44,821 nucleotides of DNA, taken from contig JAFCCF010000010.1 in the NCBI GenBank assembly GCA_017610325.1, positions 1 through 44,821 on the forward strand. Reading direction: 5' to 3'. Below the pieces are notes generated by a model. The model saw only the letters and a program-made list of their open reading frames with translations, had not been told where the DNA came from and searched no databases. The stretch is from Candidatus Aminicenantes bacterium (GTDB taxonomy: Archaea; Nanobdellota; Nanobdellia; Woesearchaeales; JAFCCF01). Positions 1 to 44,821 of the stretch are shown here, piece by piece (within the stretch, counting starts at the first letter, position 1; every line of letters starts with the position of its first letter). Position numbers and translations under genes: made by a program.

Positions 1-1898
1 CAAATCAAATCACATACCTAAACCCAAGTAGTGGGTGGTGGCACGAATACACTTATGATTCTGGATTAGGTAGCTATACAGAGCAGCATTGGCAAGATGG
101 TATTGACAATCCTATGAAGCAAGATGGTCAAGCTCAGGGCCCCTTTTATATGTTGGGGTTGCTTGTTAATAATCCTAATGCTAATTCATGGACTATAGAT
201 GGTCAGATATATAATAAAAATAATCTGCCTGAAGATTACCAAGACCAAATATATTCTCTATTCTACCAACAAAACCCATCCCCTCCAAATACTGCTACAG
301 GCGGCATTGCCGAATCAAGCATTCCTGACGGAAAAACAATGTTTGGAGATGACTATATGTATATTTATGATGCAGGTAAAGGTCAATGGGAAAAGCTTGA
401 TTTCAGTGGCCAGTCTGTTAACGGCGGAACATTCCTTGACACCTCAGAGCTTCCTGATATTCTTCAACAGGATCTAAAGGCAGAGTTCCCTGCGGGACCA
501 TCAACAACACCAGACATACCAAGTCCAATGGTTGACCAAAGCTTTGACTATTATACTTCAGGCGGTGAATACTGGCGGCAGAAAGATGGAGAATGGCAGA
601 AGTTTGAAAAGGGCAAATGGGAAGATTCGGACGAAGCGCCAAAAAATCCAAAACCATTCAAAAAAAAAAAAAAAAAAACAGGCAAGGGAGAAAAAGAAGA
701 AGAGAAAGAAAAAGATGAAACGTGGAAAGGTGCAGCGCTGTATCTTCCTTATTCAACCTTTGATCCTAATAAACCAACCGACTATTATACCTTTGGTGAC
801 GAGCAAGGCTATATGTCTTATTATCTTGGTAACTTGTACTTTTGCCCTAGTGGTGCAAATCGCAATGATGGCAACAACTGGAAGAAGATAAGCAAGAAGG
901 ACGTGGATGAAGCAACATGGGAAATGTACAGGAAGGACATATTCAGGGATGTTGCAGACTCAATGTTGAAGCGAAGGGTTGCCCAGATGGCAAGTCTTGT
1001 TAATATCATTAACCCGTCAATTGGTGCATTTGAGATAGGCAAGATATTGGAAAAATGGATGGGCGGTGATATTAGCTTGAGGCCAAAGCAAGGAACATGG
1101 TGGTATGATGCAATTGGATATTTTGAAGCAGGGTTTGAAACAGCATGGTGCAAGGAAAAAGCATCGTCATATTTCACAATGGATAGACCAGGCCACTTTG
1201 TTGGCGGCGGAGAATTCCCAACTGTTAATTCAATCACAATCTATGCACTTGGAAAAAGACAGGAATATATTAACAGTGAACAGCTTGACTGGAACACAAA
1301 CTACAGGCAGAATGGTACAAAGCCTAACTGGTTCCCTAACATTGAGTCAACAACTCCAACAACAATCCCAACTGTAACAACCACCACCCCTGGTGCTACA
1401 ACTACAACCTTGATTTATTCAAATACTAACCCTGGCATGAGCGCAGCAGGCTACATATACAAGCTCACATGGTTCATCAAGCACCCGTTCACAGCAGATG
1501 ACGTTAATAATATGAATCTTAACAAGAGGCTTAGTAATGGCTTGGACAAGGACGGCAACATCACATTCCAGATTTGGATTAAAGAAAAAGGAATACCAAA
1601 GATGACAACAAAGGGTTATATGGTTTCGCCAGAGATGATATTAGCACCAGGCGGATTAATTCAGGAGACAAAGGTTAAGTACCAGATGCCTTATCTCACT
1701 GAAATCTGCATCAAATTTAATACTTACAAGTGGAATGGAAATCACCTGGAATATCCTGCAAACTGCGACTCACCTGATGGTAAGATGGGTATGATAATCT
1801 TGCAGGAGGTTGAGGGTGCAGGCCAGTATCAGGGCATGGCTCCCAGCTCTCTGAGCCCGCCTTCACCTGGCAGTGGAAGTAGTGACTGGGATTGGTAA
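1..1898 (+). CDS. Large secreted/surface protein, 5'-truncated by the window edge. It has a Trp/Tyr/Gly-rich N-part, a Lys/Glu patch, a Thr-rich linker and a C-terminal W-C...YIYxLTW domain.
   Basis: The frame of the 114..1898 ORF stays open back to nt 3 with no stop, so the gene starts upstream of the window. There is a Thr/Pro linker (STTPTTIPTVTTTTPGATTTT). The C-terminal motifs ETAWCKEK, YIYKLTWF and YLTEICIKFN align with AKSWCNPA, YIYLITWG and YQYVCLEFN of the 698-aa protein at 10266..12362. Confidence 0.7.
   Translation, partial: NQITYLNPSSGWWHEYTYDSGLGSYTEQHWQDGIDNPMKQDGQAQGPFYMLGLLVNNPNANSWTIDGQIYNKNNLPEDYQDQIYSLFYQQNPSPPNTATGGIAESSIPDGKTMFGDDYMYIYDAGKGQWEKLDFSGQSVNGGTFLDTSELPDILQQDLKAEFPAGPSTTPDIPSPMVDQSFDYYTSGGEYWRQKDGEWQKFEKGKWEDSDEAPKNPKPFKKKKKKTGKGEKEEEKEKDETWKGAALYLPYSTFDPNKPTDYYTFGDEQGYMSYYLGNLYFCPSGANRNDGNNWKKISKKDVDEATWEMYRKDIFRDVADSMLKRRVAQMASLVNIINPSIGAFEIGKILEKWMGGDISLRPKQGTWWYDAIGYFEAGFETAWCKEKASSYFTMDRPGHFVGGGEFPTVNSITIYALGKRQEYINSEQLDWNTNYRQNGTKPNWFPNIESTTPTTIPTVTTTTPGATTTTLIYSNTNPGMSAAGYIYKLTWFIKHPFTADDVNNMNLNKRLSNGLDKDGNITFQIWIKEKGIPKMTTKGYMVSPEMILAPGGLIQETKVKYQMPYLTEICIKFNTYKWNGNHLEYPANCDSPDGKMGMIILQEVEGAGQYQGMAPSSLSPPSPGSGSSDWDW
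660..678 (+). repeat. A19 homopolymer inside the coding sequence, encoding KKKKKK.
   Basis: Counted directly: ttc followed by 19 consecutive A, then c. The tract lies in-frame in the first CDS. Confidence 0.9.
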
Positions 1899-1913
1899 AA
1901 ATATTAAATTAAA

Positions 1914-4256
1914 ATGAAAAAAAGAGGTCAGATAACACTGTACATAATAATTGGATTAATTCTTTTACTTTTTATCATGCTCGGACTGTATCTATTTAAA
2001 TCAGTCATTGAGCCAGAGGCAGTAACAAAACCAATTGAGAAAGTACCAATTGAGCTTGAGCCTGTGCAGAAATTTGTGCAGGACTGTATAAGCATGACAA
2101 CAGAGCAGGCACTAAAAACAGTGATGGAGCACGGTGGTTATGCTGACTTATCAAAGCTTCAGGCAGACATATTCAAACCAACAGAAGCTAACTCTGTTGA
2201 GTACACGCCTGGCACCAACTACCTTGTACCATACTGGTCATACCTGAAGAGCAAGAATGATTGCACAGGCGGCTGTGAATTTGCCAGCATGATAAAGCCA
2301 TTGTGTCGTGAGGGCAGTAGCTGCACAACAAATGGCAGAGACTCAGTTGAGGAAGAGATTGACTGGTACATCATCCAGAATCTGAAAAGCTGTCTGAATG
2401 ATTTTATTATCTTCAAGCCGCAGGATATTAAGATTGAGCTTGTTGGAGATATCCTGCCAATGACAACCATTCGCAAGGATAGCGTTAATGTTATTGTGCA
2501 GATGCCAATCAAGATAGATTATCTAGATTCAACAAAGCGCATGAACACATTCAATGCTGTTGTTCCAACCCAGATTACAGAACTATACACAGTTGCCCTT
2601 GACCTGCTTAACTATGAGACAACCGAATGCATGGTAGAAGACCATCAGATAAATGCAATTGGCTATTATCAGGGCTTTGAATCAGATGACCTGCCACCTT
2701 ATGCAGCAGATACCTATGGTGACCATGCTAAAAAGTTCTGGATAAAGCAGACAGTTGAGAAGAAACTCAAAGCAGTAACAAGCTTTGCAATGCAGAACAT
2801 AAGAATATTAAACACAGACGTGTTTCCATATCCAAATATTGATTCCAGCAGCCAATATCCCGATACAATTCAGGCAATGTATGATCAGTTCACATTCCGG
2901 CCTTTGGATGAATTCCATGATGTTAAGGTTAATTTCTTTTATTTTCCCTGGTGGAATCCTTATTTTGAGATTGATCCAAGCAGCGGCTCACTAATCGGAC
3001 CAAGCGACGTTATCAGTGGGTCAGGAGGTGGCTGGTTATCATATATCCTTAATAAAATCGTGCCAACTTCTTATGAATATTATTATCATTACTCATTCCC
3101 TGTTGTTGTTGAACTCAGGGCTGAAGACCCAAGGGATGAGACCAAGGAAGAATTGTTCAGGTTTGCGCTTGAGAGTAATATTAGGGCTAACAAATGCTTT
3201 TCACCAGATGCTCTGGTCACAACAGAAACAAGTGGAGCTGGCCTGCTCTGTGATGAAGATTTCAGGGGAACAATTGAATATACCATAAATGTAAAAGATG
3301 AAGTGACTGGCCAGGCAGTCAAGGATGTTGAAATATATTATTATGCAGGCGAGACATGCTATCTTGGCAAGACAGATTCAACAGGAAAATTAAAATCAAC
3401 ATTCCCTGTAGCTACTGGAGGCTTTGTTGACATCAAAAAAGAGGGCTATCTTGAGTACTTTGTGCATGAGAAAGATTTCTCAATGCTTAGTGATATCAGG
3501 CTAAAGCCGCTTTTCAAGAAAAATATTAATGTCAAGATATTCAATGAGACAAACCTGCTAAGCATGTCTGGCATGAACCAGCCAGCTGGTCTTGTATTCA
3601 GGGATTCTGTGCTGTACAACGCAGATTCAACACATCAGCTGGTGCTTACCATGTCAAGGGTAAAAGAAACATACCATGAAGGCACGCTCGAAAGCACAGC
3701 ATCGATCAGCTATGAAAATGGCGAGATTAAGATTATTCCTGAAGAGATTGAGCTGGCGCCAGGCAAGTATGAGTTTGATATCATGCTTATCTATACCCAG
3801 CCAGTTACTGTTCCAGAAGAAAACGACAGGATTTGCGTTAATTGTAACAAGAACCCCAACAGCCAGTGCAAAACATCACCTAACTGGCTTTCCAGTTGTG
3901 ATAGCTGTGACTGGAAGGAGGATAGTGCCTGCACAACAACTTGCTGGGAAGAGACAGACTGTTATAAGTGGGGCTTTTACTGCAGTGGTAGCTGTGATGC
4001 AGATGAAGAGATAACCTACGAAGCAATTGACCTCGAGCAGTCGCCTAATGGTGGTGTTAAGTTTGACAGCAGCAACAATTATTGGATGATTGGTGATTAC
4101 AGCGAACTAACAGACAACACCAAGCCAGATGTTATATTCTATGTTGTGCAGCAGAAATTGCCAGTTAGATACTATTTGCTTGAAAACCTTGATATATACA
4201 AGACATATTCCCAAAACTATAAATACCTGTTTGTGCCGGAGTTCTCAAATGGCTAA
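1914..4256 (+). CDS. 780-aa surface protein with a class III (prepilin-like) signal peptide and a CarboxypepD_reg-like beta-sandwich. Paralog 1 of 3.
   Basis: The N-terminus MKKRGQITLYIIIGLILLLF fits [KR][GAS]-Q-[IV]-[ST] followed by a hydrophobic helix. Conserved blocks are shared with the 12385 and 14637 genes: FVQDCISMTTEQALKTVMEHGGY, VPYWSYL, IDWYIIQNLKSCLNDF and FRFALESNIRAN. The segment VKDEVTGQAVKDVEIYYYAGETCYLGKTDSTGKL resembles the carboxypeptidase-regulatory-like fold. Confidence 0.8.
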   Translation: MKKRGQITLYIIIGLILLLFIMLGLYLFKSVIEPEAVTKPIEKVPIELEPVQKFVQDCISMTTEQALKTVMEHGGYADLSKLQADIFKPTEANSVEYTPGTNYLVPYWSYLKSKNDCTGGCEFASMIKPLCREGSSCTTNGRDSVEEEIDWYIIQNLKSCLNDFIIFKPQDIKIELVGDILPMTTIRKDSVNVIVQMPIKIDYLDSTKRMNTFNAVVPTQITELYTVALDLLNYETTECMVEDHQINAIGYYQGFESDDLPPYAADTYGDHAKKFWIKQTVEKKLKAVTSFAMQNIRILNTDVFPYPNIDSSSQYPDTIQAMYDQFTFRPLDEFHDVKVNFFYFPWWNPYFEIDPSSGSLIGPSDVISGSGGGWLSYILNKIVPTSYEYYYHYSFPVVVELRAEDPRDETKEELFRFALESNIRANKCFSPDALVTTETSGAGLLCDEDFRGTIEYTINVKDEVTGQAVKDVEIYYYAGETCYLGKTDSTGKLKSTFPVATGGFVDIKKEGYLEYFVHEKDFSMLSDIRLKPLFKKNINVKIFNETNLLSMSGMNQPAGLVFRDSVLYNADSTHQLVLTMSRVKETYHEGTLESTASISYENGEIKIIPEEIELAPGKYEFDIMLIYTQPVTVPEENDRICVNCNKNPNSQCKTSPNWLSSCDSCDWKEDSACTTTCWEETDCYKWGFYCSGSCDADEEITYEAIDLEQSPNGGVKFDSSNNYWMIGDYSELTDNTKPDVIFYVVQQKLPVRYYLLENLDIYKTYSQNYKYLFVPEFSNG

Positions 4257-5082
4257 AAAAAAGAGCATAAAAAAAGCAGGCAAGCCTGCACCAAAAAAAC
4301 AGCTAGCTAAGCAGCCAGCTAAGCAGCCTGCTAACTACTTCAAGAGAATATTCCAGATTTATATTAACAGCTTTAAAGACCTTAACAATGATTATTTCTT
4401 CTATGTCTTCTTTGACCTGCTGTTCCTGGTCTTTGTATCATTAGTGAGCTACCTAGCAGGCATAATCCTGACAAAATACACTGGCAGCCTTGCTGCATTC
4501 CAGGCAATGGACTCGGTTGATATCCAATATCTAACTCAGCTTAAGTCAGTGATTGGTACAATCTTCTTTGTCATGATAGTTACTGTGCTGCTGTTTATAG
4601 CTGGCTGGTCACTTGCAAAAACCTTCATATACAACAGAATCTACAAGAACAAGTTTAACTGGAAGGTTTTCCTAAAGTTCTTCCTGTCTAATCTTGGTAT
4701 TGGGATAATCTTTGTTATTATCATGGCAACCATGCCCACCTTTGTGCTGCAGAGCAAGGTGCCAATATTTGGCCTGATTGTGATGCTGGTGCTGGGCTAC
4801 CTTATAACAATCTTTTACATCCTGTTTTTCAAGCTCAGGAAGTTTGGCAAGACATTCAGCGCAACAGCCTACACAGCAGTCATGCGCATCCACAAATACT
4901 TCCTGCCTTTTTTGATATGCACACTCACTGTTTTGATAGTACTTGGCATCTTCTCTACAATCATATTCAACATCAGCTCAGGAACAATAGCTAACATCAT
5001 CAGTGCCATCTTCTTGTTGTTTGTCATTGCCTGGGCTAGGCTGTATCTTATCAAGATTGTTGAATATATTGGTTATGGGTAA
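4249..5082 (+). CDS. Polytopic membrane protein (277 aa) with a Lys-rich cytoplasmic N-terminus. Paralog of 22153..22977.
   Basis: The ATG at 4249 overlaps the upstream stop by 8 nt (ATGGCTAA). The protein starts MAKKKSIKKAGKPAPKK and has about 6 hydrophobic segments. IAGWSLAKTFIYNRIYKNKFNWKVFLKFF aligns with ILHGINWFIVSRKLLNYKIKFWTYIGKFA of the 22153 gene. Confidence 0.75.
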   Translation: MAKKKSIKKAGKPAPKKQLAKQPAKQPANYFKRIFQIYINSFKDLNNDYFFYVFFDLLFLVFVSLVSYLAGIILTKYTGSLAAFQAMDSVDIQYLTQLKSVIGTIFFVMIVTVLLFIAGWSLAKTFIYNRIYKNKFNWKVFLKFFLSNLGIGIIFVIIMATMPTFVLQSKVPIFGLIVMLVLGYLITIFYILFFKLRKFGKTFSATAYTAVMRIHKYFLPFLICTLTVLIVLGIFSTIIFNISSGTIANIISAIFLLFVIAWARLYLIKIVEYIGYG

Positions 5083-5093
5083 GTTTTCTATTC

Positions 5094-5801
5094 CTACTCT
5101 ACAAATCTTCTAAGCATTCCCACCACTAAACTTGCCTTTAGGATATCTCCCAGAACCTGTTCAGCAATATACTCTTGCAGGTCTGGCCTGGAGATTATCT
5201 TTTCTGCTGCCTTCTTAACCAGTAAATTTCCCCTAAACTTTGTTTTAGAATAAGACAACAGGGCATAAATATCGCAGGCATCCTTTAATTCCTTGTCTAA
5301 TTTCTCTCTTTCAAAGAAAGAGTTTGTTTTTAGGTCTAGAAGGGAGCTAACATCCAAAACAGGGAATCCTTCTATGTTTATTATCTTAACTTTTGCCAGT
5401 CCTGGAAGAACCCAACTACCAACATCTTTTGTTCTTTTGTTTGAGAAAACATCCAGGAAAATATATGCTAGGTCAAAAATATGCTTGCTCTTGGCTTTTT
5501 CAGAAGAGATAATCTTCTTTTCTTCCCTGTCATAAATCAGTTCATATCTAAAATCATAAGAGCTCTCTTTAAACCCAAGTTCTTTGATAATCTTTAAGAA
5601 ATCCTTTTCATCCCTTGAATCAATAAAAACATCAATATCTCTTGACTTTAGGTATTCTTTTCCAAATGCTCTTTGGTATTCACTCTTCACCTGCAAAAAA
5701 ACAGCCCAGCCGCCAATTACTGCAAATCTTAACTGTTTTACACTTTCATTTAGATTTATCAGGTATTCATAAGAAATGCTGGTCTCAATTGGGTCATACA
5801 T
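5094..5801 (-). CDS. Nucleotidyltransferase-fold protein, AbiEii-like (candidate type IV toxin).
   Basis: FAVIGGWAVFLQV...SRDIDVFID matches the minimal NTase GG-x(n)-[SR]-D-I-D signature of AbiEii/DUF1814-type proteins. It is 235 aa and overlaps the upstream wHTH gene by 8 nt (ATGTATGA). Confidence 0.55.
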   Translation of the reverse strand: MYDPIETSISYEYLINLNESVKQLRFAVIGGWAVFLQVKSEYQRAFGKEYLKSRDIDVFIDSRDEKDFLKIIKELGFKESSYDFRYELIYDREEKKIISSEKAKSKHIFDLAYIFLDVFSNKRTKDVGSWVLPGLAKVKIINIEGFPVLDVSSLLDLKTNSFFEREKLDKELKDACDIYALLSYSKTKFRGNLLVKKAAEKIISRPDLQEYIAEQVLGDILKASLVVGMLRRFVE

Positions 5802-6420
5802 TTTTCTTCCTCATTAAACTTAGAACATTTTCTGCTGCCTCATCACCTCTTCCCCCATATGAAATCAGGTCAATATACAACTGAGGCAGGGAAATAATCT
5901 TAACACCCCGTATCTCCTGGCTTCCATAAAAATAGTTATCATCAACTATATAACATTTAATATTGCCCTTTTCAGCTGGCATGATGCCTTGTTTTACAAA
6001 TATATTGGAGATTTGCTTTTCTCTACCTTTGAGGATATACAGGTGCACCGTATCTGGCGCAACATAAGGGGCAGCAATCTCTGTAGCTGAAAACAAAGTA
6101 AGGGCATATGTTTCTTTTCTCAGCAAACTACTGATTTTTTTAATTAGATACTGTGGCCTCTCAGCAGCAAGGAACTCTATCTTCTCATTTTCTTTTACAG
6201 AAACTGTACCTGACCAGGCTTGAAGAAGCTTTTCCCAACTGACTACCCTTGCCCCTGCTTTTTTTTTTAAATGCCCGCAGGACACCAGTGTCTCAACTAC
6301 CTTTGCTGTCATTCCAAGAGAAACCTGCGCCTTGCCAGCTAGCTCCCTTAGTCTTAATTTTTTCTGCCTTTCATTCAGCAAAACCCTGATGATGTTTTGG
6401 GTTGATTTGTTTATTATCAT
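5794..6420 (-). CDS. Winged-helix DNA-binding protein, AbiEi-like (candidate antitoxin and autorepressor).
   Basis: The N-terminal wHTH-like segment is IIRVLLNERQKKLRLRELAGKAQVSLGMTAKVVETLVSCGHL, followed by a C-terminal domain of about 140 aa. It sits immediately upstream of, and is translationally coupled to, the NTase gene. Confidence 0.5.
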   Translation of the reverse strand: MIINKSTQNIIRVLLNERQKKLRLRELAGKAQVSLGMTAKVVETLVSCGHLKKKAGARVVSWEKLLQAWSGTVSVKENEKIEFLAAERPQYLIKKISSLLRKETYALTLFSATEIAAPYVAPDTVHLYILKGREKQISNIFVKQGIMPAEKGNIKCYIVDDNYFYGSQEIRGVKIISLPQLYIDLISYGGRGDEAAENVLSLMRKKNV

Positions 6421-6434
6421 TGTTCTTTTTATAC

Positions 6435-6462
6435 GTTCACTTTTGTTTATAAATGTTCACTT
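6435..6462 (-). promoter_or_regulatory. Palindromic TATA box (TTTATAAA, 6446-6453) bracketed by two direct GTTCACTT repeats. Candidate promoter/operator of the AbiE-like pair.
   Basis: GTTCACTT occurs at 6435-6442 and 6455-6462, with 20-bp spacing. The TATA centre lies about 30 nt upstream of the ATG at 6420, consistent with a leaderless or short-leader archaeal mRNA. Confidence 0.4.
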
Positions 6463-6745
6463 ATATTTAAATATTTCGTTTTTTTAGCTATAATATATCT
6501 GATTTACCCATATATGGTTGTGTTTTCCGATATTTGCACACAAATGCTCATACTGTTGCCCAGGCAAGGCTATATTTTATAAAGATTGTTGATTATATCA
6601 ATTAGTAATGTCTTCTCGATAATCACAAAAACTGTTAAGTGGTTTTTTGGACGCCAGAGGCTGTTTTATTCTCTAAGCGAAACCAAAACCTTTAAATATA
6701 AGAATATTAATAGGTATAAGTATATATTACACACAAGGTGTTTGA

Positions 6746-9616
6746 GTGAAAAATAAAGAAAGGCACCTGTATTACATAGCATTATTTGTATCGCTTTTGG
6801 TAGTTTTTACACCATTGTCAAGTTTCTATGTGTATGCGACTACAACCACAGCATCAACATCTTCTTCGACAAGCTCAACAACCACAAGCACTACAACAAC
6901 TACAACATCAACAACTACTACTACTACTACAACCACAACAGCCTCAACTACAACTACTTCAACCACCACCACAACCCTTGATACAGAACCACCCTCAATT
7001 GGAACAATCCTCAAGATAACAAAGAATGGGGAAGATGTACAGTATATTGGCCCAAATAGCATCAGTGGTGTTGAAATCACTGTTGAGATTACAGAGCCAA
7101 CAAACCCAACTGTGTACTTTGACCTGTCTGCTGTTGGCGGCTCATCAAGTGTTCCTGCCAGAGTTTGTACAAAGTCAGGCACTGTTTGGAAATGCTCGCT
7201 GTTAGATGTTACATTAATGTCACCTACAGGCCAGATTTCAATTGATGTTTCAGCTTCTGATACAGCTGGCAACACTGCAACTAGCACTGTTACCAAAACC
7301 ATCCAGCTTGACAACCTTGGTCCAGATGTCACGTTTATAGGGACTGATAAGCTAGAGAACAGCATCAGCTATGCAAAGACAGCAAAGAACACCCTGGTAG
7401 TCAGGTTATCTGAGACTGGAGCAGGTATTAATGACAATAACATCTTCCTTGACCTTACACAATTTAATGGCATGTACAGTGTTCAGGCAGACAACTGTAC
7501 ACAGGGAGCAGTGTGGGCATGCTATTGGTATAATGTAAATGCATATGGAAGAAATTCAGGAGACAGGCTGAAGATAATTGTCCTGCCAACATCTACAGAT
7601 GATGTTGGAAACCCAGCTTCTGGCTTAAGTGAGGCAGAGATTGTGCTTGATAAGGAACCTCCAAGGCTCCTTAACATAACAATAACCTCAGTTGGCAGCC
7701 TGGGTGAAACAGAATACCACCAGTCAGGAGACCTGCTGAAGATTGAGGCAAATATATCAGACAATGAGTCAAGTGTTACAGCAGTTGCGGATTTATCAAA
7801 CTTGTTTATGTCAGGGCATGATGCAGAGTATGCAACCTGCACTGCATATGGCTCAAACAGTTATACATGCCAGTGGACAACTGATGCAATAAAAACAGGC
7901 TATTACAAGACCATCATTAACTTTAATCTCAGTGACTTTGTTGGCAATGAACTCCTCACAACAGAGAGTATTGAGGTGTTTGAGACAAGTGAAGAAATAC
8001 CCAACAACTTTGTTCTTATTGTTGACGAAGATGAGATGCTGCCTGAGAATGGAGTTAGCAGGCTGACCATGAGCCTGATTGGCAATTATCTCATATCAGT
8101 TCCATTCTATGTCAGCGGCTCAAATGAGGTACTTAGATTAACAGTTGATGAGTGCAAGATTGAGAATGATACTGGTCTTTATACAACATATTTCCAAAAC
8201 CAGCTGAATCCAGACCTGGCAAGACCTGCAACACAGTCAGGCAGGTGGAACAGGGTAGAGTTTTACTTTGGTTATAACGGCGCAAGGTTTTCCTCACCGC
8301 AGATTAATGGCTTGGATGATTTCCGTGTTACATGCAACTTGAATATTTATCAGAAACAGGGTAATGTGGTTTATCCAATTCCTGAGATTGAAAAGTTTGA
8401 GTTTGAGATTGACTTGCGGGATTCTGCTTTAGGCGGACCTCCTGGAGAGGTTGTAGCTGACAAAATACAGCAGACAAAGGATAACTGGCTTACAGAGAGC
8501 AAATGGATAACTGATATTTACAAGTTCCTTGACTGGGCAGAGTTTATCTGCAGGACAGGCAAGAGCCTGGTGATGATGTGGCAGCAGTTCCTTGTGCTTG
8601 AGAATGTTGGCTATGCATTGATGAAAAGCCCTAACACCGCAATGCAGGCAATTGGTAAACCAATTTTCCAGGCGGGGTGTCATGCTTATGAAGGTCTTGG
8701 TGGGATATTCTGGACTGTGTGGTTTGGAGCTGACAAGAGGGCGAAGGGTGCTTCTAAGAGATGCAGTGTTGTATCTGCAGATAACTACATCAAACCACAG
8801 CCTTTGCCTTCCCAGCCAACAACAATTGCAGAGGCACTTAAAAAACCTGAAGGAAAATTTAACATGAGATGGATTTGCGGCTGGGCAACATGTGAATATG
8901 GGTTGCTAGAGCTTAGCGAGTACACTGGCGGTAATGTGATTAATAACATCCTAAGCGGTGTTGATGTTGGTGAGGAAGAGGACCTGAATCAATTCCTAAG
9001 ACAACGCCTGCACATACACCTTGATGATTCATTTAATGCCCGCAATAGCATATTGTTCAGTGCTGCAAGCATGTGCCTGCCAGGTGTGTTCTATAACCTG
9101 AACAAGTACAGGCAGATTAATTGTAAATATATCTCGTGCTTAGAAAATGTCACAACTGCAGGCGGTGACTTTAGTGTGTGTGATGAAGCAAAGAGCCAGG
9201 CATGGTGCCTTAGCTTTTGGGGCGAGGTGTTTGAGGTAATTGGCCCAGCGCGAGTGTTAGGTGTGCTGAGCCAACAGATTAGAGGCATATTTGTAAACTT
9301 TATTCCAGTCACATTAGATAATATATTCAAGAGTGCTGTGTGCGAGAAAACAGACCAAAAGAACTGGGCATATATTTGGTTCTGTGATGTACCTAGTGTC
9401 ATATATTCAGCAATTGACACCTATGGCAGGGCAGCTGGAATTGGGGCTGTGTTTTCAATAGATAAGATGTTCAGCAAGCCAGATGTTGAGGATGTGTGCG
9501 CACAGGTGTTTCCTAAGAACGAGACAAGTGGGGATGATTCAAGCACACCAACCACAACAAATAAGGGCGGTTCATCAACAATAACATTTGGCCCAGATAC
9601 AACAACCACAACATGA
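6746..9616 (+). CDS. 956-aa secreted surface protein with a signal peptide, a 46-aa Ser/Thr stalk, three Ig-like repeats, a Cys-rich C-terminal domain and a Thr tail.
   Basis: A GTG start is preceded by AGGTG 5 nt upstream and TTTAAATATA at 6691-6700. The signal peptide ends in VYA. Repeats run from [EG]PP... to D[TD]AGN/DDVGN/DFVGN. The segment SAASMCLPGVFYNLNKYRQINCKYISC aligns with SASCVCLPAFEGYLKHYKNIADATKQC of the 1873-aa protein. Confidence 0.8.
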   Translation: MKNKERHLYYIALFVSLLVVFTPLSSFYVYATTTTASTSSSTSSTTTSTTTTTTSTTTTTTTTTTASTTTTSTTTTTLDTEPPSIGTILKITKNGEDVQYIGPNSISGVEITVEITEPTNPTVYFDLSAVGGSSSVPARVCTKSGTVWKCSLLDVTLMSPTGQISIDVSASDTAGNTATSTVTKTIQLDNLGPDVTFIGTDKLENSISYAKTAKNTLVVRLSETGAGINDNNIFLDLTQFNGMYSVQADNCTQGAVWACYWYNVNAYGRNSGDRLKIIVLPTSTDDVGNPASGLSEAEIVLDKEPPRLLNITITSVGSLGETEYHQSGDLLKIEANISDNESSVTAVADLSNLFMSGHDAEYATCTAYGSNSYTCQWTTDAIKTGYYKTIINFNLSDFVGNELLTTESIEVFETSEEIPNNFVLIVDEDEMLPENGVSRLTMSLIGNYLISVPFYVSGSNEVLRLTVDECKIENDTGLYTTYFQNQLNPDLARPATQSGRWNRVEFYFGYNGARFSSPQINGLDDFRVTCNLNIYQKQGNVVYPIPEIEKFEFEIDLRDSALGGPPGEVVADKIQQTKDNWLTESKWITDIYKFLDWAEFICRTGKSLVMMWQQFLVLENVGYALMKSPNTAMQAIGKPIFQAGCHAYEGLGGIFWTVWFGADKRAKGASKRCSVVSADNYIKPQPLPSQPTTIAEALKKPEGKFNMRWICGWATCEYGLLELSEYTGGNVINNILSGVDVGEEEDLNQFLRQRLHIHLDDSFNARNSILFSAASMCLPGVFYNLNKYRQINCKYISCLENVTTAGGDFSVCDEAKSQAWCLSFWGEVFEVIGPARVLGVLSQQIRGIFVNFIPVTLDNIFKSAVCEKTDQKNWAYIWFCDVPSVIYSAIDTYGRAAGIGAVFSIDKMFSKPDVEDVCAQVFPKNETSGDDSSTPTTTNKGGSSTITFGPDTTTTT
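6839..6976 (+). repeat. Low-complexity ACN/TCN codon tract encoding a 46-residue Ser/Thr stalk.
   Basis: Read directly: TTTTASTSSSTSSTTTSTTTTTTSTTTTTTTTTTASTTTTSTTTTT, immediately after the predicted signal-peptide cleavage site. Confidence 0.9.
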
Positions 9617-10269
9617 AAATGGCAGGAGAAAATTACTATAATCAGCCAAATTATTATGGCGGAAGGTATGAGGCGCCAGTTGAGCCACCGCACCCACACA
9701 AAAAGTTCAAGCTGATACTTATCATAATCATCTTGCTTATACTTATAACTGCAGTTGTGCTGTATTTCCTTACCTCACCTGAAGACCCAGGCAGCAGGCC
9801 GCGCACAACCACAACAACAGCTGCAAGCACAGTCACAACAACCATGCAGGATATTGTATCAGACGGGCTTGAGATAAGGAACATGCTCTTTGCAGAAAGC
9901 ATCTTTGATGATTACCAGTATGTCACAAGGCAGAGCAACAAGTTTAGGAGAGGAGAGAGTGTCATAATCTTTTTTGAGGTTGCTGGTACAAGCAATAAGA
10001 TGAATATTTACGGCACATATGATGTTAATCTCAGGGAAAGGGTTGAGCTGAGGGACCCGAACGGCCAGAGAATACCTGAGCTAACATACCTGATAGATGA
10101 CAGTGTGCTGCACACATCAAAATCAAAGAACTATATCAAACCATTTGAGTATTTTTTCAACCTGCTGCAGAGCGACCCGCTGGGAACATATATGCAGACA
10201 ATCATAATCGAGGACAAGAACACAGGCAAAATCGCATCAAAGTCAATCACATTCGAGGTAGTTGAATGA
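9613..10269 (+). CDS. Single-pass (type II-like) membrane protein, 218 aa, with a poly-Thr stalk and an extracellular beta-rich domain.
   Basis: ATGA overlap with the upstream gene. The TM helix is KLILIIIILLILITAVVLYFL, followed by RPRTTTTTAASTVTTT. Confidence 0.7.
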   Translation: MKMAGENYYNQPNYYGGRYEAPVEPPHPHKKFKLILIIIILLILITAVVLYFLTSPEDPGSRPRTTTTTAASTVTTTMQDIVSDGLEIRNMLFAESIFDDYQYVTRQSNKFRRGESVIIFFEVAGTSNKMNIYGTYDVNLRERVELRDPNGQRIPELTYLIDDSVLHTSKSKNYIKPFEYFFNLLQSDPLGTYMQTIIIEDKNTGKIASKSITFEVVE

Positions 10270-12362
10270 GAAAAGTAATTTATTGCACTATGTTACTTAT
10301 TATCCTTATATTTGTCCCTATTGTGGCTGCAGAAAAAGCCACTGTTGTGGTGGAGATACAAGACTGTAATAAAATCGGTTTTGATACTAAAATAAAGATT
10401 AGACCTAGAAACGCTTATACAGCAAGTACTGGCTCCTGCACAATAGAAAAATCCAAAGAATCTACATGTACTTGTTATATTGATACCATTGATAAAGGTG
10501 TGGATTATGTAGTTCGCGCATATGTGGATAGTATCTACGTGGACGCGCGTCCTTTTAAAGCGTTTGGAGCAAGTAAAGTTACGTTTCAAGCAGGTGGGTG
10601 GAAGATTGTAGAATGTACCAAAGGTCAAAAAAAGTGCGAAAACGGTTTGCTATGCAAGTGTATAGAAGAGGGTAACCGCATTAAATGGGATTGTAATGCA
10701 TGTGAGGATTATAAAATCTGCCTATCTGGTCAAAATAAATGCAAAAGGCCAGATTGTGATGGGGGGGAGAGCGGAACAACAAAATGTATGGATGGCTTAG
10801 AATGTGCCTGTCTTGGTCCGTTGAACTATTTGTTTTTTGGCCTAATTCCAATACCTGTTCCTAGAGATTATGACTGGTACTGTAAACCTTGCGACTCAAC
10901 AAAAGAATGCAATACAGCTTCTGGAAGATGTGAGATAATCCAAACCCCTGTTGCAGCTGAACAAACATCTGCAACAGAAAAAGAACAATCACCACAACCA
11001 ACAGCAACCTGCAAACCAATTAAGTATGAGGGCGAAAAGAATAAAAAATGCACCCAGAAATGCACCTGCGAAGATGCCCTGTCTGGCAAGCAGTGTGAGG
11101 AAGCTATTCAGAAGATTTTATCAGGTTACAAAATCGTGCAAGTAAATATAGAATCTGCCACAGCAGAGAAAGATAATGTAGAAGCAAAGGACTGCCAGGT
11201 TGATGAGGAAACCAAGGCAGAGCAAGAAGCAAAAGAAGAGGCAAAGCCATTTGTTGATATGATCGTTGATGAGAAATGCAAGAAGCCAGAAGGCCCAACT
11301 AACCCTAGAGACCTGTACAAACTTGTGGGTGAGGCAGAAGCATACTGTGATGTGTATATTGTAATAGGACCCTTTACTTCAGCTACGTATCAAATAATTG
11401 CAGTATGCAAAGAGCAGGTCAGGGAAAAATGTTCCAAAAAGCTGGGTGTTGACTTGGAAATTAAACTTCTCACATGCGACGAAACATGCGATGCACCAAA
11501 GTGCCACTGCCCATCTGAATGCCCGGTGGTTGAAGATAGTGGGGCAAAAGGTACAGTAAGATGGGACCAGGCTCAGTCATGGCATATTACTCAAGGCTGG
11601 AACTGCAGGTATGAGCAAAGAACTGATAAAGCTGGCCAGGACTGCAGCGGTAATTTTCGCGATGGAATCTGTCCAAGATTCTGTTTCTTCTTTAATGATA
11701 TTGACTGTCGCAGCGAGAAGACAGCAGGATACTTCCTCGGAGATATGATTAACAAGTTCATCCAAAAGCAACAGTGGTACATGGACTTCATGCAGTGGGT
11801 TGAGGGCTGGTCAAAGTGGATTGATCCGCAGCAGTGGGCAAAGAGCTGGTGCAACCCAGCTAACCGGGAAGGAGACCTCCTTATCAGCCCAGCAGTTTAC
11901 ACAGATGATGGAGAACCGCTTGCATGGTATGGCGGCGAAATCCAGATATATAATTACACAAGCACAGACACAGTAAGCAGGTATATCTACCTCATAACTT
12001 GGGGCATAGCAAGCCTGGATGTTGATGTGGAATACAAAATCTCACTAATGAAATCCATTGACAGCAGTGCAGTAAAGGCATTTCCAGGAAGAAAAGACTG
12101 GTTTGAACTGGATGCAGGAGAGTCTCACCAGGGCAAGGACACTGCAAAGACATTTTTCCTTAAAGATGTTTACCAATATGTGTGCCTTGAGTTTAATGAG
12201 AGTGTTGAAGGCTCAGCAAGGCACTGCAGAGAGTTTGCAGCAGCAGGAGAGTACAGAGCAACAGGAGACCCTGCAGTTCCTGAAGGCGCAGCTTCAATCG
12301 GGGGCTCAACAGACCCTGCAAATGATAATACAATAAACTGTGAACTAACCAATACATGCTAA
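10266..12362 (+). CDS. 698-aa secreted Cys-rich protein (EGF-like Cys spacing) with a C-terminal W-C...YIYxITW domain.
   Basis: ATGA overlap with the upstream gene. The signal peptide is MRKVIYCTMLLIILIFVPIVAA. Cys residues are numerous. The C-terminal domain is shared with the first CDS and probably with the 1873-aa protein. Confidence 0.75.
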   Translation: MRKVIYCTMLLIILIFVPIVAAEKATVVVEIQDCNKIGFDTKIKIRPRNAYTASTGSCTIEKSKESTCTCYIDTIDKGVDYVVRAYVDSIYVDARPFKAFGASKVTFQAGGWKIVECTKGQKKCENGLLCKCIEEGNRIKWDCNACEDYKICLSGQNKCKRPDCDGGESGTTKCMDGLECACLGPLNYLFFGLIPIPVPRDYDWYCKPCDSTKECNTASGRCEIIQTPVAAEQTSATEKEQSPQPTATCKPIKYEGEKNKKCTQKCTCEDALSGKQCEEAIQKILSGYKIVQVNIESATAEKDNVEAKDCQVDEETKAEQEAKEEAKPFVDMIVDEKCKKPEGPTNPRDLYKLVGEAEAYCDVYIVIGPFTSATYQIIAVCKEQVREKCSKKLGVDLEIKLLTCDETCDAPKCHCPSECPVVEDSGAKGTVRWDQAQSWHITQGWNCRYEQRTDKAGQDCSGNFRDGICPRFCFFFNDIDCRSEKTAGYFLGDMINKFIQKQQWYMDFMQWVEGWSKWIDPQQWAKSWCNPANREGDLLISPAVYTDDGEPLAWYGGEIQIYNYTSTDTVSRYIYLITWGIASLDVDVEYKISLMKSIDSSAVKAFPGRKDWFELDAGESHQGKDTAKTFFLKDVYQYVCLEFNESVEGSARHCREFAAAGEYRATGDPAVPEGAASIGGSTDPANDNTINCELTNTC

Positions 12363-12384
12363 CAAAACAAAAAAAGAGGTGAAG

Positions 12385-14640
12385 ATGAGAAGCAGAAAAA
12401 GCCAAGTAACCTTATATATAATAATAGGTATTTTGCTTGTCATATTCATAACCCTCTTAATATTCTTAGTAAGGGAGAAGAAGCTGCCGAGCCAGCCACC
12501 AGAGATTATCACATTATCTGATAATCTCAATACAGTCAACAACTTTGTTAGGGAGTGTGTCAGACACACCACAATACAGGGCCTTAACCTGCTTGGAAAA
12601 AATGGTGGCTACATAAACCCGTCAAATCTTAATGCAGAATTCTCGCCAGTAGCATATGAATCAGATGTGCTGATATACCAGCCAGATTTCATACCATACT
12701 GGCATTACATAGACAAATCCAATAGCTTCAACAGCTTCAGGCCAAGGCTTTACAAGCAGTCAGAGGGAGATAACAGTATCCAGGAACAACTTAATAATTA
12801 TGTTGAGCATAATCTGAAAGCATGCACAGCTGGGTTTGAAGCATTCCCTGACTTTGACATATCTGAAGGTGATATAAAAGTAGATTCTGAGATAAGAAGC
12901 CAGGAAATTGTTGTGAATGTTATTTATCCGCTTAGGGTTGTTTCAAAATCAAATCAGAGCGCAACAGAGCTCAAGTCATTCAGCAAGTCAGTGGATGTTA
13001 ACCTGATGCAGATTTATGAGTTTGCAACAGAGATAACAAATGCAGAGAAAAAATACACTTTCTTTGAAACAGTCACTATGAATCTCATAAGCGTGTATGC
13101 TGCAATTGACAGTGAGTCACTGCCGCCAACTTCAAGCCTGCTGCTTGGCAGGGACAAGACAATTTGGGTCAGGTCAGAGATTGAGCAAACCATAAAATAT
13201 GATGTGCTTGACTTTATCAGATTAATCCAGCTGCAGAATGCCCTGAACTATAACCCCTTGATAATCAGCCCAGCAGAGCCAGACTATGAACTTAAGCAGG
13301 GCCTGTACAACTCATTCAATTTCCAGCTTGACAGCCACAAGCAGTATAACCTCACTGTCGAATTTATGTACCCGCAGTCACCAATATTCCTCAGCATAGA
13401 TGACAGTGAAATTATCATGCCCGATGACAGGATACCATCAAATTTCTTTACTGACATGATTGGCCTGCAGATTCAGGATTATACATTTGAGTATGACCTT
13501 GCATATCCAATTATTGTTAAGATAAAAGATCCAAAAGCATTTAATTACCAGAGCTATGAGTTCCAGTTTGCGCTTGAAGCAAACATCAGGGACAACACTC
13601 CAATAAACAGCAGCATGGTGCTTACAGCACCTGTAAGACCTCCAAGAAAGATAGATATCAATGAACCTGGGCAGTTAGTGCTTGAACCTCTGATTGTGAC
13701 TGCCAAGGACAAGGTAACTGGCCAGCTATTGAGTGATGTTGATATATATTATAAGTGCGGGCAAAAGGCGTATATTGGCAGGACAGAAAGCGATGGAACA
13801 ATCTTCACTTCTTTTCCATACTGCTTGCTTGGAGGAAAAATAATATACTTAAAGCAGGGCTATCTTGGCTCTGCAATAAGCTACAATAATAATGAACAAT
13901 CAACTCCAAAAGAATTAACAGTTGAGCTCTGGCCAAAGCAGGGCATTGACTTTGAAATCAAGAAAAGGACGCAGCAGAACATTGACAGCCTGGACGTGAG
14001 CAAGACCGGACCACTGCCGCCAGCAGAGAGAAGGCAGCTGGAACTTGAGCAGGCAACCATCATCCCTGCACATCAAAAAATTATCATGACAATCACCCGA
14101 GTAAAGGAAGATGATAATGAAGATACTGTTCCAGTTCCAAGTTTTATCATCCTGCATCCAAATGCAAAGTCTGCAGATGAGATAGAATCAATGAGGCAGG
14201 TTATTGAGGACCAGTACAACATTGGCCAGATTACTGCTGAGCAGAGAAGCGAGGCACTGCAGGCACTGAATGAGTTAGAGAATGTTGAGTTTGGGGATAT
14301 TGATGAGCAGAACACAATTGAGCTTGTGCCAGGAGATTATATCATTGAAAGCTATCTCATGGATTACAGCAGCATAACAATACCCGAGAAGACTGAAACA
14401 GTGGGCACCTGGCCATTTCAAAAAGGAGTCATATACCCTGAGCAGAAGTTTGCAGTGTGGCAAGCTGGCGGCTCAAACCATAATATGACAATAACTGCAA
14501 ACCAGCTATATTCAGCAGACCAGGTAACACTGTATGTGTTTGACCTCGGGCTTCCGAGCACATGGGATGAGCTTGTAAACCTTAAGTCAGTTGATGATTA
14601 CAGTGAATATAATTATCTGTTAGAACCATCATTCACATGA
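12385..14640 (+). CDS. About 751-aa surface protein with a class III (prepilin-like) signal peptide. Paralog 2 of 3.
   Basis: The ATG at 12385 follows a GAGGTG site; the ORF track's GTG at 12379 lies inside that site. The N-terminus is MRSRKSQVTLYIIIGILLV. Family blocks are FVRECVRHTTIQGLNLLGKNGGY, IPYWHYI, LNNYVEHNLKACTAGF and FQFALEANIRDN. A CarboxypepD_reg-like segment reads AKDKVTGQLLSDVDIYYKCGQKAYIGRTESDGT. Confidence 0.8.
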   Translation: MRSRKSQVTLYIIIGILLVIFITLLIFLVREKKLPSQPPEIITLSDNLNTVNNFVRECVRHTTIQGLNLLGKNGGYINPSNLNAEFSPVAYESDVLIYQPDFIPYWHYIDKSNSFNSFRPRLYKQSEGDNSIQEQLNNYVEHNLKACTAGFEAFPDFDISEGDIKVDSEIRSQEIVVNVIYPLRVVSKSNQSATELKSFSKSVDVNLMQIYEFATEITNAEKKYTFFETVTMNLISVYAAIDSESLPPTSSLLLGRDKTIWVRSEIEQTIKYDVLDFIRLIQLQNALNYNPLIISPAEPDYELKQGLYNSFNFQLDSHKQYNLTVEFMYPQSPIFLSIDDSEIIMPDDRIPSNFFTDMIGLQIQDYTFEYDLAYPIIVKIKDPKAFNYQSYEFQFALEANIRDNTPINSSMVLTAPVRPPRKIDINEPGQLVLEPLIVTAKDKVTGQLLSDVDIYYKCGQKAYIGRTESDGTIFTSFPYCLLGGKIIYLKQGYLGSAISYNNNEQSTPKELTVELWPKQGIDFEIKKRTQQNIDSLDVSKTGPLPPAERRQLELEQATIIPAHQKIIMTITRVKEDDNEDTVPVPSFIILHPNAKSADEIESMRQVIEDQYNIGQITAEQRSEALQALNELENVEFGDIDEQNTIELVPGDYIIESYLMDYSSITIPEKTETVGTWPFQKGVIYPEQKFAVWQAGGSNHNMTITANQLYSADQVTLYVFDLGLPSTWDELVNLKSVDDYSEYNYLLEPSFT

Positions 14641-16520
14641 AAAGAAAAGCACAGATATCAAACTTTGTAATGATTGGCATCATACTAGTGCTAGCTACTG
14701 GCTTGTTCCTGTTCCTTAAGTACAAGGTATTGCTGTCTGGGCCGCAGGAAATAGTGCCGCCAGAATATGAACCTATAAAGGACTTTGTTGAGTTATGCAT
14801 GAAAGAGCAGGCAAAAGAGGCAATCATAATGCTTGGCCAGCAGGGTGGCTTTGTTGAGCTGCCAAATAGGATTGGGAACAATCCATTTGCCTATATTGAG
14901 TTTATTAAAGGTGGTCTGTTCAGGGTGCCGTTGTGGTATTACATGGGCGAGTCACGAATACCTTCCCCTGGTACAATAGAAAACCAGATTGAGATATACA
15001 TACAACAGAACCTTGAAACCTGCCTGCAGAATTTTACCAATTTCCAGAATGATTTCATAATAACAAACACAACATTAGATGTCAAGGCAGCATTAGCTGA
15101 CAAGGATGTCATGGTAAGTGCCTTTTTTCCATTAACTGTAACAAGCAGAACTGACAACCAGGTCGGAAAAATCACATTGTTCAGTACAAAGCTTGATGTA
15201 AAACTGAGAAAGCTGTATGAGCTTGCAGAAGCTATTATGGAAGAGGAAAATAGGGGCATGTTCATAGAAAACACAACCATTGACCTTATGGTACTTGAGC
15301 CAAATATTCCTACCACTGACCTGCTCTTAAAATGCGGAAGACTAACCTGGTACAAGAGCGATGTTATTGATGAACTAAAAGAATCCCTTTTCTATAACCT
15401 GCCAAGGATAAGGATAGCTAACACAGACTATGAACCATTCAGAGACGAGGAACAGTATGGCAAAAGTAAATTTGTTTGGGATGTCACAAAAAAGAAGTAT
15501 CCTGATGTAAGTGTTGGCCTGAGATATGAGCAGGAATGGCCCTTAACAATGAGAGTAAGACCAAGTGACGGCAATGTCATGAAGTCCAACTATGGCAAGG
15601 GCATGAGCGCTTACCTGCATTTCCTGTGCATCAACCTGTTCCACTTTACTTATGATGTTACATACCCTGTTGAAGTTACATTAAGAGAGCCAACTTCCTT
15701 CGGTGGTGAAGGCTATACCTTCAGGTTTGGCTTCCCAGTATACATCGACCATAATGAAGGCATGAGGGATGACTTTGCACGCACTGACTTTGGCATACCT
15801 GATATAGGGGGCGATTTCTGCGAGGAAACAACAGAACGAACCTTTTTTGTCAGGGCAGTTGACAGTAGGACTAGCCTGGACCTTAAGGATGTTAATATTT
15901 CCCTGGAATGTATCAGGCACTTGTGTAACCTTGGCAAGACAAGCTATGATGGCCTGTATTACAGGCTGCAGACACCCCTGCTTAAAGTGTGCCCAATTGG
16001 AATGATTACTGCAGAACATCCCGATTATCTCCCCGCAGAGCAGATTGCTGATTATAGGACTGCTGACCAGGAGATTGTGCTCCAGATGAGGCCGCTCAAG
16101 GAGTTTGAGTACACTGTTGTCAAGCATTACTCATCTGATCCAAGGTGGCCAATCGGGCTTGGCAAGAATCAATATGCTGTGATTGCAATAGAGGATGCTG
16201 AAAATGACTTTGCTGTGTTTGACAACTATCCCAAGCACTATGCAATATTTGAAAAGAACATGACACTTATCAAGGATACAGAAGATTACAAACTGGAAAT
16301 AATGCTTATGGAGGATGACAAATATATTGGAGGCTACAAAGGCATCTGGAATACCTCATATGAGGAGCTGGCAGATAACACACACCTCACCTTCCATGTA
16401 ATTGAATATTCCCCTCAGCCAACTACAGACGAGGAGACTGGGGCAATGATTGCATACCTGGAAGACCAAGCAAGCTATCCAGAAAGCACAAGACCTAGCT
16501 TTAGCATAGGATTTGAATGA
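14637..16520 (+). CDS. 627-aa surface protein with a class III (prepilin-like) signal peptide. Paralog 3 of 3.
   Basis: ATGA overlap with the upstream gene. The N-terminus is MKRKAQISNFVMIGIILVLATGLFLF. Family blocks are FVELCMKEQAKEAIIMLGQQGGF, VPLWYYM, IEIYIQQNLETCLQNF and FRFGFPVYIDHNE. Confidence 0.8.
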   Translation: MKRKAQISNFVMIGIILVLATGLFLFLKYKVLLSGPQEIVPPEYEPIKDFVELCMKEQAKEAIIMLGQQGGFVELPNRIGNNPFAYIEFIKGGLFRVPLWYYMGESRIPSPGTIENQIEIYIQQNLETCLQNFTNFQNDFIITNTTLDVKAALADKDVMVSAFFPLTVTSRTDNQVGKITLFSTKLDVKLRKLYELAEAIMEEENRGMFIENTTIDLMVLEPNIPTTDLLLKCGRLTWYKSDVIDELKESLFYNLPRIRIANTDYEPFRDEEQYGKSKFVWDVTKKKYPDVSVGLRYEQEWPLTMRVRPSDGNVMKSNYGKGMSAYLHFLCINLFHFTYDVTYPVEVTLREPTSFGGEGYTFRFGFPVYIDHNEGMRDDFARTDFGIPDIGGDFCEETTERTFFVRAVDSRTSLDLKDVNISLECIRHLCNLGKTSYDGLYYRLQTPLLKVCPIGMITAEHPDYLPAEQIADYRTADQEIVLQMRPLKEFEYTVVKHYSSDPRWPIGLGKNQYAVIAIEDAENDFAVFDNYPKHYAIFEKNMTLIKDTEDYKLEIMLMEDDKYIGGYKGIWNTSYEELADNTHLTFHVIEYSPQPTTDEETGAMIAYLEDQASYPESTRPSFSIGFE

Positions 16521-19500
16521 TGAAGAGAGCGACATTTGTAATATTTGTAATGATTTTGTTAGTTGCTGGAATAGCTACAGCAACAACAACTACTTCCACT
16601 ACTACTACAACCACCACCACAATTGACATCAGCGGCCCTCTCTTCATCAACACAGTTATTCCTGAGTTTTACAATGATGTTGAACTGGATATTGAGCTTC
16701 TCACAAAACCATCTGCTGAGGTATTTATCTATGTCAATGGCGAGCTCAAAAGACACAGTGTCATGGATGCAACAGGATTTTACAGGTTTGCTGATGTCAC
16801 ACTTAACCAGAACCTTTTCGAGAACAAAATCAATATTGAGGCAAAGGATTCAACTGGTTCTGTGTCCCAGGATTTCAGTGTAAAGCTTGACCTTATACCA
16901 CCTACAGTTACTCTCAAGAACCTTACAGATTTCACTGACCAGGCTACGCTGACTGTGCAGGGTACAGTTAGTGAGGATGTAAATGCAATTTTCTACCTGA
17001 GCTATGAAAGCGGGGAGAAATTCATTGAGCATAAGACAGACATTGCAGCTGGCTCGTTTTCAGAGACCGTCAACTTCAACAAGGGGGAGGGCAATTATGA
17101 GCTTGAGATAAAATTCAATGACTCTGGAGGGAACATTGTAGCAAAAACAGTAGATATTGCAATGGATGCAAGCCCGCCTGCAATAAACCTTAACCCTGCA
17201 CTTAACCAATTATCACCTTCATATGTTGATACGGTGAGGATTAAGGGCACCACAGACCCGAATGCACTGATTATTGTGTTTGTCAATGAGAAAACCTCAA
17301 CACATAAGAGCTATAGCCTAGGTGTTGTATCGATACTTGAAAAGCTTGGCAGGCTTGTTGAGGGTAAGACAGAATTACACACAACAGCTGACGGCGAAGG
17401 TAACTTTATGATTGATGTTCAGCTCACCCAGGACATTGCGGTGAGGAGCGAGGACTCTATTACCATAACACGCCCAGGTGGTACTGGGTATGTTGAGGAG
17501 ATCAGGTATTCAACAGGCAACCAGTGGCGCAACTCCATCAAGATTGTTGCAATTGACAAGTATGAGAGGGAATCACAGCCAATCACAGGCGAGATTATGT
17601 ATGCATACTGCGGTGCAGGCGGTTACTGGGGCGTCACTATTGAGAACCCAACACCAAGTATAATCCAGCCAATCCATCTGTTAAGAGGCATTGCAAGCCT
17701 TGGCTTTAACTACAGGCTTGAATGGAATGGGCCAGGCGATGCAAGCAAGGCTCGCATCAATGGCAGGCCAAGAATTGCGAAGTACACAAAGCTCAGCGGT
17801 GAGGAGTCCAAGGAATATGACAATGACCTGATTCCGTCTGGAGATATCTTCTCCCAGTTCAGCCAGCAGGCAAAAGTTGGCAGTGTAACTATTAACCTGA
17901 TGAAATGGCAGAAAACTGAGCAGGAGATTGAGGACATGGGGAAACTCAAGTTTTTCCTTGAGATGGAAATTCCCTACACCTTTGACTATTACGGTGCTAT
18001 TGGCACTGGCAGGCAGAGGAAGTGTATACCAATACATATCCAGGTTGACAAGAACATCATGGCGCACATTCCAGATGGCATGCTCAAGTTTGGTGTCAAG
18101 GCATTGAATGCAACCATTGATGTTATTGATACAGTGTTGGATGTTGTGGAAGATGTAAGGAAATTTACATTTGTAGGCTGCATTGCAATGCAATATGGCT
18201 ATAACCAGTGGATGTGGATAAAGGAAAAGCTTGCATGCGTATCATATGCTACCAACTTATTCACTCCACCTGTGCCAGAGCATGGAGAAACAATTGAACT
18301 GGCATGCAGCAAGGAAGGTGACAAGCAGGAAGATTGCGAGAAATGCTGGGAAGCAAAGGTCAGCAGGAGAAAAGCAGAAAAAACAATGCAGTGGGTGTGC
18401 GACCGTGTTTATTGCCCAGCTGCGCCAAGTGTCGAATATTATGCGCAAGAGCAGAAATCAAACCAGAACAAAATTTACTATTATTTTGAAGATGATGAGC
18501 CAGTTGTGTACCAGGGCAGCCAGTGCTATGATTACGATGCACTGAGGCCATCTTATTCTATACCTGCCAGCTCTGAAAACATTGATTCCTGCGGCAAAGA
18601 ATACAAGTATGAATGGGATCCAGCATGCATCTCAGTTGATGAGTACAGGAAGTCATTCAAGGAAACCTATGACACAAACTTCTTCAACAGCTTTGTGGAC
18701 TTTACAAGCGACATCTGCAGCAAGGGCGAGAAAGACCAATATGTAAGAACATTTGAGGCAAATGTGCTTGGTAAAAAGCATCCTTACCTTGTTATCAAGC
18801 TAAAAGGTGATACATCAGTAAATGACCCAACAGCTAACATGCATCTTAAGAGGTCAGGCTCTGAAAGGGTTGACTTCCAGTATGAGTTTGACAAGGGTGA
18901 GGGAGGAGATGGTATCAGGAACTATGGCCAGGACCGCGAGGTAAAGATTAAGCTGGTTAGCTTTACTTACCTTTACAAAAAAGGCTATAGGCTGTTTAAC
19001 AGAAGCGAGAGAACTAATGGTGTTGCACCAAAGGTTCATGAATGGAGAGAAGCATTTATCTCAGAGTCAGGTGTTATGGCTGATCTCGATAGGGCAGTTA
19101 ACGAGATTATGGGACTTCCGGATTATAATTATTATGACAAGTATTACCAGTGCAATGATGGCATTGACAATGACGATGATGGCCTTATAGACTTTACAAC
19201 AAAGGATGGTGACCCTGATTGTACTTCAGTCTATGATGATACTGAAAGCGAAGATAGGCCTCCATCAGGCGACCTTGCCAAGGATCCGCAGGAGGTTGGC
19301 AAATGGCTTGCACAGAAGTATTGTATACCCCCTGAAGCTGGGGAATCAAAGAAACAAGACGATGCTAATAAAGAAACTCTAGAAGCACAGAGCGGGTGTG
19401 ACGCGTACAGTTCTAAGTTCCCCAACAAGGGCAATGACAAAGATTTGCTTACCTGCAAGACCCGGGCAGAGAACCATTGTGATGTAATCCATGCCCAGAC

Positions 19501-22138
19501 TTCTGAGACTGAGAAAGAAAAAGACCTACAAAGCAAACAAGAACAAGATGAGGGCCAGCTCAAGGAAAAGCTTATTGCAGAAATATATAATCTTATCCAG
19601 CAGGATGTATTTGATCAGAGATACCAAGACAAATGGGTTGTTGATCCAACCTCTGGTCTGCTAAGAAGCGCATCGTGCGTGTGCCTGCCTGCATTTGAAG
19701 GTTATCTAAAACATTACAAAAACATTGCAGATGCAACCAAGCAGTGCTTTAACCAGATTTTATTAACAGGAGATACAACAGCCCAGTTCTGCAAAGCGGT
19801 CATGACGCAGTATGTCTGCGACATTATACATTCCTCACTTAAGTGCGTTGGTAAGATGTTTGGAGAAAACCTTCTGAACGCTGGCACTAACAAGGCTCAC
19901 GAAGGAGGGGGCATTGGCAGTTTCCTTGGTGCATTGTTTGGTGCAAGCGAGTCTGTTGGTAAGTCAGTAGAGAATAGGTATGGTGCAACATCAATGTTTA
20001 ATGTGATGTACCGCGAGCAGGGTTTGTGGAACTCTGCCTGTTTGGCAGCATGGGGTGGTGACTGGAATATTGAGCTTGAAAATTTGTTTGTCCGCGCCCA
20101 GGAACGGCTGCCATTAAAGAGCTTGGTATATGTGTTCCCGTCAACAAGAAGATATTTTTCAACTAACATTATAACTGGCCTGCCAACATATGTATATCAC
20201 GTAGGGTTTGGAGCGCTTGCTGGCGCAAATGTGCAGAATCTAAGGGTACAGCTGGTGTGTTCAACAGACACAACATGCGACCCAGGAGATAATTACCAGA
20301 ATGGCATATGCGACTGTTATTACACCAGGAATGACTGCCCAACTGGCGGCTGTGTACACTCACTCAGGGTGCCTGGCAGTTTAAAAAATGGGGAAACATA
20401 TTCATATGATTTCTATGAAAAGGTAGAAACCTCAAAGGTCAGGTTTGATAAGGTCAGGGTCACATATGAGTATATAGACAATAAAAATGAGAGGCAGCAG
20501 GTCAAAGAAGAATTCCCAATAAGCCTGATAGGCGGCAGCCCGCCTGCAGAGTGTACCTTTGATGTTACAAGCCTCATGTTCAGTTGCGGCATAGACACCG
20601 GGGTAAAAGGCACAGCATACTTTAACGGCATACCACGGTTTATTTCCCAAACGCCAACATTTATGATCGGCGATATGATAAAACTGCAGGGTACACTAAC
20701 AAAGATGAGTCCAAAAGACAATCCAAACTCGCCAATGTACCTTGTTGCAAAGGTCACTGACCAGGACGGAGTCATTATAGGGGGCAGTCCAAAATACTGG
20801 CACCTGCAGAGGGATGGCTCATACACCCTGGACCAAGATTCTTTGTTTACTATGGGTGTGCCAGGATTATCAATCCAAGAAAATCATTTTAGCTCAGTAG
20901 GCGGACAGTCAAGAGTCAAGGAAGGCACGAGGCGGCAAGGTGTCTATGCAACAATCGATGGCCAGCTCAGGCAAAATATAGCAATAGAATTAGGGGGTAC
21001 AGTGAATAATAGTGACTGGGATATTAAGTTTAACATCATAACACAGGGCGACGTATACATCAATGATCCTTGCGCTGAAGCTGATTATAAGGATTGTATA
21101 CTCAAAAAAGGTGGACCTAACTCCTTTGAGATTGATGGAGTCACAATTATACTTCAGGGAATTCCACTGGCATCAGATCAAAGCGGGCGATACTCAGATA
21201 CAATCAACCTCCAGCCTCAGTCAGGTATTGAGCGTAACTGGAAGGTTGAGATTTCTCTGCATTATGCAAAAGAGGATGACCCTGCAAACTATGATCCAAC
21301 ACCTATAGATGCTAACGGCGAGCAGCGCTATTCAATTCCATTTAAGGTAATAAATGCATATTCTCCAACAGCAGGCAAGTGCAGCAAATCATCTGAACAA
21401 AACTCGTTGAAAAATGATAACCCTACATGCAGGTGTGGTGTGACCTCTGAGAACAACTGCCCAACTAAGACTAACAAGTATTGTTATGGTGGTGTGTGCA
21501 GGAAGTTCCCTGCCTGTGATATAGATGCCACAAACCCGATTAAAGACTCATGCGTTTGCGATCCTTCAACAGGTGCAGGAAAAACAGATTGTAAGGTTGA
21601 CACAGACCCTAACAAGAAATCCTACTGCTACAAGGATGATGATGCAGAAACCCCAATCTGCCATGACGAAGCAAAGACACCCACACCCATAACTCCTTCA
21701 GCACCAACAACACCTGCTATTAATCTTGTGAGTATCACAGGTCTTGTGAAAAATTGCCGCAGTGCTTGCAAACTTAAACCAGATGCAGCCAATAAGTTAA
21801 AAGAAGCGCAGACAATAGCAGAGCGGGAAGGCTATAATCTCTGTGTTTTTGATTCATATAGGACAGAAGCTAGACAAAAGGAGCTCTATGACCTGCTTAA
21901 TCCGCAAAATATGCCAGTGTGCGGTCCAGACTTTGCCAATTGCCCTCATGTTAATGGTGGTGCAGTGGATATGAGGCTTTGTGATAATGACGGTAAATAC
22001 CTTGAAAGCAACGATAATTATAAAAAGCTGCAGAGAATAATGATTGAAGCAGGGTGGGCGTGGTTTAGAAGAGAACTACAGCATTTCGAATATGGAACAA
22101 CTAGTTGGAGAGGGGCAACAAATAATGAGTTCGGCTGA
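16517..22138 (+). CDS. 1873-aa giant secreted multidomain protein. Domains in order: poly-Thr stalk, Ig-like repeats, Cys-rich domains, a D-x-D Ca-binding-like motif, EGF-like Cys cluster, Pro/Thr linker and a C-terminal M15/LAS peptidase-like domain.
   Basis: ATGA-type overlap with the upstream gene. The N-terminus is MMKRATFVIFVMILLVAGIATATTTTSTTTTTTTT. Repeats end in DSTGS/DSGGN. It contains CNDGIDNDDDGLIDFTTKDGDPDC. The C-terminal motifs are SYRTEARQKELY, H1811-x6-D1818 (HVNGGAVD) and H1856 (ELQHFEY). Confidence 0.85.
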   Translation: MMKRATFVIFVMILLVAGIATATTTTSTTTTTTTTIDISGPLFINTVIPEFYNDVELDIELLTKPSAEVFIYVNGELKRHSVMDATGFYRFADVTLNQNLFENKINIEAKDSTGSVSQDFSVKLDLIPPTVTLKNLTDFTDQATLTVQGTVSEDVNAIFYLSYESGEKFIEHKTDIAAGSFSETVNFNKGEGNYELEIKFNDSGGNIVAKTVDIAMDASPPAINLNPALNQLSPSYVDTVRIKGTTDPNALIIVFVNEKTSTHKSYSLGVVSILEKLGRLVEGKTELHTTADGEGNFMIDVQLTQDIAVRSEDSITITRPGGTGYVEEIRYSTGNQWRNSIKIVAIDKYERESQPITGEIMYAYCGAGGYWGVTIENPTPSIIQPIHLLRGIASLGFNYRLEWNGPGDASKARINGRPRIAKYTKLSGEESKEYDNDLIPSGDIFSQFSQQAKVGSVTINLMKWQKTEQEIEDMGKLKFFLEMEIPYTFDYYGAIGTGRQRKCIPIHIQVDKNIMAHIPDGMLKFGVKALNATIDVIDTVLDVVEDVRKFTFVGCIAMQYGYNQWMWIKEKLACVSYATNLFTPPVPEHGETIELACSKEGDKQEDCEKCWEAKVSRRKAEKTMQWVCDRVYCPAAPSVEYYAQEQKSNQNKIYYYFEDDEPVVYQGSQCYDYDALRPSYSIPASSENIDSCGKEYKYEWDPACISVDEYRKSFKETYDTNFFNSFVDFTSDICSKGEKDQYVRTFEANVLGKKHPYLVIKLKGDTSVNDPTANMHLKRSGSERVDFQYEFDKGEGGDGIRNYGQDREVKIKLVSFTYLYKKGYRLFNRSERTNGVAPKVHEWREAFISESGVMADLDRAVNEIMGLPDYNYYDKYYQCNDGIDNDDDGLIDFTTKDGDPDCTSVYDDTESEDRPPSGDLAKDPQEVGKWLAQKYCIPPEAGESKKQDDANKETLEAQSGCDAYSSKFPNKGNDKDLLTCKTRAENHCDVIHAQTSETEKEKDLQSKQEQDEGQLKEKLIAEIYNLIQQDVFDQRYQDKWVVDPTSGLLRSASCVCLPAFEGYLKHYKNIADATKQCFNQILLTGDTTAQFCKAVMTQYVCDIIHSSLKCVGKMFGENLLNAGTNKAHEGGGIGSFLGALFGASESVGKSVENRYGATSMFNVMYREQGLWNSACLAAWGGDWNIELENLFVRAQERLPLKSLVYVFPSTRRYFSTNIITGLPTYVYHVGFGALAGANVQNLRVQLVCSTDTTCDPGDNYQNGICDCYYTRNDCPTGGCVHSLRVPGSLKNGETYSYDFYEKVETSKVRFDKVRVTYEYIDNKNERQQVKEEFPISLIGGSPPAECTFDVTSLMFSCGIDTGVKGTAYFNGIPRFISQTPTFMIGDMIKLQGTLTKMSPKDNPNSPMYLVAKVTDQDGVIIGGSPKYWHLQRDGSYTLDQDSLFTMGVPGLSIQENHFSSVGGQSRVKEGTRRQGVYATIDGQLRQNIAIELGGTVNNSDWDIKFNIITQGDVYINDPCAEADYKDCILKKGGPNSFEIDGVTIILQGIPLASDQSGRYSDTINLQPQSGIERNWKVEISLHYAKEDDPANYDPTPIDANGEQRYSIPFKVINAYSPTAGKCSKSSEQNSLKNDNPTCRCGVTSENNCPTKTNKYCYGGVCRKFPACDIDATNPIKDSCVCDPSTGAGKTDCKVDTDPNKKSYCYKDDDAETPICHDEAKTPTPITPSAPTTPAINLVSITGLVKNCRSACKLKPDAANKLKEAQTIAEREGYNLCVFDSYRTEARQKELYDLLNPQNMPVCGPDFANCPHVNGGAVDMRLCDNDGKYLESNDNYKKLQRIMIEAGWAWFRRELQHFEYGTTSWRGATNNEFG
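21770..22138 (+). other. Peptidase M15 (VanY / L-Ala-D-Glu peptidase-like, LAS zinc metallopeptidase) domain at the C-terminus of the giant protein.
   Basis: The pattern FDSYRTEARQKELY ... CPHVNGGAVDM ... GWAWFRRELQHFEYG corresponds to the S-x-[YF]-R-[ST]-x-x-x-Q, H-x6-D and terminal-His zinc/catalytic motifs of M15 D,D- and L,D-peptidases. Confidence 0.65.
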
Positions 22139-22152
22139 GCAATTTAATTAAA

Positions 22153-22977
22153 ATGTTTTTCTCAGGTATGATTTCAGAGCTAAATACTTCATTAAGAAGA
22201 TTATATGAGAAGCTTGGCTATATCTTGCTGTGCATGGTTCTTGACCTGCTGTTCTTTTTTGTGTATGGGATTGTATCTTTTTTTGCAATGAGTGTTGTGT
22301 ATAAGCTGATTAATGACCTTTCTGGATATCTCTCTGCATCGCCAGAGCTTGTTGTAAGCCTTGCATCTGACCCATTGTATAAGCAGCAGCTGAACGAGCT
22401 CTTGGTAGTGGTGCTGATTGCCATTGCTTTTACATATGTCATCTACACAATACTGCATGGCATAAACTGGTTCATTGTCAGCAGGAAACTGCTCAACTAT
22501 AAGATTAAGTTCTGGACTTATATTGGAAAATTTGCTGTCACAAGCCTGCTATGCTTTTCATCAATAGCTATTTTGGTTGTTGCTTATCTTAAAATATCAT
22601 TTACATCTTTATTTGAGTCCCAGCAAATTGCGTGGATTATATTCCTTGTGCTGCTGTTTATTGTGTTGTGGTTTGGGTTTATAACACATGCACTTGCGCC
22701 AAGCAACAAGCTCAAGGACATCTATAAGAAAACATTCAGAATTGGAATCAAGAAAGCGCATTATGTGCTGCTGATATATGCTGTGCTGGTCATCATTGGA
22801 ATTATTATCAATTTTATCCTTAGCTTGTTTGGAAAACTCAGCCCAGGACTTTTGTATGCTGGCGGAATCCTGCTGTTCCTGCCATTCATGACATTCTTCA
22901 GAACACACCTGACTCAGACCATTAACAAACTAGATAAAAACAATAAGAAGAAAAATAAAACAAAAAAGAGAAGATAA
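22153..22977 (+). CDS. Polytopic membrane protein (274 aa) with a Lys-rich C-terminus. Paralog of 4249..5082.
   Basis: It has about 6 hydrophobic segments and starts 14 nt after the giant gene. It shares sequence blocks with the 4249 gene. Confidence 0.75.
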   Translation: MFFSGMISELNTSLRRLYEKLGYILLCMVLDLLFFFVYGIVSFFAMSVVYKLINDLSGYLSASPELVVSLASDPLYKQQLNELLVVVLIAIAFTYVIYTILHGINWFIVSRKLLNYKIKFWTYIGKFAVTSLLCFSSIAILVVAYLKISFTSLFESQQIAWIIFLVLLFIVLWFGFITHALAPSNKLKDIYKKTFRIGIKKAHYVLLIYAVLVIIGIIINFILSLFGKLSPGLLYAGGILLFLPFMTFFRTHLTQTINKLDKNNKKKNKTKKRR

Positions 22978-22978
22978 G

Positions 22979-23881
22979 TTATGCTGCTTTGTCTAATTCT
23001 TCATTATTATTATTATTATTATTTAACCTATCTTCTAATTCCTCTAAGTACCCCTTATCTAGGTCCTTGAATTTATCCTTATGAACCTTTATGTAGTTAT
23101 GGAACTCTGCTTTGTTTCTTCTCTTAAGATTTACTGCGCCAAGTGCACTTGTTCCCTGAACATTTGTGTTAAATTTAAGTTTATATGGTTTAAGTAAATC
23201 CGCAGCATGATCTAGTGTCTCTTGATTTCTGTAGGGTGAGTTTAGCTCTTCTCCCAATTTATTTATTCTCAAATATTGTGGGTTCATTGACTCACTAATA
23301 TTTTTATAAATTTTGCTAGTGTATTCTTTATTTCTAAGACTATAATTGGGATCTTTTGCCTTTTCAATGAAATCCTTGATAAAACCATTTTTACCTCTCC
23401 ATTGTTCGAATATCTCCTTTTCCCATCTGTCTCTGTCTCTATCATTCTTTAATTCTTCTTCAGCTTTTTTCTCTGCTTCATTTTCAGCCATTCCATCCAT
23501 CCTATGTGCGTGTTTAATTACTGTCTTCATTATATGATTAGCAAATTTTTCAGCTTCTACTTTCCATTTTTCCTGAGGTAGATGTGAAAGGTTCTTTTTT
23601 CCTTTAAGCTCGTTTTTTACATAGCTTTTAAATTTCTTATGTAACAGAATTTCATGATCATCTTTCAAATCTTGGGCATCTTCCATTGCCTCTTGTGTTG
23701 TTATTGAATGGTATGCCTTTGATAATATATCCACTTTTTCATCTCCTAGGGCACCATAGTTTTTCACACCAGCTGATTTATGGGATGTGAGATAGGGTTT
23801 ATACTCCTCTAGAAGCAGGCTTTCAAGCTCTTCTTCTGGCAGTTTTTTCTTTTCATTAAGTTTTTCTTTTGTCTGAACCAT
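22979..23881 (-). CDS. Hypothetical, highly charged soluble protein (300 aa) with a poly-Asn tract near the C-terminus.
   Basis: This is a long ORF. The ATG at 23881 is preceded by AAGGTG with a 6-nt spacer. I recognised no family motif. Confidence 0.6.
   Translation of the reverse strand: MVQTKEKLNEKKKLPEEELESLLLEEYKPYLTSHKSAGVKNYGALGDEKVDILSKAYHSITTQEAMEDAQDLKDDHEILLHKKFKSYVKNELKGKKNLSHLPQEKWKVEAEKFANHIMKTVIKHAHRMDGMAENEAEKKAEEELKNDRDRDRWEKEIFEQWRGKNGFIKDFIEKAKDPNYSLRNKEYTSKIYKNISESMNPQYLRINKLGEELNSPYRNQETLDHAADLLKPYKLKFNTNVQGTSALGAVNLKRRNKAEFHNYIKVHKDKFKDLDKGYLEELEDRLNNNNNNNEELDKAA
23003..23023 (-). repeat. (AAT)7 microsatellite encoding N7 in the hypothetical protein.
   Basis: ATT is repeated 7 times on the plus strand, read directly. 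Confidence 0.9.
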
Positions 23882-23954
23882 TATTATCACCTTTGATTAT
23901 TATTTATTTTTATATAACTCATGTGTTACTACTCTAATATAAATGTTTCGATTT

Positions 23955-24299
23955 TCACGACGATTTTTTCTTTTGTTTGTTGTCTTTTTTCTGCTTGTCA
24001 AGGTATTCCTTGATTCTTGGGTTGATTATTGGTTTTGCTTTCTTGTCAAGGCAATAGTATACCTTTTCTGCCTCACTTCCCCAGCTATAGTCACCCTGCT
24101 CCTTCTTTATTTTCTCTACCCTGAACTCCCCAAGCACCTGGCCTTTCTTAAGGTGATAATAAATCACCCTCATAGACACCTTTGGGAATATCTCTCTGTA
24201 TATCTTGTAAATCTCATAGCCATATCCATTGCCAATAAAATGCAGTATCTCTACAATATTCTGGCGTATCTCTGATTTTACAGGCCTTCCCTTTGACAT
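23955..24299 (-). CDS. Small winged-helix transcriptional regulator, PadR-like.
   Basis: IVEILHFIGNGYGYEIYKIYREIFPKVSMRVIYYHLKKGQVLGEF...EKVYYCL matches the PadR-type pattern (GYEI ... YY.L.K ... YY.L). The C-terminal tail is Lys-rich. Confidence 0.55.
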   Translation of the reverse strand: MSKGRPVKSEIRQNIVEILHFIGNGYGYEIYKIYREIFPKVSMRVIYYHLKKGQVLGEFRVEKIKKEQGDYSWGSEAEKVYYCLDKKAKPIINPRIKEYLDKQKKDNKQKKKSS

Positions 24300-24368
24300 A
24301 CAGCTAAATACGCACAGCTAGTATTTATTCTTTTCTATATTGAAAAGAAATAGAACAAAAAAATAAGT

Positions 24369-25784
24369 TTATTTGGATATTGTTGGAATCTTTGCTTCCC
24401 TGTCAAAGCAGTATGTGCAAAAATCATCTTCTGTTATTGTCTGCTTTCCATTCCATTTAAGGTCTGCCTGTATTATAGCATCTAACAAGTCATCAACAGA
24501 ATTATACTTTAATGAATTTGCTCCAACTTCTTTGCACATCTTATCTTCCAGCGTACTTTCTGGATATTTTCGTGCAGCTAGCTCATCCTGGGATTTTGTT
24601 GACTTGTCACCAAAACAGGGCTGTACAAGCGGCGGGCATCCTACCCTTACATGGACCTCTCTTGCACCAGCTTCCATCAATGATTCCACTTTTTTCCTCA
24701 TCTGGGTTCCTCTGACAATTGAATCATCTTCAAGAAATATAATCTTATCTTTAATGGAACTAGGTATTAGGGTAAGTTTTTGCTGGGCTTCTCTGTCTCT
24801 CTCTTCCTGTGTTGGCAGTATATAACTTCTTCCTGAAAAGCCAAACTTATGGAAAACCTCACCATACTGGTGCCCGGAAATGCTATGATAGCCAAGCGCG
24901 TGCCCAACTCCAGATTGTGGGATTCCAGCAACAACAACATCTCTTCCATCCCTATTTCTATCTTTCTGGGCAAGCTTCTTTCCAATATACTCCCGCGCAA
25001 GGTGGACTGGTATGAGCTCAATTTTTGAATCAAAGCTTGCAGTATATCCCCATTCAAAAGCGCAGTGCTTTCTCTTACCGCTGTCAATCCTTCCCATGCT
25101 CTTTATTCCGTTTTTGTTAATCAGCAAAATCTCTCCAGGCTTTACATCAGTCATATCAATAATCTTTCCACTTAGTACCTGCATTGCCCTGTCTTCTGAA
25201 GCAGCAAAATATACTGTTTGTTTTCTATCTTTAAAGCTGCCATATGATAATGGTTTGACTCCCCATGGGTCTCTAAAAACATAAACTCCTTCTTTTGTTA
25301 GCATCACAGCTGATGTAGAACCAAGAATCTTTCCCTCAAGCATCTTATTCAAGTACCCTTTAATACCATCAACCGGGTTATTGCCTGAGGCAATCTCCTT
25401 TGCAAGAATCTCAATATCCTCTTTGGTATGGAAAGAACGCCCATTCTGGCGATAATCCTCTGCAATTTCATCCTGGTTGAATATTCTTCCATTAAGTGCA
25501 ATTGAAAAGTCAAAGTTGCCATAGCATGGTTCTATTGGAACTGATGTAACACTTGCACAACCTATTGCGAGGTTCATATCTTTCATGGTAAGCCTTAGGT
25601 CCTGCCTGTTCTTGTAGAATTCTTTTACCAAACCCTTTCCAGTTTCAGTGATTATATTATCACCTACTATTCCAGAAAGGCCATTCTTTGTAGTTCCCCT
25701 GTGCTGCTGGCTGAATGTACCAGTCTCTGTCCTGGACAGGCATTTATCTTGGCAATAAATCCCAAAGACTCCGCAATAGTCCAT
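24369..25784 (-). CDS. purF: Amidophosphoribosyltransferase (class II glutamine amidotransferase plus PRTase).
   Basis: An N-terminal nucleophile Cys lies in MDYCGVFGIY. The PRPP-binding loop is IFLEDDSIVRGTQMRKKVESLMEAGAREVHVRVGCPP, and GIPQSGVGHALGY is also present. The start is ambiguous: 25784 is preferred and the ORF maximum is 25832. Confidence 0.85.
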   Translation of the reverse strand: MDYCGVFGIYCQDKCLSRTETGTFSQQHRGTTKNGLSGIVGDNIITETGKGLVKEFYKNRQDLRLTMKDMNLAIGCASVTSVPIEPCYGNFDFSIALNGRIFNQDEIAEDYRQNGRSFHTKEDIEILAKEIASGNNPVDGIKGYLNKMLEGKILGSTSAVMLTKEGVYVFRDPWGVKPLSYGSFKDRKQTVYFAASEDRAMQVLSGKIIDMTDVKPGEILLINKNGIKSMGRIDSGKRKHCAFEWGYTASFDSKIELIPVHLAREYIGKKLAQKDRNRDGRDVVVAGIPQSGVGHALGYHSISGHQYGEVFHKFGFSGRSYILPTQEERDREAQQKLTLIPSSIKDKIIFLEDDSIVRGTQMRKKVESLMEAGAREVHVRVGCPPLVQPCFGDKSTKSQDELAARKYPESTLEDKMCKEVGANSLKYNSVDDLLDAIIQADLKWNGKQTITEDDFCTYCFDREAKIPTISK

Positions 25785-25881
25785 TGGCTTTTGGTTCTCG
25801 CCCCCCATAGAAAAAATAAAGAACCACCCCATTAAAATAAATTTCTATTCTGGAGTAGTTAGTTCCCGTAAATATTCGGGC

Positions 25882-26826
25882 TCAACTATAAACAGTCCTT
25901 GCAATGTAATGGCAGCAGAAGACCATGTCCTTTAGCTTCTCAATTGTTGTTCCTATCCACTCTACCCTTAGATGTGCCTTATGGAAATTTGTGCAGTCCA
26001 TCACAAGCACCTCTCTATTCTCAGATATCTTAAGCGCAAATTCAGTATCATTTGTGTAATATGCCTTCATTGCATCCTTGTACGTGCTAGCCATCCTAAG
26101 GTGTAGCCTCCTTAGTTCCTCAATATCTTTCTTGGAAAGCTTTAGACGATTGTAAAGTTTTACAACCCTCTTGCAATCATCAGCAATCTTTTCGATAAAT
26201 GAAGCAACAGTCTGTACATTCATCAGGTCATATGGCTTGTAGTTCTGGTTGCTGGCTTGGTTCGGATGTTCAAGCAAATATCTTACAGCCCTGTACACCA
26301 AAAAACTCAGCCTGTTAACATCCTCGTCCCTCTCATGGATAATCTGTCTTTTGTCAACCTCAAATGCATCTGAACATTCTTGTATCATTGCTCTTGTGAT
26401 TATATCCATTCTCCTTATCAGATCCTTGATAGATATATCCTTCATGTTAATGAAGTCCTTTGCAACAATCTTATCTGCAGTCTCCTCAAGCACCTCTAGA
26501 GCCATTACATTATGAATTATGTCCTTTATCTCTCTTGACTTTGTTTCAAGATCCTTGCCTTTTATAATTATCTTGTTAAAGTTCTTGATATAAGCTGGAA
26601 TAATATTTCTCTTAATCCATTTCATGTTCTTATCAGAAATATCAATGGTTATTTGTCTTGTCTCATCCCGGTCTGATTTTTCTCGGGGGTATAGGATTAT
26701 CTTGTCAGGCTTCTCATCAAGATACACCAAGTCTCCCTTGTTAAGTTTATTTTTTGTGACCCAAGCCTTTGGTAAAGAAACAATATAAGAGCTCTTGCCA
26801 AAGTTAATTAACTTTCTGAATTCCAT
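25882..26826 (-). CDS. phoU: Archaeal PhoU-like phosphate uptake regulator with an N-terminal AbrB/SpoVT domain.
   Basis: MEFRKLINFGKSSYIVSLPKAWVTKNKLNKGDLVYL is a typical SpoVT/AbrB swapped-hairpin motif, followed by helical PhoU-like repeats. The ATG at 26826 is preceded by GGGGG with an 8-nt spacer. Confidence 0.7.
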   Translation of the reverse strand: MEFRKLINFGKSSYIVSLPKAWVTKNKLNKGDLVYLDEKPDKIILYPREKSDRDETRQITIDISDKNMKWIKRNIIPAYIKNFNKIIIKGKDLETKSREIKDIIHNVMALEVLEETADKIVAKDFINMKDISIKDLIRRMDIITRAMIQECSDAFEVDKRQIIHERDEDVNRLSFLVYRAVRYLLEHPNQASNQNYKPYDLMNVQTVASFIEKIADDCKRVVKLYNRLKLSKKDIEELRRLHLRMASTYKDAMKAYYTNDTEFALKISENREVLVMDCTNFHKAHLRVEWIGTTIEKLKDMVFCCHYIARTVYS

Positions 26827-26949
26827 GTGACTAACCCCCACCGAATATAATTTAATTAAGCATATGTTTTCTATATGCTATATATGGTATATGGGAAAAT
26901 TATATATATATATAAACCTTTCTATTAAAATATAGGGGGGATTAATAAG

Positions 26950-27102
26950 ATGAAAACTAAATGGGTGGATTTAGAAAGGGAGTTTGAATATGATGACGAC
27001 AGTATCTACTCAGAATATGTTCGTGAGTCCTTGATAGAGGACGACGAAATCTCAGCTGAAGAAGATGGGTTTATGAGGGGCTGGGACGACGCATTAGGAT
27101 AA
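26950..27102 (+). CDS. Small acidic protein (50 aa), below the length cutoff of the ORF track.
   Basis: The ATG is preceded by GGGGGG with a 9-nt spacer and an upstream (TA)n/TATA-like tract. My translation is MKTKWVDLEREFEYDDDSIYSEYVRESLIEDDEISAEEDGFMRGWDDALG. Confidence 0.35.
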   Translation: MKTKWVDLEREFEYDDDSIYSEYVRESLIEDDEISAEEDGFMRGWDDALG

Positions 27103-27339
27103 ACAAGATAACACAAAAAACTGTCAAAAAAACATGTTCTTAGGGGGCGTTATTTGCCGCTATTTCGCATGAATTCTGGGGCTTGAGATTGCCAAATTCT
27201 TATAGTACAGCCCTTGTACCACTATTATACAAACGAAAGATATATAAACAAATACCTATTATTCATTTATATATATCATATATTTTTCTCGTCGAGAAAT
27301 TAACGCAAAAAACAACAAAATTCCTGGCTGGAATTTTGA

Positions 27340-30561
<3,222 letters not shown>

Positions 30562-30622
30562 TTCTCGTGAAAAACAATAAAGCTTATAAATAAACAATTA
30601 ATCTTGCTTAAATACTTATAAA

Positions 30623-31477
30623 ATGGCAGAGAAAAAAGTTGTTAAGGCAGAGTCTAAGAAAAGGAAAAAGCGCTGGTTTAAGATAGTTGCTTCAAAGCAG
30701 TTTAATCATTGCGAAATAGGGGAGACCCAGGTATACACTTCTGATGAGGTTATTGGGAAAACAGCTAAAGTAAACCTGACAAATCTTACGAATGATATGA
30801 AGAAGCAGCACGTGAATGTCACATTTAAGGTTAACCAAGTCAAGGATGGTGTTGGCTACACAGAATTGATTTCATATAAAATTATGCCAACCCATATTAA
30901 GAGGATTATAAGGAGAAACACAGAAAAATTGGATGATTCTCTGGTCCTTCGCACAAAGGATAATGTATTAGTGAGGATAAAACCATTGCTTGTTACAAGG
31001 GGAAAGGTCAAGGGCTCAGTTGTAGCAGTCATCAGGCGAAAGGCAAGGGCTTTCCTGAACCATCATGTTAAAAAATCAAGTTATGAATTGCTCATCAATG
31101 ATATTATCACTTCAAGGCTTCAGTCTGGGATGTACAGATTCCTAAAAAAAGTGTATCCAATTAAGACCAGTGAGATTAGGTCAATAAGTATTGAGAAAGA
31201 AAAGACATCAGTGGCAGAGCTTGGGGATAAGAAAGCAAAAAAAGAGATGCCAGAGCCAGAGAAAAAAGAAGAGAAGCAGGAAGAAAAACCAGAGAAACCC
31301 AAAGAAAAGAAAGAAGAAGCGAAAAAGCCAGAGCCAGAGAAAAAAGAAGAGAAGAAAGAAGAAACACGAAAAGAGCAAAGCTCTTTTGTGTCCCAGAAAC
31401 CAAAAGTTTCTGTGAAGCCAGCAGAAGAGAAGAAAGCAGAGCCAAAGCAAGATAAGAAAAACAATAAGTCAGATTAA
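30623..31477 (+). CDS. rps3ae: 30S ribosomal protein S3Ae (eS1) with a C-terminal Lys/Glu-rich extension of about 85 aa.
   Basis: KKRKKRWFKIVASKQF...VNLTNLTNDMKKQHVNVTFKV...RIKPLLVT is typical of S3Ae. The tail starts near 31190. Confidence 0.85.
   Translation: MAEKKVVKAESKKRKKRWFKIVASKQFNHCEIGETQVYTSDEVIGKTAKVNLTNLTNDMKKQHVNVTFKVNQVKDGVGYTELISYKIMPTHIKRIIRRNTEKLDDSLVLRTKDNVLVRIKPLLVTRGKVKGSVVAVIRRKARAFLNHHVKKSSYELLINDIITSRLQSGMYRFLKKVYPIKTSEIRSISIEKEKTSVAELGDKKAKKEMPEPEKKEEKQEEKPEKPKEKKEEAKKPEPEKKEEKKEETRKEQSSFVSQKPKVSVKPAEEKKAEPKQDKKNNKSD
31360..31426 (+). repeat. Copy 1 of a perfect 67-nt direct repeat, inside the S3Ae tail.
   Basis: It is identical base-for-base to 40148-40214 (offset 8788 nt). 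It contains two hairpins: ACAC-g-AAAAGAGC/aaa/GCTCTTTT-GTGT and CAGAAAC/caaaa/GTTTCTG. Confidence 0.9.
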
Positions 31478-31521
31478 TTCTAACAAAAACTATATATATA
31501 TCCTGTGTTTTAATTGTGGTT

Positions 31522-32589
31522 ATGAACCTGGGTGAGATTATAAGTACAATTACGGGAAATAAATGGTTGTATGCAGCTGTCATTCTAGTTGGATTCTTTT
31601 TATTAGCTCGTTTTCTTATCTATGTGTTCAAAGAAGTCTTCCTAAAGTTTGCCAAAAAAACAAAGACTACTCTTGATGATAACCTTATCAAAGCAGCAAT
31701 GAGGCCTTTGTCACTTATACTTATTCTGATTGGCATGAAGCTTGCATTAATCCCCCTTGGGTTTATTGAGAATTTCCATGGTTTTTTTACGCATATTATC
31801 CAAAGCTTCATAATCGTTGTTGCTACCATGCTTGTTATCAGGGTAATTGACGTGCTGATAATCCACTGGGGCGAGAACTGGGCTGAGAAAACCAGAGCTA
31901 AAATAGACAACCAGCTCGTGCACATCATCAGCCGTTTTTCAAGGGTGTTTTTTGCACTGCTTGGCCTGCTTTTCATACTTGATGCTTGGGGTGTTAAGAT
32001 TATGCCACTGCTTGCAAGCCTTGGCATAGCAGGCATTGCAATTGCATTTGCACTGCAGTCCACACTATCCAATATTTTTGGTGGCGTTTCTCTTATAGTT
32101 GACAAGTCCGTTAGGGTTGGAGATGTTATTAAGCTGGATGCAGATACAAAAGGCACTGTGCTTGATGTTGGCCTTAGAAGCACAAAAATAAGGACATTTG
32201 ACAATGAGGTTATTATTGTACCCAATGGGAAGCTTGCTGACTCAAAGATACAGAATTATGCGCCTCCTGACCCTTCAGTCAGGGTCGTGGTTCCATTCAG
32301 CGTAGCATATGGCTCTGATGTTGAGAAGGTTAAGAAGACTGTCCTAACTATCCCTAAAAAGATAAACGGCTTTATGAAGGATCCTGAGCCATTTGTGATT
32401 TTTAGGGAAATGGGCAATTCATCCCTTGATTTTAAGCTCTATTTCTGGGTAGATTCCTATAAGAAGAGGTTTAGGGGCAAGGATATGGCTAACACAGAGA
32501 TATACAACTACCTCAACAAAGCAAAAATAACAATACCATTCCCACAAATGGATGTATGGATAAAAGAACATAAAAAGAAAGGTAAGTAA
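31522..32589 (+). CDS. mscS: Small-conductance mechanosensitive channel (MscS family).
   Basis: LGIAGIAIAFALQSTLSNIFGGVSLIVDKSVRVGDVIKLD...GTVLDVGLRSTKIRTFDNEVIIVPNGKL is the MscS pore-helix/beta-domain signature. There are 3-4 N-terminal TM helices. An alternative GTG start lies at 31516. Confidence 0.85.
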   Translation: MNLGEIISTITGNKWLYAAVILVGFFLLARFLIYVFKEVFLKFAKKTKTTLDDNLIKAAMRPLSLILILIGMKLALIPLGFIENFHGFFTHIIQSFIIVVATMLVIRVIDVLIIHWGENWAEKTRAKIDNQLVHIISRFSRVFFALLGLLFILDAWGVKIMPLLASLGIAGIAIAFALQSTLSNIFGGVSLIVDKSVRVGDVIKLDADTKGTVLDVGLRSTKIRTFDNEVIIVPNGKLADSKIQNYAPPDPSVRVVVPFSVAYGSDVEKVKKTVLTIPKKINGFMKDPEPFVIFREMGNSSLDFKLYFWVDSYKKRFRGKDMANTEIYNYLNKAKITIPFPQMDVWIKEHKKKGK

Positions 32590-32602
32590 AAAGAAAAAAT
32601 AG

Positions 32603-33076
32603 TTACTTCTTCAAGCAAGCGCAAAGCTTATATCCTTTATTCAGAGCTGTTGCTTTTGAGCGAAAGATAACCTTGTGTTTTGGCAGTATATTCTTTGCAA
32701 ATGGACAGTGCATATCATGCACAACATTGCCTTCTTTAGTAGCAACAAAAACCTTTTTTGCCCTTGCATGAACAGTCTTGACAACCACTTTGGGCTTTGA
32801 CTTAACTGTCTTGACAATCACTTTAGGCTTTGACTTAATTCTCTTGACAACCACTTTGGGCTTTGACTTAACTGTCTTGACAATAACCTTAGGCTTTGAC
32901 TTGACTGTCTTGACAATTGTCTTTGGCTTAACCTGTATCTTCTTTCTTAAGTCATCAACATGCTCCATTATTCTCTCCTGTGCTTGAGCGATGTCTGCAA
33001 TCTTATTCTGCATCTTGATTATATCATTCTTGCATCTTCGGAAAGACTCAACAACTTTTAATTCCACATCATTCAT
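32603..33076 (-). CDS. Coiled-coil protein with Lys-rich 11-aa tandem repeats and a C-terminal Ada-like Zn-binding domain.
   Basis: The C-terminus VVHDMHCPFAKNILPKHKVIFRSKATALNKGYKLCACL fits the Ada_Zn_binding pattern (H-x3-C-x-x-A-x-x-I ... F-x-S ... A-x-x-x-G-Y-x-x-C-x-x-C). The ATG at 33076 is preceded by GGGGG with an 8-nt spacer. Confidence 0.55.
   Translation of the reverse strand: MNDVELKVVESFRRCKNDIIKMQNKIADIAQAQERIMEHVDDLRKKIQVKPKTIVKTVKSKPKVIVKTVKSKPKVVVKRIKSKPKVIVKTVKSKPKVVVKTVHARAKKVFVATKEGNVVHDMHCPFAKNILPKHKVIFRSKATALNKGYKLCACLKK
32775..32935 (-). repeat. 33-nt tandem repeat, about 4.8 copies, in-frame, encoding (KTVKSKPKV[IV]V)n.
   Basis: Units lie at 32775-32807, 32808-32840, 32841-32873 and 32874-32906, plus a degenerate fifth unit. 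Units 1 and 3 differ only at their first base. Confidence 0.9.
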
Positions 33077-33127
33077 TTTAGATTCCCCCAATATGAGTTT
33101 ATAATGATTGTGATGAATATATACTAT

Positions 33128-33997
33128 TTAAACCTTTCGGTTTGTAACGTCTGGGGAGTGGTGAATTCTACCCCTTACTTTACTATACGTATCAATCAGC
33201 AGGTTTAAATAGCTCTTTGTCTTGACTATCTTGATTATCTCATACATTGTTATGTCCTCTCCTGTACCTAAGTTACGCTTCTGTGGTGTTTTTTCAATGC
33301 AAAACCCCTTATTCTTGAAAAATCTAAGGGCATTGTTAAGATTAAGTGTTACTCCATGTAACAATGGAATGTCATGCTTTTCACATCTTTCCTCTATTTG
33401 TTTAAAAATCTGCGTTCCAAGGTGCAACTCAGGGTTATTCTGATAATATGGGTGAATGTAAATTGACTTAGCTTCCCAGTGCGGCATATCCCTCTTCAGA
33501 GTGTTCCAATAACTTAGGAACCCAACTGCAACTGGTTTGTCCTCATCAAAATAAACTATTCCACAGCCTCTCCTGAACAAGTCAGATATATTCTCTTCTT
33601 TGAATTCCATCACCTTCATTGTCTCTTCATTGTAGGGCTTCTGAGAACTACTGTTGGCATGATATTCTGTTGTATTACACAGCCCAACAATCTTCTCAAT
33701 AAGGTCTTTTTCGTCAATCAAAGAGCTGTGCTGCCCAATAGTATCTAGTACATCTCCCTCAATTTTTCTTAGTTGCCCAAATGCTTTTTTAGGGTCTACA
33801 AACCTGGAAATAGGATAACTCTTGAAGCCTTTTGCAATTTCATCTACTCCTATAAGTCCCTTAATAATGCGCTCGAATAACTGGTCTTTTCTGCCAAACA
33901 TTGCAAAATTGCTCAGGACAGGGTATTGAGAAAAATCAAATTCCTGAAATGTTTTCATTATCTTCCCAATATTGTCATAGATTCTTAGCTCAGCCAT
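33128..33997 (-). CDS. GNAT-family N-acetyltransferase with an N-terminal domain of unknown function.
   Basis: The C-terminal half IYIHPYYQNNPELHLGTQIFKQIEERCEKHDIPLLHGVTLNLNNALRFFKNKGF resembles GNAT motifs A and B. The ATG at 33997 is preferred because the ORF track start at 34003 is TTG. Confidence 0.5.
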   Translation of the reverse strand: MAELRIYDNIGKIMKTFQEFDFSQYPVLSNFAMFGRKDQLFERIIKGLIGVDEIAKGFKSYPISRFVDPKKAFGQLRKIEGDVLDTIGQHSSLIDEKDLIEKIVGLCNTTEYHANSSSQKPYNEETMKVMEFKEENISDLFRRGCGIVYFDEDKPVAVGFLSYWNTLKRDMPHWEAKSIYIHPYYQNNPELHLGTQIFKQIEERCEKHDIPLLHGVTLNLNNALRFFKNKGFCIEKTPQKRNLGTGEDITMYEIIKIVKTKSYLNLLIDTYSKVRGRIHHSPDVTNRKV

Positions 33998-34109
33998 AAG
34001 CAAGAGATTGTTGCCCTCATATATAAACTTTTTGGGATTTATCCACTTTATAGTAATAAATCCTGGGGGGATAACTATAAATATCAGGGTGCTGCTTTAT
34101 TTCCTTACA

Positions 34110-34778
34110 ATGAAACTACCAATAATTATCGTGAACTTCAAGACTTATGAGACTGCTATTGGCAAGGAAGCTGTTAAGCTTGCCAAGTTGTGCGACGAGG
34201 TTGCTTCTGAGACTGGAAAGAGCATTGCAGTTGCTGTCCAGGCAGCTGACATAAAAGCTGTTGCTGACGCTGTTTCTATTCCAGTGCTTGCACAGCACAT
34301 TGATGCAGTTGGCTTTGGCTCTAACACAGGTCATATACTTCCCGAGGCAGTAAAAGAAGCAGGAGCTGTTGGAACACTGCTTAACCATTCAGAGCATCAA
34401 TTGCACATCAAGATGATTGCAGGCGGCATTGATAGGGCAAGACAGGTTGGTCTTAAGACAATAGTTTGCGCTAACACAGCTGACAAGGCAGCAGAGGTTG
34501 CAGAGCTGGATCCAGATATGGTTGCAGTTGAGCCTCCAGAGCTGATTGGAGGAGATATTTCAGTTTCCACAGCAAAGCCTGAGATAATCAAAAATACTGT
34601 AGAAAAGGTAGAGCAAGTTGCAGACATCCCTGTTCTATGCGGAGCAGGTGTTAAGACCGGAGATGACATCAAGAAGTCAATAGAGCTGGGTGCAAAAGGG
34701 GTACTCTTAGCAAGCGGCATTACCAAGGCAGAGGAGCCCAAAAAGGTCCTTTTAGACATGGCAAAGAGCTTAGAATAG
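34110..34778 (+). CDS. tpiA: Triosephosphate isomerase, short archaeal type (222 aa).
   Basis: MKLPIIIVNFKTYE, LLNHSEH, AVEPPELIGG, VLCGAGV and VLLASG are the conserved archaeal TIM blocks. The ORF track's upstream extension from 34008 is not supported by homology-type motifs. Confidence 0.85.
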   Translation: MKLPIIIVNFKTYETAIGKEAVKLAKLCDEVASETGKSIAVAVQAADIKAVADAVSIPVLAQHIDAVGFGSNTGHILPEAVKEAGAVGTLLNHSEHQLHIKMIAGGIDRARQVGLKTIVCANTADKAAEVAELDPDMVAVEPPELIGGDISVSTAKPEIIKNTVEKVEQVADIPVLCGAGVKTGDDIKKSIELGAKGVLLASGITKAEEPKKVLLDMAKSLE

Positions 34779-34874
34779 AGTTCTCTTATTAGTCCATAAT
34801 TGATGGTAACAAAGGTTTATATACTAGTACTGTACCTTGAGGCTTAATATCGGCTATCTGAAAGAAATTATCTT

Positions 34875-34915
34875 CCCATGTCAAAAGTAACGACGGCATG
34901 GGATTTTTTATTTTT
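34875..34915 (+). terminator. Hairpin CCCATG-(16 nt)-CATGGG followed by A-T6-A-T5. Candidate transcription terminator downstream of tpiA.
   Basis: The stem and the oligo-T tracts were read directly. Oligo-T is the usual archaeal termination signal. Confidence 0.4.
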
Positions 34916-34969
34916 ATATTGGTTCTAGATTAAGTTATATTTTGGCTAGATGCTACCCCTCCGCAAGTG

Positions 34970-35069
34970 GTTGCTGCAGATTCATTATTCCCACTGTTGC
35001 ACATCTCTGGAAATTTTGCTCCCCTCGCTTATTGCGGGGAGACAAAATTTTCTGAATAATGCAGCAACA
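34970..35069. other. About 100-nt imperfect long hairpin between convergent genes. Possible structured RNA or bidirectional terminator.
   Basis: GTTGCTGCA (34970-78) pairs with TGCAGCAAC (35061-69). TTATTC pairs with GAATAA. GAAATTTTG-CTCCCC pairs with GGGGAG-ACAAAATTTTC around an apical loop of about 11 nt. Confidence 0.3.
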
Positions 35070-35137
35070 GAGCACAGTAATATTATAGTTACAAGCTAAG
35101 CGGTGACTGGGATTAAGAATAATTATAGCTGCAAACC

Positions 35138-35722
35138 TTACGTGATTTCAACATATATCTTATGTATTCTGCCATATAAATCACTAAACCCAGAGCCACT
35201 GCACTCTGGGTCATTATTGTTTGGGCCATTATAGCAGACATTCACATTAAACACATAAGTTCCCTTGAGGGCATGTGGATCAAAATCAAGCACAATCCCA
35301 AAAATTTTCCTCTCAGTGTTCTTTATCTCCCTTGTATCTACAATATTATCGTTTATGTCCAATCCTTTAACCAACATTCCGCATGACCCCGGGTTCCCTG
35401 CCTGGTCAATGTATGCATCACACTCCGCTAAAATATAGAAATCCTTATCAGTTCCAACCACATTTGTAACTCCCAGTCCAAAGACCAGAAGGTCACCTGC
35501 TGAAGCCTCTTCCCTGTTCATTGGAAGAACAACACGCTCTCCAGAATTCATGAGCAGGCTCTCAATCTCGTTCTTAATCCTATCATCCAAAAATGTGGTC
35601 TGGTCATGCGTCTTGTCAAGCACGTCCATAAACAATGCAAGTCCAAGAACAAGTATTACAATGGATATGATGACAACAACAAGGAAGTTTGCTGATAACT
35701 CAATCGTTGCTCTCTTTTTCAT
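35138..35722 (-). CDS. Archaeal type IV pilin-like protein (194 aa) with a class III signal peptide.
   Basis: The N-terminus is MKKRATIELSANFLVVVIISIVILVLGLALF, that is KRA followed by a hydrophobic helix. ATGA overlap with the upstream gene. Confidence 0.65.
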   Translation of the reverse strand: MKKRATIELSANFLVVVIISIVILVLGLALFMDVLDKTHDQTTFLDDRIKNEIESLLMNSGERVVLPMNREEASAGDLLVFGLGVTNVVGTDKDFYILAECDAYIDQAGNPGSCGMLVKGLDINDNIVDTREIKNTERKIFGIVLDFDPHALKGTYVFNVNVCYNGPNNNDPECSGSGFSDLYGRIHKIYVEIT

Positions 35723-37206
35723 TTGTCTGGACTCACAAAATCAATCTTCGAGAGGCTGTATGAAAAACTATCCCTGTCAAGAATGTTCTCTGTCTTTTTC
35801 TGACCACCATCCCAATACTCATGTTTATAAGTATATTCATAGTAAAGCTTGGGGCTGATTGTCCTTTCTTCTTCAAGCTCCTCCATTATAAAGCTAAGAG
35901 GAACCTCAAATGATACATATGAGCCAACATTTCCAAGTGCGTTATTAGAGGTTAAGACCTCTGTTCCAAGCAGCTCCTGGTTCTGGCCAAATACCTCAAT
36001 CATGTTGAATTTTGGGCCTGAGACCAGGTCAGCATGATCATCAGTAAGCCTTGCAGTAATCTCTATCTTGTCACTCTTTGTAGTTGTGATACTATCAATC
36101 TTGAATGGCTGGTTCATTGAAGATTCAGTATTAAATGTAAAGTAAGTTGTTGATTTCTCACTTGCAAAGGTCTTTGTTAGCACATTTGTCCTTATCTGGG
36201 ACATGCATTCACCATCAGAGCACGCGAATTCAAGATAGTCTCCATATGACCTTGCACATTTGCCGCAGTCTTGCGGACAGGTGCATTTGTTTTCTCCAGC
36301 AGCAGATTCGCATTTGTAGTTCTGGCACCTGTTAGGAACCCTCTCATGCTTGCAGAATGCAGTGCCTTCAATACACAAATCAAGTGTTGCTGGATTCCCA
36401 TCATCACAACCTGCCGGTACACATTCCACAATTTTTGTTGGGTTTACAAATATAAGCGGCGATACAATGCTGTAGTCAACTGAGCCGCGCTTTATCTCAT
36501 CATCCCTTCCAGCTGTTCTGTATTTGTATTCATAGAACACCTTAAGCTTTGATGTCTTTAGCTCAAACTCCTGCCCAGGATATTCATATGATATCATCAT
36601 CTCATCAGTTGCCTTATCCCCTATATCAAACATTATCTTCTCAACATTTGTCTCCCCAAGGATGATTTCCTTCCTGTTGATTGTGGCAATGTACTGTATT
36701 TTTGATACTTGGGGTTCAATAGTATTTGTGGAAATATCTGTGAGTTCTATCTCAAAAACAATCAAATCTTCATCTATGTTAAATATCTGGTTAAATGTTG
36801 CCTTGAATGATACCTTAAACCCGCTTAAGCTTAGGATTTTTGAGAATGGCTGGGGTGTGATCTCCTCGCTTTGTTTGACTGCAAGCACACATCTGTCAAC
36901 CTCATCACACCATGGTTCTAGATAACTGCTGGTTATGTTAAATGTGGTAATGCCGCACTTGCCGCAGTCTGCAGGAGCATTGCATTTTGTCTCGCCAAGC
37001 TCAGGCTCGCACTTTTTGTTGCCAACATGACAGTCAGTAATCAGGTCATGCACGCACAGGTTATTTGTTTCCTTGGTGCAATAGTCAGTTGTGCATGCAT
37101 TGCCATCATCACAGGTTTCAGGGCATTTATTGCCGCAGCCAGAGACAAGCAAAACAGCAAGCGCAATAATCAAAAGCAGAACTATAGAACATTTCACCTC
37201 TTTCAT
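35719..37206 (-). CDS. Cys-rich putative lipoprotein (495 aa) made of two tandem copies of a Cys-knot-like module plus a beta-rich domain.
   Basis: The signal peptide has a lipobox (LLVSGC). CPETCDDGNACTTDYC...CGKCG (aa 28-85) is repeated as CVPAGCDDGNPATLDLC...CGKCA (aa 262-318). Both halves end in [IL]xFV[NS]P. Confidence 0.75.
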   Translation of the reverse strand: MKEVKCSIVLLLIIALAVLLVSGCGNKCPETCDDGNACTTDYCTKETNNLCVHDLITDCHVGNKKCEPELGETKCNAPADCGKCGITTFNITSSYLEPWCDEVDRCVLAVKQSEEITPQPFSKILSLSGFKVSFKATFNQIFNIDEDLIVFEIELTDISTNTIEPQVSKIQYIATINRKEIILGETNVEKIMFDIGDKATDEMMISYEYPGQEFELKTSKLKVFYEYKYRTAGRDDEIKRGSVDYSIVSPLIFVNPTKIVECVPAGCDDGNPATLDLCIEGTAFCKHERVPNRCQNYKCESAAGENKCTCPQDCGKCARSYGDYLEFACSDGECMSQIRTNVLTKTFASEKSTTYFTFNTESSMNQPFKIDSITTTKSDKIEITARLTDDHADLVSGPKFNMIEVFGQNQELLGTEVLTSNNALGNVGSYVSFEVPLSFIMEELEEERTISPKLYYEYTYKHEYWDGGQKKTENILDRDSFSYSLSKIDFVSPDK

Positions 37207-37274
37207 ACATTATTCTTTGAAATAACTAGTATTTATATGTTGTGGAAAAATAAGAGAAAGAGAAAAGAAAAAAA

Positions 37275-37496
37275 TTATTTTACAATTTCATACTCTTTGA
37301 CAAGCAGTGCAACAAACAATATCAGCACGATTACACCTGCAACCAGCAGTGAGATGCCGTAGCTCATTGATGCATACGTGCCTGATACAAGAGCATAGAA
37401 ACCATAAGCCATGATACCAAAGCCGAGCCAGAGAAACTTGTCCAGCACCATCTTCATTATCTCAAATTCTTCAGATTGAGTTAGTCTTTTTTTCAT
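37275..37496 (-). CDS. Small two-TM membrane protein (73 aa).
   Basis: The ATG at 37496 lies 7 nt after GAGGTG, which directly follows the upstream stop. There are two hydrophobic helices (FLWLGFGIMAYGFYALV and ISLLVAGVIVLILFVALLV). Confidence 0.55.
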   Translation of the reverse strand: MKKRLTQSEEFEIMKMVLDKFLWLGFGIMAYGFYALVSGTYASMSYGISLLVAGVIVLILFVALLVKEYEIVK

Positions 37497-37509
37497 TATC
37501 ATGCACCTC

Positions 37510-38001
37510 TCATGTTGTAATGTCAATTGCCAGGTCTTTTGTTGCCTCATAATCACCGCCAGTCTGCTGCTTAATCTTAAATCTTACCAGGTAAAGGCCA
37601 GCACTTGCACCGTTCTTTGGCGAAACCAGGATATTCCATGAATTTATCTGGTCACGGCCCATCTTGACAGTATCAAGGTTAGCCTTCATCCAGCTACTAT
37701 CCCAGTCACCAGTTGTCTCCAGCTGGAAATCATACTCCTGGTCAAGGGTGTTCATGAATGCAAGCGTGGTCTTGGTCATCTTGTCATTTGAACGCAGGTT
37801 CAGCTGAGTAGGAGATAGTGTTACTGGGTTATCTCTTGTTGGCGGGTTTGTGAGCTGGTCTGGTGTGACCTGTTTTACGGTATCGTCAAGCTGCATAAAC
37901 ATGCCCCTCATAAATGAGATTCCCAGGCCAAGCATTGTGAGTGCCAGCACAAGAATAACAATAGCATTAACAGAAAGCGATAAGCTACCTCTTTTTCTCA
38001 T
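37510..38001 (-). CDS. Archaeal type IV pilin-like protein (163 aa) with a class III signal peptide.
   Basis: The ATG at 38001 lies 6 nt after GAGGTG. The N-terminus is MRKRGSLSLSVNAIVILVLALTMLGLG, that is RG followed by a hydrophobic helix as in archaeal Pilin_N. Confidence 0.65.
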   Translation of the reverse strand: MRKRGSLSLSVNAIVILVLALTMLGLGISFMRGMFMQLDDTVKQVTPDQLTNPPTRDNPVTLSPTQLNLRSNDKMTKTTLAFMNTLDQEYDFQLETTGDWDSSWMKANLDTVKMGRDQINSWNILVSPKNGASAGLYLVRFKIKQQTGGDYEATKDLAIDITT

Positions 38002-38167
38002 ATAATTCACCTCGTTTTTAATGATTAACCAGTAATGGTATTTTAGCTATATATACCTTATTTATTGCACTACTTATTTATAAAACTTTCTATAAATGTG
38101 AGTAAGGACTATAATCAATAGAAACATTTAAAAACAACTAACTTTCCACAGAGTTAAGTGAGTTTAA

Positions 38168-38692
38168 ATGGCAAGACTGAGAAAAGCAGTTGCTTACAGG
38201 AGGCTGGAGAGGCCTTACACGAGGAAGAGCAAGTACAGGAAGAGAAATTTTGTTAGGGCTAGCCCTCAAAATAATGTTGTTCGTTTTGACATGGGTAATA
38301 TGGAGAAGAAGTTTAATACTCACCTTGACCTGATATCAAAAGAAGACCTGCAGATAAGGCATAATGCTATTGAGAGCGCAAGGCTCACTGCAAACAGGGC
38401 ACTTGAAGGTAAACTAGGAAAATCAGGTTTTCACCTCAAAATTAGGATATTTCCGCATCATATTCTTAGAGAGAATCCACTTGCAGCTGGTGCAGGGGCA
38501 GACAGGATGAGCACTGGTATGAAAAAATCATTTGGAAAGCCTATTAGCCTTGCTGCACGCGTTAAAAAAGGTAAGGTTCTTATGACACTGAGAATTGACA
38601 AGCAAAATCTTCCGCTTGCCAGAACAGCTTTAAGAAGGTCAGCTGCAAAGATGCCATGCACATGCTCTGTACAGATTACAGAACAGAAATAA
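38168..38692 (+). CDS. rpl10e: 50S ribosomal protein L10e (uL16).
   Basis: MARLRKAVAYRRLERPYTRKSKYRKRNFVRASPQNNVVRFDMGN is the characteristic L10e N-terminus. Confidence 0.85.
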   Translation: MARLRKAVAYRRLERPYTRKSKYRKRNFVRASPQNNVVRFDMGNMEKKFNTHLDLISKEDLQIRHNAIESARLTANRALEGKLGKSGFHLKIRIFPHHILRENPLAAGAGADRMSTGMKKSFGKPISLAARVKKGKVLMTLRIDKQNLPLARTALRRSAAKMPCTCSVQITEQK

Positions 38693-39623
38693 TCTTTTTC
38701 TTTAAATCAGCAGGATTTGTTAATGCTTCTAGTTTAAACTGTTCAATCTTTGATTTTTCAGTTATATCTGTCTTGCTGACATAAACCAGCATGTTCTTTC
38801 CAGATGATTTTATCTTCTCATAGAGCTTCATCTGTTGGTCAAGAGGGTATGGTTCTGTCAGGTCAAAGATGTATACAATAAGGTCAGCGAGGTAATCTAT
38901 GGCAAGCATTGCCTGCATCTCAATTGCATTCATCTTCCCAAACCTGTCAAGTGCTCCTGGCACGTCAAGCACCTGCACATCTTTGTCATCTTCTTTTATG
39001 TATGCCACGTTGATATTCTTAGTGGTAAAAGGAAATGCGTTAATCTCTGGCTTTGAACCAGTCAGCTTGTACATCATTGTAGTTTTCCCAACATTTGGGA
39101 AACCAACAATAACAACTGTCTTGATATTATCCTTAATAACCGGAAAAGTCCTCATGGTTTTCCTGCAATTCTCAAGATACTTTAGCTCGCTGTCAATCTG
39201 CTTCACTACCGATGATACCCGCCCGTAGAATTCTTTCTTATGGCGGCCAAGAACACCCAAGTCTTTGCTGCCTTTTATCTTTCTTATGTATGTTTTATGG
39301 AAAAAATCAATCTTTTTGACAGCCCAGTTAAGTGCTCCAAACGATTTCTTTAGCCTTGGATAATCAAGCAATGTTTTGATTAGCTCAATATAGAACCTTG
39401 GCAGCACGCTAATACTTGGAAATGCCGTGAGAACCTTCATCAAATTATTGTTGAGCTTTGCTCTTACAATATCCAGGCGTGACAGCTCAACTCTTTTTTT
39501 CTTCTGGAGCTTATCAAGACGTCCGCGTATCTTAAACTCGCCAGTTCTTTTTCTTGCAGATGAAAACGCATTCTCAAGGTAAAACTTGCTGTTCTCAACT
39601 TTTGGTATGTATTGGAAGTCCAT
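38676..39623 (-). CDS. NOG1/MJ1464-family GTP-binding protein.
   Basis: G1 is GFPNVGKTT, G2 is FPFTTK and G3 is DVPG. The N-terminal helical NOG1-type domain includes FPSISVLPRFYIELI. The ATG at 39623 is preferred over the GTG at 39632. The 3' end overlaps rpl10e convergently by 17 nt. Confidence 0.75.
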   Translation of the reverse strand: MDFQYIPKVENSKFYLENAFSSARKRTGEFKIRGRLDKLQKKKRVELSRLDIVRAKLNNNLMKVLTAFPSISVLPRFYIELIKTLLDYPRLKKSFGALNWAVKKIDFFHKTYIRKIKGSKDLGVLGRHKKEFYGRVSSVVKQIDSELKYLENCRKTMRTFPVIKDNIKTVVIVGFPNVGKTTMMYKLTGSKPEINAFPFTTKNINVAYIKEDDKDVQVLDVPGALDRFGKMNAIEMQAMLAIDYLADLIVYIFDLTEPYPLDQQMKLYEKIKSSGKNMLVYVSKTDITEKSKIEQFKLEALTNPADLKKKIISVL

Positions 39624-39685
39624 GATAGCCACCCATAATCCCCTGTTGTATATATGTTTTTTGATTCTCTGAATAATCCCAAAAC

Positions 39686-39733
39686 TTTATAAATGACTGA
39701 TTAATCCTTTCCTCTATGACACTTATAAGGAGG
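39686..39733 (+). promoter_or_regulatory. TATA-like box TTTATAAA (39686-39693) and GGAGG ribosome-binding site (39729-39733) upstream of rps6e.
   Basis: Read directly. GGAGG lies 7 nt upstream of the ATG at 39741, and the TATA box is about 50 nt upstream. Confidence 0.4.
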
Positions 39734-39740
39734 ATTAAAC

Positions 39741-40280
39741 ATGGCTGATTTCAAGATTATAATTGCAGATCCAAAAACAGGTAAATGCGCACAGAGAGAA
39801 ATAAAAGACCAAGAAGCTGATGTTCTGGTTGGGCTGAAGATTAGAGATAAGGTTAAGGGAGAACACATGGGCCTTGCTGGTTATGAGTTTGAGATAACTG
39901 GTGGCAGTGACCATTGTGGGTTTCCTATGAGGAAGGATGTCTCAGGTCAGGCAAGAAAAAAGATTCTGGCAGTGGAAGGAGTAGGAGTTAAAAAGAAAGA
40001 CGACGGAATAAAGCAGAGAAAAACTGTGTGTGGTAATACAATACATGCAAAGATTGCCCAGGTTAATCTTAAAACCCTAACTTATGGTAAAGAGAATCTC
40101 TTTGAGGGGGAAAAAGAGGAGGCACCAGCAAAAGGAGAGGCAAAAGCAGAAACACGAAAAGAGCAAAGCTCTTTTGTGTCCCAGAAACCAAAAGTTTCTG
40201 TGAAGCCAGCAGAAAAGAAAGAAGAAGTGAAAAAGCCTGAGCAAAAGCCAGAGCCAAAACAAGAGGAAAAAAAGGAATAA
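39741..40280 (+). CDS. rps6e: 30S ribosomal protein S6e with a C-terminal Lys/Glu-rich extension of about 55 aa.
   Basis: MADFKIIIADPKTGKCAQREI...GYEFEITGGSDHCGFPMRKDV...RKTVCGNTI is typical of S6e. The tail shares ETRKEQSSFVSQKPKVSVKPAE with S3Ae. Confidence 0.85.
   Translation: MADFKIIIADPKTGKCAQREIKDQEADVLVGLKIRDKVKGEHMGLAGYEFEITGGSDHCGFPMRKDVSGQARKKILAVEGVGVKKKDDGIKQRKTVCGNTIHAKIAQVNLKTLTYGKENLFEGEKEEAPAKGEAKAETRKEQSSFVSQKPKVSVKPAEKKEEVKKPEQKPEPKQEEKKE
40148..40214 (+). repeat. Copy 2 of the perfect 67-nt direct repeat, inside the S6e tail.
   Basis: Identical to 31360-31426, in the same reading frame relative to its host CDS. Confidence 0.9.
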
Positions 40281-40283
40281 ACA

Positions 40284-41522
40284 ATGCCCAAAAGAGAATC
40301 AATTCAGCCAGAGATTAATATTGGTTTAGTTGGGCATGTTGACCATGGCAAGACCACACTGACTGAGAAACTTTCTGGCAAGTGGACCGACACTCATTCT
40401 GAAGAAGTTAAGCGTGGTATTACTATCAGGCTTGGTTATGCAGACTCAATATTCAGGAAATGTCCCAAATGTAGGGGTGCGCATGCATACACTGTTAAAG
40501 ACAAGTGCGCAAAATGCAGTAGCGAAACAACTCCATTAAGAAAAGTATCCTTTGTTGATGCACCTGGGCACGAGAGCCTGATGGCAACAATGTTATCTGG
40601 TGCAATAATTATGGACGGCGCACTGTTATTGATTTCTGCTACAGAGGAATGTCCACAGCCGCAGACAAGGGAGCATCTTATGGGCCTGCAGATTATTGGA
40701 ATCGAAAAAATTGTTGTTGTGCAAAATAAGATTGACCTTGTGACATCTGAGCAGGCCAAGAAGAATTACAAGCAAATAAAAGAATTCCTGAAAAATACAC
40801 CCTATAAAGATGCGCCAATTATACCTGTATCTGCGCTTCACTCAGCAAACATTGATGTTCTTATCGAGATAATCGAAAAGACAATCCCAACTCCAAAGAG
40901 AAATGATAAAAAACCACCCATGATGTTCGTTGCAAGGAGCTTTGACATCAACAACCCAGGTTCTAAGATAGATGGCCTGAAGGGCGGGGTGCTCGGCGGT
41001 GCTTTGAAGGAAGGAAAGCTCAAGGTTGGAGATGAGGTAGAGATAAAGCCTGGCTACTCAGTAGAAGAAAAGAACCAGAAGGTTTGGAAGCCGATAAAGA
41101 CAAAGATTACTAACATAATCACAGGAGGAAAACAGGTCAAGGAAGTTGGTCCTGGCGGAAGCATAGGCATGGAAACACTGCTGGACCCGTCTGTTGTGAA
41201 ATCAGACCAGCTTGTTGGCGATATTGTTGGATTGCCAGGAAAAATGCCGCCGGTATTGGGGTCAGCAAAGCTTGAGGTTCATCTTCTCAAGAGAGTTGTT
41301 GGATCTAAGCAGGAGCTTGATGTTGAGCCGCTGAAACCAAATGAGCAGCTCATGATTAACATAAACAGTGCAGCAACAGTTGGCATTATAACAAAGGTTA
41401 GCAAGAACGAGATAGAAGTAAAACTTATCATACCAGTGTGTGCAGAAAAAGGCAGCAGGGCAACCATCAGCAGAAGAATCGCAAACAGGTTCAGGCTCAT
41501 TGGATACGGAATCCTGAAATAA
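40284..41522 (+). CDS. eif2g: Translation initiation factor aIF2 gamma subunit.
   Basis: GHVDHGKTTLTEKLSGKWTDTHSEEVKRGITI is present, along with a Zn-ribbon insert (CPKC...CAKC), DAPGHE and NKID. Confidence 0.9.
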   Translation: MPKRESIQPEINIGLVGHVDHGKTTLTEKLSGKWTDTHSEEVKRGITIRLGYADSIFRKCPKCRGAHAYTVKDKCAKCSSETTPLRKVSFVDAPGHESLMATMLSGAIIMDGALLLISATEECPQPQTREHLMGLQIIGIEKIVVVQNKIDLVTSEQAKKNYKQIKEFLKNTPYKDAPIIPVSALHSANIDVLIEIIEKTIPTPKRNDKKPPMMFVARSFDINNPGSKIDGLKGGVLGGALKEGKLKVGDEVEIKPGYSVEEKNQKVWKPIKTKITNIITGGKQVKEVGPGGSIGMETLLDPSVVKSDQLVGDIVGLPGKMPPVLGSAKLEVHLLKRVVGSKQELDVEPLKPNEQLMININSAATVGIITKVSKNEIEVKLIIPVCAEKGSRATISRRIANRFRLIGYGILK

Positions 41523-41575
41523 TTTCAGTTTTTTCTTGAAAAACTTTATATACAATAACCTTTTCTTGCTGTAAT

Positions 41576-42259
41576 ATGCTAAAAGCAATTCTTTTTGACC
41601 TTGACCAGACCTTGATAGACTTTATGCTTATGAAGAAGAAGAGCTGTGAAGCTGCAATCAATGTAATGATTAAGGCTGGATTAAAGCTTAACAAGAGCAA
41701 GGCAATGAAGATTCTGTTTGAACTATATGATGAGTTTGGAATTGAGGACCACAAGATATTCCAGAAGTTCCTTGTTAGGGTTAATGGCAATGTTGACTGG
41801 AAAATACTCAGTTACGGTGTTGTAGCTTATAGAAAAGCAAGGCAAGACTACCTCAAACCATTTCCAGGCACAAAAAAGACGCTTGCAAAGTTGAAGAAAA
41901 AGTACAAGCTGGCGCTTGTCAGCGATGCACCCAAGATTAAGGTATGGCTCAGGCTTGCAAGCATTGACATTGTTGAATATTTTGACGTTGTGATTACATT
42001 TGATGATACATACTCACTGAAGCACCAGTTTTTTCCATATGAGATGGCATTAAAGGCATTGAAGGTTAAGCCAGAAGAGTGCCTGATGGTTGGCGACAAT
42101 CCAGAGCGGGACATCACAGGCGCAAAAAAGCTTGGCATGAAAACCTGCCTTGCAACATATAGTTATTTATGGTCAAAGGATACTGCGAAAAAAGCAAAGC
42201 CAGACTTCACGATAAAAAAAATTGAAGAACTTCTGAAAGTTGTTGAGAATGCAAACTAA
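41576..42259 (+). CDS. HAD-superfamily hydrolase (subfamily IA-like phosphatase).
   Basis: Motif I is ILFDLDQTLIDF, motif II is LVSDA and motifs III/IV are K...VGDNPERDITGAKKLGMKT. Confidence 0.75.
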   Translation: MLKAILFDLDQTLIDFMLMKKKSCEAAINVMIKAGLKLNKSKAMKILFELYDEFGIEDHKIFQKFLVRVNGNVDWKILSYGVVAYRKARQDYLKPFPGTKKTLAKLKKKYKLALVSDAPKIKVWLRLASIDIVEYFDVVITFDDTYSLKHQFFPYEMALKALKVKPEECLMVGDNPERDITGAKKLGMKTCLATYSYLWSKDTAKKAKPDFTIKKIEELLKVVENAN

Positions 42260-43743
42260 ATAATCTTGATTGTGTCTAATTGTGCGGTTAGTTTCTTTGC
42301 TCTTGCCAGCTTGTCTTTGTTGTCAGAATAAATTGTAAACAGCCTGTTGCCCCTGTTTACCTTCTGGTTAAGAAGCACATACAGGTAGATGCCAGCCTCC
42401 TTGTCTTTTGGTGCGCCTGCAATCTTAGCAAGCTTTGAAACAAATCTGTTGCTTATCTTGTGGATTGTGCCATCTCTTGGGGCCTTGTATGTATACTTGA
42501 ACTTTCCAATCTTTAATTTGTCTGGCCTCAGGCTCTTGCCGCCCTGCGCCTTGACAATCTCTGCAAATTTCTTATATGCTTTGCCTGAAATCAGAATCTG
42601 CTCTGCAAGCTTTGCTCCCTGGCCATGCGGCCTCTTGCCAGCCAGCTCAAAAATCATACCAGCTAGCATCACTGATTTGTCTCGAAGGTCCTTTGGGGCT
42701 CTCTTGTCATTCTTCAGCACCCATAACACATCACGCGCCTCAAACACAGGCCCGATTCCATTACCAATTGGCTGCCTGCCATCAGTCAACACAACCTTAA
42801 TTTTAAAACCAAGGCTGCGACCAATCTCTTCAAATCTTTGCTTGAGATATATTGAATCCTTCCTGCTTTTTATCTTGCCACCTACTGGTATGTCAATAAG
42901 AAGATGCGTAGCTGAGACACTTTTTTTCTTTGCAAGGATGCTTGCCAGTAGCTGTCCTTTTGGGTCAAGTGAAACTTCATGTTCTACATTAATAATCTTG
43001 TCATCTGCAGGAGCAAGGTTCATTGTTCCGCCCCAGACCATACAGCCACCTGTTTTCTGCACAATGCCTTTGAGACGCTTAATGTCAAATGACACCTTTG
43101 CCAGCACCTCCATTGTGTCAGCTGTGCCTGCTGGTGAGGTTATTGACCTTGAACTGGTTTTTGGCATCAAAAGCCCGGCAGCTGCAACAATCGGTACAAC
43201 TATCATGGTTGTCCTGTTGCCGGCAACACCACCAATACAGTGCTTGTCAACCACAGGGTGTGTATTGAAACTAATTGTCTGGCCTGTCTTTAGAATTGCC
43301 CTTGTCAGGTATATGGTTTCATGAACCGTAAGCTCATGTATGTAGCATGCAGATACAAAGTATGTAACCTCAACCCGGGTAAGCTTGTTAGTAACTATGT
43401 CACCTATTATCTCATCAAACTCTTCCTGGCTGAGCCTTTTTCCTCTAAGTTTCTTCCTTATGTAATGGAGAGAATTTGGGTAGTGAGAAATGCCAATGCT
43501 TACAGTATCACCTGGCTTAAAGCCAGATTCCTTTTGTAGTTCCCTGTAGATTCCAATGCTCCCCTCTGGTACAATCTTCTTGCTGTTTGTTATGTTGATT
43601 GCTGTGACAACCTTTTTCTTGCCTTTGCTTATTTCAATCCTGTCGCCGCTGAACAGGTCAAACTTCTCAGCGTCCTTGTTGTTGAGTGTTGCTATAAATA
43701 CATCTCCAGTACTAATATCAAGATCTTTTACTTTGAGTCTCAT
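42256..43743 (-). CDS. deoA: AMP phosphorylase (archaeal thymidine-phosphorylase-family enzyme with an N-terminal extension).
   Basis: It is 495 aa. The N-terminal domain MRLKVKDLDISTGDVFIATLNNKDAEKFDLFSGDRIEI is typical of archaeal AMPpase. Core motifs are DKHCIGGVAGNRTT and PKTSSRSITSPAGTADTMEVL. Confidence 0.8.
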   Translation of the reverse strand: MRLKVKDLDISTGDVFIATLNNKDAEKFDLFSGDRIEISKGKKKVVTAINITNSKKIVPEGSIGIYRELQKESGFKPGDTVSIGISHYPNSLHYIRKKLRGKRLSQEEFDEIIGDIVTNKLTRVEVTYFVSACYIHELTVHETIYLTRAILKTGQTISFNTHPVVDKHCIGGVAGNRTTMIVVPIVAAAGLLMPKTSSRSITSPAGTADTMEVLAKVSFDIKRLKGIVQKTGGCMVWGGTMNLAPADDKIINVEHEVSLDPKGQLLASILAKKKSVSATHLLIDIPVGGKIKSRKDSIYLKQRFEEIGRSLGFKIKVVLTDGRQPIGNGIGPVFEARDVLWVLKNDKRAPKDLRDKSVMLAGMIFELAGKRPHGQGAKLAEQILISGKAYKKFAEIVKAQGGKSLRPDKLKIGKFKYTYKAPRDGTIHKISNRFVSKLAKIAGAPKDKEAGIYLYVLLNQKVNRGNRLFTIYSDNKDKLARAKKLTAQLDTIKII

Positions 43744-44798
43744 CTTTTAGTTTTAGCATATATTTTGACAAGTGTTAGTGCAACTGCAAGAAATAGCGGA
43801 CCAAGCACGAGTCCTGAAAATCCAAACACAGTCAGGCCGCCAAGCACGCCCAGCAGCACAACTACCGGGTGGATGTTGCCCCTATTTCCTATTAACTTTG
43901 GTCTCAGGAAATTATCAATACTGCTTACAATAATGACACCATAAATAAACAATATAATTCCTTTATACCAAGTCCCGATCCCAAGCCCATTTATGAAAAG
44001 GTACACCGACGCAGGGAGCCATATAATTCCAGTACCCCCCCATGGAAAAAGTGCTGCAATTGCCATTACAAGCCCCCATATAAGCGGAGACCTTAAGCCA
44101 AGGGCCCAGAATCCTAAACCACCAAGAGCACCCTGAATGATTGCAATAATAATGCTGCCCCAAATAACCGCATGTGTTACATTACCTATCTGCGTCAGGA
44201 CATTTTGCATATCTACCTTTTTTAACTTAATTGTCTTGCGCAGGCTTGCAACAATACTATCACCTTCTTTAAAGAAGTAGAAAAGCAGGAAGAGCATTAT
44301 AAAAAAATCGATTATTTTCTTTGGCATAGATAACAAGATGTTCGTGACCCAGCTTGTTATGAGGTTAGCAAACCTTGTTACCACAACACCCACACTTATA
44401 TATTTTTCAATTTCAAACTTGTTAATAAAGTCCTGTATTGACTCCCTTGTTGAGTCAATGAATCCAGTATGGTTTATATCAGATTCTGGACCTGGCCCAA
44501 GGTTTATTTTTGCCCAATTATATGTTTCAATAGCTTCCCGTTGTATTGAAATAAGGAGGATTATCATAGGAATTGTAAATAGAATCACTATTATTACAGA
44601 TGAAATAAGTGCTGCAGCTGTTGAGTTCTTTATTTTTCTGCGAATCCACTTGTACATCGGGTAGAGTACATAAGCAAGTACAGCTGATGTAAGTATTATG
44701 CCTATATACTGCTTGAGAATCAGGATTGCAAAGTATAATACAAATACAATAATTGCAATAGTGATGGTATTTCCTTTCTTAGTCAGGATTCTTACCAC
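43740..44798 (-). CDS. AI-2E (PerM/UPF0118) family transporter.
   Basis: It has about 7-8 TM segments, with GALGGLGFWALGLRSPLIWGLVMAIAALFPWGGTGIIWLP characteristic of PF01594-type permeases. It has a GTG start and an ATGA overlap with the downstream deoA. Confidence 0.7.
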   Translation of the reverse strand: MVRILTKKGNTITIAIIVFVLYFAILILKQYIGIILTSAVLAYVLYPMYKWIRRKIKNSTAAALISSVIIVILFTIPMIILLISIQREAIETYNWAKINLGPGPESDINHTGFIDSTRESIQDFINKFEIEKYISVGVVVTRFANLITSWVTNILLSMPKKIIDFFIMLFLLFYFFKEGDSIVASLRKTIKLKKVDMQNVLTQIGNVTHAVIWGSIIIAIIQGALGGLGFWALGLRSPLIWGLVMAIAALFPWGGTGIIWLPASVYLFINGLGIGTWYKGIILFIYGVIIVSSIDNFLRPKLIGNRGNIHPVVVLLGVLGGLTVFGFSGLVLGPLFLAVALTLVKIYAKTKR

Positions 44799-44821
44799 AC
44801 TCTTTTTTAATTCTAAACTGG

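What the first reader, a model, noticed from the sequence alone, without database searches (positions are those of the whole stretch)
1..22977. 23-kb two-module locus of giant secreted proteins, pilin-signal paralogs and polytopic membrane proteins: candidate uncharacterised archaeal cell-surface or host-contact apparatus
Ten co-directional genes fill about 21 kb. At least four junctions are ATGA-type overlaps (9613, 10266, 14637, 16517) and one is an 8-nt overlap (4249), so the genes look co-translated as an operon. The same logic appears twice. Module 1 is a secreted W-C/YIY-domain protein (..1898), then a pilin-signal paralog (1914), then a 6-TM protein (4249). Module 2 starts with an Ig-like/Cys-rich protein (6746) and a single-pass protein (9613). 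It continues with a W-C/YIY-domain protein (10266), two pilin-signal paralogs (12385, 14637) and the giant protein (16517), and ends with a 6-TM protein (22153). Nearly every extracellular protein begins with a poly-Thr stalk. None has a C-terminal anchor such as a TM helix or a PGF/PEF-CTERM. This suggests they are held by the N-terminally anchored pilin-signal proteins or the membrane proteins. Apart from generic folds (Ig-like, CarboxypepD_reg-like, M15) I recognise no characterised family and no known system with this composition. No assembly ATPase, PilC/FlaJ platform or prepilin peptidase is in the window.
Basis: partly seen in the sequence, partly recalled or inferred. Interest (0 to 1): 0.85.

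Follow-up and report, generated by a model that had tools for sequence, protein, structure and literature searches.

The report
Woesearchaeal surface apparatus aimed at bacterial walls
This is a conserved, unannotated gene cluster of tiny DPANN archaea (Woesearchaeota) that encodes pilin-signal proteins, giant secreted proteins and membrane proteins, and it repeatedly carries enzymes that cut bacterial cell walls, so it is probably a surface machine for attaching to or attacking bacteria.

Summary
There are two corrections. A reverse-strand AbiE-like pair (5094-6420) splits the locus into two units; a 54%-identical relative lacks the pair. Poly-Thr stalks open only three of the proteins.

The ten proteins fall into five families. 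These are the pilin-signal proteins G2/G9/G10, the giant Ig-array proteins G6/G11, the Cys-rich proteins G1/G8, the 6-TM proteins G3/G12, and the single-pass G7. None passes a Pfam or NCBIfam threshold. Only the C-terminus of G11 resembles a known family, the M15 peptidoglycan peptidases.

The cluster is conserved. At least 109 species genomes, labelled Woesearchaeota or Nanoarchaeota, carry a G10 relative. In 80 of 85 fetched loci that gene sits directly upstream of a G11-like giant. The flanks are housekeeping genes. No pilus ATPase, platform or peptidase lies nearby, and no relative was found in viral contigs.

One cluster layout includes a secreted enzyme built from an SGNH module and shuffled peptidoglycan hydrolases. 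The same hydrolase families are occasionally fused to giant C-termini, as M15 is here.

My best reading (confidence 0.5) is a membrane-anchored surface complex that contacts bacteria and breaches murein. How it is assembled is unknown.

The parts
3..1898 (+). G1, a Cys-poor secreted protein cut by the contig end. Its C-terminal domain is shared with G8 and the U0 family.
   Evidence: Translation. hhalign of G1 residues 483-631 against U0 gives 80% probability, E 1.4e-5. The L001 ortholog is 50% identical.
1914..4256 (+). G2, pilin-signal protein paralog 1 (780 aa). The N-terminus reads MKKRG|QITLYIIIG.
   Evidence: BLASTP to G9 gives 6e-50 and to G10 1e-24. Motif.
4249..5082 (+). G3, a 6-TM membrane protein with a basic N-terminal tail. 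It belongs to the same family as G12.
   Evidence: Hydropathy shows 6 segments. The family is found in 42-44 loci.
5094..6420 (-). Inserted AbiEii-like nucleotidyltransferase plus AbiEi_2 antitoxin-like pair. It is not part of the apparatus.
   Evidence: AbiEi_2 scores 40.3 bits against a cutoff of 21. NTP_transf_5 scores 19.9 against a cutoff of 31.2. The pair is absent from the colinear locus L001. PADLOC finds nothing.
6746..9616 (+). G6, a secreted Ig-array protein of 956 aa. It has a signal peptide, a poly-Thr stalk, Ig-like repeats and a Cys-containing C-terminal region. It is a shorter paralog of G11.
   Evidence: hhalign of the G6 and G11 N-terminal regions gives 95-98%. G6 ~720-795 against G11 ~1037-1107 gives 92%. 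The family is found in 41 loci.
9613..10269 (+). G7, a single-pass membrane protein with a Thr-rich stalk and a small C-terminal beta domain.
   Evidence: TM helix at 34-52 and Thr run at 65-79. Homologs lie directly downstream of the giant in 28 loci.
10266..12362 (+). G8, a secreted Cys-rich protein (46 Cys). Its C-terminal domain is shared with G1 and U0.
   Evidence: hhalign of G8 residues 460-617 against U0 gives 92.7%, E 4e-7. Signal-like N-terminus.
12385..14640 (+). G9, pilin-signal paralog 2. The ATG at 12385 follows a GAGGTGA motif; a GTG at 12379 is also in frame.
14637..16520 (+). G10, pilin-signal paralog 3. This member always pairs with the giant. It has an N-terminal helix, a novel alpha/beta head and then beta-sandwich domains.
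   Evidence: AF2 mean pLDDT 89.3. Foldseek finds only transthyretin-like, CnaB or Ig hits for the C-terminal domains. It is adjacent to the giant in 80 of 85 loci.
16517..22138 (+). G11, the giant secreted protein of 1873 aa. It has a signal peptide, a poly-Thr stalk, a conserved Ig/FN3 block (~40-660), a variable acidic Cys-rich region, a conserved core (1001-1420) and a variable tail.
   Evidence: Conservation profile. Pfam hits on family members.
19517..20776 (+). Conserved core of G11 (aa 1001-1420). It holds 11 invariant Cys, a helical part with a small-residue zipper (GGGIGSFLGALFG, aa 1130-1142) and a beta-sandwich.
   Evidence: Alignment A9. An exhaustive search finds 556 protein clusters. 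AF2 gives pLDDT >90 for the beta-sandwich and 40-65 for the helices.
21722..22096 (+). C-terminal M15 (VanY/LAS-type) peptidoglycan peptidase domain of G11. The zinc triad H1811-x6-D1818 and H1856 is present.
   Evidence: NCBIfam D-Ala-D-Ala dipeptidase 2.1e-12. Pfam VanY 8.8e-4. PHROG endolysins. PDB 2VO9, the Ply500 L-Ala-D-Glu peptidase, 3.7e-4. Motif positions. The L001 ortholog lacks this domain.
22153..22977 (+). G12, a 6-TM membrane protein with a basic C-terminal tail.
   Evidence: A member of this family directly follows the giant in 24 of 59 loci where the next gene is visible.

Best explanation
The locus encodes a cell-surface multi-protein apparatus specific to Woesearchaeota (DPANN archaea).

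Shown:
- Five protein families co-occur in conserved order in more than 80 related genomes, inside housekeeping neighbourhoods.
- The three pilin-signal proteins carry a nearly invariant K-[KR]-[GA]|Q-[VI]-T-x-F-I-I-x-G N-terminus followed by a hydrophobic helix.
- The giants carry Sec-type signals, Ig/FN3 arrays and a conserved Cys-rich core.
- Peptidoglycan-hydrolase domains are either encoded in the operon as a separate secreted multi-enzyme or fused to the giant's variable C-terminus. In this window the fused domain is an M15 peptidase with an intact zinc triad.

Inferred:
- The pilin-signal proteins are processed by a prepilin peptidase encoded elsewhere. They stay in the membrane through their N-terminal helix, or form a short pseudopilus-like stalk.
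- Together with the 6-TM proteins and the single-pass G7 they hold the secreted giants (G6, G11) and the Cys-rich proteins (G1, G8) at the surface.
- The giants project on glycosylated Thr-rich stalks and Ig arrays, bind a bacterial cell and bring murein-cutting domains to its wall.
- This opens the sacculus for attachment, feeding or lysis. The archaeon has no murein, so it needs no immunity protein.
For: Conserved synteny:
- At least 109 species genomes carry a G10 relative.
- The pilin-signal gene directly precedes the giant in 80 of 85 loci, with a 4- or 8-nt overlap in 34 of them.
- There are two recurring layouts, 47 loci of type A and 25 of type B.
- Flanking genes are housekeeping: MetRS, PAC2-like, enolase, MTAP and GatD.

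Pilin-like signal: the motif is present in 96 of 113 family members. AF2 predicts a helix at residues 2-32.

Link to peptidoglycan:
- Type-B operons end with a secreted SGNH-module protein. It carries shuffled GH25, Amidase_2, SLT, DUF2272, phage-tail-lysozyme, SleB-like or M15_4 domains.
- Several of the same families are fused behind the core of individual giants: M15 in G11 and P0119, Amidase_2 in P0138, SLT in P0085 and DUF2272 in P0090. One giant carries NlpC/P60 and one carries SH3_3. This is a Rosetta-stone type of link.
- The G11 M15 domain keeps H-x6-D...H and matches the Ply500 endolysin.

Literature: large extracellular murein-lytic proteins and a possible bacterial host have been proposed for Woesearchaeota and Pacearchaeota (PMC8204110, PMC9723730). 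Archaeal peptidoglycan hydrolases kill bacteria experimentally (PMC12352652).
Against: - There is no direct evidence for a physical complex, for surface location, for prepilin processing or for muralytic activity.
- Most giants, roughly 200 sampled, and all type-A accessory proteins scanned have no recognisable hydrolase domain. The murein link therefore rests on a minority of fusions plus the type-B operon partner.
- The M15 hits are below the curated family cutoffs.
- No assembly ATPase, platform or peptidase is nearby in any locus.
- The G10 model shows a helix, then a linker, then a 600-aa head, not a canonical pilin fold.
- Structure searches gave only generic beta-sandwich matches.
- No host of any Woesearchaeon is known.
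Confidence: 0.5

Rival explanations
1. This is a housekeeping cell-envelope coat. The giants and their partners would be the S-layer-like surface coat of Woesearchaeota. The occasional hydrolase domains would be add-ons for scavenging muropeptides from dead bacteria, not for contact with living cells.
For: The cluster is widespread and vertically conserved, and it sits among housekeeping genes. The proteins are large, glycosylation-prone (Thr-rich) and built of Ig arrays. Most members lack enzymes.
Against: No S-layer family hit and no C-terminal anchor was found. There are seven or more different conserved components, including two polytopic membrane proteins and two or three pilin-signal paralogs. 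That is far more than known archaeal S-layers use. The operon-linked bacteriolytic multi-enzymes of type-B loci are hard to explain as coat proteins.
Confidence: 0.22
2. This is an accessory or tip module of a type IV pilus-like filament. G2, G9 and G10 would be minor or tip pilins assembled by a TFF machine encoded elsewhere. The giants would be tip adhesins or lysins, as PilY1-type adhesins ride on bacterial minor pilins.
For: A class III signal-like motif is present in 96 of 113 members. An N-terminal helix is predicted. Two or three paralogs per locus resemble minor-pilin sets. Some DPANN archaea encode TFF systems with a PilY-like adhesin (bioRxiv 10.64898/2026.04.22.720090).
Against: No ATPase, platform, peptidase or small major pilin lies in the window or in the 10-kb flanks of 85 loci. 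No pilin HMM hit was found. The head domains are 600-750 aa, and a flexible linker rather than a packed alpha-1C helix follows the N-terminal helix.
Confidence: 0.2
3. This is cargo of an integrated virus or mobile element, such as tail-fibre-like or entry proteins with an endolysin domain.
For: The PHROG endolysin hits fall on the G11 C-terminus. A toxin-antitoxin-like pair lies inside the locus. BFVD hits to baseplate and tail proteins reach E 6e-8.
Against: The BFVD matches have TM-scores of 0.09-0.21 and cover only generic beta-sandwiches. No relative was found in 2.9 million IMG/VR contigs. No capsid, terminase or integrase is present. The chromosomal neighbours are the same across dozens of species. 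The TA pair is a lineage-specific insertion.
Confidence: 0.03

Closest known systems
Large extracellular murein-lytic-transglycosylase proteins of Woesearchaeota and Pacearchaeota (protein family fam00969, Module 98; Castelle et al. 2021, PMC8204110; also Vigneron et al. 2022, PMC9723730)
   Same: They come from the same lineages. They are proteins of up to ~3000 aa, predicted extracellular, and proposed to bind or degrade bacterial walls. At least one giant of the G11 family (P0085) carries an SLT domain.
   Different: Those reports describe single proteins recognised by their enzyme domain. Here the defining element is a conserved non-enzymatic core plus a multi-gene operon, and most members have no hydrolase domain. 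Whether the G11 family is identical to fam00969 could not be tested.
Secreted archaeal peptidoglycan hydrolases that kill bacteria (Strock et al. 2025, PMC12352652)
   Same: They are archaeal proteins carrying bacterial-type peptidoglycan hydrolase domains, enriched in Nanoarchaeota, and the target is bacterial murein.
   Different: Those are stand-alone modular hydrolases. Here the hydrolase domains are appended to, or co-encoded with, a conserved apparatus of pilin-signal, giant and membrane proteins.
Archaeal type IV filament systems and class III signal peptide proteins (pili, or the Sulfolobus bindosome with its large substrate-binding proteins)
   Same: They share a [KR][GA]|Q-type class III signal-like N-terminus followed by a hydrophobic helix. 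In the bindosome, large globular proteins also carry such signals.
   Different: No ATPase, platform or peptidase genes are linked. No pilin family HMM match was found. The head domains have a fold with no PDB match.
Phage endolysins and tail-associated lysins of the M15/LAS family (for example Ply500, PDB 2VO9)
   Same: The G11 C-terminus aligns with Ply500 and keeps the His-Asp-His zinc site. A lytic domain also sits at the end of a long fibre-like protein.
   Different: The rest of G11 has no viral homologs, and the locus is chromosomal and cellular.
Bacterial polymorphic toxin/effector proteins (Rhs, CDI, MAF-type)
   Same: They share the architecture of a conserved N-terminal and core scaffold with a variable, swappable C-terminal enzymatic domain.
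   Different: There is no sequence relationship and no adjacent immunity gene. The warheads are wall hydrolases aimed at another domain of life.

Membership tests
Type IV filament (TFF) pilins / class III signal peptide proteins | Short basic leader ending in G/A, followed by a hydrophobic stretch (the prepilin peptidase site) | tested here: met
   K-[KR]-[GA]|Q-[VI]-T-x-F-I-I-x-G is present in 96 of 113 family members and in G2, G9 (Ser at -1) and G10. This is a match at motif level only.
Type IV filament (TFF) pilins / class III signal peptide proteins | Recognition by curated pilin or class III signal HMMs | tested here: not met
   No Pfam or NCBIfam hit at E <= 0.1 for G2, G9 or G10.
Type IV filament (TFF) pilins / class III signal peptide proteins | Genetic linkage to an assembly ATPase, a platform protein and a prepilin peptidase | tested here: not met
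   None in the window. None was recognised among the recurrent neighbours of the 85 loci with 10-kb flanks. The rest of the genome was not available.
Type IV filament (TFF) pilins / class III signal peptide proteins | Pilin fold, with the C-terminal half of the alpha-1 helix packed on a small beta-sheet domain | tested here: inconclusive
   The AF2 model shows a helix at 2-32, a lower-confidence linker at 33-41 and then a ~350-aa alpha/beta head plus beta-sandwiches. Coordinates could not be inspected.
Type IV filament (TFF) pilins / class III signal peptide proteins | Cleavage by PibD/EppA-type peptidase | not testable with these tools
   This needs biochemistry or N-terminal proteomics.
Peptidase M15 (VanY/VanX, LAS metallopeptidases): G11 C-terminus | Zinc-binding H-x6-D and a distal H, with the upstream substrate Arg | tested here: met
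   R1782, H1811, D1818 and H1856 are present. The region aligns with Ply500 (2VO9) across the H-x6-D motif.
Peptidase M15 (VanY/VanX, LAS metallopeptidases): G11 C-terminus | Score above the curated family threshold | tested here: not met
   Pfam VanY scores 19.5 bits against 25. NCBIfam PRK10178 scores 47.1 against 176. It is a divergent member.
Archaeal S-layer proteins | Match to an S-layer family, or a C-terminal TM / PGF-CTERM anchor | tested here: not met
   No such hits. No C-terminal hydrophobic segment.
Polymorphic effector architecture | Conserved scaffold with variable C-terminal enzymatic domains across orthologs | tested here: met
   The core is conserved and the tails are variable. 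The tails carry M15, Amidase_2, SLT, DUF2272, NlpC/P60, Metallophos or SH3_3 in different giants.
Polymorphic effector architecture | Cognate immunity gene downstream | tested here: not met
   The gene after the giant is the conserved 6-TM gene or G7, not a variable small gene.
fam00969 large SLT-domain proteins (Castelle 2021) | Membership in that protein cluster | not testable with these tools
   The family's sequences are not at hand. Only the description matches.
AbiE type IV toxin-antitoxin (genes at 5094-6420) | AbiEi antitoxin plus AbiEii nucleotidyltransferase | tested here: inconclusive
   AbiEi_2 is above its cutoff (40.3 against 21). The nucleotidyltransferase is below its cutoff (19.9 against 31.2). 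No PADLOC model hit.
Provirus / mobile element | Viral hallmark genes, or relatives on viral contigs | tested here: not met
   The only PHROG hits are endolysin hits on the M15 domain. There are 0 relatives in IMG/VR.

The most novel reading that the evidence does not exclude
Woesearchaeota, one of the most abundant uncultured archaeal lineages, carry a dedicated multi-component surface machine. It would be built from class III signal proteins without a linked pilus motor, giant Ig-array proteins with a conserved Cys-rich and possibly membrane-active core, and 6-TM proteins. Its job would be to dock onto bacteria and breach their murein wall. That would be the first cross-domain (archaeon-on-bacterium) attachment or predation apparatus described, and a genetic marker for which DPANN have bacterial hosts.
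Probability: 0.35. Interest if true: 0.9.

Novelty: categorically new. Interest (0 to 1): 0.72.

Why it matters
No host and no host-contact structure is known for Woesearchaeota, and whether any DPANN archaeon lives on bacteria is an open question. This cluster gives a concrete, widely conserved set of candidate genes. It has testable enzymatic parts (the M15 domain here, and the GH25/amidase/SLT cocktails in relatives). It also gives a marker pair, the G10-like and G11-like genes, for screening metagenomes, metaproteomes and cryo-ET data. All five core families are at present annotated as hypothetical or 'fibronectin type III domain' proteins.

Tried and rejected
- Pfam, NCBIfam and PHROGs on all ten proteins gave nothing except the M15 tail and weak Ig hits.
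- Sequence and profile searches of the PDB found nothing for the pilin-signal family, the G11 core, the 6-TM family, G6 or G8.
- Foldseek of the confident G10 model against the PDB and against BFVD gave only generic transthyretin-like, CnaB or Ig matches with TM-scores <= 0.2.
- The AF2 model of the G11 core was mediocre (pLDDT 67), and Foldseek gave only ApaG/Ig-like hits. A pore-forming or fusogenic role for the glycine-zipper segment therefore remains speculation.
- The word-indexed homolog search is insensitive for these families. It returned 15, 35 and 1 hits. The pattern scan of genomes and the exhaustive HMMER search showed the families are large.
- One alignment was too divergent for the locus search, one alignment of 77 giants failed, and one reference was out of frame.
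- hhalign found no link between the type-B enzyme protein U1 and any window protein.
- A seed from a 'C40 peptidase' fragment found nothing further.
- The provirus idea was rejected.
- Full-text searches did not find a paper that describes this operon.
Full report
**What is in the window**

The window is an archaeal contig. The genes outside the locus include ribosomal proteins S3Ae, L10e and S6e, aIF2-gamma, an intein-containing GyrB, MscS and triosephosphate isomerase. Every named relative of the locus proteins comes from Candidatus Woesearchaeota, or from Nanoarchaeota in the GTDB sense.

Ten + strand genes lie between 1 and 22977. There are 4-nt overlaps at 9613, 10266, 14637 and 16517 and an 8-nt overlap at 4249.

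Two details need correcting. First, a reverse-strand gene pair at 5094-6420 separates G1-G3 from G6-G12. It consists of an AbiEi_2 antitoxin-like protein and a weak AbiEii-like nucleotidyltransferase. A colinear relative at about 54% identity (L001) lacks the pair, so it is a recent insertion. Second, N-terminal poly-Thr stalks occur only in G6, G7 and G11.

**Protein families**

| Family | Window members | Evidence |
|---|---|---|
| Pilin-signal | G2, G9, G10 | BLASTP 1e-19 to 6e-50 |
| Giant Ig-array | G6, G11 | hhalign 95-98% over the Ig-like N-terminal arrays; 92% over part of the Cys-containing region |
| Cys-rich secreted | G1, G8 | Both C-termini match the U0 family of other loci, 80% and 93% |
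| 6-TM membrane | G3, G12 | Six hydrophobic segments each; separate iterative searches recover similar numbers of ORFs, 65 and 67 |
| Single-pass | G7 | One TM helix, Thr stalk and a small beta domain |

None of the ten proteins reaches a Pfam or NCBIfam threshold, and none has a PHROG match other than endolysin hits on the G11 tail.

**The pilin-like signal**

Across 113 family members, 96 carry K-[KR]-[GA]|Q-[VI]-T-x-F-I-I-x-G-[IL]-x-L-L-L near the N-terminus. This has the form of an archaeal class III (prepilin) signal. In the window only G2, G9 and G10 have it.

An AlphaFold2 model of G10 from 51 sequences is confident (mean pLDDT 89.3). It shows a helix at 2-32, a short linker, an alpha/beta head of about 350 residues and then beta-sandwich domains. 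Foldseek against the PDB and against viral models matched only the generic beta-sandwiches (transthyretin-like, CnaB, Ig). The head found no match. These proteins therefore have a pilin-type signal but not an obvious pilin body.

**Conservation**

A pattern scan of one genome per species found relatives of G10 in at least 109 genomes, and 80 loci were fetched. I called ORFs in all 85 loci held and classified them with iterated HMMs.
- The G10-like gene directly precedes a G11-like giant in 80 of the 85 loci. The two genes overlap by 4 nt in 25 loci and by 8 nt in 9.
- Type A layout (47 loci): pilin-signal, G6-like, G8-like (U0), 6-TM, pilin-signal, giant, 6-TM.
- Type B layout (25 loci): pilin-signal, giant, G7-like, and then a secreted protein of 500-1150 aa (U1).
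- The window is a type-A variant with an extra upstream G1-G2-G3 module, which L001 also has.
- Flanking genes are housekeeping: MetRS, a PAC2-like chaperone, enolase, MTAP and GatD.
- No secretion ATPase, platform protein or prepilin peptidase recurs nearby.
- A scan of 2.9 million viral contigs found no relative.
- An exhaustive HMMER search with the G11 core (aa 1001-1420) found 556 clusters at 50% identity, 254 of them at E <= 1e-30. Nearly all are in proteins of 1500-3000 aa. Where they are named, they are Woesearchaeota 'hypothetical' or 'fibronectin type III' proteins.

**The link to bacterial cell walls**

The G11 C-terminus (aa ~1736-1860) is a divergent M15/LAS peptidase.
- NCBIfam D-Ala-D-Ala dipeptidase matches at 2e-12, Pfam VanY at 9e-4, and several PHROG endolysin families also match.
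- The closest solved structure is the Listeria phage endolysin Ply500, an L-Ala-D-Glu peptidase (PDB 2VO9, E 3.7e-4).
- The zinc site H1811-x6-D1818 and H1856 is present.
- The L001 ortholog ends before this domain, so it is a swappable tail.

In type-B loci the operon's last gene (U1) combines a shared SGNH/GDSL module with shuffled domains. These are GH25 muramidase, Amidase_2, SLT, DUF2272, phage-tail lysozyme, SleB-like hydrolase, M15_4, an EEP nuclease/phosphatase, a metallophosphatase and FGE-sulfatase-like domains.

Several of the same families are fused behind the core of individual giants elsewhere: Amidase_2 in P0138, SLT in P0085, DUF2272 in P0090, M15 in P0119 and Metallophos in P0070. 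One giant carries NlpC/P60 and one carries SH3_3.

The same enzyme families thus appear either as an operon partner or as a fusion. This argues that the apparatus and murein hydrolysis belong together. Archaea have no murein, so the target must be bacterial. Most giants, however, have no recognisable enzyme.

**The giant's core**

The core has 11 invariant cysteines. It also has a small-residue zipper (GGGIGSFLGALFG, aa 1130-1142) inside a predicted helical region. AF2 gave only low confidence for the helices and high confidence for the following beta-sandwich. Foldseek returned only ApaG/Ig-like folds. A membrane-active role for this segment is speculation.

**Interpretation**

The best-supported reading is a membrane-anchored surface complex that binds bacteria and cuts their wall (confidence 0.5).

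The shown steps are the conserved operon, the signal types, the domain architecture and the recurrent hydrolase association. The inferred steps are prepilin-type processing, anchoring through the pilin-signal, 6-TM and G7 proteins, physical assembly, and the biological purpose (attachment, feeding or killing).

The rivals are:
- an S-layer-like coat with incidental scavenging enzymes (0.22);
- a tip or accessory module of a type IV filament whose motor is encoded elsewhere (0.20, partly compatible with the main reading);
- a viral or mobile origin (0.03).

**Comparison with the literature**

- Castelle et al. 2021 (PMC8204110) noted proteins of up to 3000 aa with a murein lytic transglycosylase domain in Woesearchaeota and Pacearchaeota. 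They also noted a module of 51 mostly unknown lineage-specific families, and suggested attachment to bacterial walls.
- Vigneron et al. 2022 (PMC9723730) proposed a 'vampiristic' lifestyle.
- Strock et al. 2025 (PMC12352652) showed experimentally that archaeal peptidoglycan hydrolases kill bacteria, and found such genes enriched in Nanoarchaeota.
- None of the papers I could find describes the conserved operon, the pilin-signal family or the giant's conserved core.

I therefore rate the system as new in kind, although one of its components has probably been glimpsed before.

Noticed in passing
window 5094-6420 (-): An AbiEi_2-like antitoxin and a weak AbiEii-like nucleotidyltransferase overlap by 8 nt. 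They are inserted between the two modules and are absent from the colinear relative L001. PADLOC has no model hit.
   Followed up: partly
window 27340-30561 (+): GyrB is interrupted by an intein (Intein_splicing across aa ~447-869, between the GyrB domain and Toprim).
   Followed up: no
loci L053-L085 (type-B clusters), N-termini of the G10-like proteins: Many type-B pilin-signal proteins seem to have a leader of 20-35 residues (for example MYKKRC...SSFI...) ahead of the K-G|Q motif. This is unusually long for a class III signal. It may instead reflect my naive start-codon calls.
   Followed up: no
loci L007-L085, record titles: Dozens of TPA MAG contigs that carry this Woesearchaeota-type cluster are titled 'uncultured Methanosarcinales archaeon'. 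These labels are probably placeholders or errors.
   Followed up: no
window 19904-19942 (G11 aa 1130-1142): A glycine/small-residue zipper (GGGIGSFLGALFG) is conserved in the giant's core as G-I-G-x-F-x-x-A-L-T-x-A-G. It could be a membrane-active segment. AF2 confidence there is low.
   Followed up: partly
window 22979-23890 (-): A highly charged 303-aa protein with a poly-Asn run lies convergent with G12. It is conserved next to the cluster in L001 (39% identity) but not in the more distant loci. It has no family hit.
   Followed up: partly
window 35138-37206 (-): Two overlapping genes of 495 and 194 aa. The larger one has a weak Cys-rich repeat hit (Dicty_CTDC). It may be another secreted Cys-rich protein.
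   Followed up: no
window 42256-43743 (-): The domains Glycos_trans_3N, Glycos_transf_3 and PYNP_C, with a CDC48_N-like N-terminus, look like an AMP or nucleoside phosphorylase. This would fit the nucleotide-salvage metabolism reported for DPANN.
   Followed up: no
type-A loci such as L025, L033, L041, L042, downstream of the 6-TM gene: Recurrent extra genes follow the cluster: U5 (~200 aa, one TM helix) and U15 (~270 aa, with a 'GVCSDMAVLY' motif reminiscent of transglutaminase-like cysteine proteases). Neither is present in the window.
   Followed up: no

Follow-up and report, generated by a model that had tools for sequence, protein, structure and literature searches.

Large proteins with predicted class III signal peptides form an unannotated family of candidate surface proteins in DPANN archaea

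Introduction

Class III signal peptides of archaea are described as having G, A or S at position −1, preceded by a charged residue at −2, and as being processed directly before the hydrophobic domain (PMC4371748). In a 44,821-nt stretch of contig JAFCCF010000010.1 (referred to as the window in the rest of the paper) from a DPANN archaeon, a member of a group of tiny organisms of symbiotic type, three open reading frames code for proteins of 627 to 780 residues whose N-termini are prepilin-like. An earlier note on this DNA had read them as paralogs carrying class III signals, had compared them to the sugar-binding proteins of the Sulfolobus bindosome and had placed them in a giant-protein operon. 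Proteins of this size raise two questions: whether their N-termini are indeed class III signals, and what kind of body such a signal would hold at the cell surface. We addressed both by comparing sequences, gene neighbourhoods and predicted structures.

Results

Three old subfamilies of one large DPANN family

The three open reading frames (paralogs A, B and C; Table 1) were confirmed as paralogs by blastp, with E values of 1.2e-49 for A and B (28% over 616 aa), 6e-39 for B and C, and 2.3e-24 for A and C. The conserved blocks listed in the earlier note correspond to the invariant columns C58, G74-G75, W106 and C147 of the alignment. B and C are in tandem and translationally coupled, as had been claimed: they share an ATGA overlap, and the same 4-nt overlap is found between C and the next gene (16517/16520). 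The ATG at position 12385 is the likely start of B, since it lies 5 nt downstream of the predicted ribosome-binding site AGAGGTGA and the GTG at 12379 falls within that site.

Paralog A carries a Cys-rich insertion within its C-terminal beta-sandwich. In its subfamily, a gene for a secreted protein of ~660 aa lies upstream and a gene for a polytopic membrane protein, here termed c1, lies downstream; the best match of A beyond the close relative L004 is L014:4981-7347, which has an identical gene context. One point needs correcting: the open reading frame at 3-1898, upstream of A, is not giant and has a 658-aa ortholog in the syntenic locus L004.

Table 1. Features of the window discussed in the text.
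Feature	Coordinates	Strand	Remarks
Secreted protein upstream of A	3..1898	+	C-terminal ~630 aa present
Paralog A	1914..4256	+	780 aa
Class III-type signal of A	1914..1997	+	MKKRG leader; processing predicted ahead of Q6; hydrophobic helix QITLYIIIGLILLLFIMLGLYLF
c1 polytopic membrane protein, end of module 1	4249..5082	+	No Pfam match
956-aa secreted protein	6746..9616	+	Homologous to ~1050-aa Ig-repeat proteins after first-member genes in other loci
218-aa single-pass membrane protein	9613..10269	+	Poly-Thr tract
698-aa secreted protein	10266..12362	+	Sec signal peptide; no known domain
Paralog B	12385..14640	+	751 aa; first-member subfamily of cassette
Class III-type signal of B	12385..12471	+	MRSRKS leader with Ser at −1; processing predicted ahead of Q7; helix QVTLYIIIGILLVIFITLLIFLV
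Alpha/beta ectodomain of B	12520..13614	+	aa 46-410, ~360 aa, conserved; AF2 model
Transthyretin-like / CarboxypepD_reg-like beta-sandwich of B	13690..13974	+	aa ~436-530; placed by strand-rich region
Paralog C	14637..16520	+	627 aa; second-member subfamily
Class III-type signal of C	14637..14717	+	MKRKA leader; processing predicted ahead of Q6; helix QISNFVMIGIILVLATGLFLFL
Secreted 1873-aa protein paired with C	16517..22138	+	Sec signal peptide, poly-Thr tract, no membrane anchor
c1-superfamily polytopic membrane protein closing module 2	22153..22977	+	hhalign 97.3% probability, E 2e-11 vs c1

The family to which the three proteins belong has no fewer than 9,412 cluster representatives at E≤1e-3; at the stricter E≤1e-30 the number is 1,767. 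All 78 genome loci found (78/78) are titled Woesearchaeota, Nanoarchaeota, Nanoarchaeia, "uncultured archaeon" or "uncultured Methanosarcinales", the last being syntenic with loci of the other titles; among these loci, the family is seen only in Woesearchaeota/Nanoarchaeota (DPANN archaea). Genomes hold several paralogs each, and "mini" relatives of about 250 aa exist. Searches of Pfam, NCBIfam and PDB sequences returned no match for the family. A known enzyme or solute-binding family was what the earlier note had named as evidence against its reading, and since none was matched that reading stands on this point. Judged from their sequences, A, B and C each represent an old subfamily within a single large family that lacks annotation.

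A class III-type motif is the most conserved part of the family

The translated N-termini agree with those reported earlier, namely MKKRG/QITLYIIIGLILLL for A, MRSRKS/QVTLYIIIGILLV for B and MKRKA/QISNFVMIGIILV for C, the slash marking the predicted processing site. All three follow one layout, in which a basic leader is followed by G, S or A, then by Q, then by a hydrophobic helix. Across the family, this region forms a 13-mer, K-K-[GAS]/Q-[IV]-T-x-[FY]-[IV]-I-[IL]-G-I, which is the most conserved window of the protein (3.15 bits per column compared to 1.86 in the globular domain). Of 160 family representatives, 153 carry it; among the other 7 are sequences that start inside or after the helix. 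Among the 153, K or R occupies position −3 in 135 and position −2 in 150, position −1 is G in 96, A in 43 and S in 14 (G, S and A in A, B and C, respectively), and Q stands at +1 in 147 as well as in all three window paralogs. Further positions are T at +3 (137/153), F or Y at +5 (150/153; F 129, Y 21) and G at +9 (139/153). The distance from the called start to the beginning of the motif is usually 1 to 23 residues and occasionally reaches 48, and the motif directly abuts a hydrophobic helix of ~22 residues. Reading the sequences of A, B and C revealed no SPase I-type site after the helix, which exceeds the length for a cleavable Sec signal.

Each feature of the published description of archaeal class III signals is present in these N-termini, as the earlier note had proposed, with cleavage itself being a prediction. 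The motif is that of the sites mapped for EppA in Methanococcus maripaludis pilins (KGQV, KGQI and RAQI), and Gln at +1 is a described requirement in EppA-type pilins (PMC4371748). Counting against a class III signal, the family has F/Y at +5, where EppA-type and bacterial pilins have Glu. Neither the N-termini of A, B and C nor the two pilin-like open reading frames of the window matched Class_IIIsignal (Pfam) or arch_flag_Nterm (NCBIfam), which we take to be the curated N-terminal profiles for class III signals. The small pilins of the lineage, searched as full proteins against NCBIfam and Pfam, likewise matched no class III-signal profile, so these profiles seem not to cover the lineage.

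We scanned 1.3 Mb of related DNA for [KR][GAS]Q before the first hydrophobic stretch. The motif was present in 111 of 115 family members of the related genomes and in just 13 of 352 other open reading frames having an N-terminal hydrophobic stretch. Eleven of these 13 are pilin-sized (KRG/QTGIGLVILG...), and another is a pilin whose gene neighbours that of a T2SSE ATPase. The 218-aa single-pass protein at 9613-10269 has a basic-then-hydrophobic N-terminus that lacks [GAS]Q, and thus provides an internal control. By these counts, the motif is not a product of chance, being almost confined in this related DNA to the family and to small pilin-like proteins.

Type IV filament machinery is present in the lineage and unlinked to the family

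Type IV filament ATPases are widespread in the lineage, which has system-1-type loci consisting of an ATPase, two split platform genes and pilins; system 1 has been placed in DPANN archaea by a 2026 preprint (bioRxiv 10.64898/2026.04.22.720090). The filament-locus pilins, whose genes adjoin a T2SSE ATPase gene and two T2SSF platform genes, have N-termini such as KKA/QAAMEF, NKG/QAATEF and KKS/Q, and carry E at +5 (e.g. QAAMEF). The KKS/Q site, from the filament locus in L085, parallels the Ser at −1 of paralog B. A search for Peptidase_A24 genes across the window, the ~1.3 Mb of related loci and the surroundings of two type IV filament loci gave none. T2SSE/T2SSF genes occur within 10 kb of a family cassette in only 1 of 81 loci (L021), where they are on the opposite strand with housekeeping genes in between. 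Linkage to filament genes is not obligatory, as Haloferax pilA genes and bindosome proteins are unlinked too (PMC4371748).

Could the N-terminus instead be an uncleaved type II signal anchor, conserved because its helix contacts a membrane component such as c1? We consider this unlikely, though not negligible. An anchor of this kind fits the flexible linker between helix and body (see below), the recurrence in the cassettes of a c1 protein with a near-invariant transmembrane Asp, the cassettes devoid of peptidase and type IV filament genes, and the residue at +5 not being Glu. It fits poorly with a conservation peak on the leader/helix boundary K-K-[GAS]-Q, which faces the cytoplasm and has no obvious packing role, and with the finding of the same boundary motif on pilin-sized proteins and on filament-locus pilins of the lineage. 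Moreover, the motif equals mapped EppA sites, and a genuine anchor nearby, the protein at 9613-10269, does without it.

The ectodomain combines a new alpha/beta domain with a transthyretin-like beta-sandwich

The alpha/beta domain of B was modelled by AF2 with a pLDDT of 93.9 and a pTM of 0.86. Foldseek found no PDB or BFVD neighbour for it (best E values of 0.017 and 0.018, respectively), with TM-scores normalised by query length of at most 0.14. As modelled, and set against these two databases, the domain is new. For B, Foldseek also picked up carboxypeptidase D through its transthyretin-like domain (5aq0, TM-target 0.81, probability 1.00), the CnaB2 domain 8bdw (TM-target 0.62), and also 1qmu and 3mn8. 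The strand-rich region of the AF2 model suggests that this beta-sandwich spans aa ~436-530. CarboxypepD_reg-type Pfam HMMs gave no match at E≤0.1 in A, B or C. The earlier claim of one such beta-sandwich in each paralog is thus borne out by Foldseek for B and extended to A and C by alignment, and finds no support from the Pfam HMMs.

Both AF2 models of B have a helix at aa 3-32, a lower-confidence linker of about 14 residues (aa 33-45) and a second helix at aa 46-72. The earlier note had suggested checking whether the N-terminal helix packs like a pilin alpha1. In the models, a flexible linker joins the helix to the body with no alpha1 continuation, and the continuous long alpha1 helix of structural type IV pilins was seen in neither of them. 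The matches that Foldseek listed for the N-terminal domain include no pilin. The full-length model gave type IV pilin matches with low whole-chain TM-scores, which accompanied beta-sandwich matches.

It is very unlikely that the family consists of true filament subunits, that is, of an oversized major pilin forming its own thick type IV-like fibre through its N-terminal helices. The high conservation of the helix, G at +9 included, the mini relatives and the several paralogs per genome would suit such a fibre. Yet bodies of 600-850 aa on a flexible linker fit a helical pilin lattice poorly, Foldseek gave no pilin fold, Glu is absent at +5, no ATPase or platform gene is linked, and the genes paired with the family consistently code for secreted proteins resembling adhesins.

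The family is encoded beside large secreted proteins and a polytopic membrane protein

In the related loci, a large secreted protein is encoded directly after 82 of 112 family genes, with a modal overlap of 4 nt, usually ATGA. These downstream partners have Sec signals and Ig-like repeats but lack an anchor. A gene for c1, a membrane protein with a near-invariant transmembrane Asp, is found again and again, in 32 loci. In the window, the 1873-aa partner of C gave weak Ig-like matches, and its C-terminal domain resembles an L-Ala-D-Glu peptidase of the LAS/VanY type.

No ABC transporter is among the conserved cassette genes. The idea that the family represents bindosome-type solute-binding proteins, class III-anchored receptors feeding ABC transporters as in Sulfolobus, is hardly credible: both have a large non-pilin body behind a signal of this type, but no solute-binding family was found in Pfam, NCBIfam or PDB sequences or among the Foldseek matches listed, and the neighbours are Ig-repeat secreted proteins and c1. 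The precedent invoked by the earlier note hence applies to the signal, not to the bodies, which are not binding proteins, nor to the neighbours, which are adhesin-like rather than ABC transporters.

Discussion

The closest known counterparts are the Epd pilins of M. maripaludis (system 1, EppA), which have the identical processing motif [KR]-[GA]/Q-[IV] and likewise a short basic leader before the hydrophobic domain; the DPANN lineage studied here also has system-1-like loci with an ATPase and two split platform genes. However, Epd pilins are small proteins with Glu at +5, whereas the proteins described here have 627-780 aa, F/Y at +5 and a linker after the helix, and are encoded outside the filament locus. 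The bindosome proteins GlcS, AraS and TreS of Sulfolobus/Saccharolobus have solute-binding folds and are found next to ABC transporters; in contrast, the body of our family belongs to no recognisable fold family, and it is accompanied by a polytopic membrane protein and by secreted proteins with Ig repeats. The concept of a pilin-type N-terminus with a large adhesion module is shared with modular type IV pilins such as PilB and PilC of Streptococcus sanguinis (PMC8179133; PMC9934059), which are bacterial pilus-locus proteins with a canonical pilin module and a continuous alpha1 helix; no pilin module is recognisable in our family. The archaeal minor pilins of arCOG02911, variable in length (~250-550 aa), are also similar, being FlaFind-positive, far above major-pilin size and endowed with Ig-like beta domains, and type IV filament systems are associated with large adhesins (PMC4858521; bioRxiv 10.64898/2026.04.22.720090). 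Unlike those of the family, the genes for these pilins and adhesins belong to euryarchaeotal and thermoproteotal filament loci, and the main domain of the family is alpha/beta, not all-beta.

Taken as a whole, the explanation that we favour, and hold to be probable, is that the family consists of class III-processed, helix-anchored surface partners of secreted adhesins. Sec would insert the precursor, and an EppA-like class III signal peptidase would cut the leader just before Gln on the cytoplasmic side. The conserved hydrophobic N-terminal helix would be retained in the mature protein and keep an ectodomain of 600-750 aa at the cell surface, either as a membrane anchor or because the Epd-like filament machinery of the lineage incorporates the protein in a fibre or attaches it to one, in the manner of modular minor pilins or bindosome subunits. 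This cleavage and the fate of the helix are what the N-terminal motif leads us to expect. The ectodomain, a new alpha/beta domain followed by beta-sandwich domains of which at least one is transthyretin-like, would act jointly with the polytopic c1 protein and with the product of the next gene downstream, a secreted Ig-repeat protein that lacks an anchor and is usually translationally coupled. Together, the three would form an adhesion or host-contact module at the cell surface, to which one partner in the window may bring a peptidoglycan-peptidase-like domain. This interaction with the partners and the adhesion role are proposed from gene neighbourhood and from the weak Ig-like and LAS-peptidase matches.

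More tentatively, and with considerable doubt, we raise the possibility of a DPANN-specific surface organelle made up of the family, the translationally coupled Ig-repeat proteins and c1. The family members would then be very large, class III-processed "modular pilins" of a new fold, assembled by an Epd-like filament machinery and showing adhesins and, in this genome, a peptidoglycan peptidase to a host cell. If so, this organelle would be previously unrecognised, an adhesion or attack counterpart of the bindosome. Because it is almost always encoded beside big adhesin-like proteins, the family may well belong to the machinery by which DPANN archaea make contact with other cells.

Three paralogous proteins with prepilin-like N-termini

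The earlier note had attributed class III (prepilin-like) signals to three paralogous proteins, A, B and C. Their open reading frames lie exactly where it had placed them, and the N-termini read as it had described: MKKRG/QITLYIIIG for A, MRSRKS/QVTLYIIIG for B and MKRKA/QISNFVMIG for C (the slash marks the predicted cut, between positions −1 and +1). Translation of B probably begins at the ATG at 12385 rather than at the GTG at 12379, since a ribosome-binding site, AGAGGTGA, ends 5 nt before the former codon. The proposed homology of the three bodies was borne out by blastp (E = 1.2e-49, 6e-39 and 2.3e-24; 23-28% identity), as was the coupling of the tandem genes B and C, which share an ATGA overlap; C overlaps the following gene by 4 nt. 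The nearest homologs carry Woesearchaeota or Nanoarchaeota labels, and the window is a DPANN-type archaeal chromosome with genes for ribosomal protein S3Ae, an S6e-like protein, an intein-containing GyrB, triose-phosphate isomerase and other housekeeping functions.

Features of several other genes were also noted. In gyrase B, an Intein_splicing domain spans aa 447-869 and holds a weak HNH-like match. S3Ae and the S6e-like protein end in Lys/Glu-rich extensions with an identical 22-aa stretch, ETRKEQSSFVSQKPKVSVKPAE, and a 162-aa protein has five tandem VKTVKSKPKV-like decapeptides followed by a Cys/His-rich tail.

Positions of the features discussed, in the window and in numbered loci of related genomes
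Feature	Sequence	Position	Strand	Length
Module 1, first gene	window	3-1898	+	
Module 1, paralog A	window	1914-4256	+	780 aa
Module 1, c1	window	4249-5082	+	
AbiEi antitoxin-like and AbiEii-like nucleotidyltransferase genes	window	5094-6420	-	
Module 2, large protein	window	6746-9616	+	
Module 2, single-pass protein	window	9613-10269	+	
Module 2, large protein	window	10266-12362	+	
Module 2, paralog B	window	12385-14640	+	751 aa
Module 2, paralog C	window	14637-16520	+	627 aa
Module 2, partner of C	window	16517-22138	+	1873 aa
Peptidase-like C-terminus of the partner of C	window	21770-22138	+	
Module 2, c1-superfamily protein	window	22153-22977	+	
Gyrase B	window	27340-30561	+	
Ribosomal protein S3Ae	window	30623-31477	+	
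Decapeptide-repeat protein	window	32603-33091	-	162 aa
Pilin-like ORF	window	35138-35722	-	
Cys-rich protein	window	35719-37206	-	495 aa
Pilin-like ORF	window	37510-38010	-	
S6e-like protein	window	39741-40280	+	
Filament locus	L085	7776-19680		
Filament locus	L086	7650-13332		
Filament locus	L021	2-5590		
Mini family member	L027	6377-7135	-	~250 aa
Mini family member	L027	18212-19000	-	~250 aa
Mini family member	L033	3344-4108	-	~250 aa
Family and partner in one frame	L072	3-4976	+	
Family and partner in one frame	L022	9810-12599	+	

A large family typical of the lineage

Searched against Pfam and NCBIfam, A, B and C gave nothing meaningful, either as whole proteins or as N-terminal 45-aa segments, and a profile search of PDB sequences with the family gave no match. 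A word-indexed homolog search returned just 16 relatives. Run against 1.84 billion cluster representatives, a 17-member profile recovered 9,412 proteins with E ≤ 1e-3; a cutoff of E ≤ 1e-30 left 1,767. Most of the matches covered the full length, about 700-800 aa. When one genome from each GTDB species was scanned, 346 relatives were obtained among 505 pattern matches, from which 78 distinct loci were retained, titled Woesearchaeota, Nanoarchaeota, Nanoarchaeia, generic "uncultured archaeon" or "uncultured Methanosarcinales". We judged the last label unreliable because the gene order of such loci is common to loci labelled Nanoarchaeia or Woesearchaeota. The top genome match was just 27-34% identical, indicating that the window's own lineage is absent among the species representatives. 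With thousands of sequence clusters, the family is very large; it is typical of the lineage, has several old paralogs per genome, and its genes consistently accompany those of large, adhesin-like secreted proteins. A, B and C fall into different subfamilies, all three of them old and each set in a conserved neighbourhood of its own. An origin from a virus or mobile element was rejected because IMG/VR viral contigs contain no relative and housekeeping genes fill the window.

The family also has pilin-sized "mini" members (see table), all three of which hold merely the core of the first ectodomain; two of the three have a class III-type N-terminus.

Conservation and specificity of the N-terminal signal

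Motif statistics were taken from 160 family sequences, comprising the 150 best profile matches and, partly overlapping with these, the proteins of the first homolog search. This set is essentially unbiased at the N-terminus because the profile search scores the whole protein. The genome scan used a motif-sharing subset of the alignment, so that a bias is built into the matched N-termini of its loci; additional evidence comes from the second and third members of each locus. The motif was present in 153 of the 160 sequences, and some of the remaining seven begin within the helix or beyond it. Among the 153, K or R occupies −3 in 135 and −2 in 150, and −1 is G (96), A (43) or S (14). Downstream of the predicted cut, +1 is Q in 147, +2 is I, V or L in 146, +3 is T in 137, +5 is F or Y in 150 and +9 is G in 139. 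The distance from the called start to the beginning of the motif varies between 1 and 48 residues, yet the motif is fixed where the hydrophobic helix begins. No other window of the family is as conserved as the 13-mer KKGQITIFIIIGI, which scores 3.15 bits per column in an alignment of 117 sequences (globular domain, 1.86; linker, 1.22).

Across 1.29 Mb of related DNA, 111 of the 115 family members have [KR][GAS]Q immediately ahead of their first hydrophobic stretch, compared with only 13 of 352 other ORFs with an N-terminal hydrophobic stretch. Eleven of these 13 are pilin-sized (134-288 aa) and begin KRG/QTGIGLVILGVVAII, and one of the 13 is a small pilin adjoining a secretion ATPase. Within the window, the single-pass protein of module 2 (HKKFKLILIIIILL), a negative control, lacks the motif, and each of the large neighbours starting at 6746, 10266 and 16517 begins with a Sec signal peptide of the ordinary kind. 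Two small pilin-like ORFs elsewhere in the window, MKKRA/TIELSANFLVVV and MRKRG/SLSLSVNAIVILV, have T or S, not Q, at +1. They flank a Cys-rich protein whose N-terminal signal sequence ends in Cys (lipobox-like), and this pair of protein families recurs in L062.

A candidate class III cleavage site

Class III processing requires G, A or S at −1, in archaea a charged residue at −2, and a site before the hydrophobic domain; EppA, the pilin peptidase of Methanococcus maripaludis, also requires Gln at +1 and cuts at RAQI, KGQV, KGQV, KGQL and KGQI (PMC4371748). The family motif is the same as the cleavage sites of these EppA-processed pilins. At +5, however, the family has F or Y where EppA-type and bacterial pilins have Glu. 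The +5 Glu of pilins serves subunit packing, not cleavage.

Type IV filament loci with two split platform genes, as in the Epd type, occur in the lineage. In the family-bearing MAG locus L021, genes for a T2SSE ATPase (E = 1e-40) and two T2SSF proteins (E = 3e-12 and 6e-13), together with a pilin, KKKA/QAAMEFLM, lie 6 kb from a family gene; in L085, the pilins NKKA/QAAMEF, NKG/QAATEF and KKS/QTWSF are encoded after an ATPase and two T2SSF proteins. Thus G/Q, S/Q and A/Q, the three variants seen in the window, are all found on genuine pilins of the lineage. The filament ATPase has >7,000 close relatives, and many of its best source-named matches come from Woesearchaeota or Nanoarchaeota. Gene order is conserved among the three Woesearchaeal filament loci: a ~610-780-aa protein with an N-terminal HTH-like region and faint or weak TPR matches, the T2SSE ATPase and two split T2SSF proteins. 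L085 adds, downstream of these, a series of small K[GAS]/Q pilins and an 806-aa MopE-like protein.

Filament system 1, the Epd type, combines two split platform genes with a dedicated peptidase (bioRxiv 10.64898/2026.04.22.720090). No peptidase of family A24, which includes the class III signal peptidases, was found adjacent to the filament loci of L085, L086 and L021, and no polytopic ORF of the window or related loci has a GxGD-like prepilin peptidase motif. When 45 polytopic ORFs of related loci were compared with Pfam, M50 proteases, transporters and two T2SSF proteins were recognised, but no Peptidase_A24. We rejected c1, a polytopic membrane protein recurring beside the family, as a dedicated peptidase, as it has a single conserved Asp and no Pfam match.

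The N-terminal signal is probably a class III site that undergoes cleavage. The main rival reading, in which the anchor stays uncleaved and contact with c1 accounts for the conserved helix, appears unlikely: it leaves unexplained both the conservation peak at the cytoplasmic K-K-[GAS]-Q boundary and the occurrence of the same boundary on the lineage's pilins.

Predicted structure of B

In the AF2 model of full-length B, built from 17 sequences (pLDDT 76.6), a helix (aa 3-32) is joined by a linker of low confidence (aa 33-47) to a large alpha/beta region reaching to ~aa 410; next come a beta-sandwich (aa ~436-530), a helical hairpin and a second strand-rich domain, probably also a beta-sandwich. 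The model is thus helix-linker-domain in layout instead of having the continuous alpha1 helix of a classical pilin. Foldseek searches of the PDB with this model recovered beta-sandwich modules only (5aq0, CnaB2 and Gram-positive pilin domains), 5aq0 being the transthyretin-like domain of carboxypeptidase D (TM-target 0.81). The CarboxypepD_reg-like beta-sandwich that the earlier note had seen in each protein is therefore confirmed by structure for B, but not by HMM.

Modelled separately from 117 sequences, aa 1-432 reached pLDDT 93.9 and pTM 0.86. Foldseek found no credible neighbour of this model (best E = 0.017 in the PDB and 0.018 in BFVD); query-length-normalised TM-scores were ≤0.14, and the top matches stayed at ≤0.17 under either normalisation, with probability ≤0.10. 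These top matches were to double hot-dog thioesterases and actin capping protein. Relative to PDB and BFVD, the modelled N-terminal alpha/beta domain may provisionally be regarded as a new fold.

Gene cassettes and secreted partners

In related loci the family genes lie in a conserved cassette, which typically encodes, in order, a first family member (~720 aa), a ~1050-aa secreted protein, a ~500-980-aa protein, c1 (~290 aa), a second member (~660 aa) and a large secreted protein. Among 112 full-length family genes, 82 have a large secreted partner encoded directly next on the same strand, most commonly with a 4-nt overlap (50 cases), and 24 have c1 directly upstream. The large partners have Sec signal peptides, no membrane anchor and a Cys-rich C-terminal region. 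Ig-like matches among them are weak but recurrent (Big_3_3 in 8 of 23), and weak PDB matches are to Ig-domain proteins, including a streptococcal surface protein. In L072 and L022, family member and partner share one frame, and the partner's signal peptide is lost; these could be real fusions or MAG frameshift errors.

The window holds the same parts in permuted order, and the distribution reported before, B and C in tandem in one module and A in the other, was recovered. A c1 family protein (~220-330 aa, polytopic) closes each module and occurs in 32 related loci; it has a near-invariant Asp in its first transmembrane helix (F..DLLF), and the module 2 copy was assigned to the superfamily by hhalign (97%). 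The close syntenic relative L004 has the gene order of the window minus the AbiE pair between the modules, which therefore looks like an insertion. Long poly-Thr/Ser tracts, probably glycosylated spacers, follow the signal peptide or membrane helix in the proteins starting at 6746, 9613 and 16517.

The C-terminus of the partner of C resembles LAS/VanY-type L-Ala-D-Glu peptidases (Pfam VanY, E = 9e-4; PDB 2vo9, a phage endolysin, E = 4e-4), a likeness that hints at action on the bacterial cell wall. The blastp alignment with the L004 ortholog ends at window residue 1715, suggesting that the L004 protein may lack this domain.

Proposed role and significance

Most economically, proteins of the A/B/C type would be class III-processed surface proteins. 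The conserved N-terminal helix would either anchor them in the membrane or let the filament machinery mount them on a fibre, and their ectodomains would hold or organise the anchor-less, adhesin-like proteins translated along with them. On balance we favour a joint function with the downstream secreted protein; incorporation into a fibre seems somewhat doubtful. The earlier note had named the Sulfolobus bindosome as a precedent; within what sequence, fold and gene neighbourhood can show, a solute-binding role of this kind is excluded.

Modular pilins have been described before, as have large class III substrates that are not pilins. The literature searched does not describe this family, its main domain or its cassette. 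A 2026 screen for class III signals described its candidates by their Pfam domains, and the family, having none, offered that screen no domain to be described by. The family would widen the small set of large non-pilin class III substrates from nutrient-binding proteins to putative adhesion-type modules. Little is known of the ways in which DPANN archaea such as Woesearchaeota attach to other cells and exploit them, and we know of no cultivated representative of Woesearchaeota. Reading the signal as pilin-type leads to a definite expectation for the mature N-terminus; it also implies that the proteins need a class III peptidase and perhaps the type IV filament ATPase as well.

Follow-up and report, generated by a model that had tools for sequence, protein, structure and literature searches.

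A zinc peptidase module of M15/LAS type at the C-terminus of a giant, predicted exported archaeal protein

The last ~138 residues of a 1873-aa protein encoded in the window (the whole stretch of 44,821 nucleotides analyzed here) are, by sequence and structural modeling, a genuine domain of the M15/LAS zinc peptidase type. As the best explanation, and one that we hold to be rather probable, we put forward that a catalytically competent LAS-fold module was gained in this lineage, joined through a linker to a giant exported operon protein, and would cut bacterial peptidoglycan stem peptides at the surface of the archaeon. From its gene content the window is archaeal, with S3Ae, S6e, L10e, eIF2-gamma, NOG1, and an AMP-phosphorylase-like protein. 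The source organism is probably an uncultured archaeon of the DPANN group. The features referred to below are as follows.

6746..22977, + strand: conserved seven-gene envelope operon, products of 956, 218, 698, 753, 627, 1873, and 274 aa (ORF coordinates, synteny)
16517..22138, + strand: gene of the giant, predicted exported protein of 1873 aa with the M15 module (open over 1873 codons; homologues P0002, P0003, and P0004)
16517..16621, + strand: N-terminal hydrophobic signal/anchor segment (residues 5-23), then a poly-Thr run (22-35) (translation, hydropathy scan)
21662..21721, + strand: Pro/Thr-rich linker, residues 1716-1735, HDEAKTPTPITPSAPTTPAI (homology to orthologues stops just upstream)
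21722..22135, + strand: M15/LAS zinc peptidase module, residues ~1736-1873 (Pfam, NCBIfam, PHROG, AlphaFold, Foldseek, 283 relatives)
21860..21862, + strand: codon of R1782 in the SxYR motif, putative transition-state-stabilizing Arg (invariant in 90/90 relatives)
21920..21943, + strand: C1802 and C1809 (VCGP...NCPH), putative disulfide pair (covarying columns)
21947..21970, + strand: H1811-x6-D1818 (PHVNGGAVD), putative first two zinc ligands (invariant in 90/90; aligned with H and D of Ply500 and VanX)
22073..22084, + strand: E1853-L-Q-H1856 (ExxH), putative catalytic base and third zinc ligand (E and H invariant in 90/90 relatives)

Fold and active site of the C-terminal domain

Profile searches and structure prediction agree on the nature of the domain. 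The isolated domain matches Pfam VanY (PF02557, gathering score 25) marginally over the cutoff, at 26.3-27 bits, whereas the full-length protein scores 19.5 bits, under the cutoff, because the domain is diluted in it. The strongest single-model match is to the DdpX-type NCBIfam model PRK10178 (E=3.3e-15); PHROG endolysin families follow with E down to 6e-7, and Ply500 in the PDB is reached by sequence at E=3e-4. When a profile of 42 relatives was compared with solved structures, LdcB (1.3e-12), VanX (2.8e-12), and Ply500 (7e-11) were retrieved, so that LD-carboxypeptidase, DD-dipeptidase, and L-Ala-D-Glu endopeptidase structures score about equally. The AlphaFold model of the domain has a pLDDT of 91.2 and a pTM of 0.84, and the top 33 Foldseek matches in the PDB are all LAS-fold proteins, including Ply500 (the best, E=1e-7, TM 0.64), LysB4, VanX, VanXYc, LdcB, VanY, and Hedgehog; in BFVD the domain matches phage M15 endolysins. 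The M15/LAS identification made in the original prediction is borne out, and so is the fusion to an exported giant protein of an archaeon. The domain start originally placed at 21770 (residue 1752) coincides with the start of the Pfam VanY match (1752-1849), but the relatives place the beginning of the module further upstream, at ~1736 (nt ~21722).

Assignment to the VanX/DdpX dipeptidase equivalogs calls for both score and full coverage of ~190-200 residues, and on both counts the 132-residue domain falls short: NF007557 gives 56.2 bits against an equivalog cutoff of 176, with profile positions 29-122 of 188 covered, and NF033115 gives 15.7 bits against a cutoff of 320.

The motif strings singled out earlier are all present, namely FDSYRTEARQKELY (1778-1791), PHVNGGAVDM with H1811 and D1818, and ELQHFEY with H1856. 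Across the 90 relatives compared, R1782, H1811, D1818, E1853, and H1856 are without exception invariant. The H-x6-D ... H ligand order of M15/LAS enzymes is found in H1811, D1818, and H1856, and the M15B/M15D-type set, an ExxH Glu with an SxYR Arg, in E1853 and R1782; the ExxH aligns with EWWH of VanX and EPWH of YodJ/LdcB, and R1782 is presumably equivalent to VanX R71. In the mechanism that we envisage, the two His and the Asp would bind zinc, E1853 would act as general base, and R1782 would steady the tetrahedral intermediate. At the C1802 and C1809 columns both Cys occur in 45 relatives and neither in 44, with a single mismatched case; this covariation implies a disulfide, which suggests that the module is extracellular and which might brace the loop that runs into the first of the zinc ligands. 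The near-invariant Q1787, P1804, G1814, A1816, M1842, and G1846 are also kept.

One deviation stands out. Directly before the zinc-ligand H1856 the window protein has Q1855, where 89 of the 90 relatives have Trp, and this replacement could alter or weaken the predicted activity. It also bears on a scenario in which the module is a recently acquired passenger, non-functional and decaying or retained for binding only. The Hedgehog N-domain, which has the LAS fold and serves as a binding module, offers a parallel; W1855Q at a 99%-conserved position, the presence of the module in one of four carrier-family members, and its atypical GC3 would all agree with such a fate. Nevertheless, the module keeps its five catalytic/zinc residues, both Cys, and the near-invariant positions listed above, the frame is open, and the model folds confidently, which makes this scenario highly improbable.

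The carrier protein and its operon

The reading frame at 16517..22138 (+) is open throughout, and the Pro/Thr linker lies at residues 1716-1735. The carrier is a giant, Cys-rich protein, predicted from its N-terminal hydrophobic signal to be exported. Its family is rare: four members are known, the window copy being the only one with the M15 module, and a metagenome scan for further members returned only the JGI contig already known. Two of them (P0002 and P0003) share 46-48% identity with the window protein and are alignable only to C1715, while the third (P0004) is 24% identical and carries a C-terminal extension of another kind. For the labels "Ig-like" and "Ca-binding-like" given earlier to the body, only sub-threshold matches were obtained, to Big_13 (E=0.0085) and to an acidic double-disulfide repeat (E=0.004). 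A domain scan of the 1873-aa protein recognized no peptidoglycan-binding domain (LysM, PG_binding, or SH3), no SLT domain was matched at E<=1, and a PDB profile search with the body gave no match. A profile of the protein family gave nothing significant against L005, P0089, and the other large relatives tested, and the apparent sharing of a Cys-rich module between the body and P0089 or L005 did not reach significance (E=0.32). The AlphaFold model of residues 1000-1873, built on 4 sequences, was unusable (pLDDT 43.6).

The seven genes of the operon overlap or nearly abut. According to a hydropathy scan, products 1-6 have a single N-terminal hydrophobic segment each, and 6-7 TM segments were found in the product of 274 aa; searches of Pfam and NCBIfam assigned no family to any of the seven. 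The N-terminal hydrophobic signal and poly-Thr run of the carrier, the Cys pair of the module, and the hydrophobic segments on six operon products together point to an extracellular location. Class III (prepilin-like) signal peptides, noticed by eye on the 753-, 627-, and 780-aa operon proteins and on small DPANN M15 proteins, had no support in Pfam or NCBIfam and were kept as a visual lead only. The 956-aa product shows one short local match to P0089.

Gene order in the operon is shared with three related contigs (L001-L003) and is intact on both sides of the M15 segment. This is pertinent to whether a chimeric metagenome join could have attached the segment to the giant gene. The fusion is indeed known from one contig only, but the segment is in frame and fits precisely between two genes whose synteny extends to all three related contigs, an arrangement that a chimeric join would be expected to disrupt; moreover, a Pro/Thr linker marks the junction and the 274-aa gene begins 14 nt after the stop codon of the 1873-aa gene. 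An assembly artefact is hence next to negligible as an explanation. At 0.33, the extension has a lower GC3 than every window of its size in the gene body, where the value is 0.45+/-0.045. With orthologues that end after C1715 or differ beyond it, intact synteny, and this low GC3, the fusion is lineage-specific, and most likely the M15 module was joined to its carrier within the lineage of the window.

Directly after the last Cys-rich module, two of the relatives have nothing, the third has a different extension, and the window protein has the M15 module. We may speculate that the operon is an undescribed surface apparatus of small-genome archaea, whose giant component swaps C-terminal effector modules in this "slot" and which would, upon contact, open the cell wall of bacteria serving as host or prey, as a counterpart of the contact-dependent polymorphic effectors of bacteria; such a scenario seems quite unlikely.

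Relatives of the module

Relatives were sought exhaustively with phmmer among 1.84 billion representatives, and 283 were recovered at E<=1e-3. No match came from a word-indexed homology search that used only the domain, and the word-indexed profile search returned mostly bacterial DdpX-like proteins with one member of the DPANN-type group. When GTDB was scanned with an 8-sequence alignment, the best genomic matches were MAGs of Pace-, Woese-, and Nanoarchaeia; the best-scoring one (L005) is a very large protein from an archaeon, at least 2146 aa long, in which an SLT-like domain adjoins the M15 domain. Most of the 89 full-coverage relatives have the module ~12 residues or less from the C-terminus. 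Several are fused to other domains: SLT in P0041, P0110, and P0121, Glucosaminidase in P0010 and P0076, and Amidase_3 and NlpC/P60 in P0076 and P0127.

A phylogeny had been suggested earlier as a means to detect a bacterial or phage origin. In the NJ tree, DPANN/CPR-type and bacterial DdpX-type sequences are split in 173/200 bootstraps (86%), and the window domain falls in a group made up mostly of DPANN archaea and CPR bacteria, apart from the bacterial DdpX type. The scan of viral contigs yielded no relative and hence no direct sign of a phage source. This group of C-terminal M15 modules, as delineated in the present analysis rather than taken from a curated family, has the motifs SAYR..Q, (C)xP...(C)PH..G.AVD, and E.WHFEYGT, and the window domain fits them with the single deviation W1855Q. 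The module probably came from a pool of C-terminal M15 modules circulating among DPANN archaea and CPR bacteria.

Candidate substrates and comparison with known systems

A murein-peptide hydrolase acting on bacteria, as in the original prediction, is the best-supported reading of this putative activity, given the NJ grouping with DPANN/CPR sequences, the fusions of relatives to SLT, glucosaminidase, Amidase_3, and NlpC/P60, the published LysM+Peptidase_M15 proteins of Woesearchaeales, and the intact catalytic residues. The Pro/Thr linker connects the module to the C-terminus of the Cys-rich giant protein. Stem peptides of bacterial peptidoglycan, with their D-amino acids, would most likely be cut at the archaeal surface; this may aid in attaching to, breaching, or feeding on a bacterial partner, prey, or competitor. 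Pure carboxypeptidase action would amount to peptidoglycan trimming without lysis. With only 44.8 kb of the genome in view, an endogenous murein-like polymer may also be the substrate.

In an alternative scenario the enzyme would scavenge rather than attack: a DD-/LD-carboxypeptidase or dipeptidase would trim terminal D-Ala, or cleave free D-Ala-D-Ala or muropeptides that bacteria nearby have shed, and feed an auxotrophic archaeon of small genome without lysis. The top single-model match is indeed to a DdpX-type D-Ala-D-Ala dipeptidase, and in E. coli DdpX serves in scavenging and is induced by starvation; in addition, all 42 relatives in alignment A2 match PF01427, the ExxH is one of the kind seen in VanX, VanY, and LdcB, and a cell-wall-binding domain is absent from the domain scan. 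However, 56 bits is far under the equivalog cutoff of 176, and with 132 residues against 202 in VanX the domain lacks the inserts by which VanX closes its pocket over a dipeptide. The best fold matches are open-cleft endolysin domains (Ply500, LysB4), and both the tether to a giant protein and the lytic SLT, amidase, and NlpC/P60 partners of relatives suggest action on a polymeric wall. We therefore consider scavenging possible but unlikely.

Less probable still, in our judgment, is that the fold has been repurposed for a non-murein substrate, be it the archaeon's own envelope proteins, an archaeal host wall (pseudomurein, glutaminylglycan), or another D-amino-acid or isopeptide bond. Cultivated DPANN have so far all been reported to have archaeal hosts (bioRxiv 10.1101/2023.02.24.529834), and both the unique Gln at the otherwise Trp-conserved position 1855 and the absence of a peptidoglycan-binding domain from the domain scan are compatible with another substrate. 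Yet all characterized M15 enzymes that were matched act on peptidoglycan peptides or D-Ala-D-Ala, and related modules are joined to classic murein hydrolase domains. Pseudomurein peptides, furthermore, contain L-amino acids only and are cut by unrelated cysteine endoisopeptidases. Archaeal peptidoglycan hydrolases are also nearly absent in pseudomurein producers (Strock et al. 2025, PMC12352652).

Hydrolysis of bacterial walls by archaea of this kind has precedents. Giant extracellular proteins with murein-like lytic transglycosylase domains (fam00969) are described in Woesearchaeota and Pacearchaeota (Castelle et al. 2021, PMC8204110; Vigneron et al. 2022, PMC9723730). Like the window protein they are very large, exported, and encoded by small-genome archaea, they bear a hydrolase domain of the bacterial cell-wall type, and their proposed role is in the binding or degradation of the walls of bacteria; L005, with M15 beside an SLT-like domain, resembles those of PMC8204110. 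The window protein differs in having no SLT, a peptidase instead of a glycosidase as catalytic domain, and a place within a conserved seven-gene envelope operon absent from the accounts in PMC8204110 and PMC9723730. Strock et al. (2025, PMC12352652) reported Sec-secreted LysM+Peptidase_M15 proteins in Woesearchaeales and found that two archaeal M23 peptidoglycan hydrolases killed a bacterium, no M15 being among those assayed. Such proteins, which are prominent in Nanoarchaeota, resemble the window protein in being archaeal, secreted, and endowed with a catalytic domain of M15 type, but their modular definition combines at least one catalytic with at least one cell-wall-binding Pfam domain; here we detected the catalytic domain only, no LysM, PG_binding, or SH3, and the carrier is a 1700-residue uncharacterized body in place of LysM or PG_binding repeats.

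Among characterized enzymes, the M15C L-Ala-D-Glu endopeptidases Ply500 and LysB4 (PDB 2vo9 and 6akv) rank first among the structural matches (E=1e-7, TM 0.64-0.65, 24-27% identity), being compact LAS domains of ~130-150 residues with the H-x6-D...H zinc site that is predicted in the window domain. Sequence similarity to them is nonetheless weak (E=3e-4), and the window domain differs by an ExxH that it shares with VanX, VanY, and LdcB, by a putative clade-specific CGP...CPH disulfide, and by a WHFEYGT-type C-terminus. VanX/DdpX (M15D) and VanY/LdcB (M15B) are its best profile-level sequence matches and share the R / H-x6-D / E-x-x-H constellation, but the window domain is ~70 residues shorter than VanX, and VanX/DdpX are soluble, cytoplasmic or periplasmic enzymes, unlike a domain predicted to be tethered and extracellular. 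The SPEARE proteins of Nanohaloarchaeota, which Hamm and colleagues reportedly described in 2019, are said to be giant surface proteins that combine adhesion-type regions with an enzymatic domain, in an archaeon whose haloarchaeal host has no murein. The resemblance lies in a giant surface protein of DPANN whose proposed target is the envelope of a partner cell; it is conceptual only, and family and domains are unrelated.

With giant SLT proteins in Woese- and Pacearchaeota and archaeal peptidoglycan hydrolases already published (PMC8204110, PMC12352652, PMC9723730), the idea is less novel than first assumed, and the locus extends rather than changes the picture of such archaea attacking or attaching to bacteria. 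The example that it contributes is of the peptidase type and sits on a new carrier; the module itself recurs at the C-termini of many DPANN/CPR surface proteins, where glycosidase or amidase domains often adjoin it. Since the module is small (~138 residues), confidently modeled, and easily expressed, its substrate, bond specificity, and target range are directly testable. The operon, all of whose proteins are without a known family, is a candidate host-interaction machine. The locus bears on whether Woese- and Pacearchaeota-type DPANN live on bacteria rather than on other archaea, a matter for which wall hydrolases that are of no use on the archaeon itself count among the few genomic clues.

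Identity and active site of the M15 module

The original prediction placed an M15/LAS zinc peptidase domain (LAS being the Hedgehog/DD-peptidase fold of M15 enzymes) at the C-terminus of the 1873-aa exported protein, and on this identity the profile searches, the conserved residues and the predicted fold all agree. The frame is open over 1873 codons at 16517..22138 on the + strand of the window, and its translation contains every M15 string on which the prediction relied: FDSYRTEARQKELY (residues 1778-1791), PHVNGGAVDM with H1811 and D1818, and ELQHFEY with H1856. The predicted start, 21770, corresponds to residue 1752, the first residue of the Pfam VanY match; relatives indicate that the module itself begins near residue 1736 (nt ~21722).

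Features of the window
6746..22977, + strand: tightly packed seven-gene operon
Residues 1716-1735 of the giant protein: Pro/Thr linker directly before the M15 module
22079-22081: CAG, codon of Q1855

Pfam VanY scores 26.3-27 bits on the isolated domain (gathering score 25), diluted to 19.5 in the full-length protein. The NCBIfam DdpX-type model (D-Ala-D-Ala dipeptidase) matches at E=3.3e-15, yet far below its equivalog cutoff, and PHROG endolysin families reach E values down to 6e-7. The best solved relative by sequence is the Listeria phage endolysin Ply500 (E=3e-4). Exhaustive comparison by phmmer with 1.84 billion cluster representatives returned 283 relatives at E<=1e-3, 34 of which reach E<=1e-10; identity is 38-47% in the top ten. 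With 42 relatives as input, AlphaFold gave a confident model (pLDDT 91.2, pTM 0.84). Its top 33 PDB fold matches are without exception LAS-fold proteins; matches include Ply500, LysB4, VanX, VanXYc, LdcB, VanY, ChiX, the T5 endolysin and Hedgehog. Its matches among viral proteins are phage M15 endolysins.

Across a 90-sequence alignment of full-coverage relatives, R1782, H1811, D1818, E1853 and H1856 are invariant. This Arg/His-x6-Asp/Glu-x-x-His constellation is that of VanX (R71, H116, D123, E181, H184), and in a profile of the relatives ExxH falls on EWWH in VanX and on EPWH in LdcB. H1811, D1818 and H1856 would hold the zinc, E1853 would activate water and R1782 would stabilise the intermediate, the substrate presumably being a D-amino-acid-containing stem peptide of bacterial peptidoglycan. 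The exported giant protein bears an intact, well-folded M15 module, and it is highly improbable that this is an inactive passenger or a binding-only domain. As a caveat, position 1855, which lies between E1853 and H1856 and adjoins the third zinc ligand (E-x-W-H motif), is Trp in 89/90 relatives and Gln in the window's domain, the sole Gln-bearer at this site among the 90 aligned. Since CAG is at least two substitutions away from TGG, a simple sequencing error is unlikely here. C1802 and C1809 are both Cys in 45 relatives, neither is in 44 and they are mismatched in one, a near-perfect covariation which indicates a putative C1802-C1809 disulfide and so an oxidising, extracellular location.

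Regarding specificity, profile scores against the structures of LdcB (LD-carboxypeptidase), VanX (DD-dipeptidase) and Ply500 (L-Ala-D-Glu endopeptidase) are about equal. The module is ~70 residues shorter than VanX and therefore lacks the VanX-specific inserts. Its closest folds are endolysin domains, so that the model would be compatible with action on a polymeric wall; a scavenging carboxypeptidase or dipeptidase is a rather unlikely, though not negligible, alternative. No recognised wall-binding domain was found in the giant protein, and the idea that the M15 domain sits 'at the tip' of it is conjecture.

The operon and the lineage-specific fusion

The window is archaeal, with genes for the ribosomal proteins S3Ae, S6e and L10e, for eIF2-gamma and NOG1, for an AMP-phosphorylase-like protein and for a GyrB of bacterial type; no murein-synthesis gene is visible within its 44.8 kb. 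The gene of the giant protein is the sixth of the operon, whose products are, in order, 956, 218, 698, 753, 627, 1873 and 274 aa long. Products one to six have one N-terminal hydrophobic segment each, with Cys very abundant in several of them and poly-Thr runs in some; the seventh is a membrane protein with 6-7 TM segments. None of the seven has a Pfam or NCBIfam family. The gene order is kept on three other metagenome contigs (L001-L003), and we consider the operon a candidate for an undescribed cell-surface apparatus.

A search of 5.8 billion proteins found only three homologues of the giant protein, to which a metagenome scan added none. Two of these, P0002 and P0003, are 46-48% identical to it; their alignment ends at C1715, where both proteins stop, the stop codon of each overlapping the start of the gene that follows. 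The third and distant one, P0004 (24% identity), runs on from there into another extension, which is not of the M15 type. No M15 domain occurs within 10 kb at the homologue loci, and the fusion of M15 to this giant carrier is lineage-specific. The linker and module keep the reading frame and sit precisely between two genes of conserved synteny. This speaks against a chimeric assembly, and an artefact joining an M15 segment to the giant gene is barely credible. GC3 of the linker and M15 extension (21662-22138) is 0.33, lower than in any stretch of equal length elsewhere in the gene (mean 0.45+/-0.045, minimum 0.36), thus hinting at a separate, lower-GC origin. It seems doubtful to us that the operon forms a surface apparatus in which effectors are exchanged at a C-terminal slot, which would make it an archaeal analogue of contact-dependent polymorphic effectors.

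Three + strand proteins, of 780 aa (1914-4256), 753 aa (12379-14640) and 627 aa (14637-16520), are apparent paralogues, each matching the others' orthologues in L001/L003 at 23-27% identity. Their N-termini, K/R-rich, then (G/A/S)-Q and a hydrophobic helix (e.g., MKKRGQITLYIIIG), resemble by eye archaeal class III (prepilin) signal peptides, a likeness that no profile supports. Both clusters end in a 6-7-TM protein (317 aa, 4129-5082; 274 aa, 22153-22977), a hint that the system is present upstream in a second, partial copy. Between the clusters, at 5094-6420 (-), lie two overlapping genes, one AbiEi-antitoxin-like (208 aa, E=5e-10) and one weakly resembling an NTP_transf_5 nucleotidyltransferase (235 aa), which together look like an AbiE-type toxin-antitoxin pair. 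A MazE/AbrB-PhoU fusion (25882-26841, -) is kept beside the operon in relatives. Within the gyrB gene (27340-30561, +; 1073 aa), an intein (Pfam Intein_splicing, residues 447-869) separates the DNA_gyraseB domain from the Toprim domain; the syntenic gyrB of L002 (644 aa) has no intein. Elsewhere lie the gene of a protein of 495 aa that weakly matches a Dictyostelium-type Cys repeat (35719-37206, -) and the AMP-phosphorylase-like gene (42256-43743, -), whose CDC48_N and glycosyl transferase family 3 domains point to nucleotide salvage.

Relatives and published systems

The SLT-type genes that Castelle et al. 2021 (PMC8204110) described for giant extracellular proteins of Woesearchaeota and Pacearchaeota were also reported by Vigneron et al. 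2022 (PMC9723730) and in an mBio 2024 study. Modular peptidoglycan hydrolases occur in about 5% of archaeal genomes, prominently in Nanoarchaeota, and two haloarchaeal M23 enzymes kill a bacterium; the supplementary table of the same work lists Sec-secreted LysM+Peptidase_M15 proteins of Woesearchaeales (Strock et al. 2025, PMC12352652). Thus the principle, and even the M15 domain family in this lineage, are already published. The giant SLT proteins are defined by an SLT domain and the modular hydrolases by a wall-binding domain, and the window protein has neither the former nor a recognised version of the latter. Both the family of the carrier and the operon are undescribed, and we found no paper that deals with this C-terminal M15 module of DPANN archaea or with its attachment to a carrier of this kind.

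Most of the 89 full-coverage relatives have the module at most about 12 residues from their C-terminus. The proteins that bear it are mostly 300-400 residues long, with an N-terminal hydrophobic segment, and some are giants. The best matches in GTDB representative genomes are MAGs labelled Pacearchaeota, Woesearchaeota, Nanoarchaeia or 'archaeon', with CPR bacteria among and below them; ordinary bacterial DdpX-like proteins rank next (25-32% identity). The split between a DPANN/CPR-type and a bacterial DdpX-type group is found in 173/200 replicates of a bootstrapped NJ tree.

L005, 16-6456, + strand: protein on an archaeal MAG contig (isolate SI047_bin70)

Of the genomic matches to the window domain, the C-terminal M15 module of this protein (at least 2146 aa, open at the 5' end) scores best (43% identity). 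An SLT-like domain (residues 1797-1922) lies directly upstream of it; the two M15 modules pair as sisters weakly, in 85/200 replicates. Other related modules are fused to SLT, Glucosaminidase, Amidase_3 and NlpC/P60 domains. Such wall-hydrolase partners, together with the intact catalytic set, support the earlier reading of a murein-peptide hydrolase; an enzyme repurposed for something other than murein, an archaeal host envelope for instance, is improbable.

A relative of the same module is carried by L010, a contig labelled CPR (Saccharibacteria). This relative and some others (P0054, P0063, P0074 and P0033) have N-terminal regions which resemble by eye TrbC/VirB2-like membrane hairpins, of the conjugative or T4SS pilin type. 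If this likeness is true, the M15 module may join different surface-filament proteins in both episymbiotic radiations.

Follow-up and report, generated by a model that had tools for sequence, protein, structure and literature searches.

Genes for two ribosomal proteins, S3Ae and S6e, lie on the plus strand of the window, the whole 44.8-kb stretch of DNA (an entire contig) that was analyzed here, and both encode a C-terminal tail containing the same short sequence. The positions of the genes, of the shared sequence, and of the hairpins predicted within it are as follows:

30623-31477, plus strand: ribosomal protein S3Ae gene (Pfam Ribosomal_S3Ae, E = 2e-36; 284 aa)
31342-31448, plus strand: wider alike stretch, 89% alike to 40130-40236, with purine-rich flanks more alike than background
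31360-31426, plus strand: identical stretch, copy 1, comprising the core with 1 nt to its left and 9 nt to its right
31361-31417, plus strand: module copy 1, in the S3Ae C-terminal tail, encoding ETRKEQSSFVSQKPKVSVK (91 bits with covariance model R1)
31364-31391, plus strand: predicted hairpin 1 of copy 1, ACAC-G-AAAAGAGC / AAA / GCTCTTTT-GTGT, 12 bp with one bulged G
31394-31412, plus strand: predicted hairpin 2 of copy 1, CAGAAAC / CAAAA / GTTTCTG, 7 bp
39741-40280, plus strand: ribosomal protein S6e gene (Pfam Ribosomal_S6e, E = 6e-33; 179 aa)
40148-40214, plus strand: identical stretch, copy 2, equal to 31360-31426
40149-40205, plus strand: module copy 2, in the S6e C-terminal tail
40152-40179 and 40182-40200, plus strand: predicted hairpins 1 and 2 of copy 2, in the S6e tail

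The S3Ae protein has a Lys/Glu/Pro-rich tail from about residue 195, within which the module makes up residues 247-265, and the K/E/A/P-rich tail of S6e begins at about residue 121, with the module at residues 137-155. The initial annotation had reported that 67 nt are identical at every base between the two tails, and both a direct reading and a comparison at the 8788-nt offset bore this out exactly. The ORFs and Pfam assignments likewise agree with its placement of the two copies in frame and in the same codon phase, where each encodes the peptide ETRKEQSSFVSQKPKVSVKPAE. A repeat search recovered a longer stretch of 107 nt that encloses the perfect match. Sub-patterns of 26-28 nt occur at just these two sites in the window even when 3 mismatches are allowed, and shuffled sequences are expected to give 0. 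Since five of the six reading frames of the 67-mer are open, the shared frame is not forced by stop codons alone.

The 67-nt identity stood, but the length of the repeated unit had to be corrected. Alignment with four copies from other contigs set the boundaries at a 57-nt core of 19 codons, with the consensus GAA ACA CGA AAA GAG CAA AGC TCT TTT GTG TCC CAG AAA CCA AAA GTT TCT GTG AAG, and the identity of the window pair extends beyond this core by a single nucleotide on the left and by CCAGCAGAA on the right. Both hairpins that had been proposed are predicted just as described, the first with 12 bp and one bulge and the second with 7 bp. Folded together they have a minimum free energy of -19.2 kcal/mol (z = -3.5), a stability reached by 0 of 200 shuffles, and fold z ranges from -2.9 to -5.8 across copies.

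Tails rich in charged residues are themselves unremarkable in these proteins. The best matches to the window S6e are named Woesearchaeota or Nanoarchaeota, with up to 72% identity over the folded domain, and all of the 120 listed S6e homologues, mostly Woesearchaeota-like, have Lys/Glu/Pro/Ala-rich C-terminal tails of 10-130 residues. Many of them end in EEKKE, as does the window protein. None of the 120 carries the module. Because K/E tails are common and the module is absent from all of these homologues, the tail is ordinary for the lineage and the module appears to be an insert within it. The statement that the repeat is not simple low complexity holds for the same reason, together with the conservation of its structure described below. 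The Lys/Glu/Pro/Ala-rich extensions of archaeal ribosomal proteins are thus the host context of the module and share its setting, but they are low-complexity and lack it, whereas the module is a discrete, non-repetitive, structured insert. Among the host genes, this comparison with homologues that lack the insert covers S6e only. Insertion into host genes is consequently inferred from distant homologues, without a pair of empty and filled sites from close relatives.

The module also occurs in other genes on other contigs. When JGI metagenome contigs were scanned with the 22-mer spanning the junction of the two hairpins, contig L001 emerged. Its copy sits 17 codons into the gene for a transglutaminase-like membrane protein, beside ispG and dxs. 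A HMMER search of 1.84 billion representative proteins with a 30-position peptide profile returned the window S3Ae and two new carriers: on contig L003 the module sits in the K/E tail of ribosomal protein S24e, and on contig L004 it lies N-terminally in an 89-aa protein whose gene neighbors gvpA. A region-restricted search added contig L005, on which the module ends 7 codons before the stop of a 132-aa protein without a Pfam match; this is possibly a DNA-binding protein, an assignment that remains putative. These full copies are identical to the window at 52-56 of 57 nt (90-98%), and all six full gene contexts, the window pair included, use the same frame. The flanks of the copies are unrelated to one another except among the ribosomal protein tails. 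A covariance model built from the six copies detected no third copy in the window and no further one in contigs L001 to L005.

The carriers appear to be different organisms, as judged from sequence features alone: the contigs have GC contents of 32.6% (L001), 33.3% (L004), 39.3% (L003), and 40.5%; the named members of the 90% cluster of the GvpA beside the L004 copy are Woesearchaeota and Nanoarchaeota; and the S6e matches are named as above. The tetranucleotide correlation between L003 and the window is 0.935, which falls inside the range of the window's own chunks, although a common genome is not shown. The 655-aa repetitive protein P0121 was a false match that has SCFVSQKP alone in common with the module. 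Exact 49-mer and 22-mer scans of a genome-contig collection gave 0 matches, and the window is also absent from that collection. No copy was found in viral contigs with two exact patterns and one back-translated peptide scan, and there was no sign of a viral vector.

At least 24 public metagenome runs contain sampled 31-mers of the module; they belong to 14 studies, which represent seawater, marine, groundwater, soil, sediment, hydrothermal vent, biofilm, and mixed culture samples. The Logan contigs of 20 of these runs yielded about 60 pieces, found in 18 of the 20 and 80-100% alike, most of which have a common right edge at 31416-31421 and differing flanks. In two groundwater runs many contigs stop inside the module and the summed depth is far above that of any single contig, which is how a repeat behaves. 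One contig from run X5 ends in VSVKREIIVSH and a stop, and is clearly homologous to the L005 protein, which ends in VSVKEKITVSH and a stop. At least one insertion would therefore predate a speciation. Taken together, these data place the family in Woesearchaeota-like DPANN archaea of many environments, an attribution that is again drawn from sequence resemblance.

To assess the reading frame, the 30-nt loose ends of the Logan pieces were translated. The module frame is open upstream in 22 of 27 flanks, and two of the five closed ones consist of a stop followed by an ATG immediately before the module, giving the N-termini MPETRK... and MEAEIETRK.... A further open upstream flank starts METRKNRRFFVSQ.... 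Downstream, 16 of 18 flanks leave the frame open, and of the two that close it, one does so with the natural stop of a gene. The remaining two frames are often closed in the flanks. For three or four pieces the sequence seems non-coding, incomplete, or read in a different frame (X21 rec7, X23 rec9, X13 rec4, and the X15/X18 locus).

Comparison of the copies indicates which level of the sequence is constrained. Between ACAC and TCTG in the six full copies, 5 of 11 unpaired positions vary versus 2 of 38 paired positions (Fisher p = 0.004), and at third-codon positions the difference is 3 of 4 versus 0 of 12 (p = 0.007). The single one-sided stem change among the six converts A-U to G-U, a pair that can form in sense RNA but in neither DNA nor antisense RNA; L001 has one change that disrupts pairing in hairpin 2. 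Covariation was nil among these first six copies and emerged only with the more diverged loose-end variants, whose letters were read from the loose ends of single assembled contigs with undetermined letters masked as N.

With the diverged variants included, compensatory double changes are seen in 5 of 19 pairs, and pairing holds in 99.2% of cells. Covariation scores 0.116, compared with 0.050 in shuffles; 0 of 500 shuffles attain the observed score, and slid controls have 0-1 pairs with double-sided changes. In hairpin 1 the compensatory changes fall at core pairs 13-23 and 15-21, as in X10 rec5 (AAAAAATC-GGA-GATTTTTT) and X18 rec4 (CAAAAATC-GTA-GATTTTTT). In hairpin 2 they affect 3 of 7 pairs: X15 and X18 rec3 have CAGAAAT-TTTTA-ATTTCTG, and X24 rec12 has a perfect 7-bp CAGAGTC-CAGAG-GACTCTG in a piece that is otherwise the window sequence. 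The latter replaces the peptide QKPKVSV with QSPEDSV (QSPEDSVKP), and another variant has TRKNRRFF in place of TRKEQSSF while its pairing is kept. Because pairing is maintained while the peptide can change, the element is defined by its nucleic-acid structure and not by its peptide. The initial annotation would have been refuted by a common low-complexity tail without structural conservation, a case that does not apply, since the module is missing from all 120 S6e homologues and its structure is conserved.

Searches for a known structured element gave no family assignment. Rfam 15 had 0 matches at gathering scores for the window and L001, and at permissive thresholds the sole sub-threshold match was PK-BYV (12.7 bits, E = 4.5), which we attribute to chance. 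A K-turn/L7Ae site was rejected because tandem G-A pairs are absent, a BHB splice motif because there is no 3-4-3 bulge-helix-bulge, a tRNA-like att site because an Rfam match is absent, and a CRISPR repeat because there is no array.

Three explanations had been offered for the window pair: a miniature element tolerated in frame, recent gene conversion, and selection at the RNA level. The first fits best, since a discrete module turns up near one end of unrelated proteins, in different organisms, and almost always in one frame. Conversion is retained as a proximate step for the window pair, and the third is supported only as far as the hairpins are concerned. We lean toward the view that the module belongs to a family of structure-constrained, coding-compatible palindromic repeats, analogous to the Rickettsia palindromic elements (RPEs) discussed below, of which the window pair is a recent intragenomic duplicate. 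Its selfish or mobile nature, its mode of copying, and the translation of the tails are inferred.

The evidence for a mobile repeat is not one-sided. Pfam searches found no transposase, RT, Y1/HUH, or other mobilising domain in the ORFs of the window, which counts against mobility, as do the presence of only two copies in 44.8 kb and the lack of terminal inverted repeats. Neither end (GAAACACG... or ...TCTGTGAAG) is an inverted copy of the other; the inverted repeats lie inside the module, where they make up the two hairpins. Strong nucleotide conservation between organisms, combined with covariation, would fit a functional RNA equally well. The main alternative, which we consider possible but rather doubtful, is a functional cis-acting RNA module on mRNAs that was recruited to many genes, with ribosomal protein mRNAs among them, and acts, for example, in exonuclease protection, protein binding, or the control of translation rate; its spread would then serve this role and not be selfish. 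Compensatory changes keep both hairpins, synonymous sites are frozen in the stems only, and the lone one-sided stem change is the A-U to G-U substitution that pairs only in the sense strand. Every recovered gene context is sense-oriented and near one or other end of an ORF, and three of the six full contexts are ribosomal proteins.

Other observations weaken this alternative. The remaining hosts are functionally unrelated to ribosomal proteins and to each other (a membrane transglutaminase-like protein, a putative DNA-binding protein, and a protein beside gvpA), the location shifts between 5' and 3' ends, and Rfam yielded no matching family. None of the three listed RNA runs contains module words, so an element-bearing RNA-seq run was not found among them. 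In addition, covariation is likewise expected for DNA palindromes involved in transposition or subject to arm-to-arm correction. The claim of RNA-level selection therefore holds for constraint on the hairpins, which the compensatory changes support, but an RNA role cannot be distinguished from maintenance of a DNA palindrome. A related possibility, to which we give the same limited credence, treats the hairpin pair as a transferable RNA element inside coding sequence, selected for its structure and working at mRNA ends, for instance as a block to exonucleases or a site for protein binding on ribosomal protein and other mRNAs; it would have spread horizontally among DPANN of many habitats and would keep to the one frame yielding a harmless peptide. 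A mobile repeat and an mRNA-level function are not mutually exclusive.

We consider it improbable that the repeat as a whole goes back to nothing more than gene conversion within one genome, in which one low-complexity K/E tail that happened to contain this sequence overwrote another without any dispersed element. The window pair by itself could be explained this way: the perfect identity runs 9-10 nt beyond the core, and the whole 107 nt are 89% alike. The flanks resemble each other at 17 of 24 and 19 of 24 positions versus a mean of 10.9 in a codon-phased background drawn from the same tails (P[>=17] = 0.03; P[>=19] = 0.006), and because this likeness exceeds background, conversion between tails is a likely proximate cause of the perfect identity. 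The S3Ae copy is a mosaic, with 17 of 18 nt of its 5' flank in common with the S24e copy and its 3' flank in common with the S6e copy, a pattern that suits ectopic recombination or conversion between K/E-coding tails. However, conversion within one genome leaves unexplained the four other genes on contigs of different GC, the roughly 60 pieces with unrelated flanks, and the compensatory changes. It is probably the copying step for the window pair, yet not the full explanation. The flanks of L001 and L005 are unrelated, which means that those copies must have arrived by another route or in older events.

A reading at the protein level has slightly less in its favor still. Selection could act on a short linear motif in the protein, used for docking or as a modification target, for example, with the nucleotide likeness owed to recent common origin. 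The constant frame, the terminal location, and the conservation of QSSFVSQKPKVSV in six proteins would be expected of such a motif, but synonymous positions are invariant in the stems and variable in the loops, the variant peptides described above retain pairing at the expense of the residues, and no Pfam family covers the segment. Finally, an assembly or sequencing artefact (a collapsed repeat, chimeric join, or adapter-like contaminant) is very unlikely even though read-level support from the window's own sample is lacking and no sequencing run was found to contain its S3Ae region: the module fits within a single read and lies away from the contig ends, each copy runs on to its own gene's proper end (EEKKE in S6e, with eIF2-gamma 4 nt later), and independent JGI, ENA, NCBI, and Logan assemblies contain the module in frame and with natural variation; adapter contamination was set aside on account of those variants, the frame, and the position inside contigs.

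Returning to the palindromic repeat family, we see a dispersed 57-nt repeat of two adjacent hairpins that resides inside coding genes and almost always in one frame. The copies lie no more than a few dozen residues from one or other protein terminus; proteins can presumably accommodate 19 additional hydrophilic residues there. Hairpin pairing is upheld by selection or by self-correction of the palindrome while the peptide changes. The S3Ae and S6e copies are probably sister copies of very recent origin, and ectopic recombination or gene conversion between Lys/Glu-coding tails is the most likely route. The purine-rich tails could supply flanking homology in codon phase, and an exchange between them would keep that phase. 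A transposition-like copy event is an alternative route for the pair.

Short flanking repeats of 6 nt, no more than suggestive of a target-site duplication, accompany some copies, namely GCAGAA/GCAGAA at S6e, GAGGAA/GAGGAG at S24e, and GAAGAA/GCAGAA at S3Ae. We place little weight on them because they lie in low-complexity purine runs and, perfect at S6e, are 5 of 6 at S3Ae and S24e and absent from the other copies. In both hairpins the 5' arm is an ordinary purine run of the Lys/Glu type, complemented by the 3' arm, suggesting that the founder may have arisen in such a tail by snap-back copying, although this is inference only.

In-frame palindromic repeats are best known from bacteria, with Rickettsia as the textbook case and a few others besides. 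A counterpart in archaea would mean that gene-inhabiting repeats arose independently in another lineage with reduced genomes and dependence on hosts. The module, only 57 nt long and with compensated hairpins, retains about 90% or more identity across organisms of differing GC and habitat. The family may offer a handle on how essential proteins, in this case three ribosomal ones, gain new peptide segments, on low-complexity Lys/Glu tails as landing or recombination pads, and on a possible gene-exchange network shared by DPANN archaea. In practical terms, metagenome assemblies are fragmented at the repeat, which might be of use as a lineage marker. Translation of the tails, inferred at present, would be visible as peptides spanning KEQSSFVSQKPK.

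Full-text literature searches gave no account of such an element in DPANN, and the closest comparisons are with small repeats of other kinds. REP sequences and BIMEs are extragenic, carry a GTAG or CGTC tag, and co-occur with a gene for RAYT, an IS200-like Y1 transposase (PMC3733652). Like REPs, the module is a small hairpin repeat in the 20-60-nt range that lacks terminal inverted repeats and keeps its stems by compensatory change, but it is intragenic and translated, its consensus ends have no GTAG or CGTC, and the window encodes no RAYT/TnpA. Elements derived from IS200/IS605 have similar subterminal hairpins at their two ends, recognized by one TnpA; such an origin was rejected, as the two hairpins of the module differ in sequence and length and neither TnpA nor TnpB is present in the window. 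A VR/TR pair of a DGR was also rejected, given that the copies are identical at every A and that there is no RT domain in the window.

Prokaryotic MITEs include intragenic, in-frame examples such as ERIC and the Coxiella QMITE (PMC10969869, PMC5896051), and a census found one Woesearchaeal genome to be among those with the highest MITE densities in archaea (PMC11602168). The module resembles MITEs in being small, multicopy, and non-autonomous-looking, in forming in-frame ORF fusions, and in its size near the lower end of the 50-800 bp range. MITEs, however, have terminal inverted repeats and target-site duplications, whereas the module has internal hairpins and no clear target-site duplication. 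Furthermore, about 89-90% of MITEs are intergenic (PMC11602168), while the module is almost always coding. The census would miss the module because it is based on terminal inverted repeats and about 89% of the archaeal MITEs found in it are intergenic (PMC11602168).

The nearest likeness is to the RPEs (Ogata et al. 2000), palindromic repeats that lie in frame in unrelated genes of several species and encode a conserved peptide (PMC10969869). Both are dispersed palindromic repeats, found in multiple species, whose conserved extra peptide is tolerated, and a transposase is known for neither. Three traits of RPE-type elements are found here: a multicopy palindrome at unrelated loci, constant in-frame insertion into ORFs, and homologues free of the insert (for S6e only). 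RPEs are about 100-150 bp long, bacterial, and confined to Rickettsia, whereas the module is 57 nt long, archaeal (DPANN), present in metagenomes of many habitats, and located at protein termini, often in Lys/Glu-rich ribosomal protein tails. No sequence similarity between the two is evident, although this was not formally tested. Owing to its length and archaeal hosts, the module is an analogue of the RPEs and not a member of that family. By this analogy, a tiny two-hairpin archaeal repeat inside coding genes is a new, archaeal counterpart of the coding-compatible palindromic repeats.

The module recurs outside the window. One such copy lies on contig L003, in the lysine- and glutamate-rich tail of a third ribosomal protein gene, which is also present on a 21,181-nt NCBI contig (P0127).

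L003 4280-4804, plus strand: S24e gene with the module

The composition of L003 is indistinguishable from that of the window, and the two contigs may belong to the same genome. If they do, a single organism would carry the module in the tails of three ribosomal proteins. Two public metagenome runs, X15 and X18, share a variant locus on their Logan contigs in which the module is surrounded by a larger palindrome, GAAGGCAT ... ATGCCTTC. Upstream of the module, the flank of this locus differs between X15 and X18 by a 1-nt indel, suggesting that this copy is non-coding.

The copy near the N terminus of a transglutaminase-like membrane protein is found on a JGI metagenome contig (L001; 32.6% GC) whose minus strand (1-1384) also carries the gene for IspG (GcpE) and the beginning of the one for DXS. 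Both genes belong to the bacterial-type MEP pathway of isoprenoid synthesis. Their host could be either a DPANN archaeon that acquired MEP genes or a bacterium. L001 additionally has a G+C-rich inverted repeat, CCCACCGCCACCC ... GGGGTGGAGGG, at 1500-1548, which sits in an AT-rich spacer immediately upstream of the module-bearing gene.

Within the module itself, AGAAAC at the 5' end (31360-31365) is a copy of the 5' arm of hairpin 2 (31395-31400), and judging from the sequence alone it could instead pair with GTTTCT at 31406-31411, a possible alternative fold in which hairpin 1 would be enclosed. Read on the minus strand, hairpin 1 is followed by CGTGTTTCT, a combination that a simple scan flagged as terminator-like in both window copies (31369-31387 and 40157-40175). 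This signal could stop antisense transcription, although it is a consensus match only.

Four further features of the window, lying outside the two module-bearing tails, were annotated as follows.

1-22138, plus strand: run of large ORFs, the longest 1873 aa
5094-6420, minus strand: AbiEi-like antitoxin, then a weak nucleotidyltransferase match (Pfam)
27340-30561, plus strand: DNA gyrase B gene with an intein (Pfam Intein_splicing)
32603-33091, minus strand: 162-aa ORF with no Pfam match

The 162-aa ORF contains a tandem repeat (32717-32944) of about five 33-nt units, each encoding the 11-aa KSKPKV[IV]VKTV; after the repeat, the C-terminal part of the protein is rich in Cys and His. This unit and the KPKVSVKP of the module are alike as peptides but not as nucleotide sequences. 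In gyrase B, the intein of about 420 residues (residues 447-869) splits the gene between the GyrB and Toprim domains. The large ORFs probably encode surface proteins: they had no Pfam match except for a weak VanY-like end, and Thr-rich ACN repeats occur in them at 1345-1407, 6840-6974, and 16563-16622. The AbiEi-like antitoxin was matched at an E value of 5e-10, and the NTP_transf_5 match that follows it is weak and sub-threshold (6e-4); on these predicted domains, the two genes resemble a toxin-antitoxin or abortive-infection pair of the AbiE type in a DPANN genome.
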